Source of the DNA: a virus
Taxonomy: Duplodnaviria > Heunggongvirae > Uroviricota > Caudoviricetes
IMG/VR virus record: IMGVR_UViG_3300020048_006428
Location: 1 to 64,000 of that record
DNA: 64,000 nt
Reading direction: 5' to 3' (one strand)
The notes beneath the pieces were generated by a model. That model saw nothing but the letters and a program-made list of their open reading frames with translations, ran no database searches and was not told the DNA's origin. Below, piece after piece: positions 1-64,000 of this stretch. The position numbers and the translations under genes were made by a program. Position 1 is the first letter of the stretch; the number at the start of each line of letters is the position of its first letter.

Positions 1-816
1 TTAAAAATTTTCAATGTAATCTATCATCCTTTCTACAACACCATCAGATAATTCACACATAAAATCCAATGATTGCATATTAGCCTTATAATATTCCATA
101 CCTTGATTTATATAGATTGATTCAACTAAATCATCCGGACAATTCATACCAGAAAATCTACATTGATATACTAATGGCATTATACAATTTCTAACATCCC
201 AAAATTGATCCCCAATATCAGGTGCTTTATCACCATAATCATTTGCACCATTATCACCTTGTGCTATAAATCCAGCCCATTTACCTTCTAAATGATTTTT
301 TAATAGATGTTTATTCTTACCTGATAATTCTGATCTACCTGTTAATTTAGAATCTTTAGTATTACCTTTTCCAAAAAGATTAACTGCTTGATCTTTTGTC
401 AATGTTAGATTTGAACAAACTAATCTATCAAACATAGCCTTAACTTGACTTGATACCGAATACCAATGAATTGGTGTTATAACTATAAAACCATCACAAT
501 TTTCCAATCTTTTATAAACATCTTCATCATGCATTAAATCTGGAGCTTTATCTGAATTTGGTGAATAGCAATCACAATACCAATGACAATGCATACCACC
601 AGAAGTTGATACACAGCCTTTACATGGTTGTATTATTTTTTCACCGACTGATAAATTTATAACATCAAAATCTGCAAATGGCATCCATTTATCAATTAAA
701 TATTTTGCTAATTTTTCTGATTTAGAAATTTGGTTTGCACAAGAATTTATTTTTCTTGGAGAACCTTGTATAATTAATATTTTTGGTTTTTTTACCTTTA
801 ACTTTCTAATTTTCAT
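1..816 (-). CDS. Flavodoxin family / NADPH-dependent FMN reductase (iron-sulfur flavoprotein-like)
   Basis: IIQGSPR FMN loop, Cys cluster PCKGC...HCHWYCDC, TPIHWYSVSSQVKAMFDRL motif. Confidence 0.8.
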   Translation of the reverse strand: MKIRKLKVKKPKILIIQGSPRKINSCANQISKSEKLAKYLIDKWMPFADFDVINLSVGEKIIQPCKGCVSTSGGMHCHWYCDCYSPNSDKAPDLMHDEDVYKRLENCDGFIVITPIHWYSVSSQVKAMFDRLVCSNLTLTKDQAVNLFGKGNTKDSKLTGRSELSGKNKHLLKNHLEGKWAGFIAQGDNGANDYGDKAPDIGDQFWDVRNCIMPLVYQCRFSGMNCPDDLVESIYINQGMEYYKANMQSLDFMCELSDGVVERMIDYIENF

Positions 817-820
817 AATT

Positions 821-844
821 TATATATTAAATTTTTAATATATA
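821..844. promoter_or_regulatory. Back-to-back putative late promoters TTAATATATA (minus 821-830, plus 835-844)
   Basis: Same 10-mer lies just upstream of starts at 7805-7814(-), 10768-10777(-), 11085, 15219, 18813-18822(-), 20092, 24141, 27242-27251(-), 27513, 29412, 32346, 37749, 40079-40088(-), 41002-41011(-), 42398, 51478, 55243, 63115-63124(-); resembles the T4 late box TATAAATA. Confidence 0.7.
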
Positions 845-868
845 AATATAAATATTATAATTTTTTAT

Positions 869-2527
869 ATGAAATGGATTAAATCAAGACAAAAATATAT
901 AAACGAAGCTAAAATAGGGGATGTTATTTTACCATCACAGAAAAAAGAAGTAGCAAGTTATTGGGGTGAAAAATATTTAGATTTGGAAGAAGTTGAACCA
1001 ACTAAGAATATAATACAAGGTAAATGGAAATTATCACAAGAAGATAAAATAGAAGCGTTAAATTCATTTTTTAGTATTAATTTAGATTATATGTATGCTA
1101 AATTAGCGGATTTACCAAAACAATTTGCTGATGTTATGAAAAATTCAATTGATGAAAAATCAGTTGATAAGACCAAATTTAATATAAGTGAATTTGATAT
1201 AAACCAACCAACTATAAATCAAATTTCATTATTGAACGAATCAATATTCAAAAAGATTACTGTTAGTGAATCAACAGCAGATGAAGTAATAGTAAGAGAT
1301 GATAATGGAAGACCTTTAATGGACGAAAATAATAGACCAAAGAAAAGAAAAAGAAATAAAGATGAAGTTATATTTAGTAAAAATTTAGTAAATATAAATG
1401 TCTTAATTGAAGATTATAATAAAGTATTCACAAATCATACTATTGATGCATCATTTTTTAATAGTGGTGATATACAAAAAATAATAAATCTATACTGGAC
1501 AGATTTAAATAATGGAAAATTTTCAACAAATATTGATGTATTTGAAAACGATTTATACTTAAAAATAGACCATAATCCAAAGGATATATTAAATATGTCA
1601 ATTTCTAGATTTTTCATTTCTTGCCAACACCTTTACACAGGCGGATATAGAAGTCAATTACTATCAAATGTATTTGACCCAAATACAATACCCGCATTTT
1701 TAGTATTTGATACCCCTATAATGGAAGGTAATCAAGTAATATCAGAACAATTACCATTATGTAGAATGTTAATAAGGGATGTAAATACTGAATATGATGA
1801 TTATGTTGACAAAGATGGAATTTACTTTGATAGAGTTTATCCTGATAGAATGGAAACTGTTATGAATTCAATAGTTACAGACTATAGCGGAAATGAAAAT
1901 ACATATAGTGATAGTAGATATATATTTATGCCAGATTTACCATTTGATTATGATTTAAGTGAACCTTATATGGATAGATTATCAATACGAAATAAAAAAA
2001 TGATTGGAATTAATACCAAAAGATTAGATATAAGTAGTATATATGATTGGAATAATACGTATATATCAAAAAATAATTCTATAAAAGAATTAATAATATC
2101 ATCATTAAATTTACCTGATAATATCTTTAAGTTAAATTTAGATTTAGATTGGATTATAATAAAATACATTCATATAAAATCATTATCTAATTTTGATAAA
2201 ATTAAAGCAAAAAGTTGGTCATTTGAAAAATGTATAATTGATGTAGAAGCAATTGATACCCTATATAATAATAATTCAGATTTAACTAAACTTAAATTTA
2301 TAAATTGTGAAGTTTCAAATTTGGACTTATCAAAATTTGAAACTTTAGAAGAATTACATTTAATATATACAATTGATGATAGCAAGGAAGTTGAAAATAT
2401 AATTAATAATTCAAAACTTAAAAAATTAGTCATTTCAACTGATTTAATGAGTACAAAAGAAGAAAAAAATTACTTTAATTCTTTAAAGAAACATATTAAA
2501 ATAGAAACATTTGGACCTAAAATATGA
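869..2527 (+). CDS. Hypothetical protein with capsid-targeting-like leader, diverged SC..DR.Y..PYMD domain and C-terminal LRR-like region
   Basis: MKWIKSRQKYINE leader; SCQHLY...YFDRVYP...PYMD; LxxLxxxxC spacing at C-terminus. Confidence 0.55.
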   Translation: MKWIKSRQKYINEAKIGDVILPSQKKEVASYWGEKYLDLEEVEPTKNIIQGKWKLSQEDKIEALNSFFSINLDYMYAKLADLPKQFADVMKNSIDEKSVDKTKFNISEFDINQPTINQISLLNESIFKKITVSESTADEVIVRDDNGRPLMDENNRPKKRKRNKDEVIFSKNLVNINVLIEDYNKVFTNHTIDASFFNSGDIQKIINLYWTDLNNGKFSTNIDVFENDLYLKIDHNPKDILNMSISRFFISCQHLYTGGYRSQLLSNVFDPNTIPAFLVFDTPIMEGNQVISEQLPLCRMLIRDVNTEYDDYVDKDGIYFDRVYPDRMETVMNSIVTDYSGNENTYSDSRYIFMPDLPFDYDLSEPYMDRLSIRNKKMIGINTKRLDISSIYDWNNTYISKNNSIKELIISSLNLPDNIFKLNLDLDWIIIKYIHIKSLSNFDKIKAKSWSFEKCIIDVEAIDTLYNNNSDLTKLKFINCEVSNLDLSKFETLEELHLIYTIDDSKEVENIINNSKLKKLVISTDLMSTKEEKNYFNSLKKHIKIETFGPKI

Positions 2528-3972
2528 AATATATAACAAATTTTAATTTATTTTCAATAAATGAAAGTATAAAATCAGATAAAATAACAAATACTTTAAA
2601 TTTTCTATCAAAAGATGGTAAAACAAAATTTTTAAGTGAACTTAAAAGTATATTAAATTCTATTGACTATCCATTATCTGAAATATCAGATGATTTTATT
2701 CAATATTTACCATTAAATAAAGCTAAAAAATTAACAAGTTATAGTGAATATTATTCAGATTCAATATACCAATGGGTAAAATTCTGGTTTAATGTAGATG
2801 GTAATTTTGTTGATAGAACCATAACTAAAAAGACTGATAATGATAGGTATAAAAATACCCTTAATTATGCAAAATCTTATAATAATTCAATTTACCAATA
2901 TTTTGAGAAAAATCCATATTTATATTTAGAAGAAGTACCAGGTTATAATGTTAAAATAAATGATTTAGTAGTAGTAAAAGTTACAAGTACAGATTATAAG
3001 TTTGGATACTACAAATATCTTGAATCAGAAGATTTTTATTATATACAAGAATATGGAACAGAAAACGAAGAACTATCTGACGAAGATTGCTTGGTTCACA
3101 AAGTTAAATCATATGATGACTATTATACAATAGTAGATGGGGGTAATAAACCTCTTAAAGATTATAGAATGGATTATGGTTTATCACATTCTGGATATGG
3201 AAACACTAAAATAGATGATGCTAATTTTGCATTAGTGATAAATATTGATAAATTAATAGGTTCTGATTATAAAAGAAAAGGTGAAATTGAATATAATAGA
3301 TCACGTAGTAAGGAAAATGCTTTAGCTTTAAAATCTAACAGAGATATACAATTTTCAAATTTAAAAAGATATATTAGTAAAATACTAGTTAAATATACAG
3401 ATAGTGATTTAACTAATTTAGATTTAAATGATTTTTTATTACGTTGCTTAGGATATAGATATATAGGTTTATTTATTTTAACAAATAAATATAGAAATTT
3501 AAATGAACTTATAAGATCACTTATAACATATTTAGAAGATAATGATGATTATTATAAAAGAAAAACGATTAATAACTTAAGAGAATCAATTGATGATTCT
3601 TATACATATATAAACAATGCAAATATAACATTTGATTATGCAAGAATAAATCTTAAAAATAAAAAATTAGAATTATTTAATAAAATTGAAGAATTATCTA
3701 AAGTATTCTATGAATATTTCAAAAAAATAAAAATTGATGATATTAGTGATCTTGAATTAATTTATTATAAAATCAAAACTATACATAATTATTACCAAGA
3801 TTCTACTAAAACGATGCAATTTTCAAATAATAATTATATTATGAACTATGCTTTTAATAGTGACCAAAAAAGTTTATATGGTATTATTAATGAAATAGAT
3901 GATAAAACAATTGATAAAATTATTATAGATATTAATCATCTTATTAAACTAATAAAAAATGGAAGATTTTAA
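2524..3972 (+). CDS. Hypothetical protein, putative internal virion protein
   Basis: 482 aa ORF, ATGA overlap with upstream gene, leader MKYITNFNLFSINES. Confidence 0.55.
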   Translation: MKYITNFNLFSINESIKSDKITNTLNFLSKDGKTKFLSELKSILNSIDYPLSEISDDFIQYLPLNKAKKLTSYSEYYSDSIYQWVKFWFNVDGNFVDRTITKKTDNDRYKNTLNYAKSYNNSIYQYFEKNPYLYLEEVPGYNVKINDLVVVKVTSTDYKFGYYKYLESEDFYYIQEYGTENEELSDEDCLVHKVKSYDDYYTIVDGGNKPLKDYRMDYGLSHSGYGNTKIDDANFALVINIDKLIGSDYKRKGEIEYNRSRSKENALALKSNRDIQFSNLKRYISKILVKYTDSDLTNLDLNDFLLRCLGYRYIGLFILTNKYRNLNELIRSLITYLEDNDDYYKRKTINNLRESIDDSYTYINNANITFDYARINLKNKKLELFNKIEELSKVFYEYFKKIKIDDISDLELIYYKIKTIHNYYQDSTKTMQFSNNNYIMNYAFNSDQKSLYGIINEIDDKTIDKIIIDINHLIKLIKNGRF

Positions 3973-3988
3973 AATCTTCCATTTTTTA
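3953..3988. terminator. Bidirectional intrinsic terminator
   Basis: Perfect inverted repeat aaaaaatggaagatttt/aaaatcttccatttttt between convergent genes. Confidence 0.75.
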
Positions 3989-3990
3989 TT

Positions 3991-6801
3991 TTATATCCCT
4001 ATAACATCAATTTTATTTATATTACCTATATAATCAGGCCCTACTGTTATTCTCAATAACACATAACCACCAGAATATTCTGTTCCCTTTATACCAAAAT
4101 CAATCATCCAATCATCACCTGAACTTACAGGCAAATCACCTGATAAACAACCACTACCATCACTATATATACCATCAAATGGTTTAGTTGAATCTAACCA
4201 ACCAGTAACAGCACCATTTGATTGTGTTCCACCCGGAACAACACCTGTTGAATATGGTATTTTAATTTCTAACCAAGCATCTGTATTTGGATTAATTGCA
4301 CCTGGATTAGATAAATTTATATAACTATTAATAAAATTAGTATCTTCATAATAAACATTCAATTTCAATTTTGTGTAGTTATAGCTACCTAAATTAAACC
4401 ACCTTGTATATGATCTATAATTGGTTGCGGGAGAACTTGAATATGTTCCAATACCTGTGTTTATAGTAAAGCAATTATTGTAGTTCCTAGACGAACCTAA
4501 TCCATAATTTGGATTTGTTGTTATGTCACCAGGTCCAGTATTAGAAAAATTAAAATTCGGATAAACCAACATACCATTAATTACCTGTAAACCATTATAA
4601 TTATCTATATCTGTTAATAAACTATAACTTGATGTCCAACTATTTGATAAAATTTCAGTTGTTAAATGATATGAATTATATTTATCACTTTTGTTTAATA
4701 ATCTATAATCTTCATCTGAAAAACTTTCAGAAAAAGAGCTTGACATTGGTCCATAATTATCAATAAACCAATTATCAGTTGATACATTTGTTCCTTGTGA
4801 TGTTCCACCTAAGAATGTTCCTTGAACTGTTCTTAGAATCGTCATAGCAAATCCAACACTATCATTTATCCTTCTCACATTTTCAATTAATGAAAATGTC
4901 ATTGATGATAACATAACAGCAGTTGGATCATATGCACCAGAAACAATCAATGGACTATATTGATTAATAGGTTCAAATATACTTGTAGTTGCACTATTAG
5001 TTTCTGTATTAGTTACACTATTAGTTACACCTGATATAGCAACTGATACATCTCTATATTCAACTGCACTATTAGAATTATTATAAGTATTATTAAAAGC
5101 ATTTTGAATTGTTGAATCATATACAAAATACAAATTGTTATAATATTCAATACCTGATATATATACTGTTGATATAGTAACAACACTTATTTCAGGTGTA
5201 GCAACACTTATATCTAATACACTATCATCTGATACAAATTCATATCTATCTAAAATATACGAATCATGATTAACCACTAAATAATTATAACCAGAAACAA
5301 TATTACCATTATCATTTTTTATTAAATATGTTCCTGTTCTATTTTGATACATATCAAAGTTATTTCCATTTATAAATTTAGATGCTGTTGCAATTGATAT
5401 ATCTAAACCTGATGTAGCACCAGCTAATGTTGTATCTACAGCACCACCAGTTAATCCAATTGATGATATGGTTATTCCATTCAACATTAAAGAAATTGTT
5501 CCGCTATTGGCATATCCAAATGAATATGTTGCGTAAGCTTGATTATAAGGAACATCTATATTTAATATACCTGATATATCACTATAATAAGCAGTTCCTG
5601 TTATTGGTTGAATAACTTTTGATGTTATCCCTAATCTATATGAAGAATCTAAATTTGAATATGTTTCACCCTTTGCAACAGAACCATATGGTGATTGTGT
5701 TGCTGTAACTAATGAACCTGATGTTGAATTATCAAAAGATAAACTACCATTTACAAAACTACCAACTGACGACCAACTTGATAATGTAGGTGACATTGGT
5801 GGAACTAAATTTTTAAGTAATTCATTGAATCTATCTATTGGTGTTCCAATTAAAGTAGATGTTGTAAAATCTATATATAAACCATCTGTATAATCACCAT
5901 CTTCTGCTGGTCCTATTGTAGTTGTTGATGATGATGGTAATACTGTTTGTAATACACCATTATTATAAATTAATTGATAAACTATATTAGGAACAATATC
6001 ATTTGATGTTAAACTATTTAAATTATTATTTTCTAGTTTTTTAATTTCAATGTGGTTCAAAGAATCAACACTAATAGATGACGTTCCAGAAGAAGTCATA
6101 CTAAATTCTACATAAAATATATTATTTTCATATAAATCAATTGGTGTTTGACTTGATGTTGCAGAAAATGACATCCCATCAACACTATCAGCATTTACAT
6201 ATCTAATTTGATTTAAATATTCCTTATACCAATTTCCACTTGAAAATGTACCTTGATATTTATATAATACATTTGGTTTATCATCAATTCTAATTGTAGT
6301 CCCATTGTTTGGTTCACTAAAGGTAAATGAAGATAACAAAGTGCTATATATTGCAATTTTCCCATCTTGTCCAGCAAATACACCTATTCCACTATCATCA
6401 ACTAAATATCTATAACCATCTGTTAATGTTATTGGTGATGTAGCTAATTCTTGAACTGAATCTAACCATTCAGATGTAACATTATAATTCAATGAATCAG
6501 ATGGATTATAATCAATCCAATTACTATTATCTAATATATTTGTGTTTACATAATTATATTGTAATATATAACTTTTATTATTTGATGATGTAGTGTCATT
6601 ATATACAGTACAAATCATACCCCAATCTCTTCTATTTTCAATAATAGAATCTCTTTCGGATAATAATTCATAAGTATGATGACCACCTTTTATTTCATTT
6701 GAAAATACAGTTGCTATACTTTCATTAGGTCCAGCAGGTCTAATTGGTGAAATTATTATAGTACCATTATAATTACCATAGCTATTTGTTGCGTAAGACA
6801 T
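3991..6801 (-). CDS. Putative virion structural protein (tail fibre/baseplate-type, beta-rich)
   Basis: 936 aa, rich in S/T/G/N, low in Lys; in late-promoter operon with 6818-7786. Confidence 0.55.
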   Translation of the reverse strand: MSYATNSYGNYNGTIIISPIRPAGPNESIATVFSNEIKGGHHTYELLSERDSIIENRRDWGMICTVYNDTTSSNNKSYILQYNYVNTNILDNSNWIDYNPSDSLNYNVTSEWLDSVQELATSPITLTDGYRYLVDDSGIGVFAGQDGKIAIYSTLLSSFTFSEPNNGTTIRIDDKPNVLYKYQGTFSSGNWYKEYLNQIRYVNADSVDGMSFSATSSQTPIDLYENNIFYVEFSMTSSGTSSISVDSLNHIEIKKLENNNLNSLTSNDIVPNIVYQLIYNNGVLQTVLPSSSTTTIGPAEDGDYTDGLYIDFTTSTLIGTPIDRFNELLKNLVPPMSPTLSSWSSVGSFVNGSLSFDNSTSGSLVTATQSPYGSVAKGETYSNLDSSYRLGITSKVIQPITGTAYYSDISGILNIDVPYNQAYATYSFGYANSGTISLMLNGITISSIGLTGGAVDTTLAGATSGLDISIATASKFINGNNFDMYQNRTGTYLIKNDNGNIVSGYNYLVVNHDSYILDRYEFVSDDSVLDISVATPEISVVTISTVYISGIEYYNNLYFVYDSTIQNAFNNTYNNSNSAVEYRDVSVAISGVTNSVTNTETNSATTSIFEPINQYSPLIVSGAYDPTAVMLSSMTFSLIENVRRINDSVGFAMTILRTVQGTFLGGTSQGTNVSTDNWFIDNYGPMSSSFSESFSDEDYRLLNKSDKYNSYHLTTEILSNSWTSSYSLLTDIDNYNGLQVINGMLVYPNFNFSNTGPGDITTNPNYGLGSSRNYNNCFTINTGIGTYSSSPATNYRSYTRWFNLGSYNYTKLKLNVYYEDTNFINSYINLSNPGAINPNTDAWLEIKIPYSTGVVPGGTQSNGAVTGWLDSTKPFDGIYSDGSGCLSGDLPVSSGDDWMIDFGIKGTEYSGGYVLLRITVGPDYIGNINKIDVIGI

Positions 6802-6817
6802 TTTTAATATTTATTTT

Positions 6818-7786
6818 TTAAATTATTACATATGTTAATGTATTTGATGCTTGAATATAATTAAATCTCCATACATCATAACTTGCAGTATAGCCCCACT
6901 GATTTGTAAATACTACACCATTTCTAGTTTTAACCCAATCATTATTAGCAAATCCATTTACATATACTTTAGGTGGAAATTGAACTAAATCAACAACATT
7001 TGAAGGCCAAATAAAGAATACATAATCATTATTTGATGTTATTGTTCTTGATTGTATATATCCACTTAATAAATCACTACTCAATGAGTTTATATCTGAA
7101 TATGAAAATGTTGAAGATGATATAGTAGCTAATGGACTTGATGATGATATTGTTCCCCAAAATCTTGATAATGAATAACTAACAGTAACTGTTATAATAT
7201 TATTACCACCAGTATTTGGAATTATAAATGTATCTAAATCATTTACGCTAAATGTAAAAGTATTTATTGTATTAGTAACTAATTGATTTGAACCAAACGA
7301 TCCACTTGCTGAACCAAAAGAAGTAGGTGTAGATACACTTTGTGCTGCTTGTAATGGTCTATATATATTACTACTTACTATATCATTTTTCTTAGCTTGA
7401 ATTGACCAAGATAATACTACATCTTGTGTATTACCATATTCTATTACACTTGGATTTGATGATAATGATATTATAGGTGCTATATATGGATATAACATTT
7501 GATCAAATAAATCTTGAATAGTTATATTACTGAATGTTGAATTTATAGTTAAACCACCAACTTCAACTGTTGATAATTCAGTATTTGTATATGAAATACT
7601 TGCAGAAGCTATTGTTGTAACTGAACTACTTAATCCTGTTAATTGATCCCATAGACCAGCAACAACATCTCTAACTTGCTGTGCTGTAATTTGATTGGCT
7701 GTATTATCAGGTAGAACTGACAACATCCCATATATTTCTGGTATTGCAACCGCATATGTAGCTGAACCCGATACTCCGTATGTCAT
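6818..7786 (-). CDS. Putative virion structural protein (Ig-like)
   Basis: S/T-rich; LPDNTANQITAQQVRD and PYIAPIISLS segments; TTAATATATA upstream. Confidence 0.55.
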   Translation of the reverse strand: MTYGVSGSATYAVAIPEIYGMLSVLPDNTANQITAQQVRDVVAGLWDQLTGLSSSVTTIASASISYTNTELSTVEVGGLTINSTFSNITIQDLFDQMLYPYIAPIISLSSNPSVIEYGNTQDVVLSWSIQAKKNDIVSSNIYRPLQAAQSVSTPTSFGSASGSFGSNQLVTNTINTFTFSVNDLDTFIIPNTGGNNIITVTVSYSLSRFWGTISSSSPLATISSSTFSYSDINSLSSDLLSGYIQSRTITSNNDYVFFIWPSNVVDLVQFPPKVYVNGFANNDWVKTRNGVVFTNQWGYTASYDVWRFNYIQASNTLTYVII

Positions 7787-7857
7787 AATAAATTTTATTT
7801 TATTTATATATTAAAAATAGAGATCTAAAAAAATAATAAATAAAATAAAAATCTATT

Positions 7858-8100
7858 ATGGATGAATTTAAAAAAAATATTTTAATTCAATTGGAAAATG
7901 AATATGATAAAATATTTGATATTGTTTATAAAAAAATTGAAAAAGATGTTAAATGCAAAAATTTCATGTCTTATTATTATGACATGAAATTTGATGCTAA
8001 AATTGAATTGGTATTAATAATTAAGAATTTGGAAAAAGAAAGTTTTAACTTGGATAAGGAATTAAAAAAAGTTTTAATTATTCTTTTTAGAATGATTTAA
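7858..8100 (+). CDS. Hypothetical protein
   Basis: 80 aa ORF with A-rich upstream region. Confidence 0.4.
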   Translation: MDEFKKNILIQLENEYDKIFDIVYKKIEKDVKCKNFMSYYYDMKFDAKIELVLIIKNLEKESFNLDKELKKVLIILFRMI

Positions 8101-8210
8101 TGTTTTTAAAAAATAAAAGCTAATTCTCTACAATCATCTATTTCATCTAATCATAGACGCATACCCTATCATCTGTGAATTGAGGTAGACTTGATTATTA
8201 ATTTTAATTA

Positions 8211-8837
8211 CTAAAAAATAATTTCTTCTGATAGAACTCCCATATACTTAAATTCTTTGTAGATACCATTAGATTTTTCACTTAAATTAAAAACCAAAGT
8301 TTCATCATTGACCCTTATTGGTACAACATTTGGAACTTCACTAAATTTTACTGATTGGAACTTAGTAGATAGTAATTCACAAATCTCCTTAAATAAAATT
8401 TCACCAACGAATAAATCATAACGATTACCTTGATTAAGCTCACGATACTTATCACCTAATTGGAAAGCAATTTCATTATTAAGTAAAAAGTCAATCTTAC
8501 TATCTCTCACTTCCAGTTTACTACCTTCAAATTTAAGGATATCAGTTGAAAAAGACCAACTTACATAGATTGAATCCCAAGTAAAATCATACTTATAAAT
8601 CTTATCATTATGAGTGTAGTATACTGTCCAGCAATCCTTACCCCATTTCAATTTAGATGGTATCTTTTCACGAATTTCTTGAATAAGATATATTCTCTTC
8701 ACACTTTGAATGCCACTTCTTTCTTTCAGTCTTTTGTAGATAGAGTGGAGTTCAGATATAGTTCTTTTCTTACGAGGTAATTTTGTATACATAACATCAT
8801 CGTCATAGACGAGGTTATAAGGAGTATTTAATTTCAT
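8211..8837 (-). CDS. Hypothetical protein (start re-assigned to ATG 8837)
   Basis: Host-type promoter lies inside the longer ORF call; contains RDSKIDFLL motif. Confidence 0.6.
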   Translation of the reverse strand: MKLNTPYNLVYDDDVMYTKLPRKKRTISELHSIYKRLKERSGIQSVKRIYLIQEIREKIPSKLKWGKDCWTVYYTHNDKIYKYDFTWDSIYVSWSFSTDILKFEGSKLEVRDSKIDFLLNNEIAFQLGDKYRELNQGNRYDLFVGEILFKEICELLSTKFQSVKFSEVPNVVPIRVNDETLVFNLSEKSNGIYKEFKYMGVLSEEIIF

Positions 8838-8864
8838 TATATTTCTATTTTTTTTGTTTATATA

Positions 8865-8895
8865 CAAATATAAGGTAATAATTTGTATAAACAAA
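8865..8895 (-). promoter_or_regulatory. Bacteroidota primary-sigma promoter (TTTG -33, TAnnTTTG -7)
   Basis: Minus strand TTTG (8892-8895), 19-nt spacer, TATATTTG (8865-8872). Confidence 0.65.
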
Positions 8896-9113
8896 AAAAA
8901 TAGAAATATAATTTACTTCTATTTTCTAAGTCCATTCATCATTTAGAATATAATCATCAATCTGTATTAGATTTAGCCGAGATGATTATCCAAAGTGGAT
9001 ATAGAAATGTTGTTAAAACAGGTATTATAGCTTCACATTTGTTGGACTAGCTATTCTTCACCATCTATACAATCTATAAGTCCATCAACATTCTAATGTT
9101 CCAATTAAATTTT

Positions 9114-9665
9114 TTATGCAAATTGTAAAGGCGTATAAGTCTTTATGTCTTTAGTACCACTTTCAGTACCCAAAACATCTAAAGGATTATTTTCTTGTAT
9201 CTTTTTAGATTTTTCTTTGAATTCTTTAAATTGATCCTCATTGAAAACTAAAACCCTACTTTGTCCAGTCTTATTACTTTGTGTTTCTTCTGATGATTCT
9301 TTTACCCTTATTGAATAAAATTTAGACGTATTCACCTTTGACTTCAATATATTGAATATTAATTCTTCTTCAACATCTTTGTCTTTAAATTTAAGTCCTA
9401 ATTTTCTACGGAGTGATTTAAACCAACCTTCATTTTCTACTTTTTCATAATCAGATACTGATATAGTATACTTAATTTTAACTTTTTCTGTTTCTCCACT
9501 ATCTTCAAAATCTTTTTTCAATTTTATTGAATCGTAAATCTGAAAAGCTTTACTGCCCAACCAACACAAGAGTGAAGTAAGAGCTAAACCAATTATAGGT
9601 CCTATAATTAAATCAAATTCTTCATTGATAGAATTAAAATCCTTATATTTTTTAATATGTTTCAT
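9114..9665 (-). CDS. Hypothetical membrane protein with capsid-targeting-like leader
   Basis: MKHIKKYKDFNSINEE followed by hydrophobic IIGPIIGLALTSLLCWLG. Confidence 0.6.
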   Translation of the reverse strand: MKHIKKYKDFNSINEEFDLIIGPIIGLALTSLLCWLGSKAFQIYDSIKLKKDFEDSGETEKVKIKYTISVSDYEKVENEGWFKSLRRKLGLKFKDKDVEEELIFNILKSKVNTSKFYSIRVKESSEETQSNKTGQSRVLVFNEDQFKEFKEKSKKIQENNPLDVLGTESGTKDIKTYTPLQFA

Positions 9666-10022
9666 ATATAAATTATTTTTTAATATATATATAAAAAAAA
9701 TAAAACCAATTTATGAAAATGATAATTAAAAAACGTAATCCAGAAGAAATAAAAATTTTCTATATGAAAAATCTACACAAAGTAAAATTTCAAGAAAAAA
9801 CAAAATCTAAAGAAAAAATCCAAGTAAAAGTAGAAACATATGTAAAAAAATAAAAAATAGTGCGTATTTTAATGCAACTAGTTTGCTCTAATGATTCAAT
9901 GTGAAACATATGGATTTGACTCAGAAGAAGTTAAAAAATTGACCGATAGTTTTGTAATTAATTTTCATTTAATTTTTTCATATTTATAATTTATATTATA
10001 TATATCATGATGTTGCACTTTT

Positions 10023-10745
10023 TTAGATTTCCCAAATGTGATAACCATCAAATTTATCTATATACTTTATTTTATCAGTATTTAGATTCTTAGTTGATTT
10101 CTTATCTTTTATAAGATTAGATATTATTTTTATTACATTTTCTTTTGATATCTTATCTTTTAAAATACTTAATAGTTTTTCTTTATCAATAAATTCAGAA
10201 ATCCATAATCGCATATCAACACCAATATCAACACCATCTATTTTTGATATGTTTAAAACTTTTGATTCTACTTCTTTAGTTAAGGAATCTAATATGTTTT
10301 TGTTTATACTTTCGATTTCACTATTAGAATATATTATAGCAGAAAACTTATCACTAAAATCATTTATTGAATATAAATGTAAGTTTTCATCTGAACATTC
10401 AATATTACCTAAACTTGTGTTATAATAATCAGCCAATACTTTTTCGTGTTCTACACTTGATATATTTATTTCTAAAACTGATTCGTTTATATATGAAAAG
10501 TTTTCAAATTTTAATACTTTATCAATTTCCATATTTTTCCTATGCTCAATTACATCATTTAATACTTTATCAATTCCATATACATCTGATAATCCACTAT
10601 CTTCTAAAAATGATTCTTTATTTTTATTAATATATTTATATACTTCATTTGGTCTTATTTTATATTTGTCAATATAAATATCAATTAAACTATTTATTTT
10701 TTCATAGAATTGATTGGCTTCTTCTCTATTTGTAATTTGTCTCAT
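10023..10745 (-). CDS. Hypothetical protein with internal KFENF..INE motif
   Basis: 240 aa ORF, late motif upstream, KVLKFENFSYINES internally. Confidence 0.6.
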   Translation of the reverse strand: MRQITNREEANQFYEKINSLIDIYIDKYKIRPNEVYKYINKNKESFLEDSGLSDVYGIDKVLNDVIEHRKNMEIDKVLKFENFSYINESVLEINISSVEHEKVLADYYNTSLGNIECSDENLHLYSINDFSDKFSAIIYSNSEIESINKNILDSLTKEVESKVLNISKIDGVDIGVDMRLWISEFIDKEKLLSILKDKISKENVIKIISNLIKDKKSTKNLNTDKIKYIDKFDGYHIWEI

Positions 10746-10872
10746 ATAAATTATATATGTTTTTTATTATATATTAAAAAAATCCTTGTAAAAAATCCAT
10801 TATTTACTAAAACTTATTTTAAAATAATCATATATATAATCATAACAATAAAAAATAAAAAATAAAAAACAC

Positions 10873-11031
10873 ATGAAAAAATTATTATTCGTTCTTACAG
10901 TATTTACAATTTTTATGGCATCTTGCCAGACACCAGCTGCAACTGATGCAACAGAAACAACTACTGATTCTGTTAAAGTTGAAGTAACAGTTGATTCAAC
11001 TAAAGTTGATACTGCAAAAGTTAAGAAATAA
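10873..11031 (+). CDS. Small lipoprotein (not in ORF track)
   Basis: MKKLLFVLTVFTIFMASC lipobox then QTPAATDATETTTDSVKVEVTVDSTKVDTAKVKK; followed by terminator. Confidence 0.75.
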   Translation: MKKLLFVLTVFTIFMASCQTPAATDATETTTDSVKVEVTVDSTKVDTAKVKK

Positions 11032-11049
11032 AAACAATTTCTTTAAAAT

Positions 11050-11080
11050 AAAAAAGCCAGAATTTATTTCTGGCTTTTTT
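11050..11080 (+). terminator. Intrinsic terminator
   Basis: aaaaaagccagaa-tttat-ttctggctttttt. Confidence 0.75.
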
Positions 11081-11116
11081 ATTTTTAATATATACAATAA
11101 ATATAAAAGTATTTAA

Positions 11117-12019
11117 ATGAATATAAGAGAAGTTAGAGATTACTACAATAAAAAACCAATTGAGTTTGTAGTCAAGGATAATTATAACCTTAATGAGGAT
11201 AATCTTTATATTCCTAGATTCCAGCTTAAAAATGTTAAAGAAATCGCTGATATTCCAATTAATAAACCAATGAAAGCATCACAGGATATTATAATAAAAG
11301 CCATTAAATATGGTATGATTTTTCTTATAAGTTACAAAGGTGAAAAAGATACTAGATTTATGGGTTCGGAAAGGGTTATATATCCTATGGTAATTGGTAA
11401 ATCATCTAAAGGTAATATATTAATTAGAGGATATCACTTGAATGGTTGGTCAGTTTCAAATAATAGACACATTGATAAAATATGGAGAATGTTTAGATTA
11501 GATAGAATATTATCAATAACATTTACTGGATCATTTTATAGACTACCACCTGCTGGTTATAATATGGATGATAAAGGTATGCGTGGTGGTATAATAGCTA
11601 AAGCCGATTTTAATGAAATAAGAAAAAATCAACAAACGTTAGTAAAAGCCCAAGAAATTCAAAATAAAGAAGATGTTACATTAGGTGATGAAGAAAGAAA
11701 ATTTGTTACAGTAAAAGCTAGAGTAACAGATACACAATTAGATTTAAATAATCCAATGGATAATGCTTATATTAATAATTTAAAAGATTTAAATATATTA
11801 AGATTATCTTTCTTAAAAAGTATCTATGGGAATGTTTATATTGCTATATTAGGCGCTCTTGGACAACAGGGAAACACAGTTAAGGTAATTAATGATAAAG
11901 GTGGAAATGTTGGTGTATTTAAGGTATTAGATTCAATAGGGGGTGATGTTCTTAAAAAAATAAAAAAAGTTAAAGGTAATGCTATATTTGACCTTTATTT
12001 ATTTGACACGAAAATATGA
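11117..12019 (+). CDS. WYL-domain protein
   Basis: ISYKG...RVIYP...LIRGY...WRMFRLDRILSI matches the WYL pattern. Confidence 0.7.
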   Translation: MNIREVRDYYNKKPIEFVVKDNYNLNEDNLYIPRFQLKNVKEIADIPINKPMKASQDIIIKAIKYGMIFLISYKGEKDTRFMGSERVIYPMVIGKSSKGNILIRGYHLNGWSVSNNRHIDKIWRMFRLDRILSITFTGSFYRLPPAGYNMDDKGMRGGIIAKADFNEIRKNQQTLVKAQEIQNKEDVTLGDEERKFVTVKARVTDTQLDLNNPMDNAYINNLKDLNILRLSFLKSIYGNVYIAILGALGQQGNTVKVINDKGGNVGVFKVLDSIGGDVLKKIKKVKGNAIFDLYLFDTKI

Positions 12020-12429
12020 AATACTTAAAATTATTTGAAAATTTCGAAGAAACAATATTCCAACTTAGGAATGTTCGTGTTATTATGCATATTAATGGAA
12101 TCATTAAATTAAGCGTAGAAAAAGAACATGATAGTAATATTAAAATTTATAATGAAGTCCCAAATGTAGGAGGATATTCTATTATAACATTTAAACAACC
12201 AAGTCTTGATGAATATAAAACAATTTTAGAACCATATGGATATAAAATCACTTATGGTATAACAGGACAACCATTCGAAAATAAAAATGGAGATGAGATG
12301 TTATTTATATTTGACATTGGTGATTATTGGTATATTTTAAGCTATTATGATTTCAAACAATTAAAACAAGAACATTATTTGATAGATGATAAAACAAATC
12401 TAATTAAAAAAATAAAAGAATTAATATGA
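12016..12429 (+). CDS. Hypothetical protein with MKYLKLFENF leader
   Basis: ORF, shared leader. Confidence 0.65.
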   Translation: MKYLKLFENFEETIFQLRNVRVIMHINGIIKLSVEKEHDSNIKIYNEVPNVGGYSIITFKQPSLDEYKTILEPYGYKITYGITGQPFENKNGDEMLFIFDIGDYWYILSYYDFKQLKQEHYLIDDKTNLIKKIKELI

Positions 12430-12992
12430 AATTTTTAAAAAATTGGAAAATATTTGAGAAAACTGTCTTAACAGAGGATCTCTTTAAAAAAGAAGCTGAT
12501 GAATTATATACAAAAATTCAATTTGAAATAGAATCACTACCAAATAATAATCCAACTAAAATTGATTATTTAGATTTTATATCAAGTTTTGGCGAAGGAA
12601 ATTGGTCAGAATCGGATAGAAATAAATTGAAAAAATACCTTAAAATAAAAGGTGTTGAAATGGGATTGATAAATCCTATCGGTGGATATAAAAAAGATAT
12701 ACAATTGACAACTGATGAAACAAAATGGAATAATTATGTCAAAACTATAAAAATTGAAATTGATGATTATATTAAGAATATAAAAGAACAATTAAATGAT
12801 AGAAATTATAAAGCCACTAATCCAGAAGTAAAATCAACTATTTTAGAATTAATTACCCAAATAAAAAAAGAATTATCTAAACTAAATAAAAATAAAATAG
12901 ACAAATCTATTGAAAAAAATATAGACAAATTAAAATTTGATTTGGATAATTCAATTAAAAAATTAGATTTGAAATTTCACATTAAAAAATAA
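12426..12992 (+). CDS. Hypothetical coiled-coil protein with leader variant MKFLKNWKIFE
   Basis: ORF, ATGA overlap. Confidence 0.6.
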   Translation: MKFLKNWKIFEKTVLTEDLFKKEADELYTKIQFEIESLPNNNPTKIDYLDFISSFGEGNWSESDRNKLKKYLKIKGVEMGLINPIGGYKKDIQLTTDETKWNNYVKTIKIEIDDYIKNIKEQLNDRNYKATNPEVKSTILELITQIKKELSKLNKNKIDKSIEKNIDKLKFDLDNSIKKLDLKFHIKK

Positions 12993-13003
12993 ACAATTTA
13001 AAC

Positions 13004-13369
13004 ATGAATAATATATATCTTATAGATATTGATGGAACAATATGTGACGATATAAAAAATGAAGATAGTCATTTATTCCCATATGCTGAACACTTCCCTG
13101 ATGCTTTATTACATTTAAATAAATGGTATGATGAAGGAAACATCATTACTTTTTTTACTGCAAGACAATCAAAGGATAGGCTTGTTACAGAAAAATGGTT
13201 AAATGAAAAAGGATTTAAATATCATGGTTTGGTAATGGATAAACCAAGAATAAAAGATGGTCAAGAATATATCTGGATTGATAATAGAAAAGTAAGGGCA
13301 GTTACATATTTAGGAAATTGGTCTGATTTAGTAGAAGTTGATACAAAAATAAAAATTTTTAAAAAATAA
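13004..13369 (+). CDS. Minimal HAD-superfamily phosphatase
   Basis: DIDGT motif I, FFTAR motif II, K..IDNR motifs III/IV. Confidence 0.8.
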   Translation: MNNIYLIDIDGTICDDIKNEDSHLFPYAEHFPDALLHLNKWYDEGNIITFFTARQSKDRLVTEKWLNEKGFKYHGLVMDKPRIKDGQEYIWIDNRKVRAVTYLGNWSDLVEVDTKIKIFKK

Positions 13370-13382
13370 ATAAATTATATAT

Positions 13383-13523
13383 ATGAAAAAAATTATATTA
13401 ATACTCGCTGTTTTATTTGCTGTTTCTTGCACAGCCACTAAACATAATTGTTGTAAAACAAAAGAAAAACAAGAAAAAAAATGTTGTAAAAAAGATACAG
13501 TTAAACATTGTGATAAAAAATAA
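13383..13523 (+). CDS. Small Cys/Lys-rich lipoprotein (not in ORF track)
   Basis: MKKIILILAVLFAVSC lipobox then TATKHNCCKTKEKQEKKCCKKDTVKHCDKK. Confidence 0.65.
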   Translation: MKKIILILAVLFAVSCTATKHNCCKTKEKQEKKCCKKDTVKHCDKK

Positions 13524-13622
13524 TTTTTTATATGACATTAGTTAATTTCTTTAAGGAATATTCAAAATCTTTAAGGAAATTAAAGCTATATAAAATTTTA
13601 GAAAAAATTTATTCCAATAAAG

Positions 13623-13811
13623 ATGATAAAAAGTTATAGTAATTATAATGATTATATTGCTGAACGTACAAAGGATATTTCTTATGCTGATTATATTGCT
13701 GAACGTATAATGGGTATTTCTTATGCTGATTATATTTCATCAATTGGGATGATGATATATAGACATTATAAATTAGCTTGTCTATTAGACAAAATAAATA
13801 ACACAAAATAA
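13623..13811 (+). CDS. Small protein with ISYADYIAE tandem repeats
   Basis: 39-bp tandem repeat (about 2.3 copies) encoding DYIAER..ISYA. Confidence 0.45.
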   Translation: MIKSYSNYNDYIAERTKDISYADYIAERIMGISYADYISSIGMMIYRHYKLACLLDKINNTK

Positions 13812-13896
13812 ATTATGCCATTACCACATTTTTTCACCAAAAGAGAAATACTAATAAAAAGATTAATAAGATTATTAAAAAAAATAAAACTATACA

Positions 13897-14388
13897 ATGA
13901 ATGTATATAATGATGAGGAACTAAGTAGAATAAATAAAGTAAAAGAAACTAATGATAAATTAGAAGAGTTTTTTAATTTAAAAAGAGATGAATGGGCAAA
14001 TAATGTACTCCCTTTATTTGAAGTTATAAAAACCAGTTTTACTGTCCAAGATTCTATTAAAATAATAGATGTACAAGCTTTTGCATTGACTTACAGACAA
14101 AATATAAATGAACAAATATCTTTTTTCCTAAACAAACGAAGTAAAGAAGAAGTAAAAATAAAAAAACTAAAACAAGATAAATTTATATTTTATGCAACCG
14201 GTTTTGGTCTAAAAACAAATTTATCAGAAAAGGGAATTTTAATAGATGCTCATATTGCCGAAAATGATAGAAATATTCAATTGATAGAAAATTATATTGA
14301 ATTTTTAAGAGCAACTTCTAAAAACTTAGAAAGTTTAAGTTATACAATTAAAAACATAATCGAACTAATGAATTATTTGGGTAGATAA
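13897..14388 (+). CDS. UvsY-like recombination mediator
   Basis: Helical 163 aa; C-terminus LESLSYTIKNIIELMNYLG resembles the T4-type UvsY end. Confidence 0.55.
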   Translation: MNVYNDEELSRINKVKETNDKLEEFFNLKRDEWANNVLPLFEVIKTSFTVQDSIKIIDVQAFALTYRQNINEQISFFLNKRSKEEVKIKKLKQDKFIFYATGFGLKTNLSEKGILIDAHIAENDRNIQLIENYIEFLRATSKNLESLSYTIKNIIELMNYLGR

Positions 14389-14401
14389 AAATTAATAAAA
14401 T

Positions 14402-15190
14402 ATGAGTTCAACAAAACTATCACTAAAATTTAATAAAGATAACTTTTCAGATTTCGTTTCTAAACTACAAGATCTAAGTCAAATAGAAGATGTAATAAAA
14501 CTAAAAATAGATTCTGATAAAATATTAATGTATTCAGTCTTATCTAACGAAGCAAGTATTTTAGCCCTAAAAAACTTTACTGTTAATACAATAGAATATA
14601 TTGAAAACTTTAATAAAGAAGAAACCTACGACTTTATAATAACATCAGCAGTTAAATTTGTAAAAAATCTTAAATTTTTCAATTCCGATATACCAATTAA
14701 ATTAGATTTGGTTTCTAAAAAAGATTCCGATGATGATTCTATACTACACGTTAGGTCAGCACAATTTTCAAATGGTAAATTGAAAATTTCTTGTATAGGT
14801 GGTGAACAATTTAAAATAAAAGATATATCTTCTGAGGTAATAGAAAGTAGATTAAATCCAAAAATGGCAAAATGGTCATTTAAAATGTCAAAGGAAGACT
14901 TTAGTAGTGTTAAAAAATTATCTTCTATAAATAATGAAGATAGAATTTTAAATATAAGTGTATTAAATGGAAAAGTCTACTTAAATGAAGTATCTAAATG
15001 GGAACTTGAAGTTGATGAAGTAGATATTAAAAATGAACAATTGACATTTATAAAGAAATATTTAAGTAATATAAATGATAATAATGATTATATAAACTTT
15101 AGTATATTCCCATCATTTATTTTAATTAAAGATAATAATTCTAACCTAATGTTAAGTTTTGAAACTGATTTTAGTGATGACGAAGATTAA
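14402..15190 (+). CDS. Putative DNA sliding clamp (gp45/PCNA-like)
   Basis: 262 aa with alternating alpha/beta two-domain pattern, next to UvsY-like gene. Confidence 0.45.
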   Translation: MSSTKLSLKFNKDNFSDFVSKLQDLSQIEDVIKLKIDSDKILMYSVLSNEASILALKNFTVNTIEYIENFNKEETYDFIITSAVKFVKNLKFFNSDIPIKLDLVSKKDSDDDSILHVRSAQFSNGKLKISCIGGEQFKIKDISSEVIESRLNPKMAKWSFKMSKEDFSSVKKLSSINNEDRILNISVLNGKVYLNEVSKWELEVDEVDIKNEQLTFIKKYLSNINDNNDYINFSIFPSFILIKDNNSNLMLSFETDFSDDED

Positions 15191-15233
15191 AAAAACATAA
15201 GATTTTTCTTATTTTTTTTTAATATATATAATT

Positions 15234-15794
15234 ATGAAATACATAAAATTTTTCGAAAAATTCAGAACACAAGATGATACATCTGATTTACTAATATCCC
15301 TATTAGATGCAGGTGATATAGTAGAAATGGCACATAATATATCATACTCCCTCAGGTATAGTCAAATACGATTATCTACGCACTATAAGATAACATTACC
15401 ATCAACTACATTAGAAGAATTGGAAGCTTATTCTAATTTCCTAAATAAATTAGTTAGGCTATGTAAAAAATGGAATCTAATTGTATATTTTCAAGGTATT
15501 CAATTTGAAATAATTCAAGTTTTATATACTGACAATAATGAATTTTTAATAAATTCAACTGGAAATGTGGCTTATATGAGGATGGGGATTAGACTAAACC
15601 CACCTGATAATATATCTATAGATAGTGCAAGTATAAGTTATAATGACAACGAATTATATTTAATAATATATCTTAAAAAAGAGGAGAATAGAAATCCATC
15701 AGAAATAATTGAATTGTTAAATAAGACTGGTGATTATAAAGAAATAACATATTCACAAATTTCTGGTGCATATAAATTAACATACAATATATGA
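15234..15794 (+). CDS. Hypothetical protein with MKYIKFFEKF leader
   Basis: ORF behind TTAATATATA at 15219-15228. Confidence 0.6.
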   Translation: MKYIKFFEKFRTQDDTSDLLISLLDAGDIVEMAHNISYSLRYSQIRLSTHYKITLPSTTLEELEAYSNFLNKLVRLCKKWNLIVYFQGIQFEIIQVLYTDNNEFLINSTGNVAYMRMGIRLNPPDNISIDSASISYNDNELYLIIYLKKEENRNPSEIIELLNKTGDYKEITYSQISGAYKLTYNI

Positions 15795-15801
15795 AATACT
15801 T

Positions 15802-15839
15802 AAAAAAAAGCAGATACATTTTAATGTATCTGCTTTTTT
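15802..15839. terminator. Bidirectional terminator
   Basis: aaaaaagcagatacatt/aatgtatctgctttttt between convergent genes. Confidence 0.75.
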
Positions 15840-15840
15840 A

Positions 15841-16191
15841 TTAATCAGTAATATCTTGACATTCTGATATATCATATTTTTTCAATATCTTACCATCTTT
15901 TTTGATTATCAAATCAAGATTACTTGAATAATAACCATTGTTATAACCATGTCCTGCAATTCTAACAGAATGTCCACGTATTGGTATTAATTCAATTCCA
16001 TAATCAGGTATTCTTTTGAAGAAATCCCCTGTTAAATCAAATTCCAATCCTTCAAAATCAGACATAACTAAATCACCTAAATTTAATTCGTGCCATTCAC
16101 AACAATCAGAATCATGGTTTGAAGATAATGTTACACCATCTTCAAAATAAATAGCTTGTGAATTTACTTTTAATACTTTTAATCTTTTCAT
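15841..16191 (-). CDS. Hypothetical phage protein
   Basis: HDSDCCE and GYNNGYYS motifs recurrent in phage proteins. Confidence 0.65.
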   Translation of the reverse strand: MKRLKVLKVNSQAIYFEDGVTLSSNHDSDCCEWHELNLGDLVMSDFEGLEFDLTGDFFKRIPDYGIELIPIRGHSVRIAGHGYNNGYYSSNLDLIIKKDGKILKKYDISECQDITD

Positions 16192-16220
16192 ATTATTGTT
16201 TTTTTAATCTTTTAAAAATG

Positions 16221-16310
16221 TACCCAAGGTGAGATTCGAACTCACAACGTTTTCCGCTAGGGTATTGGGTTCTTAAGCCAATGCGTTTCAACCAGTTTCG
16301 CCACTTAGGT
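16221..16310 (-). tRNA. tRNA-Leu (AAG by canonical register; TAA if loop is shifted)
   Basis: acctaag/cttgggt acceptor, GCG/CGC D stem, ttggc-TTAAGAA-cccaa anticodon arm with C31xC39, long variable arm, GTTCGAATC. Confidence 0.8.
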
Positions 16311-16642
16311 ATAAAATATTATCAATTAAATAATTTCTGTATTCTTGTTTAAAATCTATAATATTATATTCATTCCAATCACTATAATGCAAATAATCAT
16401 CAGATTTTCTTGTATAAAATTGGAATTCATTATCAATTCTTATTAATGCAATATTTTGATTATCTGATAAATAACGTGAAAAATGTTCAACAGAACGGCC
16501 TTGAACAAATGAACCTTTTGAAAATGTAATATTTTGTTTTAAACTTAAAGACAAAAAATTTTTTAAAGCTGTATTATCACCACAAAAAAAGCTGTATTTT
16601 TATTGTTTATAATTTCAATTATATTCATATTAAATTTTTTTG

Positions 16643-16713
16643 ATCCCCCAAGCAGATTTGAACTGCTATCTATATCTTACCAAGATATCATTCTACCATT
16701 GAAATATAAGGGC
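16643..16713 (-). tRNA. tRNA-Thr(GGT)
   Basis: atatc-TTGGTAA-gatat anticodon arm, agcag-TTCAAAT-ctgct T arm; G1xA72. Confidence 0.85.
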
Positions 16714-16720
16714 ATAAATT

Positions 16721-16795
16721 TGGAACGCACAGTGGGGCATGATCCCACGTTTCCGGTTTTGCAGACCGGTGCCTAAACCACTCGACCATATGCGC
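16721..16795 (-). tRNA. tRNA-Cys(GCA), CCA encoded
   Basis: ccggt-CTGCAAA-accgg; U73; atypical T-loop ATCATGC. Confidence 0.85.
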
Positions 16796-16804
16796 GTATT
16801 GTTG

Positions 16805-16878
16805 TTGGATTAATTGGATTTGAACCAATGACATCTTCGGTATCAGCGAAGTACTCTAACCAACTGAGCTATAATCCA
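16805..16878 (-). tRNA. tRNA-Ile(GAT)
   Basis: TAGCTCAGTTGGTTAGAG D arm, cttcg-CTGATAC-cgaag. Confidence 0.9.
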
Positions 16879-16889
16879 TTATAATTAAG

Positions 16890-16963
16890 AGGTTCAGGTC
16901 GGATTTGAACCGACGATCTCTTGAATGTAAATCAAGTACCTTAGACCACTTGGCGACTGAACC
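16890..16963 (-). tRNA. tRNA-Val(TAC)
   Basis: ggttcag/ctgaacc acceptor, cttga-TTTACAT-tcaag, GTTCAAATC. Confidence 0.85.
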
Positions 16964-16974
16964 TTATATTTTTG

Positions 16975-17047
16975 TAGAACAGATAGGATTTGAACCTACA
17001 ACCTTCCGATTCGTATTCGGAGACTTTTCCAATTAAGTTACTGTTCC
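16975..17047 (-). tRNA. tRNA-Arg(ACG)
   Basis: tccga-ATACGAA-tcgga, GTTCAAATC. Confidence 0.85.
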
Positions 17048-17052
17048 ATTTT

Positions 17053-17128
17053 TGGATCCCACAGACAGCAACGATCTGTCAACCCCAGTTTACAAGACTG
17101 GTATTTTGCCAATTTAAACTATGTGGGC
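17053..17128 (-). tRNA. tRNA-Thr(TGT), CCA encoded
   Basis: ccagt-CTTGTAA-actgg; G1xA72; atypical T-loop ATCGTTG. Confidence 0.85.
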
Positions 17129-17160
17129 ATATATGGCTACTAAAAAAGTAGCCTTTTTAA

Positions 17161-17433
17161 TTATTTATTTTGACTTTCAATGTATGAATATGGCGATCCA
17201 TCAACATAAACTATGTTCTTGAAACCATTTGCTTCTGTTATTATTGATTCTTGTTCTGTTACACCAGCTCTATATTTTTCACCATAATTTCCTTCTATCT
17301 TACCTGTTGCTGGATTAACATCGCCCCAAACTTCACCTTTATACTTTTCATTTGGTATGATTGGTTCTACACAATAAACTTTACCTGTTTTTAGATTCGT
17401 CACAAAATGACGACCATAACCACCTTCTTTCAT
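17161..17433 (-). CDS. Hypothetical protein inside tRNA array
   Basis: 90 aa ORF with WGDVNPATGK motif. Confidence 0.65.
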   Translation of the reverse strand: MKEGGYGRHFVTNLKTGKVYCVEPIIPNEKYKGEVWGDVNPATGKIEGNYGEKYRAGVTEQESIITEANGFKNIVYVDGSPYSYIESQNK

Positions 17434-17455
17434 AATAATAAATTTAATTTTTTAG

Positions 17456-17544
17456 TAGAGTAGACAAGACTCGAACTTGCAGCGTTGTAATAAATAACAC
17501 TTAATCCCAAATTAAGGCGGCTTCCATTTACCGGTTACTACTCT
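17456..17544 (-). tRNA. tRNA-Pro(TGG) with enlarged variable region
   Basis: agagtag/ctactct acceptor, cttaa-TTTGGGA-ttaag, GTTCGAGTC, about 19-nt variable region. Confidence 0.8.
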
Positions 17545-17552
17545 ATATTTTG

Positions 17553-17635
17553 TTGGTGCAGTGGGATTTGAACCCACATTTATCAACTTACCAATTACAG
17601 TTCTCCATCTTATCAGGATGGGCTGGTATGCACCA
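17553..17635 (-). tRNA. Non-canonical D-armless tRNA-Ile(GAT)-like RNA
   Basis: tggtgca/tgcacca acceptor, 7-nt linker instead of D arm, ccatc-CTGATAA-gatgg, 27-nt variable region, gtggg-TTCAAAT-cccac. Confidence 0.7.
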
Positions 17636-17646
17636 TTATAAACCTA

Positions 17647-18465
17647 CTACTCTATATTTTTGTTTTTAATCCATTTTCTAACTGCATTATCACTTACTCC
17701 ATATTTTTTACCAGTTGCAACATAACCATACTCTTCAATTTCTTTCAATAATTCTTCTACAGAAGGTCGAATTACTTTTCTAAAGTCTATTCTATTACAA
17801 ATTATACACTTTTTAGAATTTTTATTTATTTCACTTCCACAAACACAAAAATTAGATATTTTTTTCTTATTTTTTCCTACGTGTGTGTCTAATCCAGCAT
17901 TGCAATTAGGACAAACAATTCTTAAATTTTCTAATCTGTTGTCATCATAAATACCATTTATGTGATCTATTATCAATGAAATCTTCATTCCGTTCCATTC
18001 TTCTCCTTGTCCACATAGTTTACACTTTCTTTCTAATATACCATCATCATATAATCTTTTTTTAAGATGTGTTCTACTATATGTAGAATTTTGTACTAAA
18101 ATTTCATCAAGTGATTTCTTTTCCTTTAGTAAATTTCTTTTTGCTACTTCTTTTGCTGATTCAAAATGTTCTATTGATATATTATAAATATCAATATATT
18201 TTTTTAAAATTTTATAATTACCACCAGCTGCCCTTAATCCCATTTTAACTAAAGATTCTTTATATGATGATGATTCTGATATAATTTTACTTAAAAATTC
18301 CTTTTCATATATTCCCCTATTTTTAACATAGGATATATTTAACATATTTGCCTTTTTCCTTATTGCGTAAATTTTTCTATCAAGAAAATCAGAACAATAT
18401 TTAGCTCCTTTGTTATAATTTTCTATTAAGAAATCAATTTCTTTTTCTGTCCATTTTTTACTCAT
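17647..18465 (-). CDS. HNH homing endonuclease inserted in tRNA array
   Basis: CKLC...IDHING...NRLENLRIVCPNCN; C-terminal HTH (KYGVSDNAVRKW). Confidence 0.85.
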   Translation of the reverse strand: MSKKWTEKEIDFLIENYNKGAKYCSDFLDRKIYAIRKKANMLNISYVKNRGIYEKEFLSKIISESSSYKESLVKMGLRAAGGNYKILKKYIDIYNISIEHFESAKEVAKRNLLKEKKSLDEILVQNSTYSRTHLKKRLYDDGILERKCKLCGQGEEWNGMKISLIIDHINGIYDDNRLENLRIVCPNCNAGLDTHVGKNKKKISNFCVCGSEINKNSKKCIICNRIDFRKVIRPSVEELLKEIEEYGYVATGKKYGVSDNAVRKWIKNKNIE

Positions 18466-18552
18466 AAAATAAATCTAATTTTTAATTATATATATAAAAT
18501 ATATCAATTTCCATTTAGACTTTTATATAAATTTCAACTTAGACTTTATTTG

Positions 18553-18625
18553 TTATCACGGAAGGACTTGAACCTTCAAAATCCATATTCAAAGTATGGT
18601 GACTTTACCATTCGTCTACGTGACA
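18553..18625 (-). tRNA. tRNA-Gln(TTG)
   Basis: tgtcacg/cgtgata acceptor, ccata-CTTTGAA-tatgg. Confidence 0.9.
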
Positions 18626-18638
18626 ATATTTGTTAAAA

Positions 18639-18670
18639 TAAAAAATCCCAAAATCTTTTTAGATATTGGG
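18639..18670 (-). terminator. Attenuator-type intrinsic terminator upstream of the tRNA array
   Basis: Minus strand CCCAAtATCT-aaaa-AGATtTTGGG then ATTTTTT, ending about 14 nt before tRNA-Gln. Confidence 0.65.
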
Positions 18671-18705
18671 TCTTACATATATTTAATAGTATTTATTTTA
18701 CTTCA

Positions 18706-18807
18706 TCATGAAGCTACTTTTAAATTAGCAAAACCCTGTCCATTCGGAGTCTGGCGACACACCGTTTGAATGATATTGAGAATTGTGTTTTTAATTGTAG
18801 TTTTCAT
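18706..18807 (-). CDS. Putative leader peptide of tRNA operon, MKTTIKNTILNIIQTVCRQTPNGQGFANLKVAS (not in ORF track)
   Basis: 33-codon ORF between promoter motifs and terminator; central codons match anticodons of the downstream tRNAs. Confidence 0.7.
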   Translation of the reverse strand: MKTTIKNTILNIIQTVCRQTPNGQGFANLKVAS

Positions 18808-18861
18808 AATAGTATATATTAAATATTTTAAGTCCCTTTTGGTTAATTTCAATTTATATTA

Positions 18862-18869
18862 CAAATATA
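18862..18869 (-). promoter_or_regulatory. Bacteroidota-type -7 box TATATTTG for the tRNA operon leader
   Basis: TAnnTTTG 55 nt upstream of the leader ATG; late motif also at 18813-18822. Confidence 0.55.
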
Positions 18870-18928
18870 AGTAAAAGTTTTTAATATTTTTTTAATTAAT
18901 GTATTTATTTTTCAAACGTTATATTCAA

Positions 18929-19216
18929 TTAAAAAATTATTTCGATTTTATGTAAAAACATTATTCTATTTATAGTTATTCGTTTAAGTTCAAAATAAGG
19001 TATTGATAATTTACTTTCTTCAATAGTGATAAAATCTTCCCAGTGAGATACATCTAATATAGCTCTTTTTAAATTCTCTAAGTTTTCATAACTAATGTCA
19101 GTGCTAACAGCAGATAAACGCAATTCAGCATAATCTTCAAAATATTTTTCAATTTGTTCTATTGTAAAATCACTTGGATTATTTACAATGTTTTGTGTTA
19201 AGATTTTAATATTCAT
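18929..19216 (-). CDS. Hypothetical protein
   Basis: 95 aa ORF in minus-strand run. Confidence 0.5.
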   Translation of the reverse strand: MNIKILTQNIVNNPSDFTIEQIEKYFEDYAELRLSAVSTDISYENLENLKRAILDVSHWEDFITIEESKLSIPYFELKRITINRIMFLHKIEIIF

Positions 19217-19255
19217 GTTTCTATATTTTTAAATTTAATTAAAATTTCCATATTA

Positions 19256-19732
19256 TTATCCAATTTTCCAAGCGTGATTAATAATCTTTCTGCGCTGCAA
19301 TGCATCATCTTGATTTCCAATAACAACACCATCTTTTATTGTAAATGCGTGTCCTTTTACAACAACAATATATGTTCCTTTTGGATATTTTTTCAAAAAC
19401 ATAGCAGTTGTCATTTTTCTCAAAGTTTTTGCGCCTTTTACAACAACATAATAGCAAAGATTTACATCATTTTTAATAGGTGTTACTTTCTTTCTATTTA
19501 TAAGAACATTGTTTTCAGACAAAAAGTTCATTCTAATTGCAAAAAATCGTGTTCCTTTTTTGTTTTTTCTTTCAAAAATTTCAGATACTTTATTATGTGC
19601 TAAATCATATGATATTTCAAATGATGTTGCAAATGCTCTAACTACACAATCATTTGATTCACTTTTAGCAAGTATAGAATCAGAAATTCCTTTAATTGCA
19701 TCTGATGATGATATATATGGTGTTGCTTTCAT
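19256..19732 (-). CDS. Hypothetical phage protein (NDCVVRA...GHAF..DG family, peptidase-like Cys/His)
   Basis: DCVVRA and HAFTIKDG motifs. Confidence 0.6.
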   Translation of the reverse strand: MKATPYISSSDAIKGISDSILAKSESNDCVVRAFATSFEISYDLAHNKVSEIFERKNKKGTRFFAIRMNFLSENNVLINRKKVTPIKNDVNLCYYVVVKGAKTLRKMTTAMFLKKYPKGTYIVVVKGHAFTIKDGVVIGNQDDALQRRKIINHAWKIG

Positions 19733-19826
19733 AATATTATATTTTTATTTAGTTATGAATTATTTTGCATTATCTACTACATAAACCAATCAGACATATA
19801 AATAGTTCCTGACTTTTAAAAAAAGA

Positions 19827-20018
19827 TTAAACTTCTTGAAAACACCAAATTGTTCCATCTTTACACCTAACAATCATAATATCGTGTTTATATTCAACAC
19901 CTTCTTCATATGATAAATGACTTAGAATAGATCGTTTGCTTTTACCACTTAATAATCTATCAGTGCCATCTATATAATCACCATTTGATTTTGCTTTCCA
20001 AGCATTATACTTTTTCAT
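19827..20018 (-). CDS. Hypothetical protein
   Basis: 63 aa ORF with GAACT-type upstream motif. Confidence 0.5.
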   Translation of the reverse strand: MKKYNAWKAKSNGDYIDGTDRLLSGKSKRSILSHLSYEEGVEYKHDIMIVRCKDGTIWCFQEV

Positions 20019-20124
20019 TTTGTTATATTTAATACTAATACAATAAATAAAACCAAAAAGTTCAAAAAATAAATAAAATGATAATTTATATTTAATATAT
20101 ACTTAAAAATATATAAATAGATAT

Positions 20125-21414
20125 ATGAGACACAATACTAAAAATAAAAATGTTCAAGATGCAAAGCTTAAATATCTTAAAACATTTGAACAGTTTGAAA
20201 TGATAAATGAAGAAGAAGGTTGGAAAGAATGGATGTTAGCTGGTCTAATGACAGTAAGTTCAATATTTGGACCTGGTAAAGCTATGGCAAATACAAGTGG
20301 TGGTCCTGGTAAAGAAATGACAACTATTACAGCCAAATCTGAAAATGCATCAAATATATTTAAAGCCAAAATTTTAAAGGGTTCTACATCAGAAGAAAAA
20401 TGTTATAATGATGTTTTGGTAAAATTTGGCTTAAATACAGAAAGTGGAAGCAGAATTTATAGAGCTAAACTAAGTGATATTGTAAAAGAAATAGGAAAAG
20501 ATAGTACAACTATATTATCAGCATTTAAACCGGCTTCTGCTAAAGACGCGGGTTTATCAGCAGATGATAAATTAATAGATGTGTTTATGATAGATGGTCA
20601 AAAAATAGTTAATGATGGATTTTTAGTTTTTGATATGTCTGATATGAATACTGAAATAATTGCATCTGGAAATGGATTATTGGCTTTAACAAGAGCAATT
20701 AGACAAGCTTCGGATTTCAAATCTTTTGATTATAAAACATTCGTTAAAATTGAATTTAATCAACCAAGGGAATCAAAAGCTATAACAATTGATTTTTCAT
20801 TTTCAAAAGAAGGATTCTACAAACAGTTGTTTTTTGCATTTGAAACTGCAATTACACCAACTTCACAATTTATTGGTGATAATACTTATGCACATATAAT
20901 GGGGGTTGATAAATTAATTGGTGCATCAGAAGAAGAAGCGGTTGAATTTATATATGGAACATTGATAAGTGGTATATTTGACTTCATACCTGGTAAATTA
21001 TATCAAAATGATGTTAAAAATTTACCTAGTTACTTAACATCAAATGGATATGAATTACCAAGCAAAGATATGATAAAAGAATATATTGCTAAATTTAAAG
21101 CAGCTGGTAAAATAGTTGATGCTGATATGACTAAATTTAATAGTTTAGTTCAAGGTCTATATCTTAAAAATTTAAGAAAATTTGCTAATGAAAATTTAGG
21201 CACAAAAGCATCAGATTCTTTAATGAATGAAGTTAAAGAATTTGTTAATAGCAATGCACAATATTCAAAGTGGGAAACAAAATTAGCAGGAACAAGAGCA
21301 CATGCTTGGAATGCTAAAAAAACAGGCGAAAAGCAATATAGAGCAGGTGTTTCTGATACAGAAACTGATGGTAAAACATATAGAATAGGTGAAAATAAAA
21401 AATATAGAAAATAA
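20125..21414 (+). CDS. Putative internal virion protein with LKYLKTFEQF..INE motif and signal-like segment
   Basis: Late motif upstream; motif followed by WKEWMLAGLMTVSSIFGPGKAMA. Confidence 0.6.
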   Translation: MRHNTKNKNVQDAKLKYLKTFEQFEMINEEEGWKEWMLAGLMTVSSIFGPGKAMANTSGGPGKEMTTITAKSENASNIFKAKILKGSTSEEKCYNDVLVKFGLNTESGSRIYRAKLSDIVKEIGKDSTTILSAFKPASAKDAGLSADDKLIDVFMIDGQKIVNDGFLVFDMSDMNTEIIASGNGLLALTRAIRQASDFKSFDYKTFVKIEFNQPRESKAITIDFSFSKEGFYKQLFFAFETAITPTSQFIGDNTYAHIMGVDKLIGASEEEAVEFIYGTLISGIFDFIPGKLYQNDVKNLPSYLTSNGYELPSKDMIKEYIAKFKAAGKIVDADMTKFNSLVQGLYLKNLRKFANENLGTKASDSLMNEVKEFVNSNAQYSKWETKLAGTRAHAWNAKKTGEKQYRAGVSDTETDGKTYRIGENKKYRK

Positions 21415-21449
21415 AAAAAAATTCCCACTATTTAGTGGGAATTTTTTAT

Positions 21450-22016
21450 TTATCTCATTGTGATAGCGTCTTTTATATCAACAACCACCCATTCCTTTTT
21501 ATATGGATTAAATTGCATAAAAGTAATATGATTATACTTAACAAGTTTATCAAAATCATCACTACTATTTATTTCTTTATAAAAAGTAATATTAGGAAGA
21601 ATAATTTTTTCCCCTTTTACATTAAATTTTGTTAGGTATTCTTCTTTTTTTACCAATTCATAATAGTTACAAATAGAATCATATACAACAAAATCAAAAT
21701 CATTATTCATAGAATCTAAATAAACGCATTTCAATGTATCTGATTTTATTGTATCAAAAACTTCAACTAAAGAAAGTTCAACCAAATTAGGTCTTTCGTT
21801 TATAAAATAAGAATTTACTGCATCATCTGTTTCCAACCATTCATCATCATCAACTTTTTCAACAAATTTATTTGTTATAAAAATAGTATCAATGTCATAA
21901 ACTTTAATATATTCTTTTTGTCCAGTCCCAATAACATCAATTTCTACTACAAATTGTGCAAAAGTTGAAAAAACAATAGTAAAAAAGAAAGCAACTGTAA
22001 AGATAAGATTTTTCAT
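21450..22016 (-). CDS. Secreted protein
   Basis: Signal peptide MKNLIFTVAFFFTIVFSTFA followed by Gln (Bacteroidota-style). Confidence 0.6.
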   Translation of the reverse strand: MKNLIFTVAFFFTIVFSTFAQFVVEIDVIGTGQKEYIKVYDIDTIFITNKFVEKVDDDEWLETDDAVNSYFINERPNLVELSLVEVFDTIKSDTLKCVYLDSMNNDFDFVVYDSICNYYELVKKEEYLTKFNVKGEKIILPNITFYKEINSSDDFDKLVKYNHITFMQFNPYKKEWVVVDIKDAITMR

Positions 22017-22166
22017 AGTTGTAGTTTTATTTTTATGTCATTGAATAACTAATAAACCAAAATGTAATCCAAATAGTTCATCACTTATATATAATTTTTC
22101 AAAATCATATTTTAGTAATATTAAATTACAATAACTACAACCAATCAAATATATTAAAAGTTCAAT

Positions 22167-22550
22167 TTAATTTGTTTCAAATTTTAAATTTGTTCTACCT
22201 ATAATATCATCTATATAATCTCTTAGATCTTTTTCGGTTTCTCCACCTATATTAATTTTATCACCACATACTAATGATATTTGTATATATGGTTTGGTTA
22301 CAACTCTACTGTTTATTCGTTCATTATTATCATAAATCTTATAACCATATCTTAATAACTGTTCTTTTGTAGATATTTCACCTCTATTTAAAAATCCACT
22401 TTTATTTCCTTTTTTTGTAAAAAGCCCAAAAAAGTATTTTTTATCAGGAATTTCATCAACCCAAACATAACAGGCATCTTTTTCTTTAATAAATTTAATA
22501 TGTGTTATTTTAAATGGGTCAAAATATTCTATAACTTCATTATTTATCAT
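22167..22550 (-). CDS. Hypothetical protein
   Basis: 127 aa ORF. Confidence 0.5.
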   Translation of the reverse strand: MINNEVIEYFDPFKITHIKFIKEKDACYVWVDEIPDKKYFFGLFTKKGNKSGFLNRGEISTKEQLLRYGYKIYDNNERINSRVVTKPYIQISLVCGDKINIGGETEKDLRDYIDDIIGRTNLKFETN

Positions 22551-22812
22551 TTTCTTCTATTTTTTTTATTTCTTGTTCGATTTTTTCTAATTCAAGTGCT
22601 AAATTATGTGCTTGTATAGGACTACCTGGACTCTGTAAGCTGTTTATTATAATAAACTTTCTTCTTTTTAATTCAGATTTTCTATCTTTTGGTTTAAAAA
22701 ATTTTGATATAAATATTGTGTCATCTATACCAAATAATATGTAAAATATAATATCTGACAATAAATATATTGAACAAATAAATAATGGAATTATTAATAT
22801 AATTTGTATCAT
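22540..22812 (-). CDS. Small membrane protein
   Basis: N-terminal hydrophobic helix, basic/coiled-coil tail. Confidence 0.5.
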   Translation of the reverse strand: MIQIILIIPLFICSIYLLSDIIFYILFGIDDTIFISKFFKPKDRKSELKRRKFIIINSLQSPGSPIQAHNLALELEKIEQEIKKIEENDK

Positions 22813-23132
22813 TCTAGAATTGATTTAATTTTTAGTTCTCTTAATTTAATATTTTTTTCTTTTTTAAGAAAAGGTATATTTTCTGATATATCAATTAAAA
22901 TTAGCCTTAATATAAAATTAATATTTTTTTCTAAAGAATACACTAATATATAATAATTTAAATATTTATCTTTTAAATATGATATAACTTCTTCAATATT
23001 TAGAAATTGTTTATTAAAAACATAATGCTCCTTATAATAAGGAGATGCAATACCATATAATATATTAACTCTTGGCATTGTTAAAAACAAATCAACAATA
23101 TCTAAATCTTTTAATATTTTAATATAATCCAT
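22809..23132 (-). CDS. Hypothetical protein with LRELKIKSIL tail (start re-assigned to 23132)
   Basis: First in-frame ATG (MDYIK); shared C-terminal motif. Confidence 0.5.
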   Translation of the reverse strand: MDYIKILKDLDIVDLFLTMPRVNILYGIASPYYKEHYVFNKQFLNIEEVISYLKDKYLNYYILVYSLEKNINFILRLILIDISENIPFLKKEKNIKLRELKIKSILE

Positions 23133-23261
23133 ATTAAATATATTATTTTTAAGTATTTTGTTTATTTTTAAGATTAAAAATATGATATATATAATTAATG
23201 TGTTCAAAACATAATTAATCTGTTTTATATAAGTATAAACAGATTAAAAAAAAAATTACAT

Positions 23262-24113
23262 ATGTCAAGATTAAAAAGAACAAACGTTCAAAGCATTACA
23301 ACTTATAGTAAATTAGTTGAATTATTAAGAGATTTCTTTAAAAACAAAGGATTTTTAGAAGTAGCAACTCAACCAAATTTAACAATTTTAGCAGCTTGTG
23401 AAAATCCACATTCTATAACTACTTATAATTATTGTGGACAAGTATGGCCGTTACCACAAACTGGTCAAATGATATTAGAAGAAGTCTTATTATTAAATCC
23501 TGAATTACCTGGTGTTTTTTGTATTTCTACTTCATATAGACAAGAAAAGGATCCAATTCCAGGAAGACACGAATTAATATTCCAAATGTTTGAATTTGAA
23601 TCAAAGGGAACAATGGAAGATATGATTAAAATGGAAGAAGAACTACTAAAATATTTGGGCTTTGATAATATGATTGAAGTAAACTATGATGATATTTGTG
23701 AAGAATATGGTGGGGTTTCTATTCTTGAAGATGAACATGAGTATAGAATGTGGAAAGAAAAGGGTAGTGTCATATCACTACAAAATTTCCCCTATCGCAC
23801 AAACCCATTTTGGAACATGAACTGCAAAGGAAATGATTTATTTTCTAAAGTTGATGTTATCCTATATGGACAAGAAACAATTGGATCTGCACAAAGAAGT
23901 ACAATTGTAGAAGAAATGAAGAATAATTTTTATACCATTGAAAATGGTAAATATTGCCAAAAATTATTTGATCTTTTCGGTAAAGAAAGAGTTGAAGATG
24001 AATTAGAACAATTTTTATCATTGGATTTTTTTCCTAGATATGGTGGTGGAATAGGATTGACAAGATTAGCACGAGCCTATGAACTATTACAAAAAGAATT
24101 ACAATTAAATTAA
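23262..24113 (+). CDS. Class IIb aminoacyl-tRNA synthetase-like protein, catalytic domain only
   Basis: Motif 1 RDFFKNKGFLEV, motif 2 SYRQE...RH...FQMFEFE, motif 3 GGGIGLTRL; no N-terminal OB anticodon domain. Confidence 0.85.
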   Translation: MSRLKRTNVQSITTYSKLVELLRDFFKNKGFLEVATQPNLTILAACENPHSITTYNYCGQVWPLPQTGQMILEEVLLLNPELPGVFCISTSYRQEKDPIPGRHELIFQMFEFESKGTMEDMIKMEEELLKYLGFDNMIEVNYDDICEEYGGVSILEDEHEYRMWKEKGSVISLQNFPYRTNPFWNMNCKGNDLFSKVDVILYGQETIGSAQRSTIVEEMKNNFYTIENGKYCQKLFDLFGKERVEDELEQFLSLDFFPRYGGGIGLTRLARAYELLQKELQLN

Positions 24114-24156
24114 AAATAGGGGATTATTCCCCTATTTTTTTTAATATATAGTTAAT

Positions 24157-25797
24157 ATGAAAAACTTATCAAATTATAACGAATTTTCTTTGAAAGAATC
24201 TATATTATATCTTTCACCCAATCTAAAAAATAAATTAAAAAAAATAGATAACCCAATATCAAATGATATATTGGGTGTTGAAGGTGTTGATATAAAAGAT
24301 GATGTTACATTTTTGGATTTTGAAAATGATGGATATTTTTCTTTTTCAAAAATGAAAAATATTAAAAACATAGCATCTAATATGGATGAAACTGATTTAT
24401 TAGAAAATCCAATGGTTTCTATAGCTGACCAATATTATAAATCAGGTTCTGAAATATGGAAAAAATCAAGAAATCCAATAAAAGTTGGTAGATTAATAAA
24501 TTTATTGTTTCCAAATAAATATAAACCAAATGATATTGAAGTTTTTACTAATCAATATAAATCAATTGGTGAATTTGAAGAAGAATCAATAATTGTTGTT
24601 GATGGTGAAGATATAAAATATTGGTATGATCAAGATAATTATTATATTAATCCGAATACTGGTAAAGTAGAAGGTACACTTGCCAATTCTTGTATGAGAT
24701 ATAAAAATTGCCAACGGTATTTTGAAATCTATATTAAAAATCCTGAAGTTTGTAAGTTGGTATGTGTTATTGATAATAATGAAAATAAATTAAAAGCAAG
24801 AGCTTTGTTATGGAAAACAAATCAATCAGAAAAATGGCTTTTAGACAGAATTTATTATGTTTCTGATGAATATAGTACCATATTGCAAAATTATGCAGTA
24901 GATAATAATTATGATTATAAAGGTAAAACACGTGGATATAAAAGTGTATCTGTTAAAGATATTAGTTATGAATATTACCCATATATGGACACTTTTTTTA
25001 GATATGATAATAATGGCTTATTAGATAATTCAGAAGACAAAGAATATGGATATTATAGATTACAAAGCACTGGTGGTGATTATGAAGAAATGAATAGTGG
25101 GGTTTATTCAGAATATGAAGGTGATTATATTGATGAAGATGATGCTGTTTATTCAGAGCATCTTAATAGTTATTTATATGGAAATAGGTCTGTATATATA
25201 GAAAGAGGTAGACATTCTGATTGGTATCCAGCTGATTCTGATAACATAGTTAGAACATTTAATAGCTATATACATATAGAAGATGCTACTTGGTCTGAAT
25301 ATGAAGGTGAATATATACATCAAGATGTTGCAGTTAGAATGATTTCTGATATTTATATTAATGGGAATTGTCCACAAGATTATGAATGTTGTTATGTAAG
25401 TGATAGTAATTCTGATTTTATAGCATTTCATAAAATAGTTAATAGTGATTATTTCATTGATTATAAAGAAAATTGGGATGATTATGATGGTGTTTGCGAT
25501 GACCTTGTTACAAGAAATTCACAATATAAATATATCATTAAAATGTTTGCAATACCAGTATATAGAACAATTGATTATTCAACTGAATTTTTATCAGAAA
25601 TTGATTCCTTAGTATTAAATGTTAATATTGATAAGTCAGAAAGTAGAATAATTGATGTAGTAACATATCATAATAATTTGGGACCACAAAAAGTAGAACA
25701 ATTATTAGAAATATATAATTCTTTAGAAGATAATGGACAAATAACAAATGAACAGATAAAAAGAAGAAACTTGTTGATAGATTTTGAAATAAAATAA
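24157..25797 (+). CDS. Hypothetical protein, SCMRY/ARALLW/DRIY/YPYMDTF family, with leader
   Basis: Paralog of 56604-58112 and 61401-63110; leader MKNLSNYNEFSLKES. Confidence 0.65.
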   Translation: MKNLSNYNEFSLKESILYLSPNLKNKLKKIDNPISNDILGVEGVDIKDDVTFLDFENDGYFSFSKMKNIKNIASNMDETDLLENPMVSIADQYYKSGSEIWKKSRNPIKVGRLINLLFPNKYKPNDIEVFTNQYKSIGEFEEESIIVVDGEDIKYWYDQDNYYINPNTGKVEGTLANSCMRYKNCQRYFEIYIKNPEVCKLVCVIDNNENKLKARALLWKTNQSEKWLLDRIYYVSDEYSTILQNYAVDNNYDYKGKTRGYKSVSVKDISYEYYPYMDTFFRYDNNGLLDNSEDKEYGYYRLQSTGGDYEEMNSGVYSEYEGDYIDEDDAVYSEHLNSYLYGNRSVYIERGRHSDWYPADSDNIVRTFNSYIHIEDATWSEYEGEYIHQDVAVRMISDIYINGNCPQDYECCYVSDSNSDFIAFHKIVNSDYFIDYKENWDDYDGVCDDLVTRNSQYKYIIKMFAIPVYRTIDYSTEFLSEIDSLVLNVNIDKSESRIIDVVTYHNNLGPQKVEQLLEIYNSLEDNGQITNEQIKRRNLLIDFEIK

Positions 25798-25836
25798 AAA
25801 AAGAGGCATTAGCCTCTTTTTTTATTTTAAATATAA

Positions 25837-26484
25837 TTATTTATTTGCTATTAAACCTCTTAGATCTTTGTTATAATAAAGCATTTCAGTTTTTGCTAAT
25901 CCTTTGGATCCACCAGAATACATAATAAGTGCCATATACCAAGATTCCTTTTCATTTAAACCCCTATTACAATATATATCAAATGCATATTTTAAAACAT
26001 AAGCACCAACTTTAATATTATTAACTTCATTGTGTATATTTTTAATATTTAGCATCTTAGAAAAAATATCAAATGTTGATGGTAATACCTGACAATAACC
26101 AAATGCACCGGTTCCTTGTGTGTTTTCTATAAATTCAAATCCTGATTCATGATCAATCAATCTGAAAAATATAGAATATGGTATGTCATATTTTTCTATT
26201 TCATCAATTATCGTGAAAAATATTTCATCTGATAATTTGGACAATCCTTTTGGATTTTTTAAATGACAAGTGCTTATTATCCTATATTCCAAATAATCCC
26301 GAAATTCGGTTTGTTTTTTAATAGATACTAAATCATCGTGTTTTTTATCCAATTTCCCTTTTGTGATATGCAACTCAGTCCTTAGACTATTTACAATATT
26401 TTCATTGTGATATACATAATTGCTAAATAATAGTATACTTGTTATCCAAATAACAATTGAAATTAATTTTCTTGATTTTAACAT
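25837..26484 (-). CDS. Lytic transglycosylase (SLT domain), membrane anchored
   Basis: LIDHESGF, GAFGYCQVLPST, NIKVGAYVL motifs; N-terminal TM. Confidence 0.8.
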   Translation of the reverse strand: MLKSRKLISIVIWITSILLFSNYVYHNENIVNSLRTELHITKGKLDKKHDDLVSIKKQTEFRDYLEYRIISTCHLKNPKGLSKLSDEIFFTIIDEIEKYDIPYSIFFRLIDHESGFEFIENTQGTGAFGYCQVLPSTFDIFSKMLNIKNIHNEVNNIKVGAYVLKYAFDIYCNRGLNEKESWYMALIMYSGGSKGLAKTEMLYYNKDLRGLIANK

Positions 26485-26499
26485 AATTAATAATTTTTT

Positions 26500-27228
26500 T
26501 TACCTCAATTCCACAAATTCATTTATATCAACTAATATATGAGAACAGTTTCCCATTAAGGTTGTGTCGCTTTTATGGAAATGCCCATAAAAGTGTTTTG
26601 TAATATTATTATTACTTTTTAATTCATTAAAAATTTTACTCATTAAAGCTCTTTCTTCTTTCAACTCACTAATAAGACTACTATCACTATCAGCAAAACT
26701 TTCAACAAATCTACCAACACCAAATTTATTATCTGGTGTACACCAATCTGGAGCAGTATGTGTTATTAATACATCAATATTTCTTACATCTTTAATGAAG
26801 TCTTCATTATACACAATTTTTTCAGTTATCCAATAACATCTGCTCTCAATTCCGTATCTTATATTAGATGTGTTTTCTAATATTCTAGACTTTCTATCTA
26901 TGGATATTGCACCACCAATTAAAAGAATATTGATTTCATCTAATTTTAATACAGTATAATCAGGAACTAACTCTAAATTGCTAAATTTAACACTACCATC
27001 AAAAAAAGATGGATTGTCGTGATTTCCCCTTATTGCATACATTATTATTTTAGCGTTTTTTAGAAAGGTATTAAAACTATCAAGAATATCCATATCCTTT
27101 TCATAAGAATTAAAACCTATTCCAAAATCACCAACCTGAATAATATAACAATCACTTATTTTATACCTGTTAATATAAGTCTTTATATAATTGAAGTTTC
27201 CATGTATGTCACCTAATACTAATATCAT
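26500..27228 (-). CDS. Calcineurin-like metallophosphoesterase
   Basis: GDIHG, GDFG, GNHD, ITH, GHFH. Confidence 0.9.
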   Translation of the reverse strand: MILVLGDIHGNFNYIKTYINRYKISDCYIIQVGDFGIGFNSYEKDMDILDSFNTFLKNAKIIMYAIRGNHDNPSFFDGSVKFSNLELVPDYTVLKLDEINILLIGGAISIDRKSRILENTSNIRYGIESRCYWITEKIVYNEDFIKDVRNIDVLITHTAPDWCTPDNKFGVGRFVESFADSDSSLISELKEERALMSKIFNELKSNNNITKHFYGHFHKSDTTLMGNCSHILVDINEFVELR

Positions 27229-27332
27229 AACGTCTGTTTTTTATATATTAAAAAATGCTATTTCCCTATATACAACAAGAAGATGTATTTTTTAGTTCAA
27301 AAAAATAACATCACTTTTATGTGATGTTATTT

Positions 27333-27494
27333 TTATTTTAACACATATACATCTTCATAAGTTTGTATGTTTCCTAAATGTCTATTACCATACCAACTAC
27401 CATTTCCCTTACAAGCTTTCCTTTTTTTCATTGCTTTATTTCCACAAGAAGATAATAATATTGTAATTATTGCTAAGTAAATTATATTTTTCAT
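27333..27494 (-). CDS. Small lipoprotein (not in ORF track)
   Basis: MKNIIYLAIITILLSSC lipobox, 53 aa, ends at terminator 27301-27334. Confidence 0.65.
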   Translation of the reverse strand: MKNIIYLAIITILLSSCGNKAMKKRKACKGNGSWYGNRHLGNIQTYEDVYVLK

Positions 27495-27548
27495 ATTTAA
27501 TATTTATAAGATTTAATATATATATGAAAATAAATATAAAAGTTTAAT

Positions 27549-28031
27549 ATGAAAAATATAAAAACGTTTGAACAGTTTAAAAATGAAGAAGTTTCTTGGA
27601 AAAATATGTTAACAGGTGCTGCGCTTGGTGCTGGTTTAGCATTTGGAACACCTAAAGCAACTGGTCAAGAAGTAAATCCAATTGAAGTAAGTGGATCATA
27701 TGGTGTTGATGATATAGAAAATGCTGAAGGCAATCCAATAAAAGATAAAGAACTATTAAATAAGTTTAGAGATTTATTAAACGATGATAGATTGGAAGAA
27801 AGTGGAAGTTATGTATTAGTTGATGCTATGGAACTTAAAGATGATTATAGTAATATCTATGCAATTAAAGTAAGAAAACAAAATGTTGGACCTGGTCAAG
27901 GTGAATTTACAGCATATATAAACAAAGAAGATTTTGATAAATATCTACAAACAAATGTAATTGATCCAATGATAACTTATCAATTTAAAGAAATTAAACC
28001 AATTCCAGATCAAAAAAAATTCGGATTATAA
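27549..28031 (+). CDS. Hypothetical protein, leader plus signal-like segment
   Basis: MKNIKTFEQFKNEE then WKNMLTGAALGAGLAFG. Confidence 0.6.
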   Translation: MKNIKTFEQFKNEEVSWKNMLTGAALGAGLAFGTPKATGQEVNPIEVSGSYGVDDIENAEGNPIKDKELLNKFRDLLNDDRLEESGSYVLVDAMELKDDYSNIYAIKVRKQNVGPGQGEFTAYINKEDFDKYLQTNVIDPMITYQFKEIKPIPDQKKFGL

Positions 28032-28065
28032 TAAAAGACAACCAATATATTGGTTGTCTTTTATT

Positions 28066-29139
28066 TTATGCAAAAGTATTTAACCTTTTCATAAATATTT
28101 CCTTTGCTTTTGCTGAAATATATTTGTTTACTTCTTTTGGTTCCAAACCATTATTTATCATAGTATCAGTTTCTTCTTTTATTACATCATTTGTAACCCA
28201 ACGAAGAACATCACCCATTTTTTTGATATCCAATGGTGTATTATTTGGAAAAATGTTTTCAATAGCCTGATTAACTCTATTTTCTGTTACTGCATATTCA
28301 ATAAATTCATTTATTGATTCCAACTTTTCAACATCAACTGAAACAATTTTCTTACTGTTTGAAACTGAATGTAATTCACCTTTAGATTTAAATCTATGAA
28401 CAATACCATCTACTTCACAAGAAAATACAATTCCTTCTCCAACACCACTTATACCAAATTCTTTAGACACAGGACATTCTTTTTCAACTTCCATAGTCAA
28501 TTCAATAATGTGATCTTCAATCAATTTTGGATTATTAAAATCTATATCAACACTAAATGTTTTATAATCTAATATATTATAAATCCTTGATTCTGGCATA
28601 CTTAAACCACTATGATCAACCCAATAAGCGTTAGGTTTATTCAAACCTTTTTCACCATTCTCAACATCTTCATCAACTGAATTAAAAGGTGAAATTTTAA
28701 CACCAAAAATAAACATAGATTTTGGCATTTCATTTACTGCTACGTTCTTTTGGATGCCTTTTCCTGCCCATTCACCATAAATAGAAATTGTATTAGTATC
28801 CAAATCTATATTTTCTCTTTTTGTAATAATATCAACCAAAGATTTAAAGTTTTCTTTATTTGCTTCAACAAAAAAAGCAAATCCTGCGTTATCTTTAATT
28901 GGTGTAATTATATTTTCTCTTGACTGCGACCACATACCAGAAATGTTGTTATAACTAACACAAGAATTCGTACCATGTAGTTTTACAGTACCTTTAAAAG
29001 TTAAAGTTGGTTTTGGCATTGATGTATCATAAATAGCATCACCATTTTCATCAAGACCAACAAAATTATAACGTCTATTAATATTAAACACAATAGATCT
29101 AAATGGTTCAATACTTGGAAAAGCAATTAATTTTTTCAT
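28066..29139 (-). CDS. RNA ligase, Rnl2 family (start likely 29139)
   Basis: KLHGTN motif I, SR, YGEW, EGIV, FKSK nucleotidyltransferase motifs. Confidence 0.85.
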   Translation of the reverse strand: MKKLIAFPSIEPFRSIVFNINRRYNFVGLDENGDAIYDTSMPKPTLTFKGTVKLHGTNSCVSYNNISGMWSQSRENIITPIKDNAGFAFFVEANKENFKSLVDIITKRENIDLDTNTISIYGEWAGKGIQKNVAVNEMPKSMFIFGVKISPFNSVDEDVENGEKGLNKPNAYWVDHSGLSMPESRIYNILDYKTFSVDIDFNNPKLIEDHIIELTMEVEKECPVSKEFGISGVGEGIVFSCEVDGIVHRFKSKGELHSVSNSKKIVSVDVEKLESINEFIEYAVTENRVNQAIENIFPNNTPLDIKKMGDVLRWVTNDVIKEETDTMINNGLEPKEVNKYISAKAKEIFMKRLNTFA

Positions 29140-29377
29140 ATTTTTATTTAATTTTAATTTATACAAACAGCATTAGTGTCATTTTCATCCAATTCTTCAT
29201 AATTTTCAACATCAACGAAATTTCTTTCGTCTGGATCAAAACATTATATATATTCATTAAGTTTAAGTTTTTCCACTTCATTAAATAAACCTCTTTCTAT
29301 TAAGAAATATGTATTATGCCTTTTTTTATATGGTATTTTCAAACTATTATAATAAATATTCATTTTATAAATTTTAA

Positions 29378-29409
29378 CAAAGATAAAGATAATATTTTAT
29401 ATAAACAAA
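29378..29409 (-). promoter_or_regulatory. Bacteroidota-type promoter upstream of RNA ligase
   Basis: TTTG (29406-29409), 20-nt spacer, TATCTTTG (29378-29385). Confidence 0.6.
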
Positions 29410-29457
29410 TTTTAATATATACTTTTATGGAAAAAAATATTTAAAAAAAAATAAACT

Positions 29458-30027
29458 ATGCAAATTAAAAAATTTTTAAAAGAATCTGTTGAACCAATCA
29501 AAATTTCAAATGAAAGAAATTCCGGTTTAGTAAATCCAAAAACATTACCTGCGGAAATAATTTCTGTTTTGGAAGAAAGAATAGGTGATGAATATGTAGC
29601 TTATTACTTTTATAGAAATGCTGCTAATTGGTGTATAGATAAAAATTATAAAAGGGCTGCTCAATACTTTGAATCAGAAGCAGCATCTGAACTTGAACAT
29701 TCAAAAGGTCTCCAAGATTATCTAACTCAATGGAATACATTTCCAATTGTTCCACAAGTTGAGACTACAGCAAATTTTGAATCACTTGTAGATATAATCA
29801 ATAAGGCTTATACTTTAGAATATGGATTATTTGGTAAGTATTCTAAAGATCAACAATCATTTGCAAATCTACATCCGGCTACGTTTAATTTCATTCAAAA
29901 ATATGTAGATATACAAAATGATTCTGTTTCTGAATATTCTGATTTATTGAATGCTCTTAATTTGATTGATTATACAGATAAATTCCAAATATTATACTTT
30001 GAACAAACTTATTTGATAAATTTTTAA
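29458..30027 (+). CDS. Ferritin
   Basis: E..A...Y, A.YF..EA.SELEH, LE, Q..SV.E ferroxidase pattern; N-terminal extension MQIKKFLKES. Confidence 0.8.
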   Translation: MQIKKFLKESVEPIKISNERNSGLVNPKTLPAEIISVLEERIGDEYVAYYFYRNAANWCIDKNYKRAAQYFESEAASELEHSKGLQDYLTQWNTFPIVPQVETTANFESLVDIINKAYTLEYGLFGKYSKDQQSFANLHPATFNFIQKYVDIQNDSVSEYSDLLNALNLIDYTDKFQILYFEQTYLINF

Positions 30028-30477
30028 AGTTATTAATATTTAATTCAATATATTTCTTCCGAATCTTTTGCGTAAACAATCATAACAAAGCGCAGATAGC
30101 AGCAGTACTCAATACTTTTGTAGTCTCCTGGAACGAAGCAGCAGAGATCCAACTTTCAGTACCCTGACTCCTAAAGTGGAAGTGGATTAACATATGGTGT
30201 TGAAAATTTTATAACGGATCATCTATGATCATAGAAGATGAATCAGGTTCTGATGGTTTAGAAATAGATTTAGTTCAATAACACAAATTGTGGAGAACGA
30301 AATTTGATTTTTTAAAAATAAAATATATCTTTATAGTGAAAATAAAAAAAAATAGAATATGAAAAAGTTAAAAGTCAACGCTTTTTTTTTATTTCAAGAT
30401 TTTCTTTTACGAATTCGTTTAGATTTTCTATATATTCTCTTAATTTCATATATAATTTACTTTATCAACAACACATC

Positions 30478-32280
30478 TTAACTTTTAGTTCCCAAAAAAA
30501 TCCATTTTTGTTCACCACAATCATATATTCTATTTATTCCAAGACTATCCATTATTCCAAATTCAGTCATATTTTTATCATATCCCAATCTAACTAATTT
30601 ATCCTTTCTATAATTAAATCTATGTTTTCTAATACCATCTATTATATAATAATATCCAGGAATTGATAGATACTTAAATCTAAATCCAAGTTTTTCATAT
30701 AAATTTCCATCTGACCTACTGTTATCACAAAAACTTGTAATCTCTTCAAAAACATAATTATCTATAAAGTGTTTAAATAATTTTGATGCACCACCAATTA
30801 CAACATTATTAATTTTATTACAAAATCTTAATAATTCCCATTTATTTTCAGTATTTTTTGAACCTAATGAATTTCTTAATGCACCAAATGTCATTAAACT
30901 AACTAATTCATCGTTATAATATAACCCAATTTTTATTTTAGAACCAACAAATCCTTGTAAATGATTTTTAGTTAAGAATTCCCTTACACTTTTATTATCA
31001 ACTTCTTTTATTATACATTTTCTTGCATATATTTTATCTTTAATAGAACCTATTTTATTTAAAATTATTGATTTTACTATATCGTTTTTATATAACCAAT
31101 CATCTTCCCATATATGTACTATTTTAATTCCAATATCTTTATACTCATTTGTTTTTTCAAGGTGATAGTTATTTTCCTTTAATGCATTAGAGTGCCAATA
31201 TAATCCATTAAATTCAAATGCTAATTTTAATTCTGGTAGATAAATATCCAATTCTTTTTTGGTTATTCTTTCTTTATGTAATATTTCACCACTATAATTA
31301 TCTTTTATAAAGTCTAATAAATCTAATTCCATCTTAGAAGTTCCTGATGATATTGGATTACATATTAGACATATTTCGCTGTTTATATTTGTTCTATTAA
31401 CTAATGATTGTCTACTTATATCAAAATCACTATTGCATTTATTACATTTTAATTGAATATAAGAATCTGTCAAATTTAAATTTTGTTTTCTATCAATATA
31501 AATAATATCATTTGGTAATTTATTTAATATCTTATTAGTTATATTTTTCTTGTAGTTATAAATTCTTTTTTTTACTATTTCTTTATCCATAAAGTGATGT
31601 TCAACACCATATTTTTCTAAAGATTTTTCTTTTATCTTATCAAGCCTATATTCTATAAAATTTTCATATGATCCAAATTTTTTAATAATTGTCTTTTTCT
31701 TTAATTTATCTATTTCCTCTTTTTCATCAAGTGTTTTAGATTTATTTTTTAAAGATTTATCCCTTATTATATTATCTCTATTCGGATTATTCTGCCAAGA
31801 TTCCAATGATTTTTTCTTTATAACGTCACTTTGTTGAGCAAATTCAACACCCCAATTATCAATCATTGATTGTTTAACCTTTTCTTTTATATCAAGATTT
31901 TTCATATAATGTTGACCATTCCATTTTTCTAAAATGTCATTTTGTTCTTTTTCAATTATTTCTTTAGATTTCTTTGGATTATCAACACCATATTTTTCTA
32001 AACAAGTTTCTTTTCTACTATTAACATAACATTCTTTTCTACCACAAGACTTTCTATATCCATTTTTAAAACCAATGAAACTTAAATGTTCACCACAATT
32101 ACATAATTGTAATTCCGAATTATTCAATAAATACCATATTTTTTCAGGTATAGTTCTATCAACTATTTCAATTGGAATAGAATTATTAAGATAATCCAAG
32201 TATTCCTTGTTTTTATTATTATTTAAGAAAGAAACAAATGATCCTATATTTTTAGATTTATTTAAAAAATAATCATACAT
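30478..32280 (-). CDS. Hef-like homing endonuclease (KYGV repeats plus PD-(D/E)xK-type domain)
   Basis: ELDIYLPELKLAFEFNGLYWHS, HIWEDDW, IYARKC, YDCG. Confidence 0.8.
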   Translation of the reverse strand: MYDYFLNKSKNIGSFVSFLNNNKNKEYLDYLNNSIPIEIVDRTIPEKIWYLLNNSELQLCNCGEHLSFIGFKNGYRKSCGRKECYVNSRKETCLEKYGVDNPKKSKEIIEKEQNDILEKWNGQHYMKNLDIKEKVKQSMIDNWGVEFAQQSDVIKKKSLESWQNNPNRDNIIRDKSLKNKSKTLDEKEEIDKLKKKTIIKKFGSYENFIEYRLDKIKEKSLEKYGVEHHFMDKEIVKKRIYNYKKNITNKILNKLPNDIIYIDRKQNLNLTDSYIQLKCNKCNSDFDISRQSLVNRTNINSEICLICNPISSGTSKMELDLLDFIKDNYSGEILHKERITKKELDIYLPELKLAFEFNGLYWHSNALKENNYHLEKTNEYKDIGIKIVHIWEDDWLYKNDIVKSIILNKIGSIKDKIYARKCIIKEVDNKSVREFLTKNHLQGFVGSKIKIGLYYNDELVSLMTFGALRNSLGSKNTENKWELLRFCNKINNVVIGGASKLFKHFIDNYVFEEITSFCDNSRSDGNLYEKLGFRFKYLSIPGYYYIIDGIRKHRFNYRKDKLVRLGYDKNMTEFGIMDSLGINRIYDCGEQKWIFLGTKS

Positions 32281-32374
32281 AACTATACTTTTATTGTTAT
32301 ATATAAAAAGTTGGTGGTTTGTTTTTGAAAATATGTTTTTGAAAATTAATATATAATAAAAATTATACTAAATA

Positions 32375-33133
32375 ATGTATCAATTATCAATGACAGAATT
32401 TATAGATTTTATCCAATCTGATGTTACAGTTGGTGGTGCTTTACCAAAAAATCTACCAGACCAATCAATTCAACAGTTTGTTGAAACAAGAGCAGCTAAA
32501 TGGTTTTATCAAAATTATCAATATGCCGTTAGTAAGATGTATTATTTAGTTAATAAAGATGCTTTTAACACAGATGAATATACAAAATATAAACATATTG
32601 AATTACCATGTGAAATACAATCAATTAGTTGGATTTATAAAATTATGAATACAAGTTTACTTCAATTGGGAATCAATGTTCCAAACCTTTCTGTTAATAT
32701 GGGTGTGACAAATCAACCATATTTATCATCATATGTCACTACAATTGGTGAATTAGGTGTATATAAAACTGTTATAGACTCAATGGCTGATATGTTAAAT
32801 CAGATGAATTTATATACAACTAAATTTCATTACAATCAATTGACTCATAGATTAAACATATTAACAAACTCCCAATATAATTTGATTCTAGAAGCATATG
32901 TAAATATACCTTTAGAAAATTTATTAGCTGATCATTATTTCATAAAATATGTAACTGGATGGGCTAAGATGCAGCAAGGAAGAATGTTGGGACAATTTAA
33001 TTTCACTCTCCCAGGTGGAATTACCTATAACAGTACTGATTTGATAGCTGATGGTAAAGAAGAAATGCTTAAAGTTGAAGAAGAAATAAAAGCAATGAGT
33101 AATAGTTCATGGTTCATAATGATAAAAAGATAA
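32375..33133 (+). CDS. Neck protein (T4 gp13-like)
   Basis: C-terminal LPGGITYN...GKEEM..VEEEI pattern; late motif upstream. Confidence 0.7.
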   Translation: MYQLSMTEFIDFIQSDVTVGGALPKNLPDQSIQQFVETRAAKWFYQNYQYAVSKMYYLVNKDAFNTDEYTKYKHIELPCEIQSISWIYKIMNTSLLQLGINVPNLSVNMGVTNQPYLSSYVTTIGELGVYKTVIDSMADMLNQMNLYTTKFHYNQLTHRLNILTNSQYNLILEAYVNIPLENLLADHYFIKYVTGWAKMQQGRMLGQFNFTLPGGITYNSTDLIADGKEEMLKVEEEIKAMSNSSWFIMIKR

Positions 33134-33149
33134 TCAAGTAAATAATAAT

Positions 33150-34322
33150 ATGCCAGCTAAATCAGAAAAACAATTAAAACTTATTTATACTATAAGAAAT
33201 AAGTATAAAAATAAAAAACACACACCTATTAAATGGCAATGGGTTTGGGGTGAAGAATGGGGTCATATGGAAGAAAATAAAATAATAGGATTTACTGATT
33301 ATCTAATTAAAGAAAAGATAAAGGAATTAGTGGATTTATATAGTAGAGTTGATGAATCAAGTAATAATTCTTTTTATAAAAAATTAGCTGATTTAGTTAA
33401 ATCGTTATCTAAGATGGGTAATAATAAGATGATTAATAGATTAAAATCTATTATGTCAATATTAAAATGGAATAAAAAAGTTTCTATTTTTCTATGTGGT
33501 TTATTGATGTTTGGTTGTGGATTTTCATATAATCAGATATCAGATATATTTGGTGATGATACCGAAGAAATTGTCACACAATCTAAAACAGTTGATTATG
33601 AAAAAATGGTTGATGAATATTATGGTAAGGATTTAGAAAAGGATCCAAATTATCATACTTATAAAATGATGTCACATACTGATCAAAATTTAAATGATGT
33701 AATTGAAAAGGATTCAATCTTAGCAAAATCTAAAGAATCTACAAAAAAGATAGATAAAGATGTAAAAGAGTTTAAAAATATTCAATATGATGAAACAAAG
33801 AAACTTGGGAAAAAGATAAAGGGTTTACCTATTAATTTTGATATTGTTCCAAGTAGTGATAATGTGTTTAGGTCAAATCAACCTAAATTAGACCAATTAA
33901 GGAATTTGTTGGAAACATATGATATAGATGTTGTTATAAGAATGAATGCAGAAGAAAAGACTGGTGTTACAATTGAACAAGAAAAGGAATTAGTTGAAAG
34001 TATGGGTAAGAAATTCTTATTTATAAATGCGCATGAAGGTTATGTTAAGGGAAAAGGTTATGTTAAATCATTAGATAAGATACAACCATATTTACGTAAA
34101 GGAAAGGTATTAATTCATTGTACACAAGGTGCAGATAGAACTGGTTATCAGATAGGTAAATTTATTCAAGATAATTTAAAATGGAATAGAAAAAAGTTGT
34201 GGGATTATACAGTAAGGTATAATAGTTGGGAATTATATATCGCTAAGAATAAGAATCCAGAATATATAAAATATATGGAAGCATTTTATCCTTGGGAAAA
34301 ATGGATTAGAGATAATAAATAA
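33150..34322 (+). CDS. Cys-based protein tyrosine/dual-specificity phosphatase with membrane segment
   Basis: FRSNQP and IHCTQGADRTG (HCx5R); TM near residue 110. Confidence 0.8.
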   Translation: MPAKSEKQLKLIYTIRNKYKNKKHTPIKWQWVWGEEWGHMEENKIIGFTDYLIKEKIKELVDLYSRVDESSNNSFYKKLADLVKSLSKMGNNKMINRLKSIMSILKWNKKVSIFLCGLLMFGCGFSYNQISDIFGDDTEEIVTQSKTVDYEKMVDEYYGKDLEKDPNYHTYKMMSHTDQNLNDVIEKDSILAKSKESTKKIDKDVKEFKNIQYDETKKLGKKIKGLPINFDIVPSSDNVFRSNQPKLDQLRNLLETYDIDVVIRMNAEEKTGVTIEQEKELVESMGKKFLFINAHEGYVKGKGYVKSLDKIQPYLRKGKVLIHCTQGADRTGYQIGKFIQDNLKWNRKKLWDYTVRYNSWELYIAKNKNPEYIKYMEAFYPWEKWIRDNK

Positions 34323-34336
34323 TAAAATAAAAAATT

Positions 34337-34831
34337 ATGAAACACTTAAAACTATTTGAAAACTTCAATAATGAAAAAGATATTATAAAAATAGCAGATT
34401 TAATAAATGGTTTAGATTTGGATTTGGCTATAATTTTATGTGATTCACAAAATATTGATATAAGACAAGCTGTAAGATATTTAATAGAATCAATTAAGAT
34501 TAATGATGTTAATGTTGCTAAAGAATATAGAAATAAAGCAAAATCACTTGGGGAAAATTACGCAGAAGTATTATTCAAAAGAAGAATTTATGATATTGAT
34601 ATTGATGTTTATGTAACTAAGGATATTTCTTATGAGCAAGATGCGAATTATGATGAAGATACAGTAATATATTTTGTTCATTTTGAATATAATGGTGAAG
34701 ATATCAATGGTGAATATGAATTTTCAACTGATGATACTTATGATATTATTATAAATTATAATAAATTTATTGAAAAGTATATATATCCAGATTTTATGTA
34801 TTTTATAGAATACAAAAAAGAAGATTTATAA
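34337..34831 (+). CDS. Hypothetical protein with MKHLKLFENF leader
   Basis: N-terminal 40 aa nearly the same as 35601-36134. Confidence 0.65.
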   Translation: MKHLKLFENFNNEKDIIKIADLINGLDLDLAIILCDSQNIDIRQAVRYLIESIKINDVNVAKEYRNKAKSLGENYAEVLFKRRIYDIDIDVYVTKDISYEQDANYDEDTVIYFVHFEYNGEDINGEYEFSTDDTYDIIINYNKFIEKYIYPDFMYFIEYKKEDL

Positions 34832-34836
34832 AATAT

Positions 34837-35604
34837 ATGAAATACTTAAAACTTTTTGAAAACTTTAGTATGTCACATATACGTGAAATATGTGAATATT
34901 ATGATATTACAGACTATTCAATAAATCCTGATGGTTCTATTGATGTAATTGGTAATGTTAATTTTTCAAATGGTAGACTAACTGAAATACCAATAAAATT
35001 TAATAAAGTAGATGGTAATTTTAATTTTTCAAATAATAGATTAACTACTTTGGAAGGTTGTCCAAAAGAAGTTAGTGGCTATTTTAACGTTTTTAAAAAT
35101 AGCTTAACTACTTTAGAAGGTTGTCCAAAATACATTGGAAGTCATTTTTCGTGTAATCATAATAATTTAACATCCTTAGAAAATGGACCAAAATTTGTTG
35201 GTGAAACTTTTAATTGTTCAAATAACAATATTAAAAGTTTAAAAGGATTTGAAACTATTTTAAATGGATCTTTTGTTATTTCTAATAATAACTTAGAAAG
35301 CCTTGTTGATTGTCCAAATATAAGAGGTTCTCTTCATATACAAGAAAATAAACTAACTACGTTAGAAGGACTTCCAGAAGTTCATAAAGGTATACTTTGT
35401 TTTGGAAATCCAATATATGAAATATTTTCTTTGTTTTATAATGATATTAAGATTTATTTAGATTATCAAGAAACATATAATTTTGTTAGAAAGGATTGTA
35501 GAGTAGTTAAATATTTATTAGAAGAAGTTATAAAAGATTATAATGAATATTATAATAAATCAGTAGAATTACCAAAAAAAATTATAGGATATACTTATAT
35601 ATGA
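34837..35604 (+). CDS. Leucine-rich repeat protein (LTTLEGCP repeats) with leader
   Basis: Repeats N.LTTLEGCPK.V.G.F. Confidence 0.8.
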   Translation: MKYLKLFENFSMSHIREICEYYDITDYSINPDGSIDVIGNVNFSNGRLTEIPIKFNKVDGNFNFSNNRLTTLEGCPKEVSGYFNVFKNSLTTLEGCPKYIGSHFSCNHNNLTSLENGPKFVGETFNCSNNNIKSLKGFETILNGSFVISNNNLESLVDCPNIRGSLHIQENKLTTLEGLPEVHKGILCFGNPIYEIFSLFYNDIKIYLDYQETYNFVRKDCRVVKYLLEEVIKDYNEYYNKSVELPKKIIGYTYI

Positions 35605-36134
35605 AATACTTAAAACTTTTTGAAAACTTCAATCTAAATGAAGATATTATAAAAATAGCTAATCTAATAAATGGTTTAGATTTAGATTTGGCTATAATAC
35701 TAAGCGAAACGCAAAATATTAATATGGATTATGTCATAGACTATTTGATAAGTCTTGTTTTAATACCTGATAGTAAATATCAAGAATTTTGTGATTTTTT
35801 AGAAGAAATTACATATGCAGATGATGCAAAAACTTTATATGAAGCTAAAGTTTATAATTTAGATATAGAAATAACCGCAATTAGAGAATCATATGAAGAT
35901 GATTCATTGGACTTTGATGATGAAGATGATTCATTGGACTTTGATGCAGAAGACTTTTGTATTGAAATAAGAATTAGTTCACCCGAAATATATTATGAAA
36001 CTCTATTATATCCAAGAAATATTTCTACTGGTGTTAAAGATATAATATCTTTATTTAATGAAGTAGTAACTGATATTATTTCACAAACTATGAATGAAAT
36101 CATTGAAAAAAGAAAAGAATCCTTAGAATATTAA
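35601..36134 (+). CDS. Hypothetical acidic protein with MKYLKLFENF leader
   Basis: ORF; internal EDDSLDFD duplication. Confidence 0.65.
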   Translation: MKYLKLFENFNLNEDIIKIANLINGLDLDLAIILSETQNINMDYVIDYLISLVLIPDSKYQEFCDFLEEITYADDAKTLYEAKVYNLDIEITAIRESYEDDSLDFDDEDDSLDFDAEDFCIEIRISSPEIYYETLLYPRNISTGVKDIISLFNEVVTDIISQTMNEIIEKRKESLEY

Positions 36135-36149
36135 TCTAAGGATTCTTTT

Positions 36150-37103
36150 TTATTTAGTTAAAAACCATTCAACACTATTAAGACATTCTAAATCTTTTCC
36201 GCCACCATATGAAATAGAACTCTGTAAACATTCTTCTAAATAAACCAATTCTTCTAAAATTGTTTTATCTTTTAATTCTATTAAATTTCTTTCACCTTCA
36301 ATCCTATTCTTTTTACCGGATTGAAATGCAGAAGCACTGCCCCAATATTCTTTGTATTTTTTACCATCAGAAGCATTTATTACACAACCAGGGGAATCTT
36401 TAAACCCAGATAACATACCACCAACCATAACCATTGAAGCACCTAAAACAATAGATTTTGAAATATCACCTGGTTCTCTTATTCCACCATCTGCTATTAT
36501 TGGCAATTTAGAAGCAATTGCACATTCATATATTGTTGCTGCTTGGCAATTTCTACTACCATATCCAGTTGCCGGATAAGTCGTACAAGAAAATCCTGGA
36601 GCCACACCAACTTTCAGGGCATCTGCTCCCCAATTTGTAAGGTCTTCAACTGCTTCAACTGTTGATATATTACCTGCTATTTTGAATGTATTTGGTAATT
36701 TATCATTTAGATAAGCCAACATCTTTTCCATTTTTATAGAATGTCCGTGAGCAATATCAATAGTTACATAGTCAAGATTAAGATTATTTAATAAAATATC
36801 ATCAATTAATTGATAAGAATCTTCATTTACTCCAATTGATATAGATGATATTAGATTAAGACTATTCATTTTTTTAATAAATTGTAGTTGATCTACATCA
36901 AATCTATGTAATATATAGAAATAACCATTTTTTGCTAATTCAATAGCTAATTCTTCGTTTATAACACATTCCATATTAGCAGGGATGACTGGGATATTAA
37001 ATATGTGTTTTCCAAATTTAGTAGATGTGTTGCATTCTGAACGAGATTCAACAATACATTTTTTTGGTTTTAGATTTATGGTATTAAAATCAAATTTTTT
37101 CAT
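36150..37103 (-). CDS. guaC: GMP reductase
   Basis: PANM, IDIAHGHS, KVGVAPG..CTT, IIADGGIR..GDI.K, EYWGSAS. Confidence 0.9.
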   Translation of the reverse strand: MKKFDFNTINLKPKKCIVESRSECNTSTKFGKHIFNIPVIPANMECVINEELAIELAKNGYFYILHRFDVDQLQFIKKMNSLNLISSISIGVNEDSYQLIDDILLNNLNLDYVTIDIAHGHSIKMEKMLAYLNDKLPNTFKIAGNISTVEAVEDLTNWGADALKVGVAPGFSCTTYPATGYGSRNCQAATIYECAIASKLPIIADGGIREPGDISKSIVLGASMVMVGGMLSGFKDSPGCVINASDGKKYKEYWGSASAFQSGKKNRIEGERNLIELKDKTILEELVYLEECLQSSISYGGGKDLECLNSVEWFLTK

Positions 37104-37106
37104 TTT

Positions 37107-37412
37107 TTAGTAGAATGAATATTTTTTATCACTATCAATAATACAATAATTGTTTATTGGATATAAATTAATAACTTCTGAATTTTCATCAACAACACAT
37201 CTCATAGAACCATCTATTAAGTCATTTTGAATTTTAACAGTCATATTATTCAATCCTTTAAATACTGTGAAAAGGGAATCATTTATATCTATTTTAAGAT
37301 ATGATTTCTTTCCAATTAATTTACCATTGTTGTTTTGTTCAAAATAAGATTGAAGAATTACATTTTCCAATTCTTCTGTTTGTTTAAAGTCAATTTTAAG
37401 TTCGTACTTCAT
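37107..37412 (-). CDS. Hypothetical protein
   Basis: 101 aa ORF upstream of guaC. Confidence 0.5.
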   Translation of the reverse strand: MKYELKIDFKQTEELENVILQSYFEQNNNGKLIGKKSYLKIDINDSLFTVFKGLNNMTVKIQNDLIDGSMRCVVDENSEVINLYPINNYCIIDSDKKYSFY

Positions 37413-37778
37413 TTTTTAAAAAGTTTGTTTAATAATTAATTTACTAATGTTATATTTAAGATTTTTATAAAGTTTAATTTTTATGTTTATCTTAAAAAGA
37501 TAAACATAAAAACAATCCACAAAATTGGACCAACAATTCTACTATATAACAGTTTTATATTATTTAAATTATTAATATAAAAAATATTTAAATGTATATA
37601 AAACAACAACATCATAAAAACAATTGATAATGCAAAAGAAAAAGCGATTAAGATTAATATGTAAGTCATACTTATGTTTAAATTTAGTAAGTGAATAACT
37701 ATATAACTATATAGTTATTCAAAAAGTTCATTTTTTCATTTTTTTCATTTAATATATAAAGAAAAAAGAAAAATAAGT

Positions 37779-38726
37779 ATGAATTACAACAGATTAGTAT
37801 CAAAAATTGAACAAATTACAAATGAAGTTTATTTTTTAAATGAATCATTGGATATGTATGATAGACGTTCTCTTATTATGGGATTTGAAGATGGTATGAA
37901 TGAGGAAAGATCTTGGGCTGAATGGGCAGGTGGTGGTGTAGCTTGGCTACAAAAGAAAGCCGCAAATGTTGTTGGTCAAGTTAAACAAGGCTTGAACTAT
38001 GCTATTGAAAAGGGAAACGAATATTATGAAAGGGGGAAAGAATTAGCTGGTGAAGCTTGGGATTCCATAAAAAAATTTAGTGCTGATGTTTTAAATGGAT
38101 TAACAACCGCATATAAAAGTGCATTAGATACAATACAATCTGGATATAACAAATTTATATCTATGATGTCAAATGCATATACAACTGCATCAGAAGCCAT
38201 TAAATCAGCTTATAATAAACTTAAAGAAAAGGGTGAAGCATTTGTTAATGCATGTAAATCTATTTATCAAAAAGTTATTGAAAATAGCATTTTGGCATAC
38301 CAAGCAACAAAAGAAAAATTTATATCTATGGGTAATGGGTTCACAAAATGGATTAATAATAATGCTGATAGTATAAAAAAACAAGCAGAAGAAGCTAAAA
38401 CATCAACTGTTGCTGGTATTTCTAAATTAGGTGAAATGGTAAGTAATGCTATGACAAAAACTGGCGAGTTTGTAAGTAATGCTATGACAAAAACTGGCGA
38501 AGTTGCTAGTAAAGTAGCAATGATTGCCCTTTTTGTTATTGTTTGGCCAATAAAAACACTTATAAATGGTATAAAATCTATTCCATTAGTATATGATAGT
38601 GCAGTTGATGCTGTTTCTAAATTTGTGGAATCAACTATTAGTGATTTTAAGAAAGGACATACTGATGAAATGGGTAAGAACGAATCTTTAAAATATATTA
38701 TATCTTTTAATAACTTTAACAACTAA
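37779..38726 (+). CDS. Amphipathic-helix-repeat (apolipoprotein-like) membrane protein
   Basis: 11/22-residue helical periodicity, TM IALFVIVWPI, VSNAMTKTGE duplication, C-terminal NESLKYIISFNNF. Confidence 0.6.
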   Translation: MNYNRLVSKIEQITNEVYFLNESLDMYDRRSLIMGFEDGMNEERSWAEWAGGGVAWLQKKAANVVGQVKQGLNYAIEKGNEYYERGKELAGEAWDSIKKFSADVLNGLTTAYKSALDTIQSGYNKFISMMSNAYTTASEAIKSAYNKLKEKGEAFVNACKSIYQKVIENSILAYQATKEKFISMGNGFTKWINNNADSIKKQAEEAKTSTVAGISKLGEMVSNAMTKTGEFVSNAMTKTGEVASKVAMIALFVIVWPIKTLINGIKSIPLVYDSAVDAVSKFVESTISDFKKGHTDEMGKNESLKYIISFNNFNN

Positions 38727-38741
38727 AAGAAAAATAACAAA

Positions 38742-38798
38742 TAACAACTAAAAGAAAAATAACCACTTTAAAAGTGGTTATTTTTCTTTTAGTTGTTA
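38742..38798. terminator. Long perfect hairpin, bidirectional terminator
   Basis: taacaactaaaagaaaaataaccacttt-a-aaagtggttatttttcttttagttgtta. Confidence 0.7.
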
Positions 38799-38813
38799 AA
38801 GTTTAAAAAAAAT

Positions 38814-38885
38814 GAAAACTCAGAGTAGCGAATTCTGAGTTTTCTATAGACACCTGTGTTTCGGTGTAACTATAATGGTCCTAAG
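38814..38885 (-). ncRNA. Putative small RNA complementary to 23S rRNA H69-H71
   Basis: 19/20 match to GTAACTATAACGGTCCTAAG plus GTAGCGAA in a hairpin loop; two hairpins. Confidence 0.5.
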
Positions 38886-38890
38886 CCATT

Positions 38891-39190
38891 TTAATCTTTA
38901 TTTGGTATCCAAAGTTCTTTATCATCTTTATTTGGCATCCAAGTAATATCTTTTTGATATTCTTTTATCAAATTTTTAATCTTATCCTTTTTCCAAAATT
39001 GCCACCATTTTTTATTGGTTATTTTTCCAACTGGTATTATATAAACTATAATATAATTATTTAATTCCGTGAAATCTACTTTTGTTAAGTTATCATTTTC
39101 TATTTTATATAGAAATCCATCTATTATTCTAAAGACCTTATTATCTAATTCATCATAGTATATATTGTCAATACATTTTAATTTTTCCAT
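38891..39190 (-). CDS. Small protein with portal-like C-terminal segment
   Basis: YIIPVG...LIKEYQKDI...KELWIPNKD; KKWWQFW. Confidence 0.5.
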   Translation of the reverse strand: MEKLKCIDNIYYDELDNKVFRIIDGFLYKIENDNLTKVDFTELNNYIIVYIIPVGKITNKKWWQFWKKDKIKNLIKEYQKDITWMPNKDDKELWIPNKD

Positions 39191-39219
39191 ATTTATTATA
39201 TTTATAAATTTAATAAAGT

Positions 39220-40074
39220 TTATTTTAAAAAATAATTATATTTTTCATATGTCATTATTATAGAACTTAAATTCATTATTACTTTCTTACTTTCTAATTT
39301 ATTTAGTTTATTATCATTTATTTTATTTACAATTAAAGCTGGTCTATATTCTTCAATATCTTCTTTAATTACATCCCTTAATCCATTTTCTGTTTTTGAA
39401 ACCATTACTTCCAAAATAGAATTTAATTCATCAATTACTTTTAATGTATCAAAATCATTATTGTAATAACTTATTTGATCATATCTTGTTATTTCTTCGT
39501 TTATAAATTTATCACCTTGTGATTTATAGCCAACTAAATGCTGAATTAATAATCTTATCTTTTTAAATCTTGTTTGATCTATATCTTGTGCATATAATGT
39601 TTCATTTATATAATAAAAATTTTTAATTAAAATACCATCTTCTTTTAATTTTTCTTTTAATTTTTCGATTATGGTTTCATAATTTCTTTTTGTTTGTTTT
39701 GAACATATAATATAAATATCTTCAACTTTATTTTTTAAGTCTAAAATTGTATTAAGATTTAATTCAAAATCCATTTCATCAATTATACTTTTATTGTAAA
39801 ATTCTTGTAATGATATAGCCAAATTACCAAAGTTAGCTTTATATGTTTTAGCTTTAATTTTAATTTTATTATATAAATCTGTTGGTAGCCAAAATGTCCT
39901 ACCATTAAACTCCATTTTATTATTTTGTTTTCTATAAATTCCATTTTCAATTAAATTGAAATCCGATTTGGATATTTTCATAATAGGTATAGTTGGATTG
40001 TCTTTATCAACAATCCAAGCCTTATTATTAATTTCTATTAAAGAATCTATATCAAAGAAATGTGCTTTATTCAT
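39220..40074 (-). CDS. Hypothetical protein, possible HAD-like fold
   Basis: HFFDIDSL at N-terminus; late motif upstream. Confidence 0.5.
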   Translation of the reverse strand: MNKAHFFDIDSLIEINNKAWIVDKDNPTIPIMKISKSDFNLIENGIYRKQNNKMEFNGRTFWLPTDLYNKIKIKAKTYKANFGNLAISLQEFYNKSIIDEMDFELNLNTILDLKNKVEDIYIICSKQTKRNYETIIEKLKEKLKEDGILIKNFYYINETLYAQDIDQTRFKKIRLLIQHLVGYKSQGDKFINEEITRYDQISYYNNDFDTLKVIDELNSILEVMVSKTENGLRDVIKEDIEEYRPALIVNKINDNKLNKLESKKVIMNLSSIIMTYEKYNYFLK

Positions 40075-40122
40075 ATTGTATATATTAAAAAAACCAACTA
40101 AATATTAGTTGGTTTTTAATTT

Positions 40123-40986
40123 TTATTTTATATCTGAAACTTTTGCGATTATTTCACTTTTTTTCTTTTTAATATCAGCTTTTCCATCATCAGTTTTTCC
40201 AAAACCATATTCATCACCATTTATTTCTTCAATAGACTTAACTGCTACTGTTTCGCTATCATCTTTTTTATCTTTAGCTATCTTTCTTTTTTCATCATCA
40301 CTTAGTTTATTCCAATCATCTTTAGTCTTATCTTTTCTAAGATAAATAACTTCATCCCCCACTTCATATTTAACTTCTTTCTTAGTAGTTAATACATTGT
40401 TTAATTTTGCTTGTAATTGTTTATTTGCTGTATCTCTTGCCTTAATAACTTGTGGTAATACAGATTTATCACCAGCATCTTCTAATGCCTTAATTTTTGC
40501 GTTTAAAACATCTAAATTAAATTGATCCTTTTTAGTATCTATTAATAATTTTAATTGTGGATTTTTTTCTTCACCGCCAAATTTAACTAATATTCTATCA
40601 AAATCTTTCATTGCCATTTTAAAATAAGTGTCTATTATTTGATCTATTAATTTCTTCTTTTCTTTTAATGTTTCCGCATCAATTTTAGTATCCCCATCTT
40701 CAATCTCATCAGCTTCAACTATTAAAGACTCTTTTAATGAAGATGATGCAAAAAGATTTAATTCTATATTAGCTTTCTTTTTAATTTCTTCTGCTATTTT
40801 CTTTTTCCATTCATTATATTTATTTTCTAATTCTTTAGCACCTTTTATACCAGCTAATTTAGACCACATATTTTTAAAAAACTTTCCGATTCCAAATATT
40901 TCTTCATTCATTGGCTCATAAGTGCGAGATTTGCACTTCCTTTCAGAAAAATATTTGAAATTTTCAAATGTTCTTATATATTTCAT
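40123..40986 (-). CDS. Putative internal virion protein with MKYIRTFENF leader
   Basis: Leader, MNEE and LIVE sites, late motif upstream. Confidence 0.6.
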   Translation of the reverse strand: MKYIRTFENFKYFSERKCKSRTYEPMNEEIFGIGKFFKNMWSKLAGIKGAKELENKYNEWKKKIAEEIKKKANIELNLFASSSLKESLIVEADEIEDGDTKIDAETLKEKKKLIDQIIDTYFKMAMKDFDRILVKFGGEEKNPQLKLLIDTKKDQFNLDVLNAKIKALEDAGDKSVLPQVIKARDTANKQLQAKLNNVLTTKKEVKYEVGDEVIYLRKDKTKDDWNKLSDDEKRKIAKDKKDDSETVAVKSIEEINGDEYGFGKTDDGKADIKKKKSEIIAKVSDIK

Positions 40987-41056
40987 ATTATTTTTTATTT
41001 TTATATATTAAATTATAAAAATAAAAAGCAGTCATTAAAAATGACTGCTTTTAAAA

Positions 41057-41509
41057 TTATCTAATAAAATCTTTACTAAGTGCAAATTCGTATAATGTAG
41101 GTAAATTTAAATATCTAATAAATCCATCTTTTATATCTTTATATGTTTTTGCTTTTTTAATAATTGACATAACCATATATCCAAATTCTTCCTGGTATTC
41201 ATATTCACAATTTGACCAAGATTTGCAATAATTATGTAAAGTTATCCATTCATAATCACCACCTGAAAGCCAATATAATGCCTTTCTTGGCTCTATATTT
41301 TCTATACCATCAGTTATATTCATTTTCCAAATAGAGTCTTCAGAATCCGAAGTTTTCATCATAATAGCTACTGCTTCTGCCAAATCTGTTGTAATAGAAT
41401 TACCGACTTCAAATAAATTCTCACCATTTGGTTGTCTGTTAATTTTAACAATATTATCTTCATTTAATAGTTTAATATTGTTTTGCTTGGTGTTACGTTT
41501 TTTTCCCAT
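41057..41509 (-). CDS. Hypothetical protein
   Basis: 150 aa ORF. Confidence 0.55.
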   Translation of the reverse strand: MGKKRNTKQNNIKLLNEDNIVKINRQPNGENLFEVGNSITTDLAEAVAIMMKTSDSEDSIWKMNITDGIENIEPRKALYWLSGGDYEWITLHNYCKSWSNCEYEYQEEFGYMVMSIIKKAKTYKDIKDGFIRYLNLPTLYEFALSKDFIR

Positions 41510-41539
41510 ACGAAGAATAATTAATTTTTTTCAATCTTT

Positions 41540-41824
41540 TTAAATAAGATTTAAACCACTCACAAATTTTCCATGAAATTGACCACCTTCCAAAATGCCA
41601 TTTTCAAAAGTGCCATGGAATTTACCACCTTTAAATATACCATAATGCCAATTACCTAAGTAATAACCATCATACCAAATTAAAGTATTATTCTTTATTT
41701 CTATTTTAGCATCCTCAATTTCTGATTCGAGAAACCAGAACATTTTTTCTTTTTCTAAGATTGCATTTATTTTATTGTTATTAGTAATAATATCACCATT
41801 ATATTTAAGTTCCAAAAATCTCAT
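41540..41824 (-). CDS. Gly-rich pentapeptide-like repeat protein
   Basis: GNWHYGIFKGGKFHGTFENGILEGGQFHGKF. Confidence 0.55.
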   Translation of the reverse strand: MRFLELKYNGDIITNNNKINAILEKEKMFWFLESEIEDAKIEIKNNTLIWYDGYYLGNWHYGIFKGGKFHGTFENGILEGGQFHGKFVSGLNLI

Positions 41825-41969
41825 AATTTAAAAATATTTTTCTTATTCATTATATATTTTTTAAATTATACCACTTATATAAAGATTATTTATTTTCTGG
41901 AAATTTTAAAATAAAAAAATAAAAAACCCACCAAATTTATTTGGTGGGTTTTTAAAAAAACTTTTTAGG

Positions 41970-42338
41970 TTATTTTTTAGATTCTGCTTCAAGAAATTCC
42001 TTTTCCTTTTTGTTTAAAGAATTAACACCTTTTTTAGATATTTTTTCAAGGATTATATCAATATCAAGGATAGCATCAACTTCAATTTCTTTTTCGCTGT
42101 TCATTAAGAATGAACTAAACTCATCCAACAAAACAATATTGGATTCAAATTTAGGAACATATGCAAATATATTCAATGTTTTACTATCAAAAAATAGAAT
42201 ATCCGCAGTCTTTTTCATTTCAATTGTTTTCTTAACTGACATATTTGATGGAAAATTCAATGCATCAAATCGTTCTTGAAGTTGTTTAGATGTTTTATAT
42301 AGTCTAAGATCAATTTTAATAATATTAAATGAGTACAT
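41970..42338 (-). CDS. Hypothetical protein with DUF6576-like C-terminus
   Basis: IDIILEKISKKGVNSLNKKEKEFL; TATATTTG box at 42364-42371. Confidence 0.55.
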   Translation of the reverse strand: MYSFNIIKIDLRLYKTSKQLQERFDALNFPSNMSVKKTIEMKKTADILFFDSKTLNIFAYVPKFESNIVLLDEFSSFLMNSEKEIEVDAILDIDIILEKISKKGVNSLNKKEKEFLEAESKK

Positions 42339-42435
42339 AATGATATAAATTTTTATTTGTTCACAAATATAATAAATACTTTTTATATAGTAAAATTTTA
42401 ATATATATATTTAATAAAAAAAATATTTAAAAAAT

Positions 42436-45108
42436 ATGAAATATATAAAAAGTATAAGTGAGTTCAAATCATATAACGAATCAAATATAAGAAAAGTTCC
42501 ATATAGTAGGGAAATAAAAGTTTATGAAAATGCATTTGAAAATGATATTACTTGGGGTGGGTCTTTATTAGGTAGATTAATAAATTCCACAATTAGATAT
42601 AGCACAGCACAATATAAATCAACAAAAATAAAAGGAATAGTTGCTAAAGTTCAAACATGTTTGGATACATTAGTTGCTAATGTTGCGTTAGATGAAGATA
42701 GTAACAATTCTATTGATAAATTAAAAGTTAAAATGCTTTTAAAAGAAATATATGCTGTTGTTTCAAGTGATTCTGAATTGGATGAAAAATTAACAACATT
42801 ATTGGGTGATAAGACACAAGGGTCAGGTCTTATAGATACAACTATATCATACATAGAAAGTATTGATATTGATAAAAAAGATATATTGATAAAGAAGTTA
42901 GAAGATTTTAAGAAAGCCTTGATGGATATAGACTATAATATAAAAGATGATGATGAAGATGATGAAGATACCAATGATGTTGACCAATCTAATCCAGAAT
43001 TTAAGTTTTTCACTACAAATATAAATCTATTTAAATCAATAATAGGTCTTAATAATGTAATTAAAAATAGAAGAATAAAAATAGAAGGTGAACAAGATAT
43101 TGATAGTGGATATACAACTGCTGACACTTCTGTTGATGATTTTAATGCTTATAATAGAAACCAAAGAAATATTAATAAGAATAAAAAAGTTGATAATAAA
43201 CAGACAACTACAACTAAACCAATTACAACAACCCAAACAAAGAAGCCACCATTTAAGATAACATCAATTGGTAGTAAGGAAGAAGTGGAAGAAGTCAAAG
43301 CTAATGAAAATGTTGAAACCCTAAGAAGTAAAGAAAAACATGCAATAGCTGCTTGGAAAAAAATAATTAAGATATGTAAAGATATTAAAATTGATGATTT
43401 ATCAAAGAAATTAGAAGAAATTATAAATCAAAGTAAATCAGGTGAAAAATTAAATAAAACTGTAGTAATTGCTATTGGTAAGAATATAATATTAAATGAA
43501 GCAACAACTGGTAAACCAATCGGTTATCAAGAATTAATAAAAGAAGAAATGGGTAATATCCCTTCACAATATTCTGATTTACCAAAAAGAATTTCATTTT
43601 TATCTAAAATTTTATTATCATTCAAAGATGATATGGGTTTAATTGGATCACTTGGGGAAGCTATTCAACATATTAAAAATTATATAAAATCATATAACGA
43701 ATTAAAAAATATCTACCCTAAACTTTCTAATAAAAAGTTAGAAAAATTTAATGATTTTAATTTTAAGAAGAATTTAGAAAAATTTAATGATTTTAATTTT
43801 TTAAATGAAAAATTTGATATAAATGATGATTCAACCTATGATAAAGTTCAAGTGGCTTGGTTTAAATTTTTTAATAAAGGTGAAGAAAATTCTTGGAAAT
43901 TAACCAATGAAGATTCTGAATTGAGAGATAAAGTGGAAAATATAGGTGATAAAGAAATACCATTTGATTCCGAATCACATGTAGATAAAATAATGGAAAT
44001 AGTTAATCTATTTGGAAAAGCATATCGATTATATGCTAATAGTAGTATTCCATCTGGTAGACCTGGTGGTAGAGTATCACAAAAAACTTTTAGAGCATAT
44101 ATTTATATTGGAGAACTATCTAGTGGTAGAGGTGGTGATTGGGAAAATGGTGTTGCAAGTGGTGGACCATGGGCATATAAGATAACATTTGAAAAATGGG
44201 AAGATGGTATTACTAAAATATTAGAAGATCCAAAATATAGAAAAGTATTAGCAAACATCAAATTTAAAAATACTGGACCTAATCAAGATCAAGGTTCTGG
44301 TGTTACTGGTAAAGATGGTGGTTATGGTAGTGATGGTGGATCACCAAACAGAAAAATTGTATCCGGTAGATCATTATTTGACTTCATAAATGAAATGATA
44401 AATCCAGAAGGTGGTTTTGCTAAATCAAGACAAAAAATAATGAAAGAATATTTTGGTGGGGTTGATAAACTTACATCAGCAGAAGAAGAAGCAAGAAAAA
44501 AAGAAGAAAGAGAAAGTAAAGAAAATTTACAAGAACCAAAAACTAAAGAAGTTGGTGATAAAAAAGTAATATCATTTGTTAGTGCTGATCGAAATGGATT
44601 ATATAAAGTAGATAATATATCTAAACTAATTGGTAATTTTATTAAAATTAAATATAAAGATAATCATATTATAGCATATGTGATTGGGAAAAAAGAAATT
44701 AATAAAATTGAACATTTGTTAATTAAATTTAATTTTTCTAGTTCCGGTGAAAAACAAAATTTAATATCTAAATATCTATCTAATGATTTAAAAGACAAAT
44801 ATAAAATAACTGAAGAAAGTAAAATAATCGAGGAAAACACTCCATTATATTTTGGTGTTATTCCAGTTTCACAAAAAATATTAAAAAATAAAGATTTGAA
44901 ATTTAAATATGGTAAAGTAACCAATAATAATTTAATAAGTGAGATAAAACTGTTAGATATTAAAAAAATAGAAGAAATTACATTTTTAGCACATTGTCCA
45001 GACCAAGATAAAGTAATATGGAAATTAGTTGAAGTTAAAACCCCACAAAGTAGACTACAATATGACATATCAGATATAGATAAAATAGACTTAACAAAAT
45101 TAATATGA
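42436..45108 (+). CDS. Large putative internal virion protein
   Basis: 890 aa; leader MKYIKSISEFKSYNES; duplicated internal LEKFNDFNF..NE. Confidence 0.6.
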   Translation: MKYIKSISEFKSYNESNIRKVPYSREIKVYENAFENDITWGGSLLGRLINSTIRYSTAQYKSTKIKGIVAKVQTCLDTLVANVALDEDSNNSIDKLKVKMLLKEIYAVVSSDSELDEKLTTLLGDKTQGSGLIDTTISYIESIDIDKKDILIKKLEDFKKALMDIDYNIKDDDEDDEDTNDVDQSNPEFKFFTTNINLFKSIIGLNNVIKNRRIKIEGEQDIDSGYTTADTSVDDFNAYNRNQRNINKNKKVDNKQTTTTKPITTTQTKKPPFKITSIGSKEEVEEVKANENVETLRSKEKHAIAAWKKIIKICKDIKIDDLSKKLEEIINQSKSGEKLNKTVVIAIGKNIILNEATTGKPIGYQELIKEEMGNIPSQYSDLPKRISFLSKILLSFKDDMGLIGSLGEAIQHIKNYIKSYNELKNIYPKLSNKKLEKFNDFNFKKNLEKFNDFNFLNEKFDINDDSTYDKVQVAWFKFFNKGEENSWKLTNEDSELRDKVENIGDKEIPFDSESHVDKIMEIVNLFGKAYRLYANSSIPSGRPGGRVSQKTFRAYIYIGELSSGRGGDWENGVASGGPWAYKITFEKWEDGITKILEDPKYRKVLANIKFKNTGPNQDQGSGVTGKDGGYGSDGGSPNRKIVSGRSLFDFINEMINPEGGFAKSRQKIMKEYFGGVDKLTSAEEEARKKEERESKENLQEPKTKEVGDKKVISFVSADRNGLYKVDNISKLIGNFIKIKYKDNHIIAYVIGKKEINKIEHLLIKFNFSSSGEKQNLISKYLSNDLKDKYKITEESKIIEENTPLYFGVIPVSQKILKNKDLKFKYGKVTNNNLISEIKLLDIKKIEEITFLAHCPDQDKVIWKLVEVKTPQSRLQYDISDIDKIDLTKLI

Positions 45109-45722
45109 AAATTAAAAAATATTTAGATTTTATTGCAGAAAAGTTTCAGGCGGATCAATCCGATCCACCTGAAATGGCATCTGATATGAACACATATAAT
45201 AGTTTAGAAAAATCAATTTCAGATTTCAATCAAAAAAAAGTTGAATTAAGTAATATTTATATGACTTATAAAGATGAAGCTGATTTAATTAACAAATTAT
45301 CAGCTCGTGGGCATATTGAAAAGAAAACAAATAATAAAAAACAAATTAAATTTAATAATCCTGTTTTAGCCTTATGGTCACAATCTTGTGAATTAAGAAG
45401 AAAGATTAAAGATTTAGAAGATGGTATTAAGAATGAAGAAGAAGGTATTAAAAGTGAACAAACTAATATTACAAACAATCAAGGAAATCAAACTATCCAA
45501 GATTCATCAACTTCTAAAATAGACCAATCTAAAGCTAATGTATTAAATAAAAAAAATGAAGTTACTAAATTAAGAAAAGAAATAATGGATATTGAAAAAA
45601 AGGTTAATGATAAGCTAAAACAAATGAAAAATGATTTAAATATATCTAAAAAAAGAATAGACTATTATAAAATTAATAAAAGGTCAGCTTCAACCACACA
45701 AACTGATATAACAAATCAATAA
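45105..45722 (+). CDS. Coiled-coil protein with T4-CTS-like start MKIKKYLDFIAE
   Basis: ORF directly upstream of the sheath gene. Confidence 0.6.
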   Translation: MKIKKYLDFIAEKFQADQSDPPEMASDMNTYNSLEKSISDFNQKKVELSNIYMTYKDEADLINKLSARGHIEKKTNNKKQIKFNNPVLALWSQSCELRRKIKDLEDGIKNEEEGIKSEQTNITNNQGNQTIQDSSTSKIDQSKANVLNKKNEVTKLRKEIMDIEKKVNDKLKQMKNDLNISKKRIDYYKINKRSASTTQTDITNQ

Positions 45723-45784
45723 AATGTAAAAAATACATATTTTACATTTTATATATACATTAAATAAAAATTAATGAAATAAAT

Positions 45785-48700
45785 ATGGCAATTCAAATTG
45801 GCAAATACAAAAGACCGGGTATCTTTATAGAAGAATTTGATAATTCTGTTATAGTCAGTCCTACTGTCACAGGAACTACTACTTTTGTTTCTGGTTTTTC
45901 CAAAAAAGGACCAGTTAATACACCTGTATTACTACAAACAGTTAATGACCTTGAAAGAATATTTGGTCCACTTGATAGAAATCTTGAAAGAAAAGGTTCT
46001 TTTTTCCATAGAACAGTAGCTAAATTATTGGAATCTAATCCAGTTTATGCTATGAATCTCTTAATGACATCAGATACATTAGATACATTAGAATACAAAT
46101 CATTATCTACTTCATCTGATAAAGTAAATGATATTATAAGAAATGGTGCTTATAGAAGATTCTTTGATACATCATCTTTTTGGAAAAAAGATACAGATTC
46201 ATTCATTACCTTAACAAGTAACGATTCAGGTGAAGAAGATAGACTTTTATCATTCACTAATATGTCTGATAAATATATATCAGTTTTTATATTTAAAACA
46301 AAATTAACTGGATATAATAGACAATTATTGGAATATTATGGTTCAGCAGATAAAGTACCAACTTATACTAATCAACAAGATTATGCTTCTGATTATATGG
46401 TTGATGTAATCGTAGTCGCTGGTGATTGGTCTAATTATTCACAATTATCAGTTGATAGTAAGTGGTCACAATACTTTACAACAGAAGGTCTTGATAAGAC
46501 TAAAATTAATGATTTCGCTAATGATAGAAATGTAAATCTATTAGCATATTATGAAGGTCTTTCAATGATTCCTTATTTTAGAGATAATAATGGTAGAAAT
46601 ATCTTTATTGAAACTATTATAAATAATGATACTGATAGAACCGGTTTATTCTGTGCTTTTAATTTGGATAAATTTGAAAAAGATTATTCAACTGGAATGG
46701 TTGATCTAATTGGTAATAATTTAGCAATTGCTGATGGTATAGTTAATAATGGACAAACAACAATTGATTTCTTATCTTATAATGCAACATTGGTTGAATT
46801 ATTAGACTATACTGCTACACCATTAGATATAGCAGGTGGTTCTGATGGTCAAAATGTAGTTGCTTTTGGTCCATCTATATCTAATTTAAGACCGGGCTCT
46901 TGGGGTGGAACTAATAGAACTGCTAATTTTTCAGAAGAATTAATTGCTGGTATTGACTATCACCTTGCATCTGAAACAGTTGCAACAATGTCTTTAGTAT
47001 TTGGATATTTACTATCACCCGTTTCAATAGCAACTGGCTTAACATCAAATTCTTATGTTGTTACAAGTGGAAGTAAATTATTGGTTAATTCTGGAACAGC
47101 AGGAACATTTACATTCTCAATAGCACCATCTAATTATACTTTATCAAGTAATACAGCAAGTTATACATCAGTAACTTATATTGATGCAACAACAGGTGAA
47201 TTAAAATTAGCTAGTTCAACAACAAATGATACTGCACCAACAATTGGAACAAATGATTTAGTATTAAATAGCTTTAGTTTTAGTGTTGTTAATCAAACTT
47301 TTGTAACTGCATCATTTACAGTAAATGATATTGGTGTAACCGCTTCTGGATTTAAAGAATTAGCTGTAACAACTGATTATACAGTAACAACTTTGAGTTC
47401 AACTAAAATAAAAGTTACTTTTGAACAGACAGCACAAAATGATACTGTTAGTGACTATGAAACACATAGAAAAATAAGATTGTTTAACTTCTTATTGACA
47501 ATATTGGATTCAGCTAATATTATAAAAGTTACTATGTTGAAAGATATGACAACTAAAGAAAAGATATCATTAGCAAATGCTACTTTATCTAATGTTGTTT
47601 TATCAACAACTTCTAATAAATCATTTGATTTAGATTTTGGAACTACTGTCCCCGCTGATATCTTAGCTGGTAACTTAGTATTCTACAAATTGGATAATGA
47701 ATTGACATTAGGTTCAGTTGGATTGGAAACAAAAACAACTGTTGGTTCAGCAACTGGTTATGGTGTAGCTGCAAAATATTCAGATTTATATACAAATTTT
47801 GTTGATGGTCAAATTAACACAGGTGATTATTTCCATTTAAATTTAATTGATCCAGATCCAATTAGAGTTGTATTCCAAAATGAAGGAACTTATAGCTATG
47901 TCGCATTCAGTGCTACACCAGGATGGTCTGTATTAGGAACCGAACAGATTTTTATTCCTAATTCTACTTTAAATGCAGTGGCTATTACATTAGATGGTAA
48001 TACAAATTATGCTCATTTATTAACTGATCCAGCAAATGGTGCTACATCTGGTGTTACATATTCTGTTGGATATGAAGCTTATAGAGTAACAACTGATGTA
48101 ACAAATGAAGATTTATCTAATGTTACTATGGTTTGGGATTATACAACTAAAGCATATCTTAAAATGTATTTAAATTCATCTGATAATTTAACAGTTCAAT
48201 TTACTGATAGCTTATTACAAACATCAGAACCGATTGATGCTATAAAAGATGCATCTTTTGAAGTGTTTACTAATAAAACCAACTATAAACAAACAATTGA
48301 AATTGAAGAACCAACTGGTTATACAGCATCTGTTAATAAAATATTAGTAAAAGGTTCAAGATATACTGAAATAAAAGTAGGTGATTTCTTAGAAGCTTAT
48401 GTTGATCCAAGTATAGCAATAGAACCTGATCAAATGACTAGAAATTTAACTAGAATTTTAACCAAAAGATTATATGCAGCAGATACTACTTTAGTTGAAA
48501 TCACATGTGATGCAGCAATTGAAAAATATGCAATTGGAACTGATTTACAAACAATGAGATATACAACAATTGAAGATTATGTAACAACATATAAAGCAAT
48601 TACATTAAAAGGATTTAGAGTTAGAGAAGCTTCTATGCCTGATGGTACAGAAACAAGACAAAATGCAATATTAAATTTGGTTGCTAAAGGAACACAATTA

Positions 48701-49636
48701 TTCAAAGCAATTACAAATAAAGAAACTATTGATTTTAGATATGTTATTGACTCATTTGGTTTAGGTTTAGCTGAACGTTCTAAACAACAATTAGTTGATA
48801 TATCTGGACAAAGATTAGATTGTTTTGGATTTATAAATATGCCATCAATGAAATCGTTCAAAAATTCAACTTCACCTAGTTTTGTTGATGGGGAAGGTGT
48901 TTTACAAACTGCATATATTGCAGTTGGTGGTAATCCAGAATCTAGTCCTGCTTTCTTATATTCATTTGGTGATGGTAGAGGTGTTAGCACAGTTGGCTAT
49001 TTCACCCCATACGTAACAGTAAATGATAATGGTAGACCAGCAGAAGTTCCACCAGCTATGTATGTTGCTAATACATATTTAAGAAAATTAAATAGTAATA
49101 ATACTTCAGTTCTTCCATGGACAGTAGCAGCAGGTGTAATAAATGGTAGAGTTACGAATATTGCAGGCACTGAAATGAACTTCACAGAAGTAGATATTGA
49201 AAACCTAAATACAGCTCAAATGAATCCTATTGTATTCAAACGTAATAGAGGTTATGTAATTGAAACTGAAAATACTGCACAAACACTTTATAAGTCAGCT
49301 TTATCTTACATACACGTTAGAGAAGTATTAATTGAACTTGAAAGAGAACTTTCTGCAATGTTATTGGAATTCCAATGGAAATTTAATACACCAGATGTTA
49401 GATCTGAAATTAAACTTAGAGCTGACGTTATTTGCGAAAAATATGTAAATAAAAATGGTCTTTATAACTACTTTAATAAATGTGATGAAGAAAATAATAC
49501 TTCCGAAATTATAGATAATCAGATTGGTGTGCTTGATACTTATGTTGAACCGATAAAAGCGATGTCTGTAATCGTAAACAACATAACAATCCTAAGAACT
49601 GGTGCGATTCAATCAGGTGGATTTTTAACTCAATAA
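45785..49636 (+). CDS. Contractile tail sheath protein (gp18-like)
   Basis: RPGIFIEEFD, GFSKKGPVNTP, PWTVAAG..NG, LSYIHVREVL, FNTPDVR, CDEENNTSEIID, YVEP. Confidence 0.92.
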   Translation: MAIQIGKYKRPGIFIEEFDNSVIVSPTVTGTTTFVSGFSKKGPVNTPVLLQTVNDLERIFGPLDRNLERKGSFFHRTVAKLLESNPVYAMNLLMTSDTLDTLEYKSLSTSSDKVNDIIRNGAYRRFFDTSSFWKKDTDSFITLTSNDSGEEDRLLSFTNMSDKYISVFIFKTKLTGYNRQLLEYYGSADKVPTYTNQQDYASDYMVDVIVVAGDWSNYSQLSVDSKWSQYFTTEGLDKTKINDFANDRNVNLLAYYEGLSMIPYFRDNNGRNIFIETIINNDTDRTGLFCAFNLDKFEKDYSTGMVDLIGNNLAIADGIVNNGQTTIDFLSYNATLVELLDYTATPLDIAGGSDGQNVVAFGPSISNLRPGSWGGTNRTANFSEELIAGIDYHLASETVATMSLVFGYLLSPVSIATGLTSNSYVVTSGSKLLVNSGTAGTFTFSIAPSNYTLSSNTASYTSVTYIDATTGELKLASSTTNDTAPTIGTNDLVLNSFSFSVVNQTFVTASFTVNDIGVTASGFKELAVTTDYTVTTLSSTKIKVTFEQTAQNDTVSDYETHRKIRLFNFLLTILDSANIIKVTMLKDMTTKEKISLANATLSNVVLSTTSNKSFDLDFGTTVPADILAGNLVFYKLDNELTLGSVGLETKTTVGSATGYGVAAKYSDLYTNFVDGQINTGDYFHLNLIDPDPIRVVFQNEGTYSYVAFSATPGWSVLGTEQIFIPNSTLNAVAITLDGNTNYAHLLTDPANGATSGVTYSVGYEAYRVTTDVTNEDLSNVTMVWDYTTKAYLKMYLNSSDNLTVQFTDSLLQTSEPIDAIKDASFEVFTNKTNYKQTIEIEEPTGYTASVNKILVKGSRYTEIKVGDFLEAYVDPSIAIEPDQMTRNLTRILTKRLYAADTTLVEITCDAAIEKYAIGTDLQTMRYTTIEDYVTTYKAITLKGFRVREASMPDGTETRQNAILNLVAKGTQLFKAITNKETIDFRYVIDSFGLGLAERSKQQLVDISGQRLDCFGFINMPSMKSFKNSTSPSFVDGEGVLQTAYIAVGGNPESSPAFLYSFGDGRGVSTVGYFTPYVTVNDNGRPAEVPPAMYVANTYLRKLNSNNTSVLPWTVAAGVINGRVTNIAGTEMNFTEVDIENLNTAQMNPIVFKRNRGYVIETENTAQTLYKSALSYIHVREVLIELERELSAMLLEFQWKFNTPDVRSEIKLRADVICEKYVNKNGLYNYFNKCDEENNTSEIIDNQIGVLDTYVEPIKAMSVIVNNITILRTGAIQSGGFLTQ

Positions 49637-49738
49637 GATATTTAAAAATAAAAAAGTCATATATAGAAATATATATGACTTTTTTTTATTAAACATAAAT
49701 AGGTATATTAGATATATATGTAAAAGCGCAATGTCAAA

Positions 49739-51457
49739 ATGAATTTAGATATATTTAAAAAACCGGATTCATCTGGTAAATTAGCAAAGGAAAAATATGT
49801 AATTAATAATCACCCAGAAGAATATGATTATATAAATTTATATTGTAAAGAAAACAATATAGATGTAACATTTAAAGAAAAAGTATATTTGTGTATTAAT
49901 GATATTAAACAAGTTCCTAATTGTAAAAACCAAAATTGTAATAATTTAGTTAAGTTTAGAAATACAAATTTAGGATATAGGGAATATTGTAGTAATAAAT
50001 GTATTTCAAGTGATCCAAATATAAAAAATTTAAAAACACAGAAGTCAATAGATAAATATGGAACTAAAACACCCGCTGAATCAAAAATTATAAAAGATAA
50101 GATTGTAAAGACTAATTTAGAGAAATATGGATTTAATTCTGCTATGTGTTTAAAAGAAACACAAGATAAGTCTAAACAAACTTTATTGAACAATTATGGG
50201 ATTGATAATCCAAGCAAAAGTAATATCCTATTGGAAAAAAGAATTAAATCTTTTAAAGAAAATATTGATGTATATAAAGAAAACTATAAAAATACGTCAA
50301 TGACTAAATATGGTGTTGAACATCCTTGGATGGATAAAAATATTCATAATAAAAGTGTTATTTCATCTTTTGATATTAAGAATGAAATAACAGAAAAGTT
50401 AATAAAAGAAAAGCTGAAAAATCATAATTTATATGAATTGATAAAAATTGATTATACAGCATTTAAAAAAAATATTTTTATAAAATGTCCGAGTGAACAT
50501 ATATTTGAAATAAATAGAGAAAATTTATATCAAAGAAATTTAAATGGTAGTGAATTATGCACTGTATGTAATCCAGTTTGTAGAGCAGTTTCTGGATTAG
50601 AAAAAAACCTATTAAGTTTTATAAAAATGAACTATAATGGTGAAATAGTAGAAAATTCAAGAAAGATAATAAAACCATTTGAAATAGATATTTATATACC
50701 TGAATTTAAATTAGCAATAGAATTTAATGGGTTATATTGGCATTCAATATTAAACAAAGAAAAGAATTATCATTTAAATAAATTTAATATGTGTGATGAG
50801 CAAGGTATAAAATTAATTACTATTTGGGAAGATGATTGGATTTTAAAAAGGGATATATGTGAATCTTTTATATTAAATCAATTGGGTAAATCAAACAAAA
50901 TTTATGCAAGGAAATGTACAATAAGAGAAATTGATTACAAAACATCACAATTATTTTTAAATAATAACCATTTTCAGGGTGATTGTAAATCATCTGTTAG
51001 AATAGGATTATTTTATGATAATAAATTAGTAAGCTTGATGACATTTTCAAAATTAAGATTAGCATTAGGTGGCAAACACAAAGATGGATATTTTGAATTA
51101 TTAAGGTTCTGTAATTTGTGTAATTATAGTGTTATAGGTGGTGCATCTAAGATATTTAAATACTTTTTAAATAAGTATAATCCAATTCAAGTAGAATCCT
51201 TTTCAGATAACCTTATTTCTATTGGCGCATTATATGAAAAATTAGGATTTAAATATAAACACACATCTGAACCTGGTTATTGGTATGTTATTGATAATAA
51301 AAGAGAACATAGATTCAATTGGCGAAAAAGCAAGTTGAAAAAATTAGGTGCGGATACAAATAAGACAGAATGGGAAATAATGTTAGATTGGGGTTTTTAT
51401 AGAATATACAATGGTGGTAATAGAAAATGGATTTATATACAAAAACATATAATTTAA
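49739..51457 (+). CDS. Hef-like homing endonuclease
   Basis: Paralog of 30478-32280: KYG repeats, EIDIYIPEFKLAIEFNGLYWHS, IWEDDW, IYARKC. Confidence 0.8.
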   Translation: MNLDIFKKPDSSGKLAKEKYVINNHPEEYDYINLYCKENNIDVTFKEKVYLCINDIKQVPNCKNQNCNNLVKFRNTNLGYREYCSNKCISSDPNIKNLKTQKSIDKYGTKTPAESKIIKDKIVKTNLEKYGFNSAMCLKETQDKSKQTLLNNYGIDNPSKSNILLEKRIKSFKENIDVYKENYKNTSMTKYGVEHPWMDKNIHNKSVISSFDIKNEITEKLIKEKLKNHNLYELIKIDYTAFKKNIFIKCPSEHIFEINRENLYQRNLNGSELCTVCNPVCRAVSGLEKNLLSFIKMNYNGEIVENSRKIIKPFEIDIYIPEFKLAIEFNGLYWHSILNKEKNYHLNKFNMCDEQGIKLITIWEDDWILKRDICESFILNQLGKSNKIYARKCTIREIDYKTSQLFLNNNHFQGDCKSSVRIGLFYDNKLVSLMTFSKLRLALGGKHKDGYFELLRFCNLCNYSVIGGASKIFKYFLNKYNPIQVESFSDNLISIGALYEKLGFKYKHTSEPGYWYVIDNKREHRFNWRKSKLKKLGADTNKTEWEIMLDWGFYRIYNGGNRKWIYIQKHII

Positions 51458-51492
51458 TTAAAATATGCTTTTTATTTTTAATATATATTAAT

Positions 51493-51906
51493 ATGAAAAT
51501 TAGAAAAGTATTTGAAGACACAAATGATTATGAACTTTGTGAAGAAATAAGTTATGAGACATACGAATCTCATATCTGGGTGGGTGAATATGGAGATAAA
51601 CTAATAAGCCTAAAGAATAATATAATTCCAATAATTAAAGAGCAAGAAAAGGAAATATTTGATTATTATTATGGTGTTGGTGGAATGCAACATAATAGTA
51701 GAAGCAAAACTGATTTTTATTCTTTTCATGGATATGAAGTTGATGGATTACATATAATAGTAGAAGCAATTGAAGATTATTATTTCTTAGTTACTATAAA
51801 TACAGAAGAATTTGAAATGTATTTCAAATGTGATGGTGTTGATGGTTTAAAAATGTTATCTAAGAAATTCATAGAAAAATATAAAGATATAAACAATGAA
51901 GATTAA
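51493..51906 (+). CDS. Tandem paralog 1 (MKIRKVFED; start re-assigned to 51493)
   Basis: ATG right after TTAATATATA 51478-51487; CEEISYE...EDYY...FKCD..DGL. Confidence 0.65.
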   Translation: MKIRKVFEDTNDYELCEEISYETYESHIWVGEYGDKLISLKNNIIPIIKEQEKEIFDYYYGVGGMQHNSRSKTDFYSFHGYEVDGLHIIVEAIEDYYFLVTINTEEFEMYFKCDGVDGLKMLSKKFIEKYKDINNED

Positions 51907-52258
51907 AAAAGTTTTTGAAAACATAGATGATGATATTTGTAGAGAAATATCATATGAAGAATATGCAGGGTATTTTGAAAGAGATAAAGTTAAATTATCA
52001 AATAATGATATAGAAACAATAAAATTAGAAAGAAACAAAATATTAGATCTTCTTTTTGAAAATAAAAAGGAAACATATTATTTATTTAGTTGTACAGTAT
52101 ACCATAGTTGTGAAGATTTTTTTCAATTTGAAGTTAATGCTTTAGAAGATTATTTATATTTAGTAAAAATAGAATTGCGTGAAAGATTGTTTACTTATTT
52201 TTTATGTGAAAGAGAAGGTTTAAAAGATATAGCAAGTAGATTTGAATCAAAAGTTTAA
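51896..52258 (+). CDS. Tandem paralog 2 (MKIKKVFEN)
   Basis: First 70 nt identical to paralog 3. Confidence 0.7.
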   Translation: MKIKKVFENIDDDICREISYEEYAGYFERDKVKLSNNDIETIKLERNKILDLLFENKKETYYLFSCTVYHSCEDFFQFEVNALEDYLYLVKIELRERLFTYFLCEREGLKDIASRFESKV

Positions 52259-52272
52259 AAAAAAAGAAATAT

Positions 52273-52653
52273 ATGAAGATTAAAAAAGTTTTTGAAAACA
52301 TAGATGATGATATTTGTAGAGAAATATCATATGAAGAATATGGAGAGTATTGTGAAAATGCTGAAGATAACGAAGAGTATGGGAAATTATCAAGTAGCGA
52401 TATTGAAGTTATAAAACAACAAAGGGATAAAATTTTAAATCGTTATGAAGAAACTACAAATTATTCTTATCAAATTTTATGTGATGTCACAGAAAGAAAG
52501 ATTGATAGTTTTTTTCAATTTGAAGTTTATGCTTTAGAAGATTATTTATATGTGACCCTTATGTCATTAGAAAACACCTATAAATATTATTTATGTGAAA
52601 GAGAAGGATTAAAAAATATAGCAGATAAATTTTTAAAGGAATATGAAAATTAA
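52273..52653 (+). CDS. Tandem paralog 3 (MKIKKVFEN)
   Basis: Shared start and FFQFEV.ALEDYLY...LCEREGLK end. Confidence 0.7.
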   Translation: MKIKKVFENIDDDICREISYEEYGEYCENAEDNEEYGKLSSSDIEVIKQQRDKILNRYEETTNYSYQILCDVTERKIDSFFQFEVYALEDYLYVTLMSLENTYKYYLCEREGLKNIADKFLKEYEN

Positions 52654-52671
52654 AGAAATAAAAGATATAAG

Positions 52672-53100
52672 ATGAAAAATATACAAACATTTGAAGGTTT
52701 TTTTACAAATATTAAAAATATTTTTAGAAATCCAAAAACAAAATATACATCAGAGCTAAATAAATATAGCTTAAAATTATCTTATAAAGATAAACATAGT
52801 TTTGATATAAAACATAGTGGTAGATTAGTTGGTGAAATATTACTATCTGATGAAGAATCATCATATCCTATATGGATATTAAATGTTTATTATTATGATA
52901 GTGAAATAAAAAATGTAGACAAAAAACCATCTACAAAAATTGTAGATCAAGATGAACCATATTATGCTAAAAGTTCTAAGAAATATAGAGTTGATTCAGA
53001 TGATGCTTTGAAATCGTTTATTAATTGGTGGTCAAGTAATACTAAATCAGGTAGATTAAAAAATCCTTTATATAAGGCTAAATCAGGAACTAACTTATAA
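52672..53100 (+). CDS. Hypothetical protein with MKNIQTFEGF leader
   Basis: ORF, shared leader. Confidence 0.6.
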   Translation: MKNIQTFEGFFTNIKNIFRNPKTKYTSELNKYSLKLSYKDKHSFDIKHSGRLVGEILLSDEESSYPIWILNVYYYDSEIKNVDKKPSTKIVDQDEPYYAKSSKKYRVDSDDALKSFINWWSSNTKSGRLKNPLYKAKSGTNL

Positions 53101-53136
53101 ATAAAAAAATCCAAGAATATTTCTTGGATTTTTTTA

Positions 53137-54165
53137 TTATTTAATTTCATATAGTTTTTCATACAATTCCTTTTCCATTTCAGATATATTTTTAGGTATA
53201 TTTACAGTTATTTTAACATATAAAGAACCTATACCATAATTAGAACCATTTGCAGTTAATACAGGCACACCCTTACCTCTAAATGTGTATATTTTGCCAC
53301 TATCACACCCAGAATCAATTTTTAAATCAATTTTATCATCTAGTATGTCTACTGTTTTATTTGTTCCTAAAACAGCTTCTGGGATAGATATAAATTCTTC
53401 ATAATATAAATCATTTCCTTCTCTATTAATTTTAGGATGTTTTATTTCTTCTATTATAATGTGTAAATCACCTGGTTCACCACTTCTTATACTATTACCA
53501 TAACCAGGCATATTTAAAGCCATTCCTGTTGCTACACCTTTTGGTAATTTGATTTCAACAATTTCCTCTTCAAGTTTAGTACCATTTCCATTACAAGATT
53601 TACAATGATTTATAACCATTTTACCAGTTCCATTACAAGTATTACAAGATATTACTTGTTGCATAATACCAAAAGGTGTTTGTTGAGTTATTTTTTTATG
53701 ACCAGATCCATTACAATTTATACAAGTTTTTAAATCAGAGCCACCTTTTCCACTACAAGTATTACAAGATTTTTGTCTGTTGTATTTAACTTTTCGTTCA
53801 CTTCCTTTTAATACTTCTTCTAATGTAACTTCTAATTTAACCCTTAAATCACCACCTCTTATATGTGGTTTAGCTTGTTGTCTATTTCCAAATATATCAC
53901 CAAAATTATTGAATATATCATTCATATCAAATCCATGTGATTGATAACGATTTTGGTTATTATTATTTGAAGTTGAACCATATCTATCATATTGCATTCT
54001 TTTTTGATCATCTGATAATATATCATATGCTTCTGATATTTCTTTAAATTTAGTTTCATCACCGCCTTTGTCCGGATGGTGGATTTTACATAATTTTCTA
54101 TATGCAGATTTAATATCTGTGGAAGATGCTTTTTTATCAACACCTAATATATTATAATAACTCAT
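53137..54165 (-). CDS. dnaJ: Molecular chaperone DnaJ
   Basis: J domain HPD, four CxxCxGxG repeats, GDL and C-terminal domain. Confidence 0.95.
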   Translation of the reverse strand: MSYYNILGVDKKASSTDIKSAYRKLCKIHHPDKGGDETKFKEISEAYDILSDDQKRMQYDRYGSTSNNNNQNRYQSHGFDMNDIFNNFGDIFGNRQQAKPHIRGGDLRVKLEVTLEEVLKGSERKVKYNRQKSCNTCSGKGGSDLKTCINCNGSGHKKITQQTPFGIMQQVISCNTCNGTGKMVINHCKSCNGNGTKLEEEIVEIKLPKGVATGMALNMPGYGNSIRSGEPGDLHIIIEEIKHPKINREGNDLYYEEFISIPEAVLGTNKTVDILDDKIDLKIDSGCDSGKIYTFRGKGVPVLTANGSNYGIGSLYVKITVNIPKNISEMEKELYEKLYEIK

Positions 54166-54216
54166 AATTAAACTTATTTTGATTTATTTTATATATACCA
54201 AAAATATAATTTGTTT

Positions 54217-54957
54217 ATGATATACAATAAAATTTATGATTTCTGTAAAGTAAGAAACATAGGTTCAGCTAGAAAAAATGGCTTAGAACCAACACCAAGA
54301 GTAGAATATCTAATTAATTTATTAGATAGTGAAGATATTAAATATGAACTTGATGTGTTTGGTGATGAAACTAAATACTTTAATATTATATTAAGGGGCA
54401 ATTCATCTAAAATGGTTGTTGCACATCATGATATTGTAAATCCTAATATTGATAATGCTAATGATAACTCTGCATCTGTTATAAATTTAATAGCAATTAA
54501 AAAGTTAAGACCAAATATAAATGCAGTTATATTAGATGGTGAAGAAATTGGTGGAATTGGTAGCCAAAGATTATCAGAACAAATAAATGATGGGGATTTT
54601 GGTAAAATAGATTGGGTTCTTAATTTAGAATTAACAGGAAGTGGTGGAAAACATTTCTTTATGGGTAATTATCCAGGTATATTAAGTGATAAGATTATTG
54701 AATTGTTTGAATGTCCTGTTATAAACACACCATTTAATGATTCTGTTATTTTCAGAAAAAATGGAATTGATTCTACTGTTATTAATCCATTACCACCATT
54801 ACCTATTAATGAAAAATCAATTGTTAAATTTAATGATGTTTATTTAAATTATGATTTGTTATATAATTGTCATAGTAGGTATGATACATTAGATACTATA
54901 TCTATCTATGATATGCAGGAATTTGTAGAAGAAATAGTTTTAAAAATAATAGACTAA
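54217..54957 (+). CDS. M28-family zinc peptidase
   Basis: VAHHD, NANDNSAS, DGEEIGGIGS, NLE, CHS..DT. Confidence 0.8.
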   Translation: MIYNKIYDFCKVRNIGSARKNGLEPTPRVEYLINLLDSEDIKYELDVFGDETKYFNIILRGNSSKMVVAHHDIVNPNIDNANDNSASVINLIAIKKLRPNINAVILDGEEIGGIGSQRLSEQINDGDFGKIDWVLNLELTGSGGKHFFMGNYPGILSDKIIELFECPVINTPFNDSVIFRKNGIDSTVINPLPPLPINEKSIVKFNDVYLNYDLLYNCHSRYDTLDTISIYDMQEFVEEIVLKIID

Positions 54958-55253
54958 TGAATTATATAGTAATTAAAAAAACACTTCGTTTTGAATATAG
55001 ATTATATCTTGATAATGATATAGATGGTAAAGTTATATTTAAAGGACATAAATTAGCACCCGAAGAAAATTTATTAAAAGATATATTGGATATAAAAACA
55101 ATAAATGGTGATTATAGAAAGATGTTTTACCTTTATGATATTAATAAATGGGAAACTATAAATGACTTTTCAGTAGGTATAAGAAAGTCTTGGGAATCAT
55201 TATTAAGTTTAATAAAAACAAATAAAATAACAATTACCGTTTTTAATATATAA
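54957..55253 (+). CDS. Hypothetical protein
   Basis: 98 aa ORF, translationally coupled. Confidence 0.5.
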   Translation: MNYIVIKKTLRFEYRLYLDNDIDGKVIFKGHKLAPEENLLKDILDIKTINGDYRKMFYLYDINKWETINDFSVGIRKSWESLLSLIKTNKITITVFNI

Positions 55254-55264
55254 AAATAAAAAAT

Positions 55265-56059
55265 ATGTTATTAAAAATTGGTAGTAATGGTGAAGATGTT
55301 AAAAAGCTTCAAGAAAAACTTGGATTAATAGCTGATGGTGATTTTGGTGCAAATACTGAAACTGCTGTTAAAACTTGGCAGAAGAACAATGGTCTATCTG
55401 CTGATGGTGTTGTTGGTGACATAACTTGGAAGAAGATGTTTTCTGTTGTATTGGTAGAAGAGTTAAACCTATCAAGACTTAAAGGAATTATACCTGATAA
55501 AGTTATAAATGAAATACCTGAAACTGCTAAAAGATTTAATATAACAAATAATCTTAGATTATCACATTTTTTGGCACAATGTTCAGTAGAAAGTGGTAAT
55601 TTTGTTGCCGTTTTAGAAAATCTAAATTATTCATCTGATGGACTTAAAAGGGTATTTCCAAGATATTTCCCTGATAATTTAAGTGAATCATATGCAAGAC
55701 AACCAGAAAAAATAGCTAATAGAGTTTATGGTTCAAGACTTGGAAATGGTGATGAATTAAGTGGCGAAGGTTATAAATATAGGGGTAGAGGTTATCTACA
55801 ACTTACAGGAAAATCAAATTATGAAGCATTTTCTAAATTTATTGGCGAAGATTGTGTTGCTAATCCAGATTTGGTAGCAACTAAATATCCGTTAGCATCT
55901 GTTGGATTTTTCTTTAATACTTATAAAGCTTGGGATATATGTGACTTAGGATCAGATGTAAATACAGTAACACTTGTATCAAAAAGAGTTAATGGTGGAA
56001 CAAATGGATTAGAAGAAAGAATTAAAAAATTTGCATATTTTTATAATATACTAAAATAA
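55265..56059 (+). CDS. Endolysin: PG-binding domain plus GH19 catalytic domain
   Basis: GS.GEDVKKLQ..DGDFG..T; HFLAQ..VES, ENLNYS, YRGRGYLQLTGK.NY, VNGG.NGL. Confidence 0.9.
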   Translation: MLLKIGSNGEDVKKLQEKLGLIADGDFGANTETAVKTWQKNNGLSADGVVGDITWKKMFSVVLVEELNLSRLKGIIPDKVINEIPETAKRFNITNNLRLSHFLAQCSVESGNFVAVLENLNYSSDGLKRVFPRYFPDNLSESYARQPEKIANRVYGSRLGNGDELSGEGYKYRGRGYLQLTGKSNYEAFSKFIGEDCVANPDLVATKYPLASVGFFFNTYKAWDICDLGSDVNTVTLVSKRVNGGTNGLEERIKKFAYFYNILK

Positions 56060-56070
56060 CTAAAATAACT

Positions 56071-56595
56071 ATGAAATACTTAAAATTATTTGAAAATTTC
56101 TTTGGTGATGAAACTAAAGAAAAAATATTACGCTTTCTTAAATCTGGTGATTTTTCACTTACAATTCAACTTTGCGATGGACAAAATATTGACTTTGATG
56201 AATTTATATATGAATATGCAAAGACTAAAAATCCTGATTTATTAGAAGATGATTACATAAATATTTATGTTAATATATCTAATGATTATATCAAATCTGA
56301 ATATATTTGTATAAGACCAAAAATATTTTGTAATGATGGGTTTAGTTTATCTGTTCAAGGCGCATATGGATCATATTCATGGCCAAGAAAAGATAAAGCT
56401 AATCATTATTCTGAAATGGAAATTGGATTTCCATCTGAAAAAGAACCTATTTTAACTGAATATGGAGAAGACCAATTTGAAGAAGATTCTGATGAATATA
56501 GTGATATTTATCCTTATGTTCCAATTGAACTAATAAATAAAGTGTTATTAAAACATGGTGGAATTGACTATGAAAAAACACTTGGACAAAAATAA
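56071..56595 (+). CDS. Hypothetical protein with MKYLKLFENF leader
   Basis: C.DGFSLSVQ...YS.P...E.GFPS...YVP...KHGG domain. Confidence 0.65.
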   Translation: MKYLKLFENFFGDETKEKILRFLKSGDFSLTIQLCDGQNIDFDEFIYEYAKTKNPDLLEDDYINIYVNISNDYIKSEYICIRPKIFCNDGFSLSVQGAYGSYSWPRKDKANHYSEMEIGFPSEKEPILTEYGEDQFEEDSDEYSDIYPYVPIELINKVLLKHGGIDYEKTLGQK

Positions 56596-56603
56596 ATTAA
56601 TAT

Positions 56604-58112
56604 ATGTTAAAGAAGTATGATGATTTCTTATTAGAATCTTTATTAATGGAATCTATCTTAGTATATTCCGATGATTTTAGAAAAATATTAAAAAATGTTG
56701 AATCACCAATAGCAACTTATTTATTGGATGCAGAAGATGTAGATTTAGAATTATCAAATAATTATATAGATATATCGGATAAACCAAACCAAATATCATT
56801 TATCAGTGATGAAAAAGGACAAAAATTAGCGAATGATAAAAATATTCAATATATCGGAACAAGTATTAACTATTATATAAGTGATTATTTTATAGATGAT
56901 GTTTGTGTTCCACTTGAATTTGATACTAAGGGTAAGTTTCTTATGGAACTACCAGTTAATTCATCAAACGGAACTATTCTAAAAACATTAAATTATGATG
57001 GTAAAATTTATTATAAATGTCAATTTGATGATGATATTTATTTATTAAATAGTGAAAACTCAATGATAATTGGTAAAACACCATTTAATTCAAATAGGCA
57101 GGACATAAAAATAGGAAGAGGAATTAGAGGTATTTTAAACTCTGCTAAAATTAAATATACTGATTCTGAAATAGAAACATTTGTTAATAAATATAAGGCT
57201 GAAATAGATATATTAAATGATCAATTTAATAATTTTGAATTAACAAGTGGTTATGATATAGCATATTGGTATAATAGTAATAGATATTATTCAGATAGTG
57301 GAACATTAGGAAACTCTTGTATGGCTGATGTTAATAGTGGTAGGTTTGATATTTATTGTGATAATCCAGATGTTTGTAAGTTATTGATATTAAAACAAGA
57401 TAAGTCTAAAATAAAAGGTAGGGCATTAGTTTGGAAACTTTCAAATGGTGATACTTTTATGGATAGGGTATATACGAATAATGATAATGATTTTGAACTA
57501 TTCAATAAATATGCTAAATTAAATGGTTGGAAAAGAAAAAAAGCAAATGATAGTTCCACTGATTTTGTGGTGGTTTTACCAAATGGTGAAGAAGTTGATA
57601 GTGGTTCTTTGAAAATTAATATAAAAGGCGGTAGTTTTGATTATTATCCATATTTAGATACATTTTGTTACTATTATTTAAATAATGGAATATTATCAAA
57701 CAGCGATGATTTAAGGGGTGATTATATAACATTATGTGATGCTGATGATGGTAAATGGAATGAATATTGCTATGATTGTGATGAAACAGGCATTACAGAA
57801 TGTGGTAGATGTGAAGGTTATGGAAAAGTAGACTGTGATGAATGTAAAGGTAGCTGTAAAGTAGAATGTTCAGAATGTGAAGGTAGCTGTAAAGTAGAAT
57901 GTTCAGAATGTGAAGGTTTTGGTGAAATAGAAGGAGAAGATGGTGAAATGGTAGAATGTTCAGAATGTGATGGTGATGGTAAAGTAGAATGTTCAGAATG
58001 TGAAGGTGATGGTAAAGTAGAATGTTCAGAATGTGATGGTGAAGGTGAAGTAGAATGTCCAAATTGTGATGGTGATTGTGAAGTAGAATGTCATTGTAGA
58101 GAATCATTATAA
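56604..58112 (+). CDS. SCM/RALVW/DRVY/YPYLDTF family protein with C-terminal CxxCxG zinc-finger repeats
   Basis: Paralog of 24157 and 61401; leader MLKKYDDFLLES. Confidence 0.65.
   Translation: MLKKYDDFLLESLLMESILVYSDDFRKILKNVESPIATYLLDAEDVDLELSNNYIDISDKPNQISFISDEKGQKLANDKNIQYIGTSINYYISDYFIDDVCVPLEFDTKGKFLMELPVNSSNGTILKTLNYDGKIYYKCQFDDDIYLLNSENSMIIGKTPFNSNRQDIKIGRGIRGILNSAKIKYTDSEIETFVNKYKAEIDILNDQFNNFELTSGYDIAYWYNSNRYYSDSGTLGNSCMADVNSGRFDIYCDNPDVCKLLILKQDKSKIKGRALVWKLSNGDTFMDRVYTNNDNDFELFNKYAKLNGWKRKKANDSSTDFVVVLPNGEEVDSGSLKINIKGGSFDYYPYLDTFCYYYLNNGILSNSDDLRGDYITLCDADDGKWNEYCYDCDETGITECGRCEGYGKVDCDECKGSCKVECSECEGSCKVECSECEGFGEIEGEDGEMVECSECDGDGKVECSECEGDGKVECSECDGEGEVECPNCDGDCEVECHCRESL
57796..58095 (+). 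repeat. 33-bp coding tandem repeat (KVECSECxGxx)
   Basis: gtagaatgttcagaatgtga repeated, about 8 units. Confidence 0.85.
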
Positions 58113-58211
58113 CTGAGTTCTACCAAATCCAAAAGATTTGATTCGATGATCAGGTCTGTTTTTAGCAATTAAAAATTAGTCTGATATATTAAATTATATC
58201 AGACTAATTTT

Positions 58212-59105
58212 TTATATACCTTTAAAAATATGGCTTATTACATCAACTGTCCAACCATTACCTAACATTCTATATCTTTGTGTATCACTTAAACCTTTTG
58301 TGTATTGTTCAGGAACAGTTTGTAATCTTTCACATTCTAATGGTGTAAGTCTTCTAAATCCACTTTCGCTTTCTTCACAAATTATATATGGGCAATGTGG
58401 TGGTTGTTTATAATAAGATGCTAATAATGGTTTTGATTTTTCATTTAAAGTATTATGTTTCCATTTATAACTTTTTAAGAAGGCTAAATGATGTTTAAAT
58501 GATAAATGATATTTTTTATCAACTGAATCTTCAATAATATCTTTTAAAGTTTCTTTATTAGTAGGTAGTTCTTTTATTGGTATATTAGTCCAATATAAAC
58601 GTTGTCTATTTTGTGCAGAAAATAAATTGCTATTTATTAATATAGGTTCTATATTTAGAATACTTGATATTAATTTTTTCCATTTATTTTCCATCTTAAC
58701 ATTTTCTAAAAGGAAATATTTTGGTTTAACTTCATTTAATATTCTTATATATTCCCAAAATAAATAAGATTGTCCATCAAATTCAAATCCTGTATTTTTT
58801 AAATCTAAATATTGTTTTAATGATGTTATATCTATACTATCCTTAGTTACCATTCCTTGTCTTTTACCTGCAAACGTGAAATTTTGACAAGGACTACCAC
58901 CAAACATTAAATCTATTTTTGGTAATTCAAATCCGTTTACTTTAGAAACATCACCTAATTGTATAGTATTTGGATAATTATTTTTAGTGACTTGAGTAGC
59001 ATATTTATCTATTTCAGATGCAAAATAATTATCGTATTTTATACCTAATTTATTTAAAGCTATCTGTCCACAGGACATACCATCAAAAAGACTTAATATA
59101 TTCAT
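58212..59105 (-). CDS. C5 cytosine DNA methyltransferase
   Basis: SLFDG, EID, GGSPCQ, LENV, QNRQRLY, RLQT, GNGW. Confidence 0.92.
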   Translation of the reverse strand: MNILSLFDGMSCGQIALNKLGIKYDNYFASEIDKYATQVTKNNYPNTIQLGDVSKVNGFELPKIDLMFGGSPCQNFTFAGKRQGMVTKDSIDITSLKQYLDLKNTGFEFDGQSYLFWEYIRILNEVKPKYFLLENVKMENKWKKLISSILNIEPILINSNLFSAQNRQRLYWTNIPIKELPTNKETLKDIIEDSVDKKYHLSFKHHLAFLKSYKWKHNTLNEKSKPLLASYYKQPPHCPYIICEESESGFRRLTPLECERLQTVPEQYTKGLSDTQRYRMLGNGWTVDVISHIFKGI

Positions 59106-59542
59106 TGTACACCTAATATTATTTTTGGATATCTAACTATTTTACCATTTATACTATACCCTTTACTTACAACATCTATAATCTTTTGTTCACCAACATT
59201 TAAAATAGAAATAACTTCGTGTATATCTGAATCATAATTTTCAGTTTGAATACATTCTACATTTTGATTTTGTAAGAACTTATCTATTTTAGACATAATC
59301 AATTTAATACCATCATCAATTGTTATGTTTTTTAATGCTAATGATAAATCAGAATCTAAATCTAAGATAGAATTTAAAACATCATTTTTAACTGATGTTT
59401 TAATATCTTCTTTTTCTTTTAAAGTTCTTTTTTTATAATTATCAAACTCTGCTAATAATCTAAGATATTTATCATCTGCTTCTTTTTTTATTAAATCAAC
59501 TTCTTCTATTGAATAAGTTTTAATATCTAAATTTTCTTCCAT
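59102..59542 (-). CDS. grpE: Nucleotide exchange factor GrpE
   Basis: YLRLLAEFDNYKKR, HE, KGY..NGKIVRYPKI. Confidence 0.88.
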   Translation of the reverse strand: MEENLDIKTYSIEEVDLIKKEADDKYLRLLAEFDNYKKRTLKEKEDIKTSVKNDVLNSILDLDSDLSLALKNITIDDGIKLIMSKIDKFLQNQNVECIQTENYDSDIHEVISILNVGEQKIIDVVSKGYSINGKIVRYPKIILGVQ

Positions 59543-59547
59543 ATATA

Positions 59548-60036
59548 TTAATAGTTGTTAAATTTTAATAGTTTTTTTACTGCATTTGAATTATAGAATT
59601 CATAGCTTATATTTTGAATTGTAGCTTTTGTTATTTCTAATTGCTCAAGGTTTGTTTTTAGTTTATCAACATATTGCTTTAAATCTATCAAAGAATTTGA
59701 ATATTGAATTGTTGGTTCCCAACATTCTGGGAATTTGTCTAAAAACTTTTGAATGCTTATTTCTATGGTCTTCTTTTTTATTAATAGAACATCCTTTTCT
59801 TTCACAGATCTAATTGTTAAGAAATGAATTAGATAATCATTAAATCTATGTATTAGATTATCAGTTTCCATAACTTTTAATAATCCAATTACTATTGCAT
59901 CTCGTTCACTTAATTCAAATTCTTCATTTTCTTTTAATAGTTTTTCAGCTTCTTTATCTGATCCAACTATATAATACGCATATGAATCCCACAAACATCT
60001 TTTTACTATATCTTCTGGCGTTACAAATATTTTCAT
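59548..60036 (-). CDS. Hypothetical protein
   Basis: 162 aa ORF upstream of grpE. Confidence 0.55.
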   Translation of the reverse strand: MKIFVTPEDIVKRCLWDSYAYYIVGSDKEAEKLLKENEEFELSERDAIVIGLLKVMETDNLIHRFNDYLIHFLTIRSVKEKDVLLIKKKTIEISIQKFLDKFPECWEPTIQYSNSLIDLKQYVDKLKTNLEQLEITKATIQNISYEFYNSNAVKKLLKFNNY

Positions 60037-60301
60037 TTAAATAATTATTTTTTAGTAAAAATTATATGGTTAATTTTAAATTTGTTTAAAAATTAACCAC
60101 AATTACATTTGTTTTTTACAAATAATATAAAATTACATGAATATTTATTCTCTAAATCTTCTATAAAAATTTCATTTGAATTTCTTATTATTTCTTCGTA
60201 TATTCTAAATTTCTTATTAAATAAAAAAGACTTAGCTATTAACTGTTGTCTTGAATTTAGATTGTTTATAAGATTATTTAACTTGATAATTAATTCTGCT
60301 G

Positions 60302-60721
60302 TCATAAAGTAAATCCTTTTTGTAGATATAATAGAAATCTTTCCGGTAAATATACATTTTCTAATTTTAATGCCTTTCTAAATAATGGTGCAATTTCATC
60401 AACATTAAACCCAGCTAAATGACATCCAATTTCAGTGACATAAAATATCAAATCTTTATTCACTTTAGCAAATTCAATAAATTTATCAACACCATCTTTT
60501 ACTTCTTGTAAAGTGACTGGTAAATAATCTTTTCTTAATTCTTTTGTTATTATTGCATAAGAATTACCCATTAATCCTTCTGATTGCCCATATATTGCCC
60601 AAAATTTTTTCATAGCAATTAAAGCAGCACCTTTTCCGTGTCTGCCTTGTCGATTTGACCCAAAAACAAATATTTCATTATTTTTTAGATTACTAATATT
60701 ATTTGGTGTTAATCTTTTCAA
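60302..60721 (-). CDS. A1S_2505-like phage protein
   Basis: EIFVFGSN..GRHGKGAA, SYAI.T, FYVT.IGC.LAG. Confidence 0.75.
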   Translation of the reverse strand: MKRLTPNNISNLKNNEIFVFGSNRQGRHGKGAALIAMKKFWAIYGQSEGLMGNSYAIITKELRKDYLPVTLQEVKDGVDKFIEFAKVNKDLIFYVTEIGCHLAGFNVDEIAPLFRKALKLENVYLPERFLLYLQKGFTL

Positions 60722-60962
60722 GTATATTTAAAATTTTAATTTTTCTATCAAAATTTTTCGGAATAAACATTTCTTGTAAAGCTTTAACTGAAAATATTTT
60801 TGTAGATTCACTTATAGTTTTACAAAAATCTATTTTTTTATCAATTTCTTTCAATCTATTTTCTTCTTCAATTTTATACAAAATATTATAAATATAGTAT
60901 TTTCTTTTAATATCATTTGAATCATAATTATTTCCAAATTTACCATAAATTGAATTAATCAT
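60699..60962 (-). CDS. Small hypothetical protein beginning MINSIYGKFG
   Basis: ORF; two R/K..I..IL.KI tails. Confidence 0.45.
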   Translation of the reverse strand: MINSIYGKFGNNYDSNDIKRKYYIYNILYKIEEENRLKEIDKKIDFCKTISESTKIFSVKALQEMFIPKNFDRKIKILNILEKINTK

Positions 60963-60972
60963 TTTCTTCCCT

Positions 60973-61386
60973 TTATAACACATTTCTTATATCCATTAAA
61001 ATTTTACCTAAATAATTTTTACCAATTCCATTACAAACACCCCAATAATTATCATTCCAGGTGTTTGTTTCTTCTAAATAAGAATCTGTTGTTTCTAACA
61101 ACAGATTCCCTAATAATTCGTTTCTTGTGAATTTATCATAAACAATATTATACATTATATTCAATTTAACTAAATCCCAATCTTTTCTTTTATCTATAAT
61201 TTTACCCAATCTTTTAGATTCTTTTGCTGATATATCTAAAAATATATGTCTATCAGAACTATTTATTAATTTTGCTGATTGATAAGCATTTTCAGAAGAA
61301 TTAAACACCAATCCATCATAATATACTTTACAAGTATAAAAATTAGATAGAAATCTATATTTTCCAAAAAATCCACTTATTTTCAT
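60973..61386 (-). CDS. NADAR family protein
   Basis: FLSNFY, SENAYQSAK, KF, LLET, EETNTWNDNYWG, GKNYLGKILM. Confidence 0.9.
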   Translation of the reverse strand: MKISGFFGKYRFLSNFYTCKVYYDGLVFNSSENAYQSAKLINSSDRHIFLDISAKESKRLGKIIDKRKDWDLVKLNIMYNIVYDKFTRNELLGNLLLETTDSYLEETNTWNDNYWGVCNGIGKNYLGKILMDIRNVL

Positions 61387-61400
61387 AAATTTTATATTAT

Positions 61401-63110
61401 CTATACTTTATTAAGTTTATATCTATAGTAAATAAATATTGATAACATTTCTTTATTGTTTGCTAATGATGTTTCAACTATATTTAATAATTCTTCTACT
61501 GACCAAGTCATAATTCCAAACCAATCAAGTAATTCTAAATAACCTACATCTCCTATTAAACTAACAATAAAATTCTTATATGGTGTGATGTCAAATCTAT
61601 TCCTACAATTTCTTAGGTTTAAATAAACATTTACCATTGCTATATTTTTAATACCTACTGTTTTTTGAACTATGTAACCATTATAAATATTTTCAATTCT
61701 TGAAAGAACATTATTAGAAAATCTATATTTCAAAAGATATTCTGCTAATTTTTCAAGTCCATCAATATCCATAGATTGTTCAAATTGTTTTACATTTTCC
61801 TTTGTTTTCAAAATCCATTTGTCTAAATATACATTAAAAAATAATTGTGATTTATGACATAAATATTCTGTTCCATTTATATTAATATTTATTAATAATT
61901 TTATTTCATCTTTATGTGTGTAATCACTATTAAATTCATTATCAATCTTGTCATATAATTCAAATTCTATTGCTTCATCTGCTGGTAAAGAACAACTATG
62001 TATATCTGAATGAACTGATTTATTATAAAGTATATATGTATCCAAATAATCAGAATAAACTATTTGATATGATGTTGAAAGATAGTATTCACCTTCGGAT
62101 TCAACAAAAACTGCTTCACCATCAGGCACCCAAGATTGAACATCAACACAATAAACTGCATCATTTGAATCTACTTTTAGATCAAATTCATTTGAGTAAA
62201 CTTGACCTGAGCTTGATAGCCCATTTGTCTGTCTTAATCTATTTTGTCTATTTTCTTCATTTGTTATTTCATATGTTTTTGGATAATATGCTTCAAAAGT
62301 GTCCATATATGGAAACATTTTATAATCATATTTTTTTAATACAACTTTCATATATTCCCTATTATCAGAATCATAAATTTTCATATTATTTTCTTTTGCA
62401 TATTCCAAAAATAAATTTGCATCAGAATCATAATTACAATATATCCTATCCATATAATACTCACCTGTTGATAATTTCCAAATCAATGCTCTTCCAACAA
62501 TCTTATTTGGATTATCTCTTTTTAAGATTAAAAGACTACAAACTTCTGGATTTTTTGTATAAATGTCAAAAAACATTTGACATTTTTTATATCGCATACA
62601 AGAATTACTTAAATCACCTGTTTTTTCTTGGTAATTATCTACCAAATACCATTTTTTAATTTCATCACCCTTAACCAATTCAAATGATGATGAACTATAT
62701 ATTTTATTAAATGTAGATTTATATAAATTTACAAAAATAGGCAATTCCTTACTTGGAAAATCTGTTAATACTTTATTTACAAATCTACCTATTGCAATTT
62801 CAGATCTTTGTTTTTTCCATAAAGTATGATTTGAATCACTCGTAACAACTTCTAAATTCTTATCTATATCTTCTTCCCCTAATGTATTTACAATCCTATT
62901 TACTTGTATAAAAGATACTGAATTATCCTTATCTGTTATATCAATTAATGTAAAGTCTTTTTTATTATCCACATCATTTTCTATATCCAATAACTTATTA
63001 GTTATTGGATTATCAATCATTTTGAATAATTCTTTTAATTTAGTGGAATAAATTAATGGTAATGTTTTTATACTTTCTAAAAACAACTCGTAATTTTTAA
63101 TATTTTTCAT
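61401..63110 (-). CDS. SCMRY/RALIW/DRIY/PYMDTF family protein with leader
   Basis: Paralog of 24157 and 56604; MKNIKNYELFLES. Confidence 0.65.
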   Translation of the reverse strand: MKNIKNYELFLESIKTLPLIYSTKLKELFKMIDNPITNKLLDIENDVDNKKDFTLIDITDKDNSVSFIQVNRIVNTLGEEDIDKNLEVVTSDSNHTLWKKQRSEIAIGRFVNKVLTDFPSKELPIFVNLYKSTFNKIYSSSSFELVKGDEIKKWYLVDNYQEKTGDLSNSCMRYKKCQMFFDIYTKNPEVCSLLILKRDNPNKIVGRALIWKLSTGEYYMDRIYCNYDSDANLFLEYAKENNMKIYDSDNREYMKVVLKKYDYKMFPYMDTFEAYYPKTYEITNEENRQNRLRQTNGLSSSGQVYSNEFDLKVDSNDAVYCVDVQSWVPDGEAVFVESEGEYYLSTSYQIVYSDYLDTYILYNKSVHSDIHSCSLPADEAIEFELYDKIDNEFNSDYTHKDEIKLLINININGTEYLCHKSQLFFNVYLDKWILKTKENVKQFEQSMDIDGLEKLAEYLLKYRFSNNVLSRIENIYNGYIVQKTVGIKNIAMVNVYLNLRNCRNRFDITPYKNFIVSLIGDVGYLELLDWFGIMTWSVEELLNIVETSLANNKEMLSIFIYYRYKLNKV

Positions 63111-63128
63111 ATATTATATATTAATATT

Positions 63129-64000
63129 TTAATACCAATTTCGACCATTCAAATTCTTCATCTCCTTAGCATATTTCCTTTGCTTATTTATTTTTATAAT
63201 ACTTGAATAGTCAATTCCTTCAACATAATCAACCTGTTTTATATAACTATTCCACAATAATAATTTATCATTAGAAATGTTTTTATTTGCATAATCTTCA
63301 ACCATTTCCCTAAATTCATATTTAGAAAATACACTAGCCCCATTTATAAGAGTCATTACTGTATCATCATTTCCAATATCAGCAGCATATCTTATGTTTC
63401 CTGATGGGGTTATGTGTTTAACAAATGTTGTTATTTCATTTATATTTTCTTCATTTGAAATAATAAAATTCTTTTTACCCATTGCTTCTTGGTAATCCTT
63501 AACCAACATGTTTTTATTGTCACCTATCTTTATACCAATTTTTTCTTCTAAAGCATCTGCTCTATGTTTATATCTAAAAAATATATTTGAACCATAATTA
63601 TTTCTACCTTCAAATAAATGTGGTAAATGCGCCAATAATTCATTTCCATATGTGTTTATTTCTAAAACAACCTTGAAATTTTCATTATTGAAATATTCAA
63701 ATGCTAAAACATAAAATAATTCAGCTAACTGTTTAACAGAAACTAAATTGGATCTATATATACCAATCTGTTGCAAACAAAAGAAATCTGATAAATGTGT
63801 ATATGTTGATTTTTGCATTTCTATCAACTCATCTGATTTTTCTTTTATCTTAAATATATTCATAATTGAATAATCCTGTCCTAAACCTTCTGATAAGTCA
63901 ATAGATATTATACCACTAACACTATTACGCATTAATGGACTAAATACATCATCATCTTGGATCCATTTTAAATCTTTATACGAAAATTTTAATCTATTAC
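63129..64000 (-). CDS. Terminase large subunit, C-terminal nuclease domain (5' end outside window)
   Basis: IDLSEGLGQDYS, VLEIN.YG, GNDDTVM; frame stays open past 63932 to the window edge. Confidence 0.85.
   Translation of the reverse strand, partial: NRLKFSYKDLKWIQDDDVFSPLMRNSVSGIISIDLSEGLGQDYSIMNIFKIKEKSDELIEMQKSTYTHLSDFFCLQQIGIYRSNLVSVKQLAELFYVLAFEYFNNENFKVVLEINTYGNELLAHLPHLFEGRNNYGSNIFFRYKHRADALEEKIGIKIGDNKNMLVKDYQEAMGKKNFIISNEENINEITTFVKHITPSGNIRYAADIGNDDTVMTLINGASVFSKYEFREMVEDYANKNISNDKLLLWNSYIKQVDYVEGIDYSSIIKINKQRKYAKEMKNLNGRNWY

Follow-up and report, generated by a model that had tools for sequence, protein, structure and literature searches.

In phage T4, a short N-terminal tag brings Alt and three internal proteins into the head. 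The capsid-targeting sequences (CTS) of IPI, IPII, IPIII and Alt go back to Mullaney and Black (1996), as relayed in PMC8442874, PMC3012670 and PMC5694885; the CTS is N-terminal, 8-20 residues long and common to otherwise unrelated proteins, as is the tag considered here. Propeptides on head and ejection proteins are likewise described for the phiKZ-like giant phages SPN3US, 201phi2-1 and phiKZ (PMC5694885, PMC7411985). The stretch analysed herein (the window, 64,000 nt) belongs to a 276.4 kb contig of an uncultured huge phage, for which 356 proteins were scored. This contig covers part of the genome of a huge phage in the T4 superfamily, kin to the Lac Pavin-type phages (634-735 kb), and approximately one in seven of its genes starts with a tag that, judged by its sequence, resembles that of T4. 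The relatives carrying the tag are all uncultured.

The core of the tag reads hydrophobic-K/R-x-aromatic-x-x-F and occurs in two forms, the main one being MKYLKLFENF and the second, T4-like one M.IKK[YF]xxF[ILV]xE. Using a position matrix that was trained on the motif itself, with a threshold of 10 bits, 43 of 356 N-termini across the whole contig score as tagged, versus 3 of 79,423 internal windows, with scores that are distributed bimodally. The simple core [LIVM][KR].[YF]..[FY], starting within the first 8 residues, is found in 47 of the 356 proteins, a 34-fold enrichment over internal positions, whilst the longer form [KR].[YF]..F[ILV].E is enriched 171-fold at N-termini. All 23 starts listed in the earlier note are genuine, in that each is the ATG of an open frame with the N-terminus given there, and the motif of the 20125 gene, marked there as offset, begins at residue 15. 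Seven of these starts (869, 12426, 24157, 29458, 42436, 45105 and 56604) fall below the strict matrix threshold, with 45105 and 56604 being members of the second class; the former had been singled out as close to the T4 sequence, and its tag MKIKKYLDFIAE indeed falls there. Tagged genes of the window are collected in Table 1, alongside four enzyme genes (among them the IMPDH/GMP-reductase family gene previously called guaC) for which the reported absence of the leader holds in every case.

Table 1. Tagged genes and other features of the window
Position (nt)	Strand	Product	Tag	Remarks
869..2527	+	552-aa ORF	MKWIKSRQKYINEAK (weak, Y-I-N-E type)	TAATATATA box 24 nt upstream; no family found in Pfam search
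2524..3972	+	482-aa ORF	MKYITNFNLFSINES	Co-transcribed with 869; tag without Glu8, S-I-N-E-S at residues 11-15
9114..9665	-	183-aa ORF	MKHIKKYKDFNSINEE	Then transmembrane-like segment (residues 19-36)
12016..12429	+	137-aa ORF	MKYLKLFENF (consensus)	
12426..12992	+	188-aa ORF	MKFLKNWKIFEKT (weak)	
13623..13811	+	62-aa ORF, candidate small prohead-core protein		Scaffold-like repeats NDYIAER / SYADYIAER
15234..15794	+	186-aa ORF	MKYIKFFEKF	TAATATATA box 5 nt upstream
20125..21414	+	429-aa ORF	LKYLKTFEQFEMINEEE from residue 15 (nt 20167)	Then hydrophobic segment; residue 15 Leu (CTT), not a start codon; paralogue of 234669-236075
24157..25797	+	546-aa ORF	MKNLSNYNEFSLKES	Paralogue of 61401-63110 and 121556-123337
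27549..28031	+	160-aa ORF	MKNIKTFEQFKNEE	Then Gly/Ala-rich hydrophobic stretch
28066-29139		RNA ligase		Without leader
29458..30027	+	Ferritin-like protein	MQIKKFLKES	Tag starts a 36-aa N-terminal extension; Pfam domain at residues 37-169
34337..34831	+	164-aa ORF	MKHLKLFENF	Paralogue of 35601
34837..35604	+	255-aa LRR-like family member	MKYLKLFENF	YSINPDGSIDV...
35601..36134	+	177-aa ORF	MKYLKLFENF	
36150-37103		IMPDH/GMP-reductase family		Without leader
40123..40986	-	287-aa ORF	MKYIRTFENF	TAATATATA box 15 nt upstream
42436..45108	+	890-aa ORF	MKYIKSISEFKSYNES (weak)	First gene of late unit holding tail sheath gene; no family match, no Atlas match
45105..45722	+	205-aa predicted coiled-coil hairpin protein	MKIKKYLDFIAE (T4-like)	
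51493..51906	+	Small ORF, first of three tandem paralogues	MKIRKVFEDT	Start lies within longer ORF starting 51427; own TTTTTAATATATA box immediately upstream (also given as TAATATATA box)
51896..52258	+	120-aa paralogue	MKIKKVFENI	
52273..52653	+	126-aa paralogue	MKIKKVFENI	
52672..53100	+	142-aa ORF	MKNIQTFEGFF	
53137-54165		DnaJ		Without leader
56071..56595	+	174-aa ORF	MKYLKLFENFF	
56604..58112	+	502-aa ORF	MLKKYDDFLLES (T4-like)	
58212-59105		C5 methylase		Without leader
61401..63110	-	569-aa ORF	MKNIKNYELFLES	TAATATATA box 4 nt upstream

With regard to the proteins behind the tag, 49 of them, with the tag cut off, resolve into 33 groups unrelated by BLAST, and the description of their bodies as unrelated is therefore largely right. 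The genes are, however, not all independent: 12-13 of them form a single LRR-like paralogue family, the largest that is tagged, and the window itself holds the paralogue sets 34337/35601, 51493/51896/52273 and 24157/63110. Among the cargo are LRR proteins, proteins with membrane segments, small acidic proteins, a ferritin and a hydrolase-like enzyme; as a whole it is acidic (median pI 4.8). Structural models suggest that the tag is detached from the protein fold, with AlphaFold2 giving residues 1-15 of a tagged protein a pLDDT of 41 and residues 19-209 a confident fold. The tag also comes and goes as a module. It is missing from two LRR paralogues and from two homologues of the ferritin-like protein, and one gene (20125) has it 14 residues inside the protein; of the 120 ferritin-like homologues listed, nearly all have the extension, with lineage-specific tags, the same two being without. 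In one enzyme family, every one of the 117 standard-length orthologues sampled retains [IL]4, K5, [FY]7 and E8 as the linker varies, and 11 homologues of the 45105 protein keep I-K-K-[YF]-x-x-F-[ILV]-x-E, with the residue preceding Glu free. Conservation is at the protein level despite synonymous drift, as residues remain constant across AAA/AAG, TTA/CTA/CTT/TTG, TTT/TTC and GAA/GAG changes, both within and between genomes, and substitutions are conservative (F/Y, L/I, K/R). The tag is virus-specific, with 0 exact matches to MKYLKLFENF in 596 Gb of cellular genomes versus 56 stretches in IMG/VR; the cultured relative PTm1 lacks a system of this kind.

Almost all tagged genes had been said to follow, or to be co-transcribed with a gene that follows, a promoter-like box, and this association is strong: transcription units headed by TAATATATA, the late-promoter box, hold 48 of 52 tagged genes versus 123 of 304 others (Fisher p = 4e-13). 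The same box precedes the portal, gp13-like adaptor, baseplate wedge and sheath unit, and was not found ahead of the genes for DNA polymerase, helicase, clamp loader, RNR, SbcC or UvsX. The contig also encodes a T4-like head module. A gp21-type prohead protease domain (Peptidase_S77/gp21, 29.3 bits, above cut-off; phrog_207, E = 2.6e-31) stands at the N-terminal end of a protein of 718 aa (genome 88884-91040), the C-terminal part of which is a scaffold of 13 tandem 14-residue repeats, AYSEY[LI]AE[NST][LV]DKNI, kept in six relatives; the gene for a gp23-like capsid protein adjoins it. A matrix built on these repeats scores the main tag form poorly. Its top scorer in the whole proteome is the 62-aa ORF at 13623, a gene absent from the earlier list.

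The tag ends in [LI]-F-E-[NS] or [ILV]-N-E. At N-termini, [LI]FE[NST] is enriched 20-fold in this phage and 26-fold in LR756501, the tag of which is otherwise different (MIKKFKLFES), and [LIV]NE is enriched 3.5- to 4.9-fold; control motifs, with D or K replacing E or with the order reversed, display no comparable N-terminal excess. These Glu motifs recur in the phage capsid propeptide and protease-scaffold junction as well as in T4 gp22, gp23 and gp68, with S-I-N-E itself present in the propeptide (YHSINEN), the junction (MSSINESF) and gp68. Of the 24 [LI]AE / [LI]FE motifs in the T4 proteome, 7 lie in the scaffold gp22, the highest concentration of any T4 protein. As a positive control, the simple core in the first 8 residues matches only 5 of 262 T4 ORFs, three of which are ipI, ipII and ipIII, and the longer form matches ipII, ipIII and gp61.1 alone; because both patterns were designed with the ipII/ipIII sequence known, ipI is the sole independent match. 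The [ILM]xE tail of the consensus first proposed applies to part of the set. In the main form, the residue three ahead of Glu8 is L in under half of genes, many tags have T, K or N rather than L/I at this distance ahead of the conserved Glu, one orthologue family shows T, L, I, V, H or A there, and 10 of 37 core-defined tags wholly lack an [LIVF]-x-E site. Such residues are a misfit with the L/I-x-E rule of T4 gp21. Moreover, LR756501 has the same scaffold repeats and a different tag consensus, so that no co-variation of tag and scaffold is visible.

Taken together, we consider it somewhat probable that the tag acts as a capsid-targeting propeptide of the T4 type, carried by a much larger set of cargo proteins. 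The proposal that it is a head-packaging tag fared best of those weighed, given the head module, the retrieval of ipI-III and the Glu motifs, with the partial tail and the acidic cargo counting against it. Tagged proteins would be produced late in infection, each exposing a short amphipathic peptide that would dock it onto the scaffolding core, the support for assembly of the gp23-like shell. The protease of gp21 type might then cleave after a Glu located within the tag or directly behind it, at [LI]-F-E, [ILV]-N-E or [ILV]-x-E, leaving the cut cargo in the head and available for delivery with the DNA. With the T4-like tag on approximately one in seven genes, dozens of different proteins may be packaged and injected by the phage; it counts against this reading that we know of no precedent for a cargo of 52 or more types encoded by half a genome.

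Such a short linear motif, exposed and conserved on late proteins whose largest tagged family is of an LRR-like, typically binding type, could also be an uncleaved docking peptide. It would plug interchangeable proteins onto a phage structure or hub other than the head interior, for instance the outside of the capsid, the head fibres, the tail or baseplate, or a platform for assembly. The poorly conserved position ahead of Glu fits binding better than cutting. We nevertheless regard this as unlikely, since small acidic proteins, proteins with membrane segments, ferritin and a hydrolase-like enzyme would be improbable choices for decorating a surface, and simple docking explains neither the specificity for Glu over D or K nor the match to the T4 internal-protein tag and to protease-substrate motifs. 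Improbable to a greater degree is a signal read by a chaperone or by regulated proteolysis in the infected cell, through which late accessory proteins would have their folding, timing or turnover set; the candidates are the DnaJ and GrpE that the phage encodes, or its ClpS homologue (63.9 bits) together with Clp machinery of the host. Many signals for chaperones or degradation are basic and hydrophobic, as the tag is, but ClpP was not found in the fragment, ClpS requires a free N-terminal F/L/Y/W that the tag does not present, and the conserved Glu is acidic, a property disfavoured in DnaK-binding cores; the likeness to T4 internal proteins and the motifs shared with capsid and scaffold would also go unexplained.

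Codon usage within the tag is odd, Tyr3 being TAC in 61% of tags versus 9% genome-wide and Asn9 being AAC in 63% versus 13%, and A/T-rich starts generally favour initiation, which together would suit a feature that serves mainly the mRNA or the start of translation, or else a cassette spread by recombination among late-gene 5′ ends, with no role for the peptide. We give this marginally less credence still: the synonymous changes and conservative substitutions described above run against it, the promoter-to-ATG distance of 4 to 28 nt in tagged genes shows that no block was copied, a tag is found 14 codons into one gene, and no such starts were found in PTm1, a cultured AT-rich relative of 30% GC. 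A conserved, disordered leader would fit a RiPP-like pattern, in which one maturase modifies many precursors; this is the least credible reading, and very improbable, as neither a radical-SAM domain nor a single co-occurring enzyme was found in the 276-kb fragment (half of the genome) and the cargo consists of large, folded proteins that reach 890 aa.

The proposed capsid-targeting propeptide has parallels in several known systems. Encapsulin cargo-loading peptides also bring diverse cargo, ferritin-like proteins included, into an HK97-fold shell by way of a short disordered terminal peptide, but they are usually C-terminal, differ in sequence, act without a protease and bind the shell protein directly, in a cellular compartment. 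The phiKZ-like phages are, like this one, giant and equipped with a gp21-related protease; many of their head-internal proteins are processed after Glu, as proposed here, and some mature forms begin with a membrane segment, as those of 9114-9665 and 234669-236075 would (PMC5694885, PMC7411985). Their propeptides, however, are mostly 80-160 residues long with no single shared short tag and are cut at S/A/G-x-E, and their lineage is a different one (PMC5694885, PMC7411985). Compared with T4, where a handful of genes are tagged, this phage has 52 or more in half of its genome, an acidic cargo with ferritin, hydrolase-like enzyme, LRR and membrane-segment proteins where T4 internal proteins are basic, a protease fused to its scaffold, and a main form, MKYLKLFENF, in which Glu lies inside the core and the residue three positions earlier is often not L/I; it is also a system known from sequence alone. 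Both genomes encode a gp23-like shell, a protease of the gp21 family and a helical scaffold in which [LI]AE/[LI]FE motifs abound, and tagged genes, like those for CTS proteins, appear to be expressed late, as the TAATATATA units suggest. Finally, CTS and tags share the core spacing K-x-aromatic-x-x-F, followed in the second form by [ILV]-x-E, such that MKIKKYLDFIAE and MLKKYDDFLLES are comparable to MKTYQEFIAE of T4.

All 23 tagged starts that the earlier note had listed for the window prove to be ATG codons opening the peptides as given there. The main form of this short N-terminal tag is MKYLKLFENF, beside which MLKKYDDFLLES may be set, and a second form follows the pattern M.IKK[YF]xxF[ILV]xE. 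Gene calling on the contig yielded 356 genes, and a position matrix trained on the motif reaches at least 10 bits at 43 of these N-termini, as against 3 of 79,423 internal windows. The core [LIVM][KR].[YF]..[FY], placed within the first 8 residues, is found in 47 of the 356 proteins, an enrichment of 34-fold over internal positions. The bodies behind the tag are largely unrelated, as had been proposed: with the tag removed, 49 tagged proteins fall into 33 unrelated groups by BLAST grouping, and the 23 tagged genes of the window alone comprise about 17 distinct body families. An LRR-like family, with 12-13 genes, is the largest tagged group; two additional paralogues (190924 and 207391) carry no tag, with the body beginning directly. 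Another full LRR paralogue was overlooked by the gene caller, and two short tag-bearing ORFs are probably remnants of tagged genes (see table). The enzymes that had been described as leaderless (guaC-like, RNA ligase, DnaJ and C5 methylase) do indeed lack the tag, as does GrpE. Neither Pfam nor PHROGs gave a match for most tagged proteins, and the 890-aa tagged protein (42436) returned nothing in Protein Atlas. For gene 20125 the tag starts 14 residues into the protein, after a CTT codon; an alternative start at 20167 was ruled out, as that codon is CTT.

The source is a single viral contig of 276.4 kb and 25 % G+C, of which the window forms the first 64 kb, with a completeness estimated by CheckV at about 47 %. 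Most closely related to it are LR745206 and LR756501-4, uncultured huge phages of 634-735 kb; more distant are the Lak phages, the Tenacibaculum phages PTm1 and pT24, and T4-like cyanophages. The host is probably a member of the Bacteroidota. Since the contig encodes a portal (phrog_213), a gp13-like head-tail adaptor, a baseplate wedge protein, a 1283-aa tail sheath, a gp23-like major capsid protein and a gp21-type protease, the phage belongs to the T4 superfamily. The protease is fused to a scaffold, and its domain is recognised by PF03420 (29.3 bits, above cut-off) and phrog_207 (E = 2.6e-31); the PTm1 homologue of the fusion is annotated 'prohead core scaffolding protein and protease'. One phage genome thus unites a gp21-type protease with a scaffolding core and a shell of gp23 type, as judged by these two profiles, the scaffold repeat domain, phrog_138 and tblastn to T4-like capsid genes. 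A PDB sequence search found no solved structure for the capsid protein or the protease.

The C-terminal scaffold part consists of 13 tandem, near-perfect 14-residue repeats, AYSEY[LI]AE[NST][LV]DKNI, followed by an acidic region and then by a C-terminal domain that is conserved. These repeats are conserved in six relatives, namely LR745206, LR756504, LR756501 and three tag-positive IMG/VR genomes (348-676 kb). Each contains [LI]-A-E, the L/I-x-E form of the T4 gp21 site, and with a putative site for the protease in every repeat, cleavage may reduce the scaffold to 14-mers. T4 gp23 is cleaved after residue 65. The sequence L-T-E65 in that protein (NC_000866) agrees with the L/I-x-E rule. Within the T4 proteome, [LI]AE[NSTKQ] and [LI]FE[NSTE] are densest in the scaffold gp22 (7 of the 24 occurrences), the gp23 propeptide contains KIFEN, and gp68 contains SINEN. 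Here, the N-terminal region of the capsid protein carries WMSELAE-YHSINE-N (WMSEYAE.H.[IM]NEN in relatives), and the junction of protease domain and scaffold reads MSSINESF, conserved in relatives as [IL]NES. A 62-aa ORF of the window bears scaffold-like repeats, and it may encode a small component of the prohead core, similar in kind to T4 gp67 or gp68.

Corresponding glutamate motifs recur in the tags. Within the first 16 residues, [LI]FE[NST] is enriched 20-fold here and 26-fold in LR756501, and [LIV]NE[...] 3.5-fold and 4.9-fold, respectively, the LR756501 tag being otherwise distinct (MIKKFKLFES); control motifs, with E changed to D or K or with the order reversed, show no comparable excess at N-termini. 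Amongst tags defined by the core from residues 1-7 only (n=37), 27 have [LIVF]-x-E-[polar] at residues 5-18; among other proteins the share is 18 %, and an internal window of the tagged proteins gives 2 of 37. Tags without Glu8, the conserved glutamate at residue 8, carry a Glu site a few residues further on, e.g. SINES, SINEE, FLES, IVES or LNED. Conservation in the main tag is lowest three positions before Glu8, where T, K or N often stands; this defies the T4 rule, so that either the cut lies elsewhere or the specificity differs. Scaffold mimicry was rejected in its strong form: a matrix of the scaffold repeats gives the main tag form only negative scores, with a weak rank shift (p = 0.002), and chiefly selects the 62-aa ORF and 45105, a predicted coiled-coil protein with the second tag form. 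No co-variation of tag and scaffold was seen across lineages, LR756501 having the same repeats and a different tag.

The promoter-like box TAATATATA, often in the form TTTAATATATA, stands 4-30 nt upstream of 89 genes on the whole contig. It precedes the portal, adaptor, baseplate wedge and sheath unit, and was found upstream of none of six replication genes (DNA polymerase, helicase, clamp loader, RNR, SbcC and UvsX). That nearly all tagged genes follow this box, directly or by co-transcription, holds for the contig at large: 48 of the 52 tagged genes belong to units headed by it, and 123 of the remaining 304 genes do (odds ratio 17.7, p = 4e-13). Comparable to T4's TATAAATA, the box is by its sequence probably a late promoter, and, if timing may be read from the promoter motif only, the tagged genes would be expressed along with those of head morphogenesis.

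Coordinates of features in the contig and in T4 (genome, position on the whole contig)
Feature	Coordinates	Strand	Remarks
62-aa ORF	window 13623-13811	+	scaffold-like repeats NDYIAER, SYADYIAER, SYADYI
TAATATATA, three examples	window 15220-15233, 24143-24156, 63111-63125		
Ferritin	window 29458-30027		Pfam domain at residues 37-169
DnaJ	window 53137-54165	-	full protein (J, CxxCxGxG and C-terminal domains)
GrpE	window 59102-59542	-	
ClpS homologue	genome 69733-69939	-	63.9 bits; preceded by a late-type promoter
Tagged 209-aa protein	genome 72181-72810		D24, K94 and C178 invariant in alignment
Protease-scaffold fusion	genome 88884-91040 (outside window)		718 aa; gp21-type prohead protease in first 222 residues
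Additional LRR paralogue	genome 110203-110790	-	196 aa
Short tag-bearing ORF	genome 249915-250055	-	47 aa
Short tag-bearing ORF	genome 251908-252000	+	31 aa
T4 gene 61.1	NC_000866 18966-19130	-	54-aa hypothetical protein; start MKTFKEFIKED

The reading that we favour, as slightly likelier than not, is that the tag acts as a T4-type capsid-targeting propeptide on a far larger set of cargo. A bolder reading, somewhat likelier to fail than to hold, is that huge Bacteroidota phages of this clade pack their heads with dozens of tagged proteins, probably about 100 per full genome (enzymes, LRR binders, ferritin and membrane-inserting proteins), by means of one universal, T4-derived address tag, and deliver them with the DNA. 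Several observations argue against such T4-type packaging: the tagged cargo is acidic (median pI 4.8), and to this are added the residue three before Glu8, the failure of the scaffold matrix and the absence of co-variation. We also know of no precedent for cargo types in this number, which counts against it too.

Each of the alternatives explains fewer observations. Were the shared start a feature of the mRNA, its codon usage would be of note: within the tag, TAC accounts for 61 % of Tyr3 codons and AAC for 63 % of Asn9 codons, the genome-wide shares being 9 % and 13 %, as counted in about 43 tagged genes (for example at window 12022-12024), with the use of C-ending codons in the bodies of tagged genes being below average. 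This bias could reflect translational selection at the start site, a need to avoid AT runs that resemble promoters, or common ancestry. Against an mRNA-level feature, the tag residues are constant although their codons change synonymously, here as well as in relatives, and the substitutions are conservative (F/Y, L/I, K/R). The family of the tagged 209-aa protein has 1157 database homologues, the best 120 of which are 63-74 % identical, and M-[RKQ]-[YH]-[IL]-K-x-[FY]-E-[NSD]-[FHY] is kept in all 117 sampled standard-length homologues, in which the five residues that follow are variable. AlphaFold2 (49-sequence alignment) predicts a confident alpha/beta fold for residues 19-209 and gives a pLDDT of 41 at residues 1-15; conservation coupled with disorder is what marks a short linear motif. 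An isochorismatase identity for this protein was set aside, with no Pfam support and weak Foldseek matches to nicotinamidase/cysteine hydrolases (best E = 0.017); its likeness to cysteine hydrolases of the nicotinamidase/isochorismatase type is no more than a hint. The phage ferritins are a large family in metagenomes, in which, among the 120 homologues listed, a conserved core follows a variable extension of 20-60 residues that is headed by lineage-specific tags and often QAQ-rich or acidic; two of those listed have no extension.

At the protein level, the tag might instead be an uncleaved docking tag for another part of the virion, or a chaperone or turnover signal; the latter is favoured by the phage-encoded DnaJ, GrpE and ClpS and disfavoured by the failure to find ClpP in the 276-kb fragment. 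A leader recognised by a maturase, as in RiPPs, would call for a radical-SAM enzyme, and no PF04055 match exists in this fragment, about half of the genome. A host sorting signal was ruled out, as exact MKYLKLFENF has no match in 596 Gb of bacterial and archaeal genomes and looser patterns give only scattered single matches there; IMG/VR contigs contain the exact peptide in 56 stretches, on highly diverse bodies. Composition as the origin of the tag was likewise dismissed, by the internal-position controls and by the cultured relative PTm1, which, at 30 % G+C and with a similar fused protease-scaffold, has no recurrent N-terminus, the core being matched by only 4 of its 310 ORFs; the relatives that bear the tag are all uncultured. 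The tag-rich IMG/VR records G001 and G002, which lack protease and capsid matches, were rejected as counter-examples, since these fragments hold no capsid gene of gp23-like type at all and are uninformative.

If a library of proteins is packaged, the injected proteome of uncultured phages could be readable straight from sequence, and the tag usable as a general packaging handle. Should the tag act as in T4, the proteins that uncultured huge phages bring into the cell could be listed from sequence alone, and roughly one in seven genes would encode virion cargo, which would bear on the role of the many orphan genes in phages of 300-700 kb. Such cargo, first on the scene, could face host defences ahead of any phage gene expression. 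The targeting rule (a basic residue followed by two aromatics at a spacing of three and by a Glu site) would then be ancient, across distant branches of the T4 superfamily. A full-text literature search gave no description of the tag strings or of capsid-targeting tags in huge or jumbo phages; within the literature searched, a recognisably related tag in a distant huge-phage branch, its use in roughly one of every seven genes, the kinds of cargo and the fused, highly repetitive scaffold are apparently new in print.

Amongst known systems, Sec, Tat and lipoprotein signal peptides have a basic N-terminus followed by a 10-20-residue hydrophobic core, whereas the tag continues E/N/D-rich, and true signal peptides of this genome, e.g. 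MKKLLFVLTVFTIFMASC, differ from it. The phiKZ-type propeptides are mostly about 100 residues long or more and cut at S/A/G-x-E, whilst the conserved part here spans 10-17 residues, with the folded body from about residue 19. A membrane-like segment directly follows the tag in 9114 and 234669, and probably in 20125 and 27549; the mature SPN3US ejection protein gp47 shows this feature too (PMC5694885). That T-even phages possess diverse internal proteins with only a capsid targeting sequence in common is an established concept (PMC3012670), and the tag shares with that sequence its shortness, its extreme N-terminal position and its occurrence on unrelated bodies. The T4 tag, MKTYQEFIAE (PMC8442874), satisfies the second form found here, I-K-K-[YF]-x-x-F-[ILV]-x-E, at all constrained positions. 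Across the 11 sequences homologous to 45105, I3, K4 and F9 never change and E12 hardly does, with the residue between [ILV] and E free, as an L/I-x-E site predicts. T4 gp61.1 resembles the ipI start with an I-K-E site added, and on sequence may be an overlooked tagged protein. The longer pattern of the second form is present in six genes here and in T4 ipII, ipIII and gp61.1; the main form, MKYLKLFENF, matches only the shorter core, which in T4 picks out 5 of 262 ORFs (ipI, ipII, ipIII, gp61.1 and gp38), the ipI match (MKTFKEF) being independent of how the pattern was written.

Follow-up and report, generated by a model that had tools for sequence, protein, structure and literature searches.

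The window analysed here is the first 64 kb of a 276-kb virus record with 25% GC, estimated at 47% complete, and the sequencing runs that hold the region are aquatic metagenomes. On its minus strand, a block of ten tRNA genes is preceded by a 33-codon leader ORF (18807-18706) that lies between promoter-type motifs and a predicted terminator. The leader was called as a gene on a public contig and is identical in the close relatives that we label L229 and L230. A Bacteroidota sigma-A -7 box (TAnnTTTG) was found at 18869-18862, with a predicted start near 18857, about 50 nt before the leader ATG, although no canonical -33 TTTG was seen. The consensus is that described for flavobacteria (PMC9723704), and the box occurs within 90 nt of 26 of the 49 cassettes that we collected, against about 0.1 expected per 90 nt. 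A second motif, AATATATA, at 18820-18813, is common before genes of this phage and is present within 30 nt of 23 of the 49 cassettes; it is a candidate phage (late) promoter, a function that is inferred. The intrinsic terminator comprises a stem at 18670-18647 and a U tract at 18645-18635, and its T-run ends 14 nt before the first gene, tRNA-Gln(TTG) (18625-18552).

The block continues with an HNH endonuclease gene (18465-17647; Pfam HNH E=2e-4, HNH_3 E=2.6e-5), which is absent from a relative found in an aquatic run that we call X4 (joint 17639-18630). It is followed by a rearranged tRNA-Ile(GAT) at 17635-17553, with no D arm between acceptor and anticodon stems and a D-loop-like segment in the variable position, and by tRNA-Pro(TGG) at 17544-17455, which has a long variable arm and shows a paired change in the anticodon stem in run X4 (17513 and 17503). 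Next come a 90-residue ORF without Pfam match (17433-17161), the tRNAs Thr(TGT), Arg(ACG), Val(TAC), Ile(GAT), Cys(GCA) and Thr(GGT) (17128-16642), an 88-residue ORF, also without Pfam match (16554-16288), and tRNA-Leu(AAG) (16310-16220), the last gene of the block, whose anticodon also occurs in relatives. ARAGORN detected nine of these tRNAs, and a tenth (Ile GAT) only at a relaxed threshold. Neither the TAnnTTTG box nor AATATATA occurs inside the block and no internal terminator was found, but an AT-rich promoter-like sequence before the HNH gene (18513-18485) could feed nine of the ten tRNAs.

Concerning the host, only 10 of 216 long ORFs of the phage have a Shine-Dalgarno-like motif, which fits a Bacteroidota host (PMC9723704). 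The tail-sheath segment is 80% and 78% identical to those of the 642-kb and 635-kb phages LR756502 and LR745206. Five genomes above 634 kb were reported as Mahaphages predicted to infect Bacteroidetes (PMC7162821), and we infer from their sizes that these two records belong to that set. No cultured close relative was found, the best cultured sheath match being 33% identical, and no phage bS21 or RNA polymerase beta subunit was found in the record, which is about 47% complete.

The sequence-only reading had proposed that twelve core codons of the leader (18780-18745) mirror the downstream tRNAs, and this was confirmed. The eight amino acids of the block are all present in this core. In comparison, 45 of 68,205 33-residue stretches of the phage's proteins hold all 8 block residues in a 12-residue window, and 0 of 399 ORF starts in the genome match as well. 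The count of 11 of 12 decodable codons, however, requires inosine at position 34 of tRNA-Leu(AAG) to read CTC, which is not shown, and without it the count is 10 of 12. Seven of the 12 core codons end in G/C against 1.2 expected from genome usage (p=6e-5), but this is not clean evidence for decoding, since four of those third bases pair in the untranslated fold and recoding to A/T lowered untranslated (default) termination from 0.75 to 0.31, or to 0.2-0.3. Moreover, pooled GC3 is 0.32 for block residues against 0.29 for others. Synonymous choice, on the contrary, follows the anticodons: here Ile is ATT/ATC and not the common ATA, Arg is CGC and not AGA, and Leu is CTC and not TTA (8 of 8 against 3.3 expected; 67 of 92 against 47.5 pooled).

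To evaluate whether the leader could work as a switch, we masked the RNA up to 9 nt past each codon to mimic a ribosome and folded the remainder. The terminator had a probability of 0.17 or less with the ribosome on codons 1-20, about 0.8 at codon 21 and 0.96 from codon 22 on. The competing fold is an antiterminator hairpin from 18736 to 18668 of about 27 pairs, larger than the 8-pair interaction (18736-18729 with 18675-18668) first proposed, which is nevertheless in the sequence. Its 5' strand (18736-18720, codons for Gln-Gly-Phe-Ala-Asn-Leu) would be covered by a ribosome that has passed codon 21, and its 3' strand (18687-18668) takes the three C residues that open the terminator stem. The boundary moved between codons 19 and 22 for footprints of 15 to 6 nt, and 4 of 1000 dinucleotide shuffles competed as well. 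RNA without a ribosome, starting 50 or 8 nt before the ATG, terminated with a probability of 0.75-0.91 through a long fold of the leader on itself. A synonymous change in the antiterminator strand removed the switch in silico. The end of the sensor segment (codons 2-21, 18804-18745) is thus fixed by structure, and 16 of its 20 residues are carried by the tRNAs of the block, against 3 of 12 after the boundary. The terminator of this cassette is weak (-8.6 kcal/mol, with an interrupted U tract and a mismatch at the stem base), against -12 to -19 in most relatives. It was missed by a simple scan and may leak.

The genome contains a second block at 216000-217485 with Lys, Phe, Ser, His and Trp tRNAs, which constitutes an internal replicate. 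It is preceded by another 33-codon ORF (215823-215924) and a terminator, and 14 of the first 17 residues after Met belong to that set. The leader-by-block table (19, 5; 8, 18) gave p=8e-4 on whole ORFs and p=2e-6 up to the switch, and none of the 399 ORF starts matches either set as well. Of 231 terminators in the genome, only the two before tRNA blocks show, by inspection, promoter-type motifs, a short ORF and a clean switch.

Pattern, neighbour and record searches gave 46 distinct cassettes in 21 clusters after filtering, in which one long GC-rich ORF was dropped by hand and a few cassettes come from other phage groups. Classes include His/Lys/Phe/Trp, Arg/Ser, Tyr/Glu, Ile/Gly/Ala, Asn/Thr/Leu/Val/Ile, Pro/Asp/Gln and poly-Gln. 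With one leader per cluster, composition before the switch matched the own block (z 8.5, minimum 8.0; no permutation of 2000 reached it in 200 draws) while the segment after the switch did not (z 0.9), and leaders paired better with their own terminator arm (-13.6 against -9.9 kcal/mol, z -6.6). Under our score, four other leaders (mostly Gln-rich) outscore the leader of the window on its block, although this leader scores best on its own block of all 46. As some loci had been found with leader-derived patterns, further blocks were taken by tRNA position only from LR745206 and another genome, G001, and these also matched (8 cassettes, one seen before; z 5.0, p=6.5e-5). Related cassettes share ancestry, so these values overstate independence. 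In addition, for most relatives the switch appears only when the RNA is folded before the terminator's 3' arm exists, since at equilibrium their terminators win. An exact 17-base core pattern found nothing in viral contigs and a pattern built on the antiterminator of this cassette gave only chance hits; no divergent orthologue of this exact leader was found, only near-identical copies and related classes. The HKFW leader pattern gave 3 hits in bacterial genomes, none of them a cassette, although a single pattern is a weak test.

The history of the cassette can be inferred from the relative L326, which carries separate Leu/Arg, Asn/Ile/Val/Cys/Thr and Gln/Pro/Asp cassettes. The antiterminator and terminator of the window align with those of the Leu/Arg and Asn/Thr/Leu classes, the terminator being homologous to that of the Leu/Arg cassette in L326. 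The simplest reading, without a tree, is that three blocks were merged and trimmed here and that one leader now samples all of them. Lys and Asn codons in the sensor segment have no tRNA in this block, and the Asn codons may be left over, since no tRNA-Asn was found in the incomplete record. The relative in run X4 keeps the leader with two changes, Leu CTC to CTA and Thr ACG to Pro CCG, both within the set of the block and with the switch unchanged.

Taken together, and on computational evidence alone, these results are best explained by a ribosome-dependent transcription attenuator that gates a phage tRNA operon, a reading that we hold with considerable confidence. In this sense, host RNA polymerase would start near 18857 and a ribosome would follow on the leader. 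If charged Leu, Ile, Gln, Thr, Val, Cys, Arg and Pro tRNAs are plentiful, the ribosome would pass codon 21 and cover the 5' antiterminator strand, the terminator would form and the tRNAs would not be made. If any one of them is short (cleaved, degraded, unmodified, uncharged or out-demanded), the ribosome would wait on codons up to about 21, the antiterminator would form and the block would be transcribed. The new tRNAs would then speed up the leader and close the switch, in a negative-feedback loop that works as an OR gate over 8 amino acids, while RNA that is not translated would terminate by default. The sequence-only reading had named host anticodon nucleases as the trigger, which is plausible (PMC10264068, PMC11555353) but not supported by data, since they are one of several causes of slow decoding and the switch cannot tell a cleaved tRNA from an uncharged or unmodified one.

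Other explanations are less likely. The cassette may be a relic of an attenuator that worked in ancestors, in which the weak terminator leaks or a promoter at the HNH insertion bypasses it, so that the tRNAs are made more or less constitutively, and the Asn codons without a tRNA-Asn would agree with this. However, the leader fits this particular merged block, which relatives split over three cassettes, and it is unchanged or nearly so in close relatives. It is also unlikely, to a similar degree, that the switch responds to general ribosome slowing by antibiotics, stress or arrest by the peptide itself. Any stall before codon 21 opens the antiterminator in our scan, and regulatory uORFs that sense many antibiotics are known, as toiL of the E. 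coli topAI-yjhQ operon (PMC12121999), where stalling in a uORF also induces downstream genes. Nevertheless, leaders share no peptide motif across classes, and their residues and synonymous codons follow the tRNAs of each block, which a general sensor would not need. Even more doubtful is that the peptide or the short terminated RNA acts in trans, as some attenuator leader peptides do (peTrpL, PMC7298713), since this does not explain the block-specific codons or the antiterminator placed one ribosome footprint behind them. Chance is largely refuted, for although the core was picked after the fact and the 8 residues cover 37% of phage codons, the boundary is fixed independently by folding, the whole-ORF test holds, there is a second cassette and blocks picked without leader sequence also match.

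The anatomy of the element matches the pheL-pheA model, in which stalling frees segment 2 to pair with segment 3 (PMC3082878), and leader-type attenuation has been reported as likely in a flavobacterium (PMC9723704). In amino acid biosynthesis attenuators such as pheL, trpL and hisL, and apparently the multivalent thrL and ilvGMEDA leaders, the control codons are runs of one to three amino acids and the regulated genes encode enzymes. Here, 8 amino acids are sampled with one to four codons each, the regulated genes are tRNAs, and the design is repeated per tRNA block in a phage. The nearest functional precedent is the tRNA-Phe-dependent attenuation of E. coli pheST through the pheM leader (PMC4082710), where leader translation senses charged tRNA but controls a synthetase for one amino acid in a bacterium. 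In T-box riboswitches tRNA status also controls a terminator/antiterminator choice, but these generally bind one uncharged tRNA directly and need no ORF, and no Rfam T-box match was found here at gathering score or at E up to 5. Phage tRNAs that replace host tRNAs lost during infection are already known, as T5 tRNA-Tyr against retron-Eco7 and tRNA-Lys against PrrC (PMC11555353; PMC10264068), and in PARIS (PMC11464382). In PMC11555353 the T5-like tRNA is supplied from a strong promoter and attenuation is not mentioned, while here supply appears conditional and self-limiting. To our knowledge, a leader-peptide attenuator of tRNA genes has not been described, at least in the literature searched, which left out most subscription papers.

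It is about as likely as not that huge Bacteroidota phages run a modular tRNA homeostat, in which each tRNA block has its own multi-input leader, together covering most amino acids, and leaders are rewritten when blocks merge or split. The phage would thereby detect which tRNAs a host defence has destroyed and transcribe only the matching block, as an inducible and target-specific counter-defence. Why phages carry tRNA genes is a question open for over 50 years (PMC10264068). A leader that reads tRNA supply implies that these genes are a conditional reserve and not a constant codon-usage supplement, and in this reading the leader codons say which tRNAs the phage monitors, which makes the depletion hypothesis testable. 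It also extends attenuation to tRNA genes and to many-input logic, and offers a compact natural sensor of tRNA damage for the study of defence systems.

We also found a second leader-terminator cassette in the same genome, outside the window (G000:C1:215823-217485), which precedes the Lys/Phe/Ser/His/Trp tRNA block. Within the window, the 95-residue ORF located just upstream of the promoter (18929-19216, minus strand) is replaced or absent in near-identical relatives, while the promoter-leader region is unchanged. In addition, a 283-residue protein with a class II tRNA-synthetase core is encoded near the block (23262-24113, plus strand), the domain PF00152 being found on the matching gene of L308, one of the sequences used for comparison.

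Some of the tRNA genes of these blocks deviate from the usual architecture. The tRNA-Ile(GAT) encoded at 17553-17635 (minus strand) has no D arm in the normal place and shows a D-loop-like segment after the anticodon arm. Four more copies were found, in the compared sequences L326, L338 and L349 and in LR756502, and the acceptor and anticodon stems are 100% paired with 5 two-sided changes. In the region corresponding to 17639-18630, a relative from sequencing run X4 joins the terminator to this rearranged Ile gene through 76 other nucleotides, probably a different or diverged tRNA. In four relatives Asn tRNAs precede the rearranged Ile gene, so it may be tRNA-Asn. Also, tRNAs with class I anticodons (Pro, Lys, Ile, Asn, Cys, Gln, Glu, Val) but long variable arms are common in these blocks, as observed at 17455-17544 (minus strand) in the window and in L033, L034, L059, L132 and L316.

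The arrangement of leaders and blocks differs among the phages compared. Nested cassettes occur at L016:2225 and L060:7637, where a poly-Gln leader gates only the Gln tRNAs inside a larger Pro/Asp/Gln block. Other phages without the TAnnTTTG box (L137, L149, L163, L138 and L203) use one leader containing most amino acids before a block of up to 29 tRNAs. Furthermore, in three genomes (L376:23870, L377:9500 and L006) a tRNA-Met(CAT) gene stands upstream of the leader, outside the switch, before the Tyr/Glu block. It is possible that the initiator tRNA is left unattenuated.

Follow-up and report, generated by a model that had tools for sequence, protein, structure and literature searches.

A folded phage RNA from the end of an operon that may pair with the helix 69 region of 23S rRNA

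In a stretch of phage DNA of 64,000 nucleotides (here called the window, and part of a 276-kb virus record) a short intergenic element contains two pieces that read like bacterial 23S rRNA. By computational analysis alone, we asked what this element is, on which strand it acts and whether its likeness to rRNA matters. On the plus strand we find the 20-mer GTAACTATAATGGTCCTAAG at 38866-38885 and the 8-mer GTAGCGAA at 38825-38832, and a reference 23S gene (locus L222) carries the contiguous ...GCCGTAACTATAACGGTCCTAAGGTAGCGAAATTCC. The 20-mer is identical to 23S positions 1910-1929 in 19 of 20 bases, the sole difference being a T for C1920 at 38876, and the 8-mer is identical to 1930-1937 in all eight. 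The 1930-1937 piece lies upstream of the 1910-1929 piece, that is, the halves are swapped relative to 23S. A first-pass annotation, made from the letters alone, had described exactly this match, and it holds against the real 23S gene. The same annotation had assigned the match to helices 69 to 71; the loop and the 3' arm of helix 69 (H69) are indeed there, but in place of H71 we find the 1925-1937 linker and the 5' strand of H70. By chance, a 20-mer with three mismatches or fewer is expected 0.02 times per window. The element is present in one copy in the 276-kb record, and a search of that record for a 23S gene found none.

The element sits between convergent genes, at the end of a run of minus-strand ORFs. 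The last gene of this run, a 99-aa ORF of unassigned function (38891-39190, minus strand), has no family in Pfam or PHROG. Its stop codon (38891-38893) is immediately followed by the RNA element, with 5 nt between stop and 20-mer. A related contig (L024, in which a neighbouring gene is 68% identical) has neither the ORF nor the element at the matching place, and we therefore regard the two as an accessory cassette. The convergent plus-strand gene at 37779-38726 is closed by a second, AT-rich hairpin of 20 bp (38747-38793), which serves it as a terminator, either as a back-up or in both directions; here Rfam gave weak sub-threshold matches to plastid 3'UTR hairpins only.

The phage has a GC content of 19-29%. 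Elsewhere in the window there is a cluster of nine tRNA genes (16221-18625, minus strand; 35-71 bits with the Rfam tRNA model) and a gene of the IMPDH/GMP reductase family (36150-37103, minus strand; PF00478, E = 8e-56), an auxiliary gene of nucleotide metabolism. Three ORFs (34837-36134, plus; 40123-40986, minus; 42436-45108, plus) begin with the near-identical N-termini MKYLKLFENF, MKYIRTFENF and MKYIKSISEF, which suggests a paralogous family with a shared leader. A 284-aa protein (39220-40074, minus strand) belongs to a strongly conserved family: over 440 relatives share 54-70% identity with it, their contigs reach 629 kb, and D8 and D10 are invariant (a HAD-like DxD). We considered this neighbour as a possible RsfS and rejected the idea, as the Pfam match is sub-threshold (E = 0.008) and the structure model (pLDDT 84.8) has neither an RsfS-like nor another clear PDB fold.

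Read as RNA from the minus strand, the element is predicted to fold into three hairpins. The block CUUAGGACCAUUAUAGUUAC (38866-38885) complements 23S 1910-1929 with one A·C mismatch, opposite C1920. In the predicted fold, a stem AAUGG/CCAUU (38886-38890 / 38874-38878; hairpin 38874-38890) closes the loop CUUAGGA (38879-38885), which complements U1923-G1929 and has a predicted unpaired probability of 0.76. The A at 38876 is unpaired with C1920, yet paired within the RNA's own stem, and this pairing explains the single departure from 23S; in 8 distinct relatives the place of this stem is occupied by ACCGG/CCGGU. The middle hairpin (38845-38874) consists of UAUAG/CUAUA (38870-38874 / 38845-38849) around ACACC/GGUGU (38863-38867 / 38850-38854), the latter being the hairpin that had been noticed earlier between the two matches, as ACACC/GGTGT at 38850-38854 / 38863-38867 of the plus strand. 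This hairpin masks AUAGUU, the complement of 23S 1912-1917 (predicted unpaired probability 0.25), while an alternative predicted fold provides an upstream GAUUA as the partner for the middle-hairpin strand. The same layout, UAUAGU...ACUAUA around an inner hairpin, is found in L608, L549, L554 and L579.

The third hairpin (38814-38844) has 11 bp, with arms that read GAAAACTCAGA / TCTGAGTTTTC in plus-strand letters (38814-38824 / 38834-38844), and a 9-nt loop AUUCGCUAC (38825-38833) that complements 23S G1930-A1937 and has a predicted unpaired probability of 0.97. Directly 3' of it there is an A followed by eight U (38805-38813), the putative end of the transcript. An 11-bp stem containing G and C and then A-U8 is what is expected of an intrinsic (Rho-independent) terminator; note that the terminator scanner skipped this hairpin because its loop has 9 nt and the limit is 8. 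Thus the 8-mer does lie in the loop of an 11-bp hairpin, and the element does lie just 3' of a minus-strand gene and end in a U-tailed hairpin, as had been proposed. Compared with shuffled sequences, the fold has a z of -4.8 on the minus strand and of -6.2 on the plus strand. We also calculated duplex energies on short 23S targets (on the whole 23S, duplexfold returned only long-loop duplexes). A 33-nt block that spans the 20-mer gives -33.6 kcal/mol with 23S 1904-1933, compared with -10.4 +/- 2.8 for shuffled queries; the terminator loop alone gives -14.5 with 23S, compared with -8.4 +/- 2.5, and is weak by itself.

Is the element found elsewhere? There are 16 viral contigs with the permuted pattern GTAGCGAA-N20-50-TAACTATAAYGGTCC and 64 with the 17-mer alone, compared with 19 for the reversed control of the 17-mer; all 19 control matches are coding-like and have no hairpins. 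When viral and metagenome matches are pooled (with the true 23S continuation excluded from the metagenome scan), they amount to 113 distinct contexts. A relaxed pattern built from the conserved bases, TTAGGACCGNNATAGTT, matches at least 120 viral contigs; among the matches listed there are 101 distinct contexts, and in 65 of these UCGCUAC follows within 60 nt. The blocks recur beside terminator hairpins in viral contigs of many unrelated phage lineages; homologs keeping both rRNA-matching segments do exist. The genes upstream differ: they include nrdA (the large subunit of ribonucleotide reductase, in T4-like marine phages), a virion structural gene, an Rz-like spanin, a Q-like antiterminator and genes of unassigned function. 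In all cases, the element points in the same direction as the gene before it, and a U-tract comes after it. One lineage holds both pieces contiguously, complementing 23S 1911-1941. In one sub-family there is no ORF end nearby and TATA-rich -10-like boxes (TATATAAT, TATATAAA and TATATAGT, in L528, L614, L532, L534, L585 and L608) are found 6-9 nt before the RNA 5' end; these members look like stand-alone sRNA genes.

On the other hand, among 185,579 bacterial and archaeal species (one genome each) the 17-mer without the true 23S continuation gave only 10 matches, of which 7 are 23S genes with errors or introns and 3 are non-rRNA places. The latter are L212, L217 and L221 (two Myxococcota MAGs, one copy lying by a tRNA 3' end, and one Chitinophagales MAG), and may represent prophages or integrated elements. 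A relaxed genome pattern, TAGCGA...17-mer, matched true 23S genes only, since some taxa carry TAGCGA in H68. Judging from these scans, the RNA class is phage-specific and large. Both its size and its variation are lower bounds, partly biased to perfect matches, as the collections were scanned with exact patterns and records near the window's own genome were excluded; the exceptions to this bias are the two lineages anchored by protein (nrdA and virion structural gene).

A search of Rfam 15 gave nothing on the element, neither with the gathering threshold on the window nor with E <= 1 on ten loci (the window and nine related ones). GenBank phages contain nothing related to the 1.8-kb region or to two members of the family, and no cultured phage among them has the element; with a 48-nt probe the matches were real 23S genes only, from records that are contaminated or are prophages (one of them, Paenibacillus phage Pd_22F, has a complete 23S and 5S). 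Literature searches also found no description of such an RNA. We conclude that the element matches no family already characterised in Rfam or in GenBank phages.

For the structural comparison, we gathered the nrdA lineage by its NrdA protein and not by the element, which gave 80 loci with 56 distinct downstream regions; 42 of the regions that carry the element form the alignment. In the nrdA sense the RNA consists of the stop codon, hairpin 1, YUUAGGA, hairpin 2 (CCG-NNN-UAGU-NNN-CGG), a spacer, the terminator with the loop UUCGCUACU and a U-tract. Hairpin 2 covaries, with one pair being UA in 15, AU in 13 and GU in 11 sequences and the next one GC in 27, UA in 12 and AU in 2, and hairpin 1 covaries likewise. 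The terminator behaves differently in its two parts: UCGCUACU is unchanged in the 42 sequences while 20 distinct terminator stems covary, and across these 20 stems there are 36 G·U pairs. Invariant or nearly so are UUAGGACCG (the complement of 1920-1928), A-UAGU-U (1912-1917), CGG and UCGCUACU (1929/30-1936). The positions opposite A1918, A1919 and U1911, in most members of the lineage, track the internal hairpin and not 23S; the exact 17-mer is therefore one variant of a covarying stem, and what the whole class keeps, in the alignments, is three segments whose complements lie next to one another in 23S. Predictions for 58 distinct elements give these three segments unpaired probabilities of 0.59, 0.57 and 0.76, compared with 0.38 elsewhere and 0.09 for the CC(G) stem bases.

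R1, a covariance model trained on the nrdA lineage, matches the window at 38807-38900 on the minus strand over its full length, with 27.9 bits and E = 4.3e-5, where the search space was 243 kb, E-values are rough and the model is largely sequence-driven. In the window, the 1920-1929 block, which in the class reads YUUAGGACCG, is CUUAGGACCA (9/10), and its last base pairs within the RNA's own stem. Two bases past it comes the AUAGUU block, flanked as UU-AUAGUU-AC, so that the complement reaches G1910. The terminator has UUCGCUAC(U) in its loop and a U-tract after it, on the same strand as the upstream gene; loop and first stem base together read UCGCUACU, as in the nrdA lineage. The nrdA-type hairpin CCG-NNN-UAGU-NNN-CGG is not seen here, as the window has CCA without a CGG partner. 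Its fold follows a second sub-family (L554, L579, L608, L549 and others), in which a short stem surrounds YUUAGGA, UAUAG finds its partner in a CUAUA further downstream, sometimes with an inner hairpin between the two, and the terminator, with the loop AAUUCGCUAC, comes after an A-rich spacer. We considered the outer stem around YUUAGGA as a trait of the whole class and rejected this, since it is found in 24 of 69 elements where 15.7 are expected and is specific to one sub-family.

Which strand is the RNA? The G·U pairs of the minus strand would be A·C on the plus strand, and the gene orientation and the U-tracts agree with this; together they fix the RNA as the minus strand, the one antisense to 23S. 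In the T4-like lineage every neighbouring gene lies on the strand antisense to 23S. The annotation had expected an RNA antisense to H69 and bridge B2a, and the covariation and the minus-strand G·U pairs bear this out.

Next, we asked whether the differences between relatives and 23S are those that base pairing would allow. The lineage with the virion structural gene, again gathered by protein, comprises 80 loci and 50 distinct downstream regions. Within its 20-nt block we see A to G opposite U1923, U1917 and U1911 and C to U opposite G1922, G1921 and G1910. These six types of substitution keep the pairing with 23S by G·U wobble, and one type, U to C opposite A1919, disrupts it; one-base deletions are found in three haplotypes. 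Counting transitions only, 9 of the 20 sites could keep the pairing, which gives a probability of about 0.04 for six or more out of seven, and a far lower one if transversions are counted; the substitution types were read from the aligned list, as an automated count is confounded by the haplotypes with one-base deletions. The contiguous lineage differs from 23S at three positions (1930, 1939 and 1940), and all three differences keep a wobble pair on the RNA strand. The nrdA lineage varies in its 1920-1929 block only by A to G opposite U1923, and has C or U opposite G1929. Such a bias is strand-asymmetric, and would be expected if RNA pairs with RNA, but not from a DNA site or a sense mimic.

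The wobble-keeping substitutions in two lineages point to selection for RNA-RNA pairing, with the caveat that some of the variation covaries with internal masking partners, for example UAGGAUUG with CAAACCUA. L514, a divergent member of a lineage other than nrdA, keeps its own hairpin to the detriment of its complementarity to 23S. In two lineages there is a self-masked form, in which the block is paired with a nearby sense-like copy of 23S (AUAACGGACC or GUCCUAG) and the mask covaries (L034, L307, L280, L315, L286, L300 and L514; the L027/L028 lineage). We also looked at the 23S side of position 1920, where a U would pair with the A at 38876. The base is otherwise nearly universal, and a U is found only in 7 Chloroflexota species (the Caldilineaceae/Anaerolineales genes L506-L512); a Chloroflexota host is unlikely for a phage with such a low GC content, and we have rejected this explanation. 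Taken together, the comparison of lineages shows that selection acts on the class on the minus-equivalent strand in two ways, keeping its hairpins and keeping its complementarity to 23S. The earlier suggestion that the RNA pairs with 23S thus gains comparative support, from the wobble-keeping substitutions and from the recurrence in many phage lineages.

Our preferred explanation of the locus as a whole, an anti-23S RNA from the 3' end of an operon, would have a probability of roughly 60%, and there are several other ways to read the same data. Potentially, the element could be a cis-acting device of the 3'-UTR that captures a 50S subunit (the one released at the adjacent stop, or any), so that the mRNA 3' end is shielded from exonucleases or ribosomes are kept close for re-initiation, much as plant viruses use their 3' translation enhancers on 60S subunits. 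In most lineages the element begins 2-100 nt past the stop codon and shares the terminator of the mRNA (the distance is 5 nt in the window and 2-3 nt in the virion-gene lineage), and the evidence for 23S complementarity applies to this case just as well. However, the upstream genes are functionally unrelated, the sub-family with -10-like boxes and no adjacent ORF end looks stand-alone, and a 50S subunit bound at H69 cannot join the 30S, which would hinder re-initiation and not help it; we consider such a device improbable. Somewhat similar in its chances is a structured terminator or 3'-UTR RNA that binds a protein of phage or host, or only stabilises the transcript, with the likeness to 23S being an unused legacy of captured rDNA. 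The strong covarying internal structure and the positions that track the internal hairpin instead of 23S would fit such an RNA. What makes it a poor candidate is that the same 23S-complementary bases persist in unrelated lineages whose folds differ, that all of the ~26 conserved bases match a single stretch of 23S, that the conserved blocks are in predicted loops and that substitutions are biased toward those that keep G·U pairs relative to 23S.

Two further readings do not involve an antisense RNA at all. The matched stretch of 23S is the I-CeuI site and an intron hot spot, and the locus could be a relic or target of an rDNA-homing element at the level of DNA (the site of an I-CeuI-type endonuclease, intron or retroelement). 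There are 23S genes interrupted after about 1927-1929 at L213, L218, L258, L265 and L273, and one phage lineage has ~31 contiguous 23S bases. In the window, the contiguous ~26-bp site TAACTATAACGGTCCTAAGGTAGCGA is not found, as the halves are swapped, 33 nt apart and with one mismatch; in addition, the spacers are variable, the neighbouring ORFs have no endonuclease domain, and RNA-type covariation with G·U and strand-asymmetric substitutions cannot come from selection on duplex DNA. The identity with the I-CeuI site that had been pointed out does hold at the level of sequence and appears incidental. As a separate observation, intron-like insertions right after 1927-1929 occur in bacterial and metagenomic 23S at the five loci above and at L318 and L237. 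The annotation had also offered a plus-strand RNA that mimics H69 in the sense direction and acts as a decoy for H69-binding factors. The plus strand folds well (z -6.2) and has a promoter-like TAGACA-18-TATAAT at 38847-38876, 11/12 to consensus. But the 5' arm of H69 (1906-1910) is conserved in no lineage, and the arms 1906-1910 / 1920-1924 are neither kept nor covarying on the transcribed strand; the G·U pairs of the minus strand become A·C mismatches on the plus strand, the neighbour genes in the T4-like lineage are all antisense to 23S, and the terminator U-tract belongs to the minus strand. With 9 sites at 9/12 or better where 7.5 are expected, the promoter-like site may be a matter of chance in DNA of 25% GC; it owes its perfect -10 box to the T at 38876, where 23S has C, and transcription from it would run antisense to the 99-aa ORF. 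The readings as decoy, as homing-site relic and as chance are all disfavoured, and to the first two we give very little credence.

How would an anti-23S RNA from the operon's 3' end work? We suggest that the operon with the 99-aa ORF as its last gene has a transcript whose 3' end is the minus strand of 38805-38893, and that this RNA may be released from the operon mRNA. It would fold into the three hairpins, two loops showing CUUAGGA and AUUCGCUAC and a partly masked strand carrying AUAGUUAC, and the three segments would jointly complement 23S 1910-1937. The target would be the loop and 3' arm of H69, the linker and the 5' strand of H70, that is, the surface of bridges B2a/B2b; the stretch 1910-1937 makes B2a, and B2b in part, where the two subunits meet. 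In free 50S subunits, the H69 loop and the 1925-1932 linker are exposed, and 1920-1924 and 1933-1937 are base-paired. Full pairing with mature ribosomes would therefore require the opening of helices, and two routes are plausible: the loops make contact first, followed by duplex extension or strand invasion, or the RNA binds to nascent 23S that has not yet folded. The RNA would accordingly find its host 23S in free 50S subunits or in nascent pre-50S particles, and the swapped order of the blocks may reflect a folded RNA that reaches target segments neighbouring in space. Such an order is no obstacle to pairing, and one lineage has the contiguous order.

These parts of the explanation do not have the same weight. 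We think that the RNA probably pairs with 23S rRNA. That it occupies the H69 face of the 50S or pre-50S and hinders subunit joining or late assembly is a rather doubtful further step, and the blocking itself is a guess; the RNA would then be an anti-association or ribosome-silencing factor by which the phage modulates the host's pool of ribosomes. The general idea that many unrelated phages use a small folded RNA that docks by three loop or strand contacts on H69 and its neighbours at the interface of the host 50S, or on nascent 23S, and so controls subunit joining or assembly, is tentative, with a chance that falls somewhat short of even. A synthetic PNA against H69 is reported to stop translation and E. 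coli growth (Kulik et al. 2017, as cited in PMC12828698). H69 can therefore be reached, and an inhibitory effect is to be expected. The phage's own need for ribosomes speaks against a silencing of the 50S.

H69 is the most conserved functional helix of the large subunit. If the explanation is true, this would be the first known case of a natural RNA with bacterial rRNA as its target in trans. It would add a new layer to the phage takeover of translation, and with it a new mechanism of host control; phage takeover of host ribosomes is known to use proteins. It would also provide a natural proof that antisense oligomers can drug H69, and would account for the recurrence of the same 17-20 bases among phage genomes that are otherwise unrelated. 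Since the target is universal, the class is easy to test, and the transcript of any member can be used on E. coli ribosomes.

As far as we could find, rRNA as the target of a base-pairing RNA is unprecedented for bacteria and phages, and known systems share single features with the proposed one. Like sRNAs of the CpxQ/SroC type, the phage RNA is short, comes from the 3' end of an operon and shares the intrinsic terminator of the mRNA, and in both the conserved bases for pairing are found 5' of a Rho-independent terminator, with stand-alone genes among the relatives; unlike in these sRNAs, the proposed target is rRNA and not mRNA, and the terminator loop is itself part of the pairing surface. 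Complementary bases in hairpin loops and several contact segments are also known from OxyS-fhlA and CopA-CopT. OxyS and CopA, however, act on mRNAs or replication primers, whereas the three segments of the phage RNA are matched, in permuted order, to neighbouring parts of 23S domain IV. Base pairing with conserved segments of rRNA is the business of snoRNAs and archaeal guide sRNAs, but for the phage RNA no associated enzyme is evident, and to our knowledge bacteria and phages do not use rRNA guide RNAs. Plant-virus 3' translation enhancers bind 60S subunits, and have in common with RsfS and eIF6, which are anti-association factors, the proposed outcome of a large subunit whose interface is occupied. 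These two factors are proteins, though, and the plant-virus elements are tRNA-shaped and not antisense like the phage RNA. Closest in its target is the synthetic anti-H69 PNA (Kulik et al. 2017, as cited in PMC12828698), for which no natural counterpart is described in the searchable literature: as that citation presents it, it is directed at the same helix, and it is man-made, short and unstructured, unlike the folded phage RNA.
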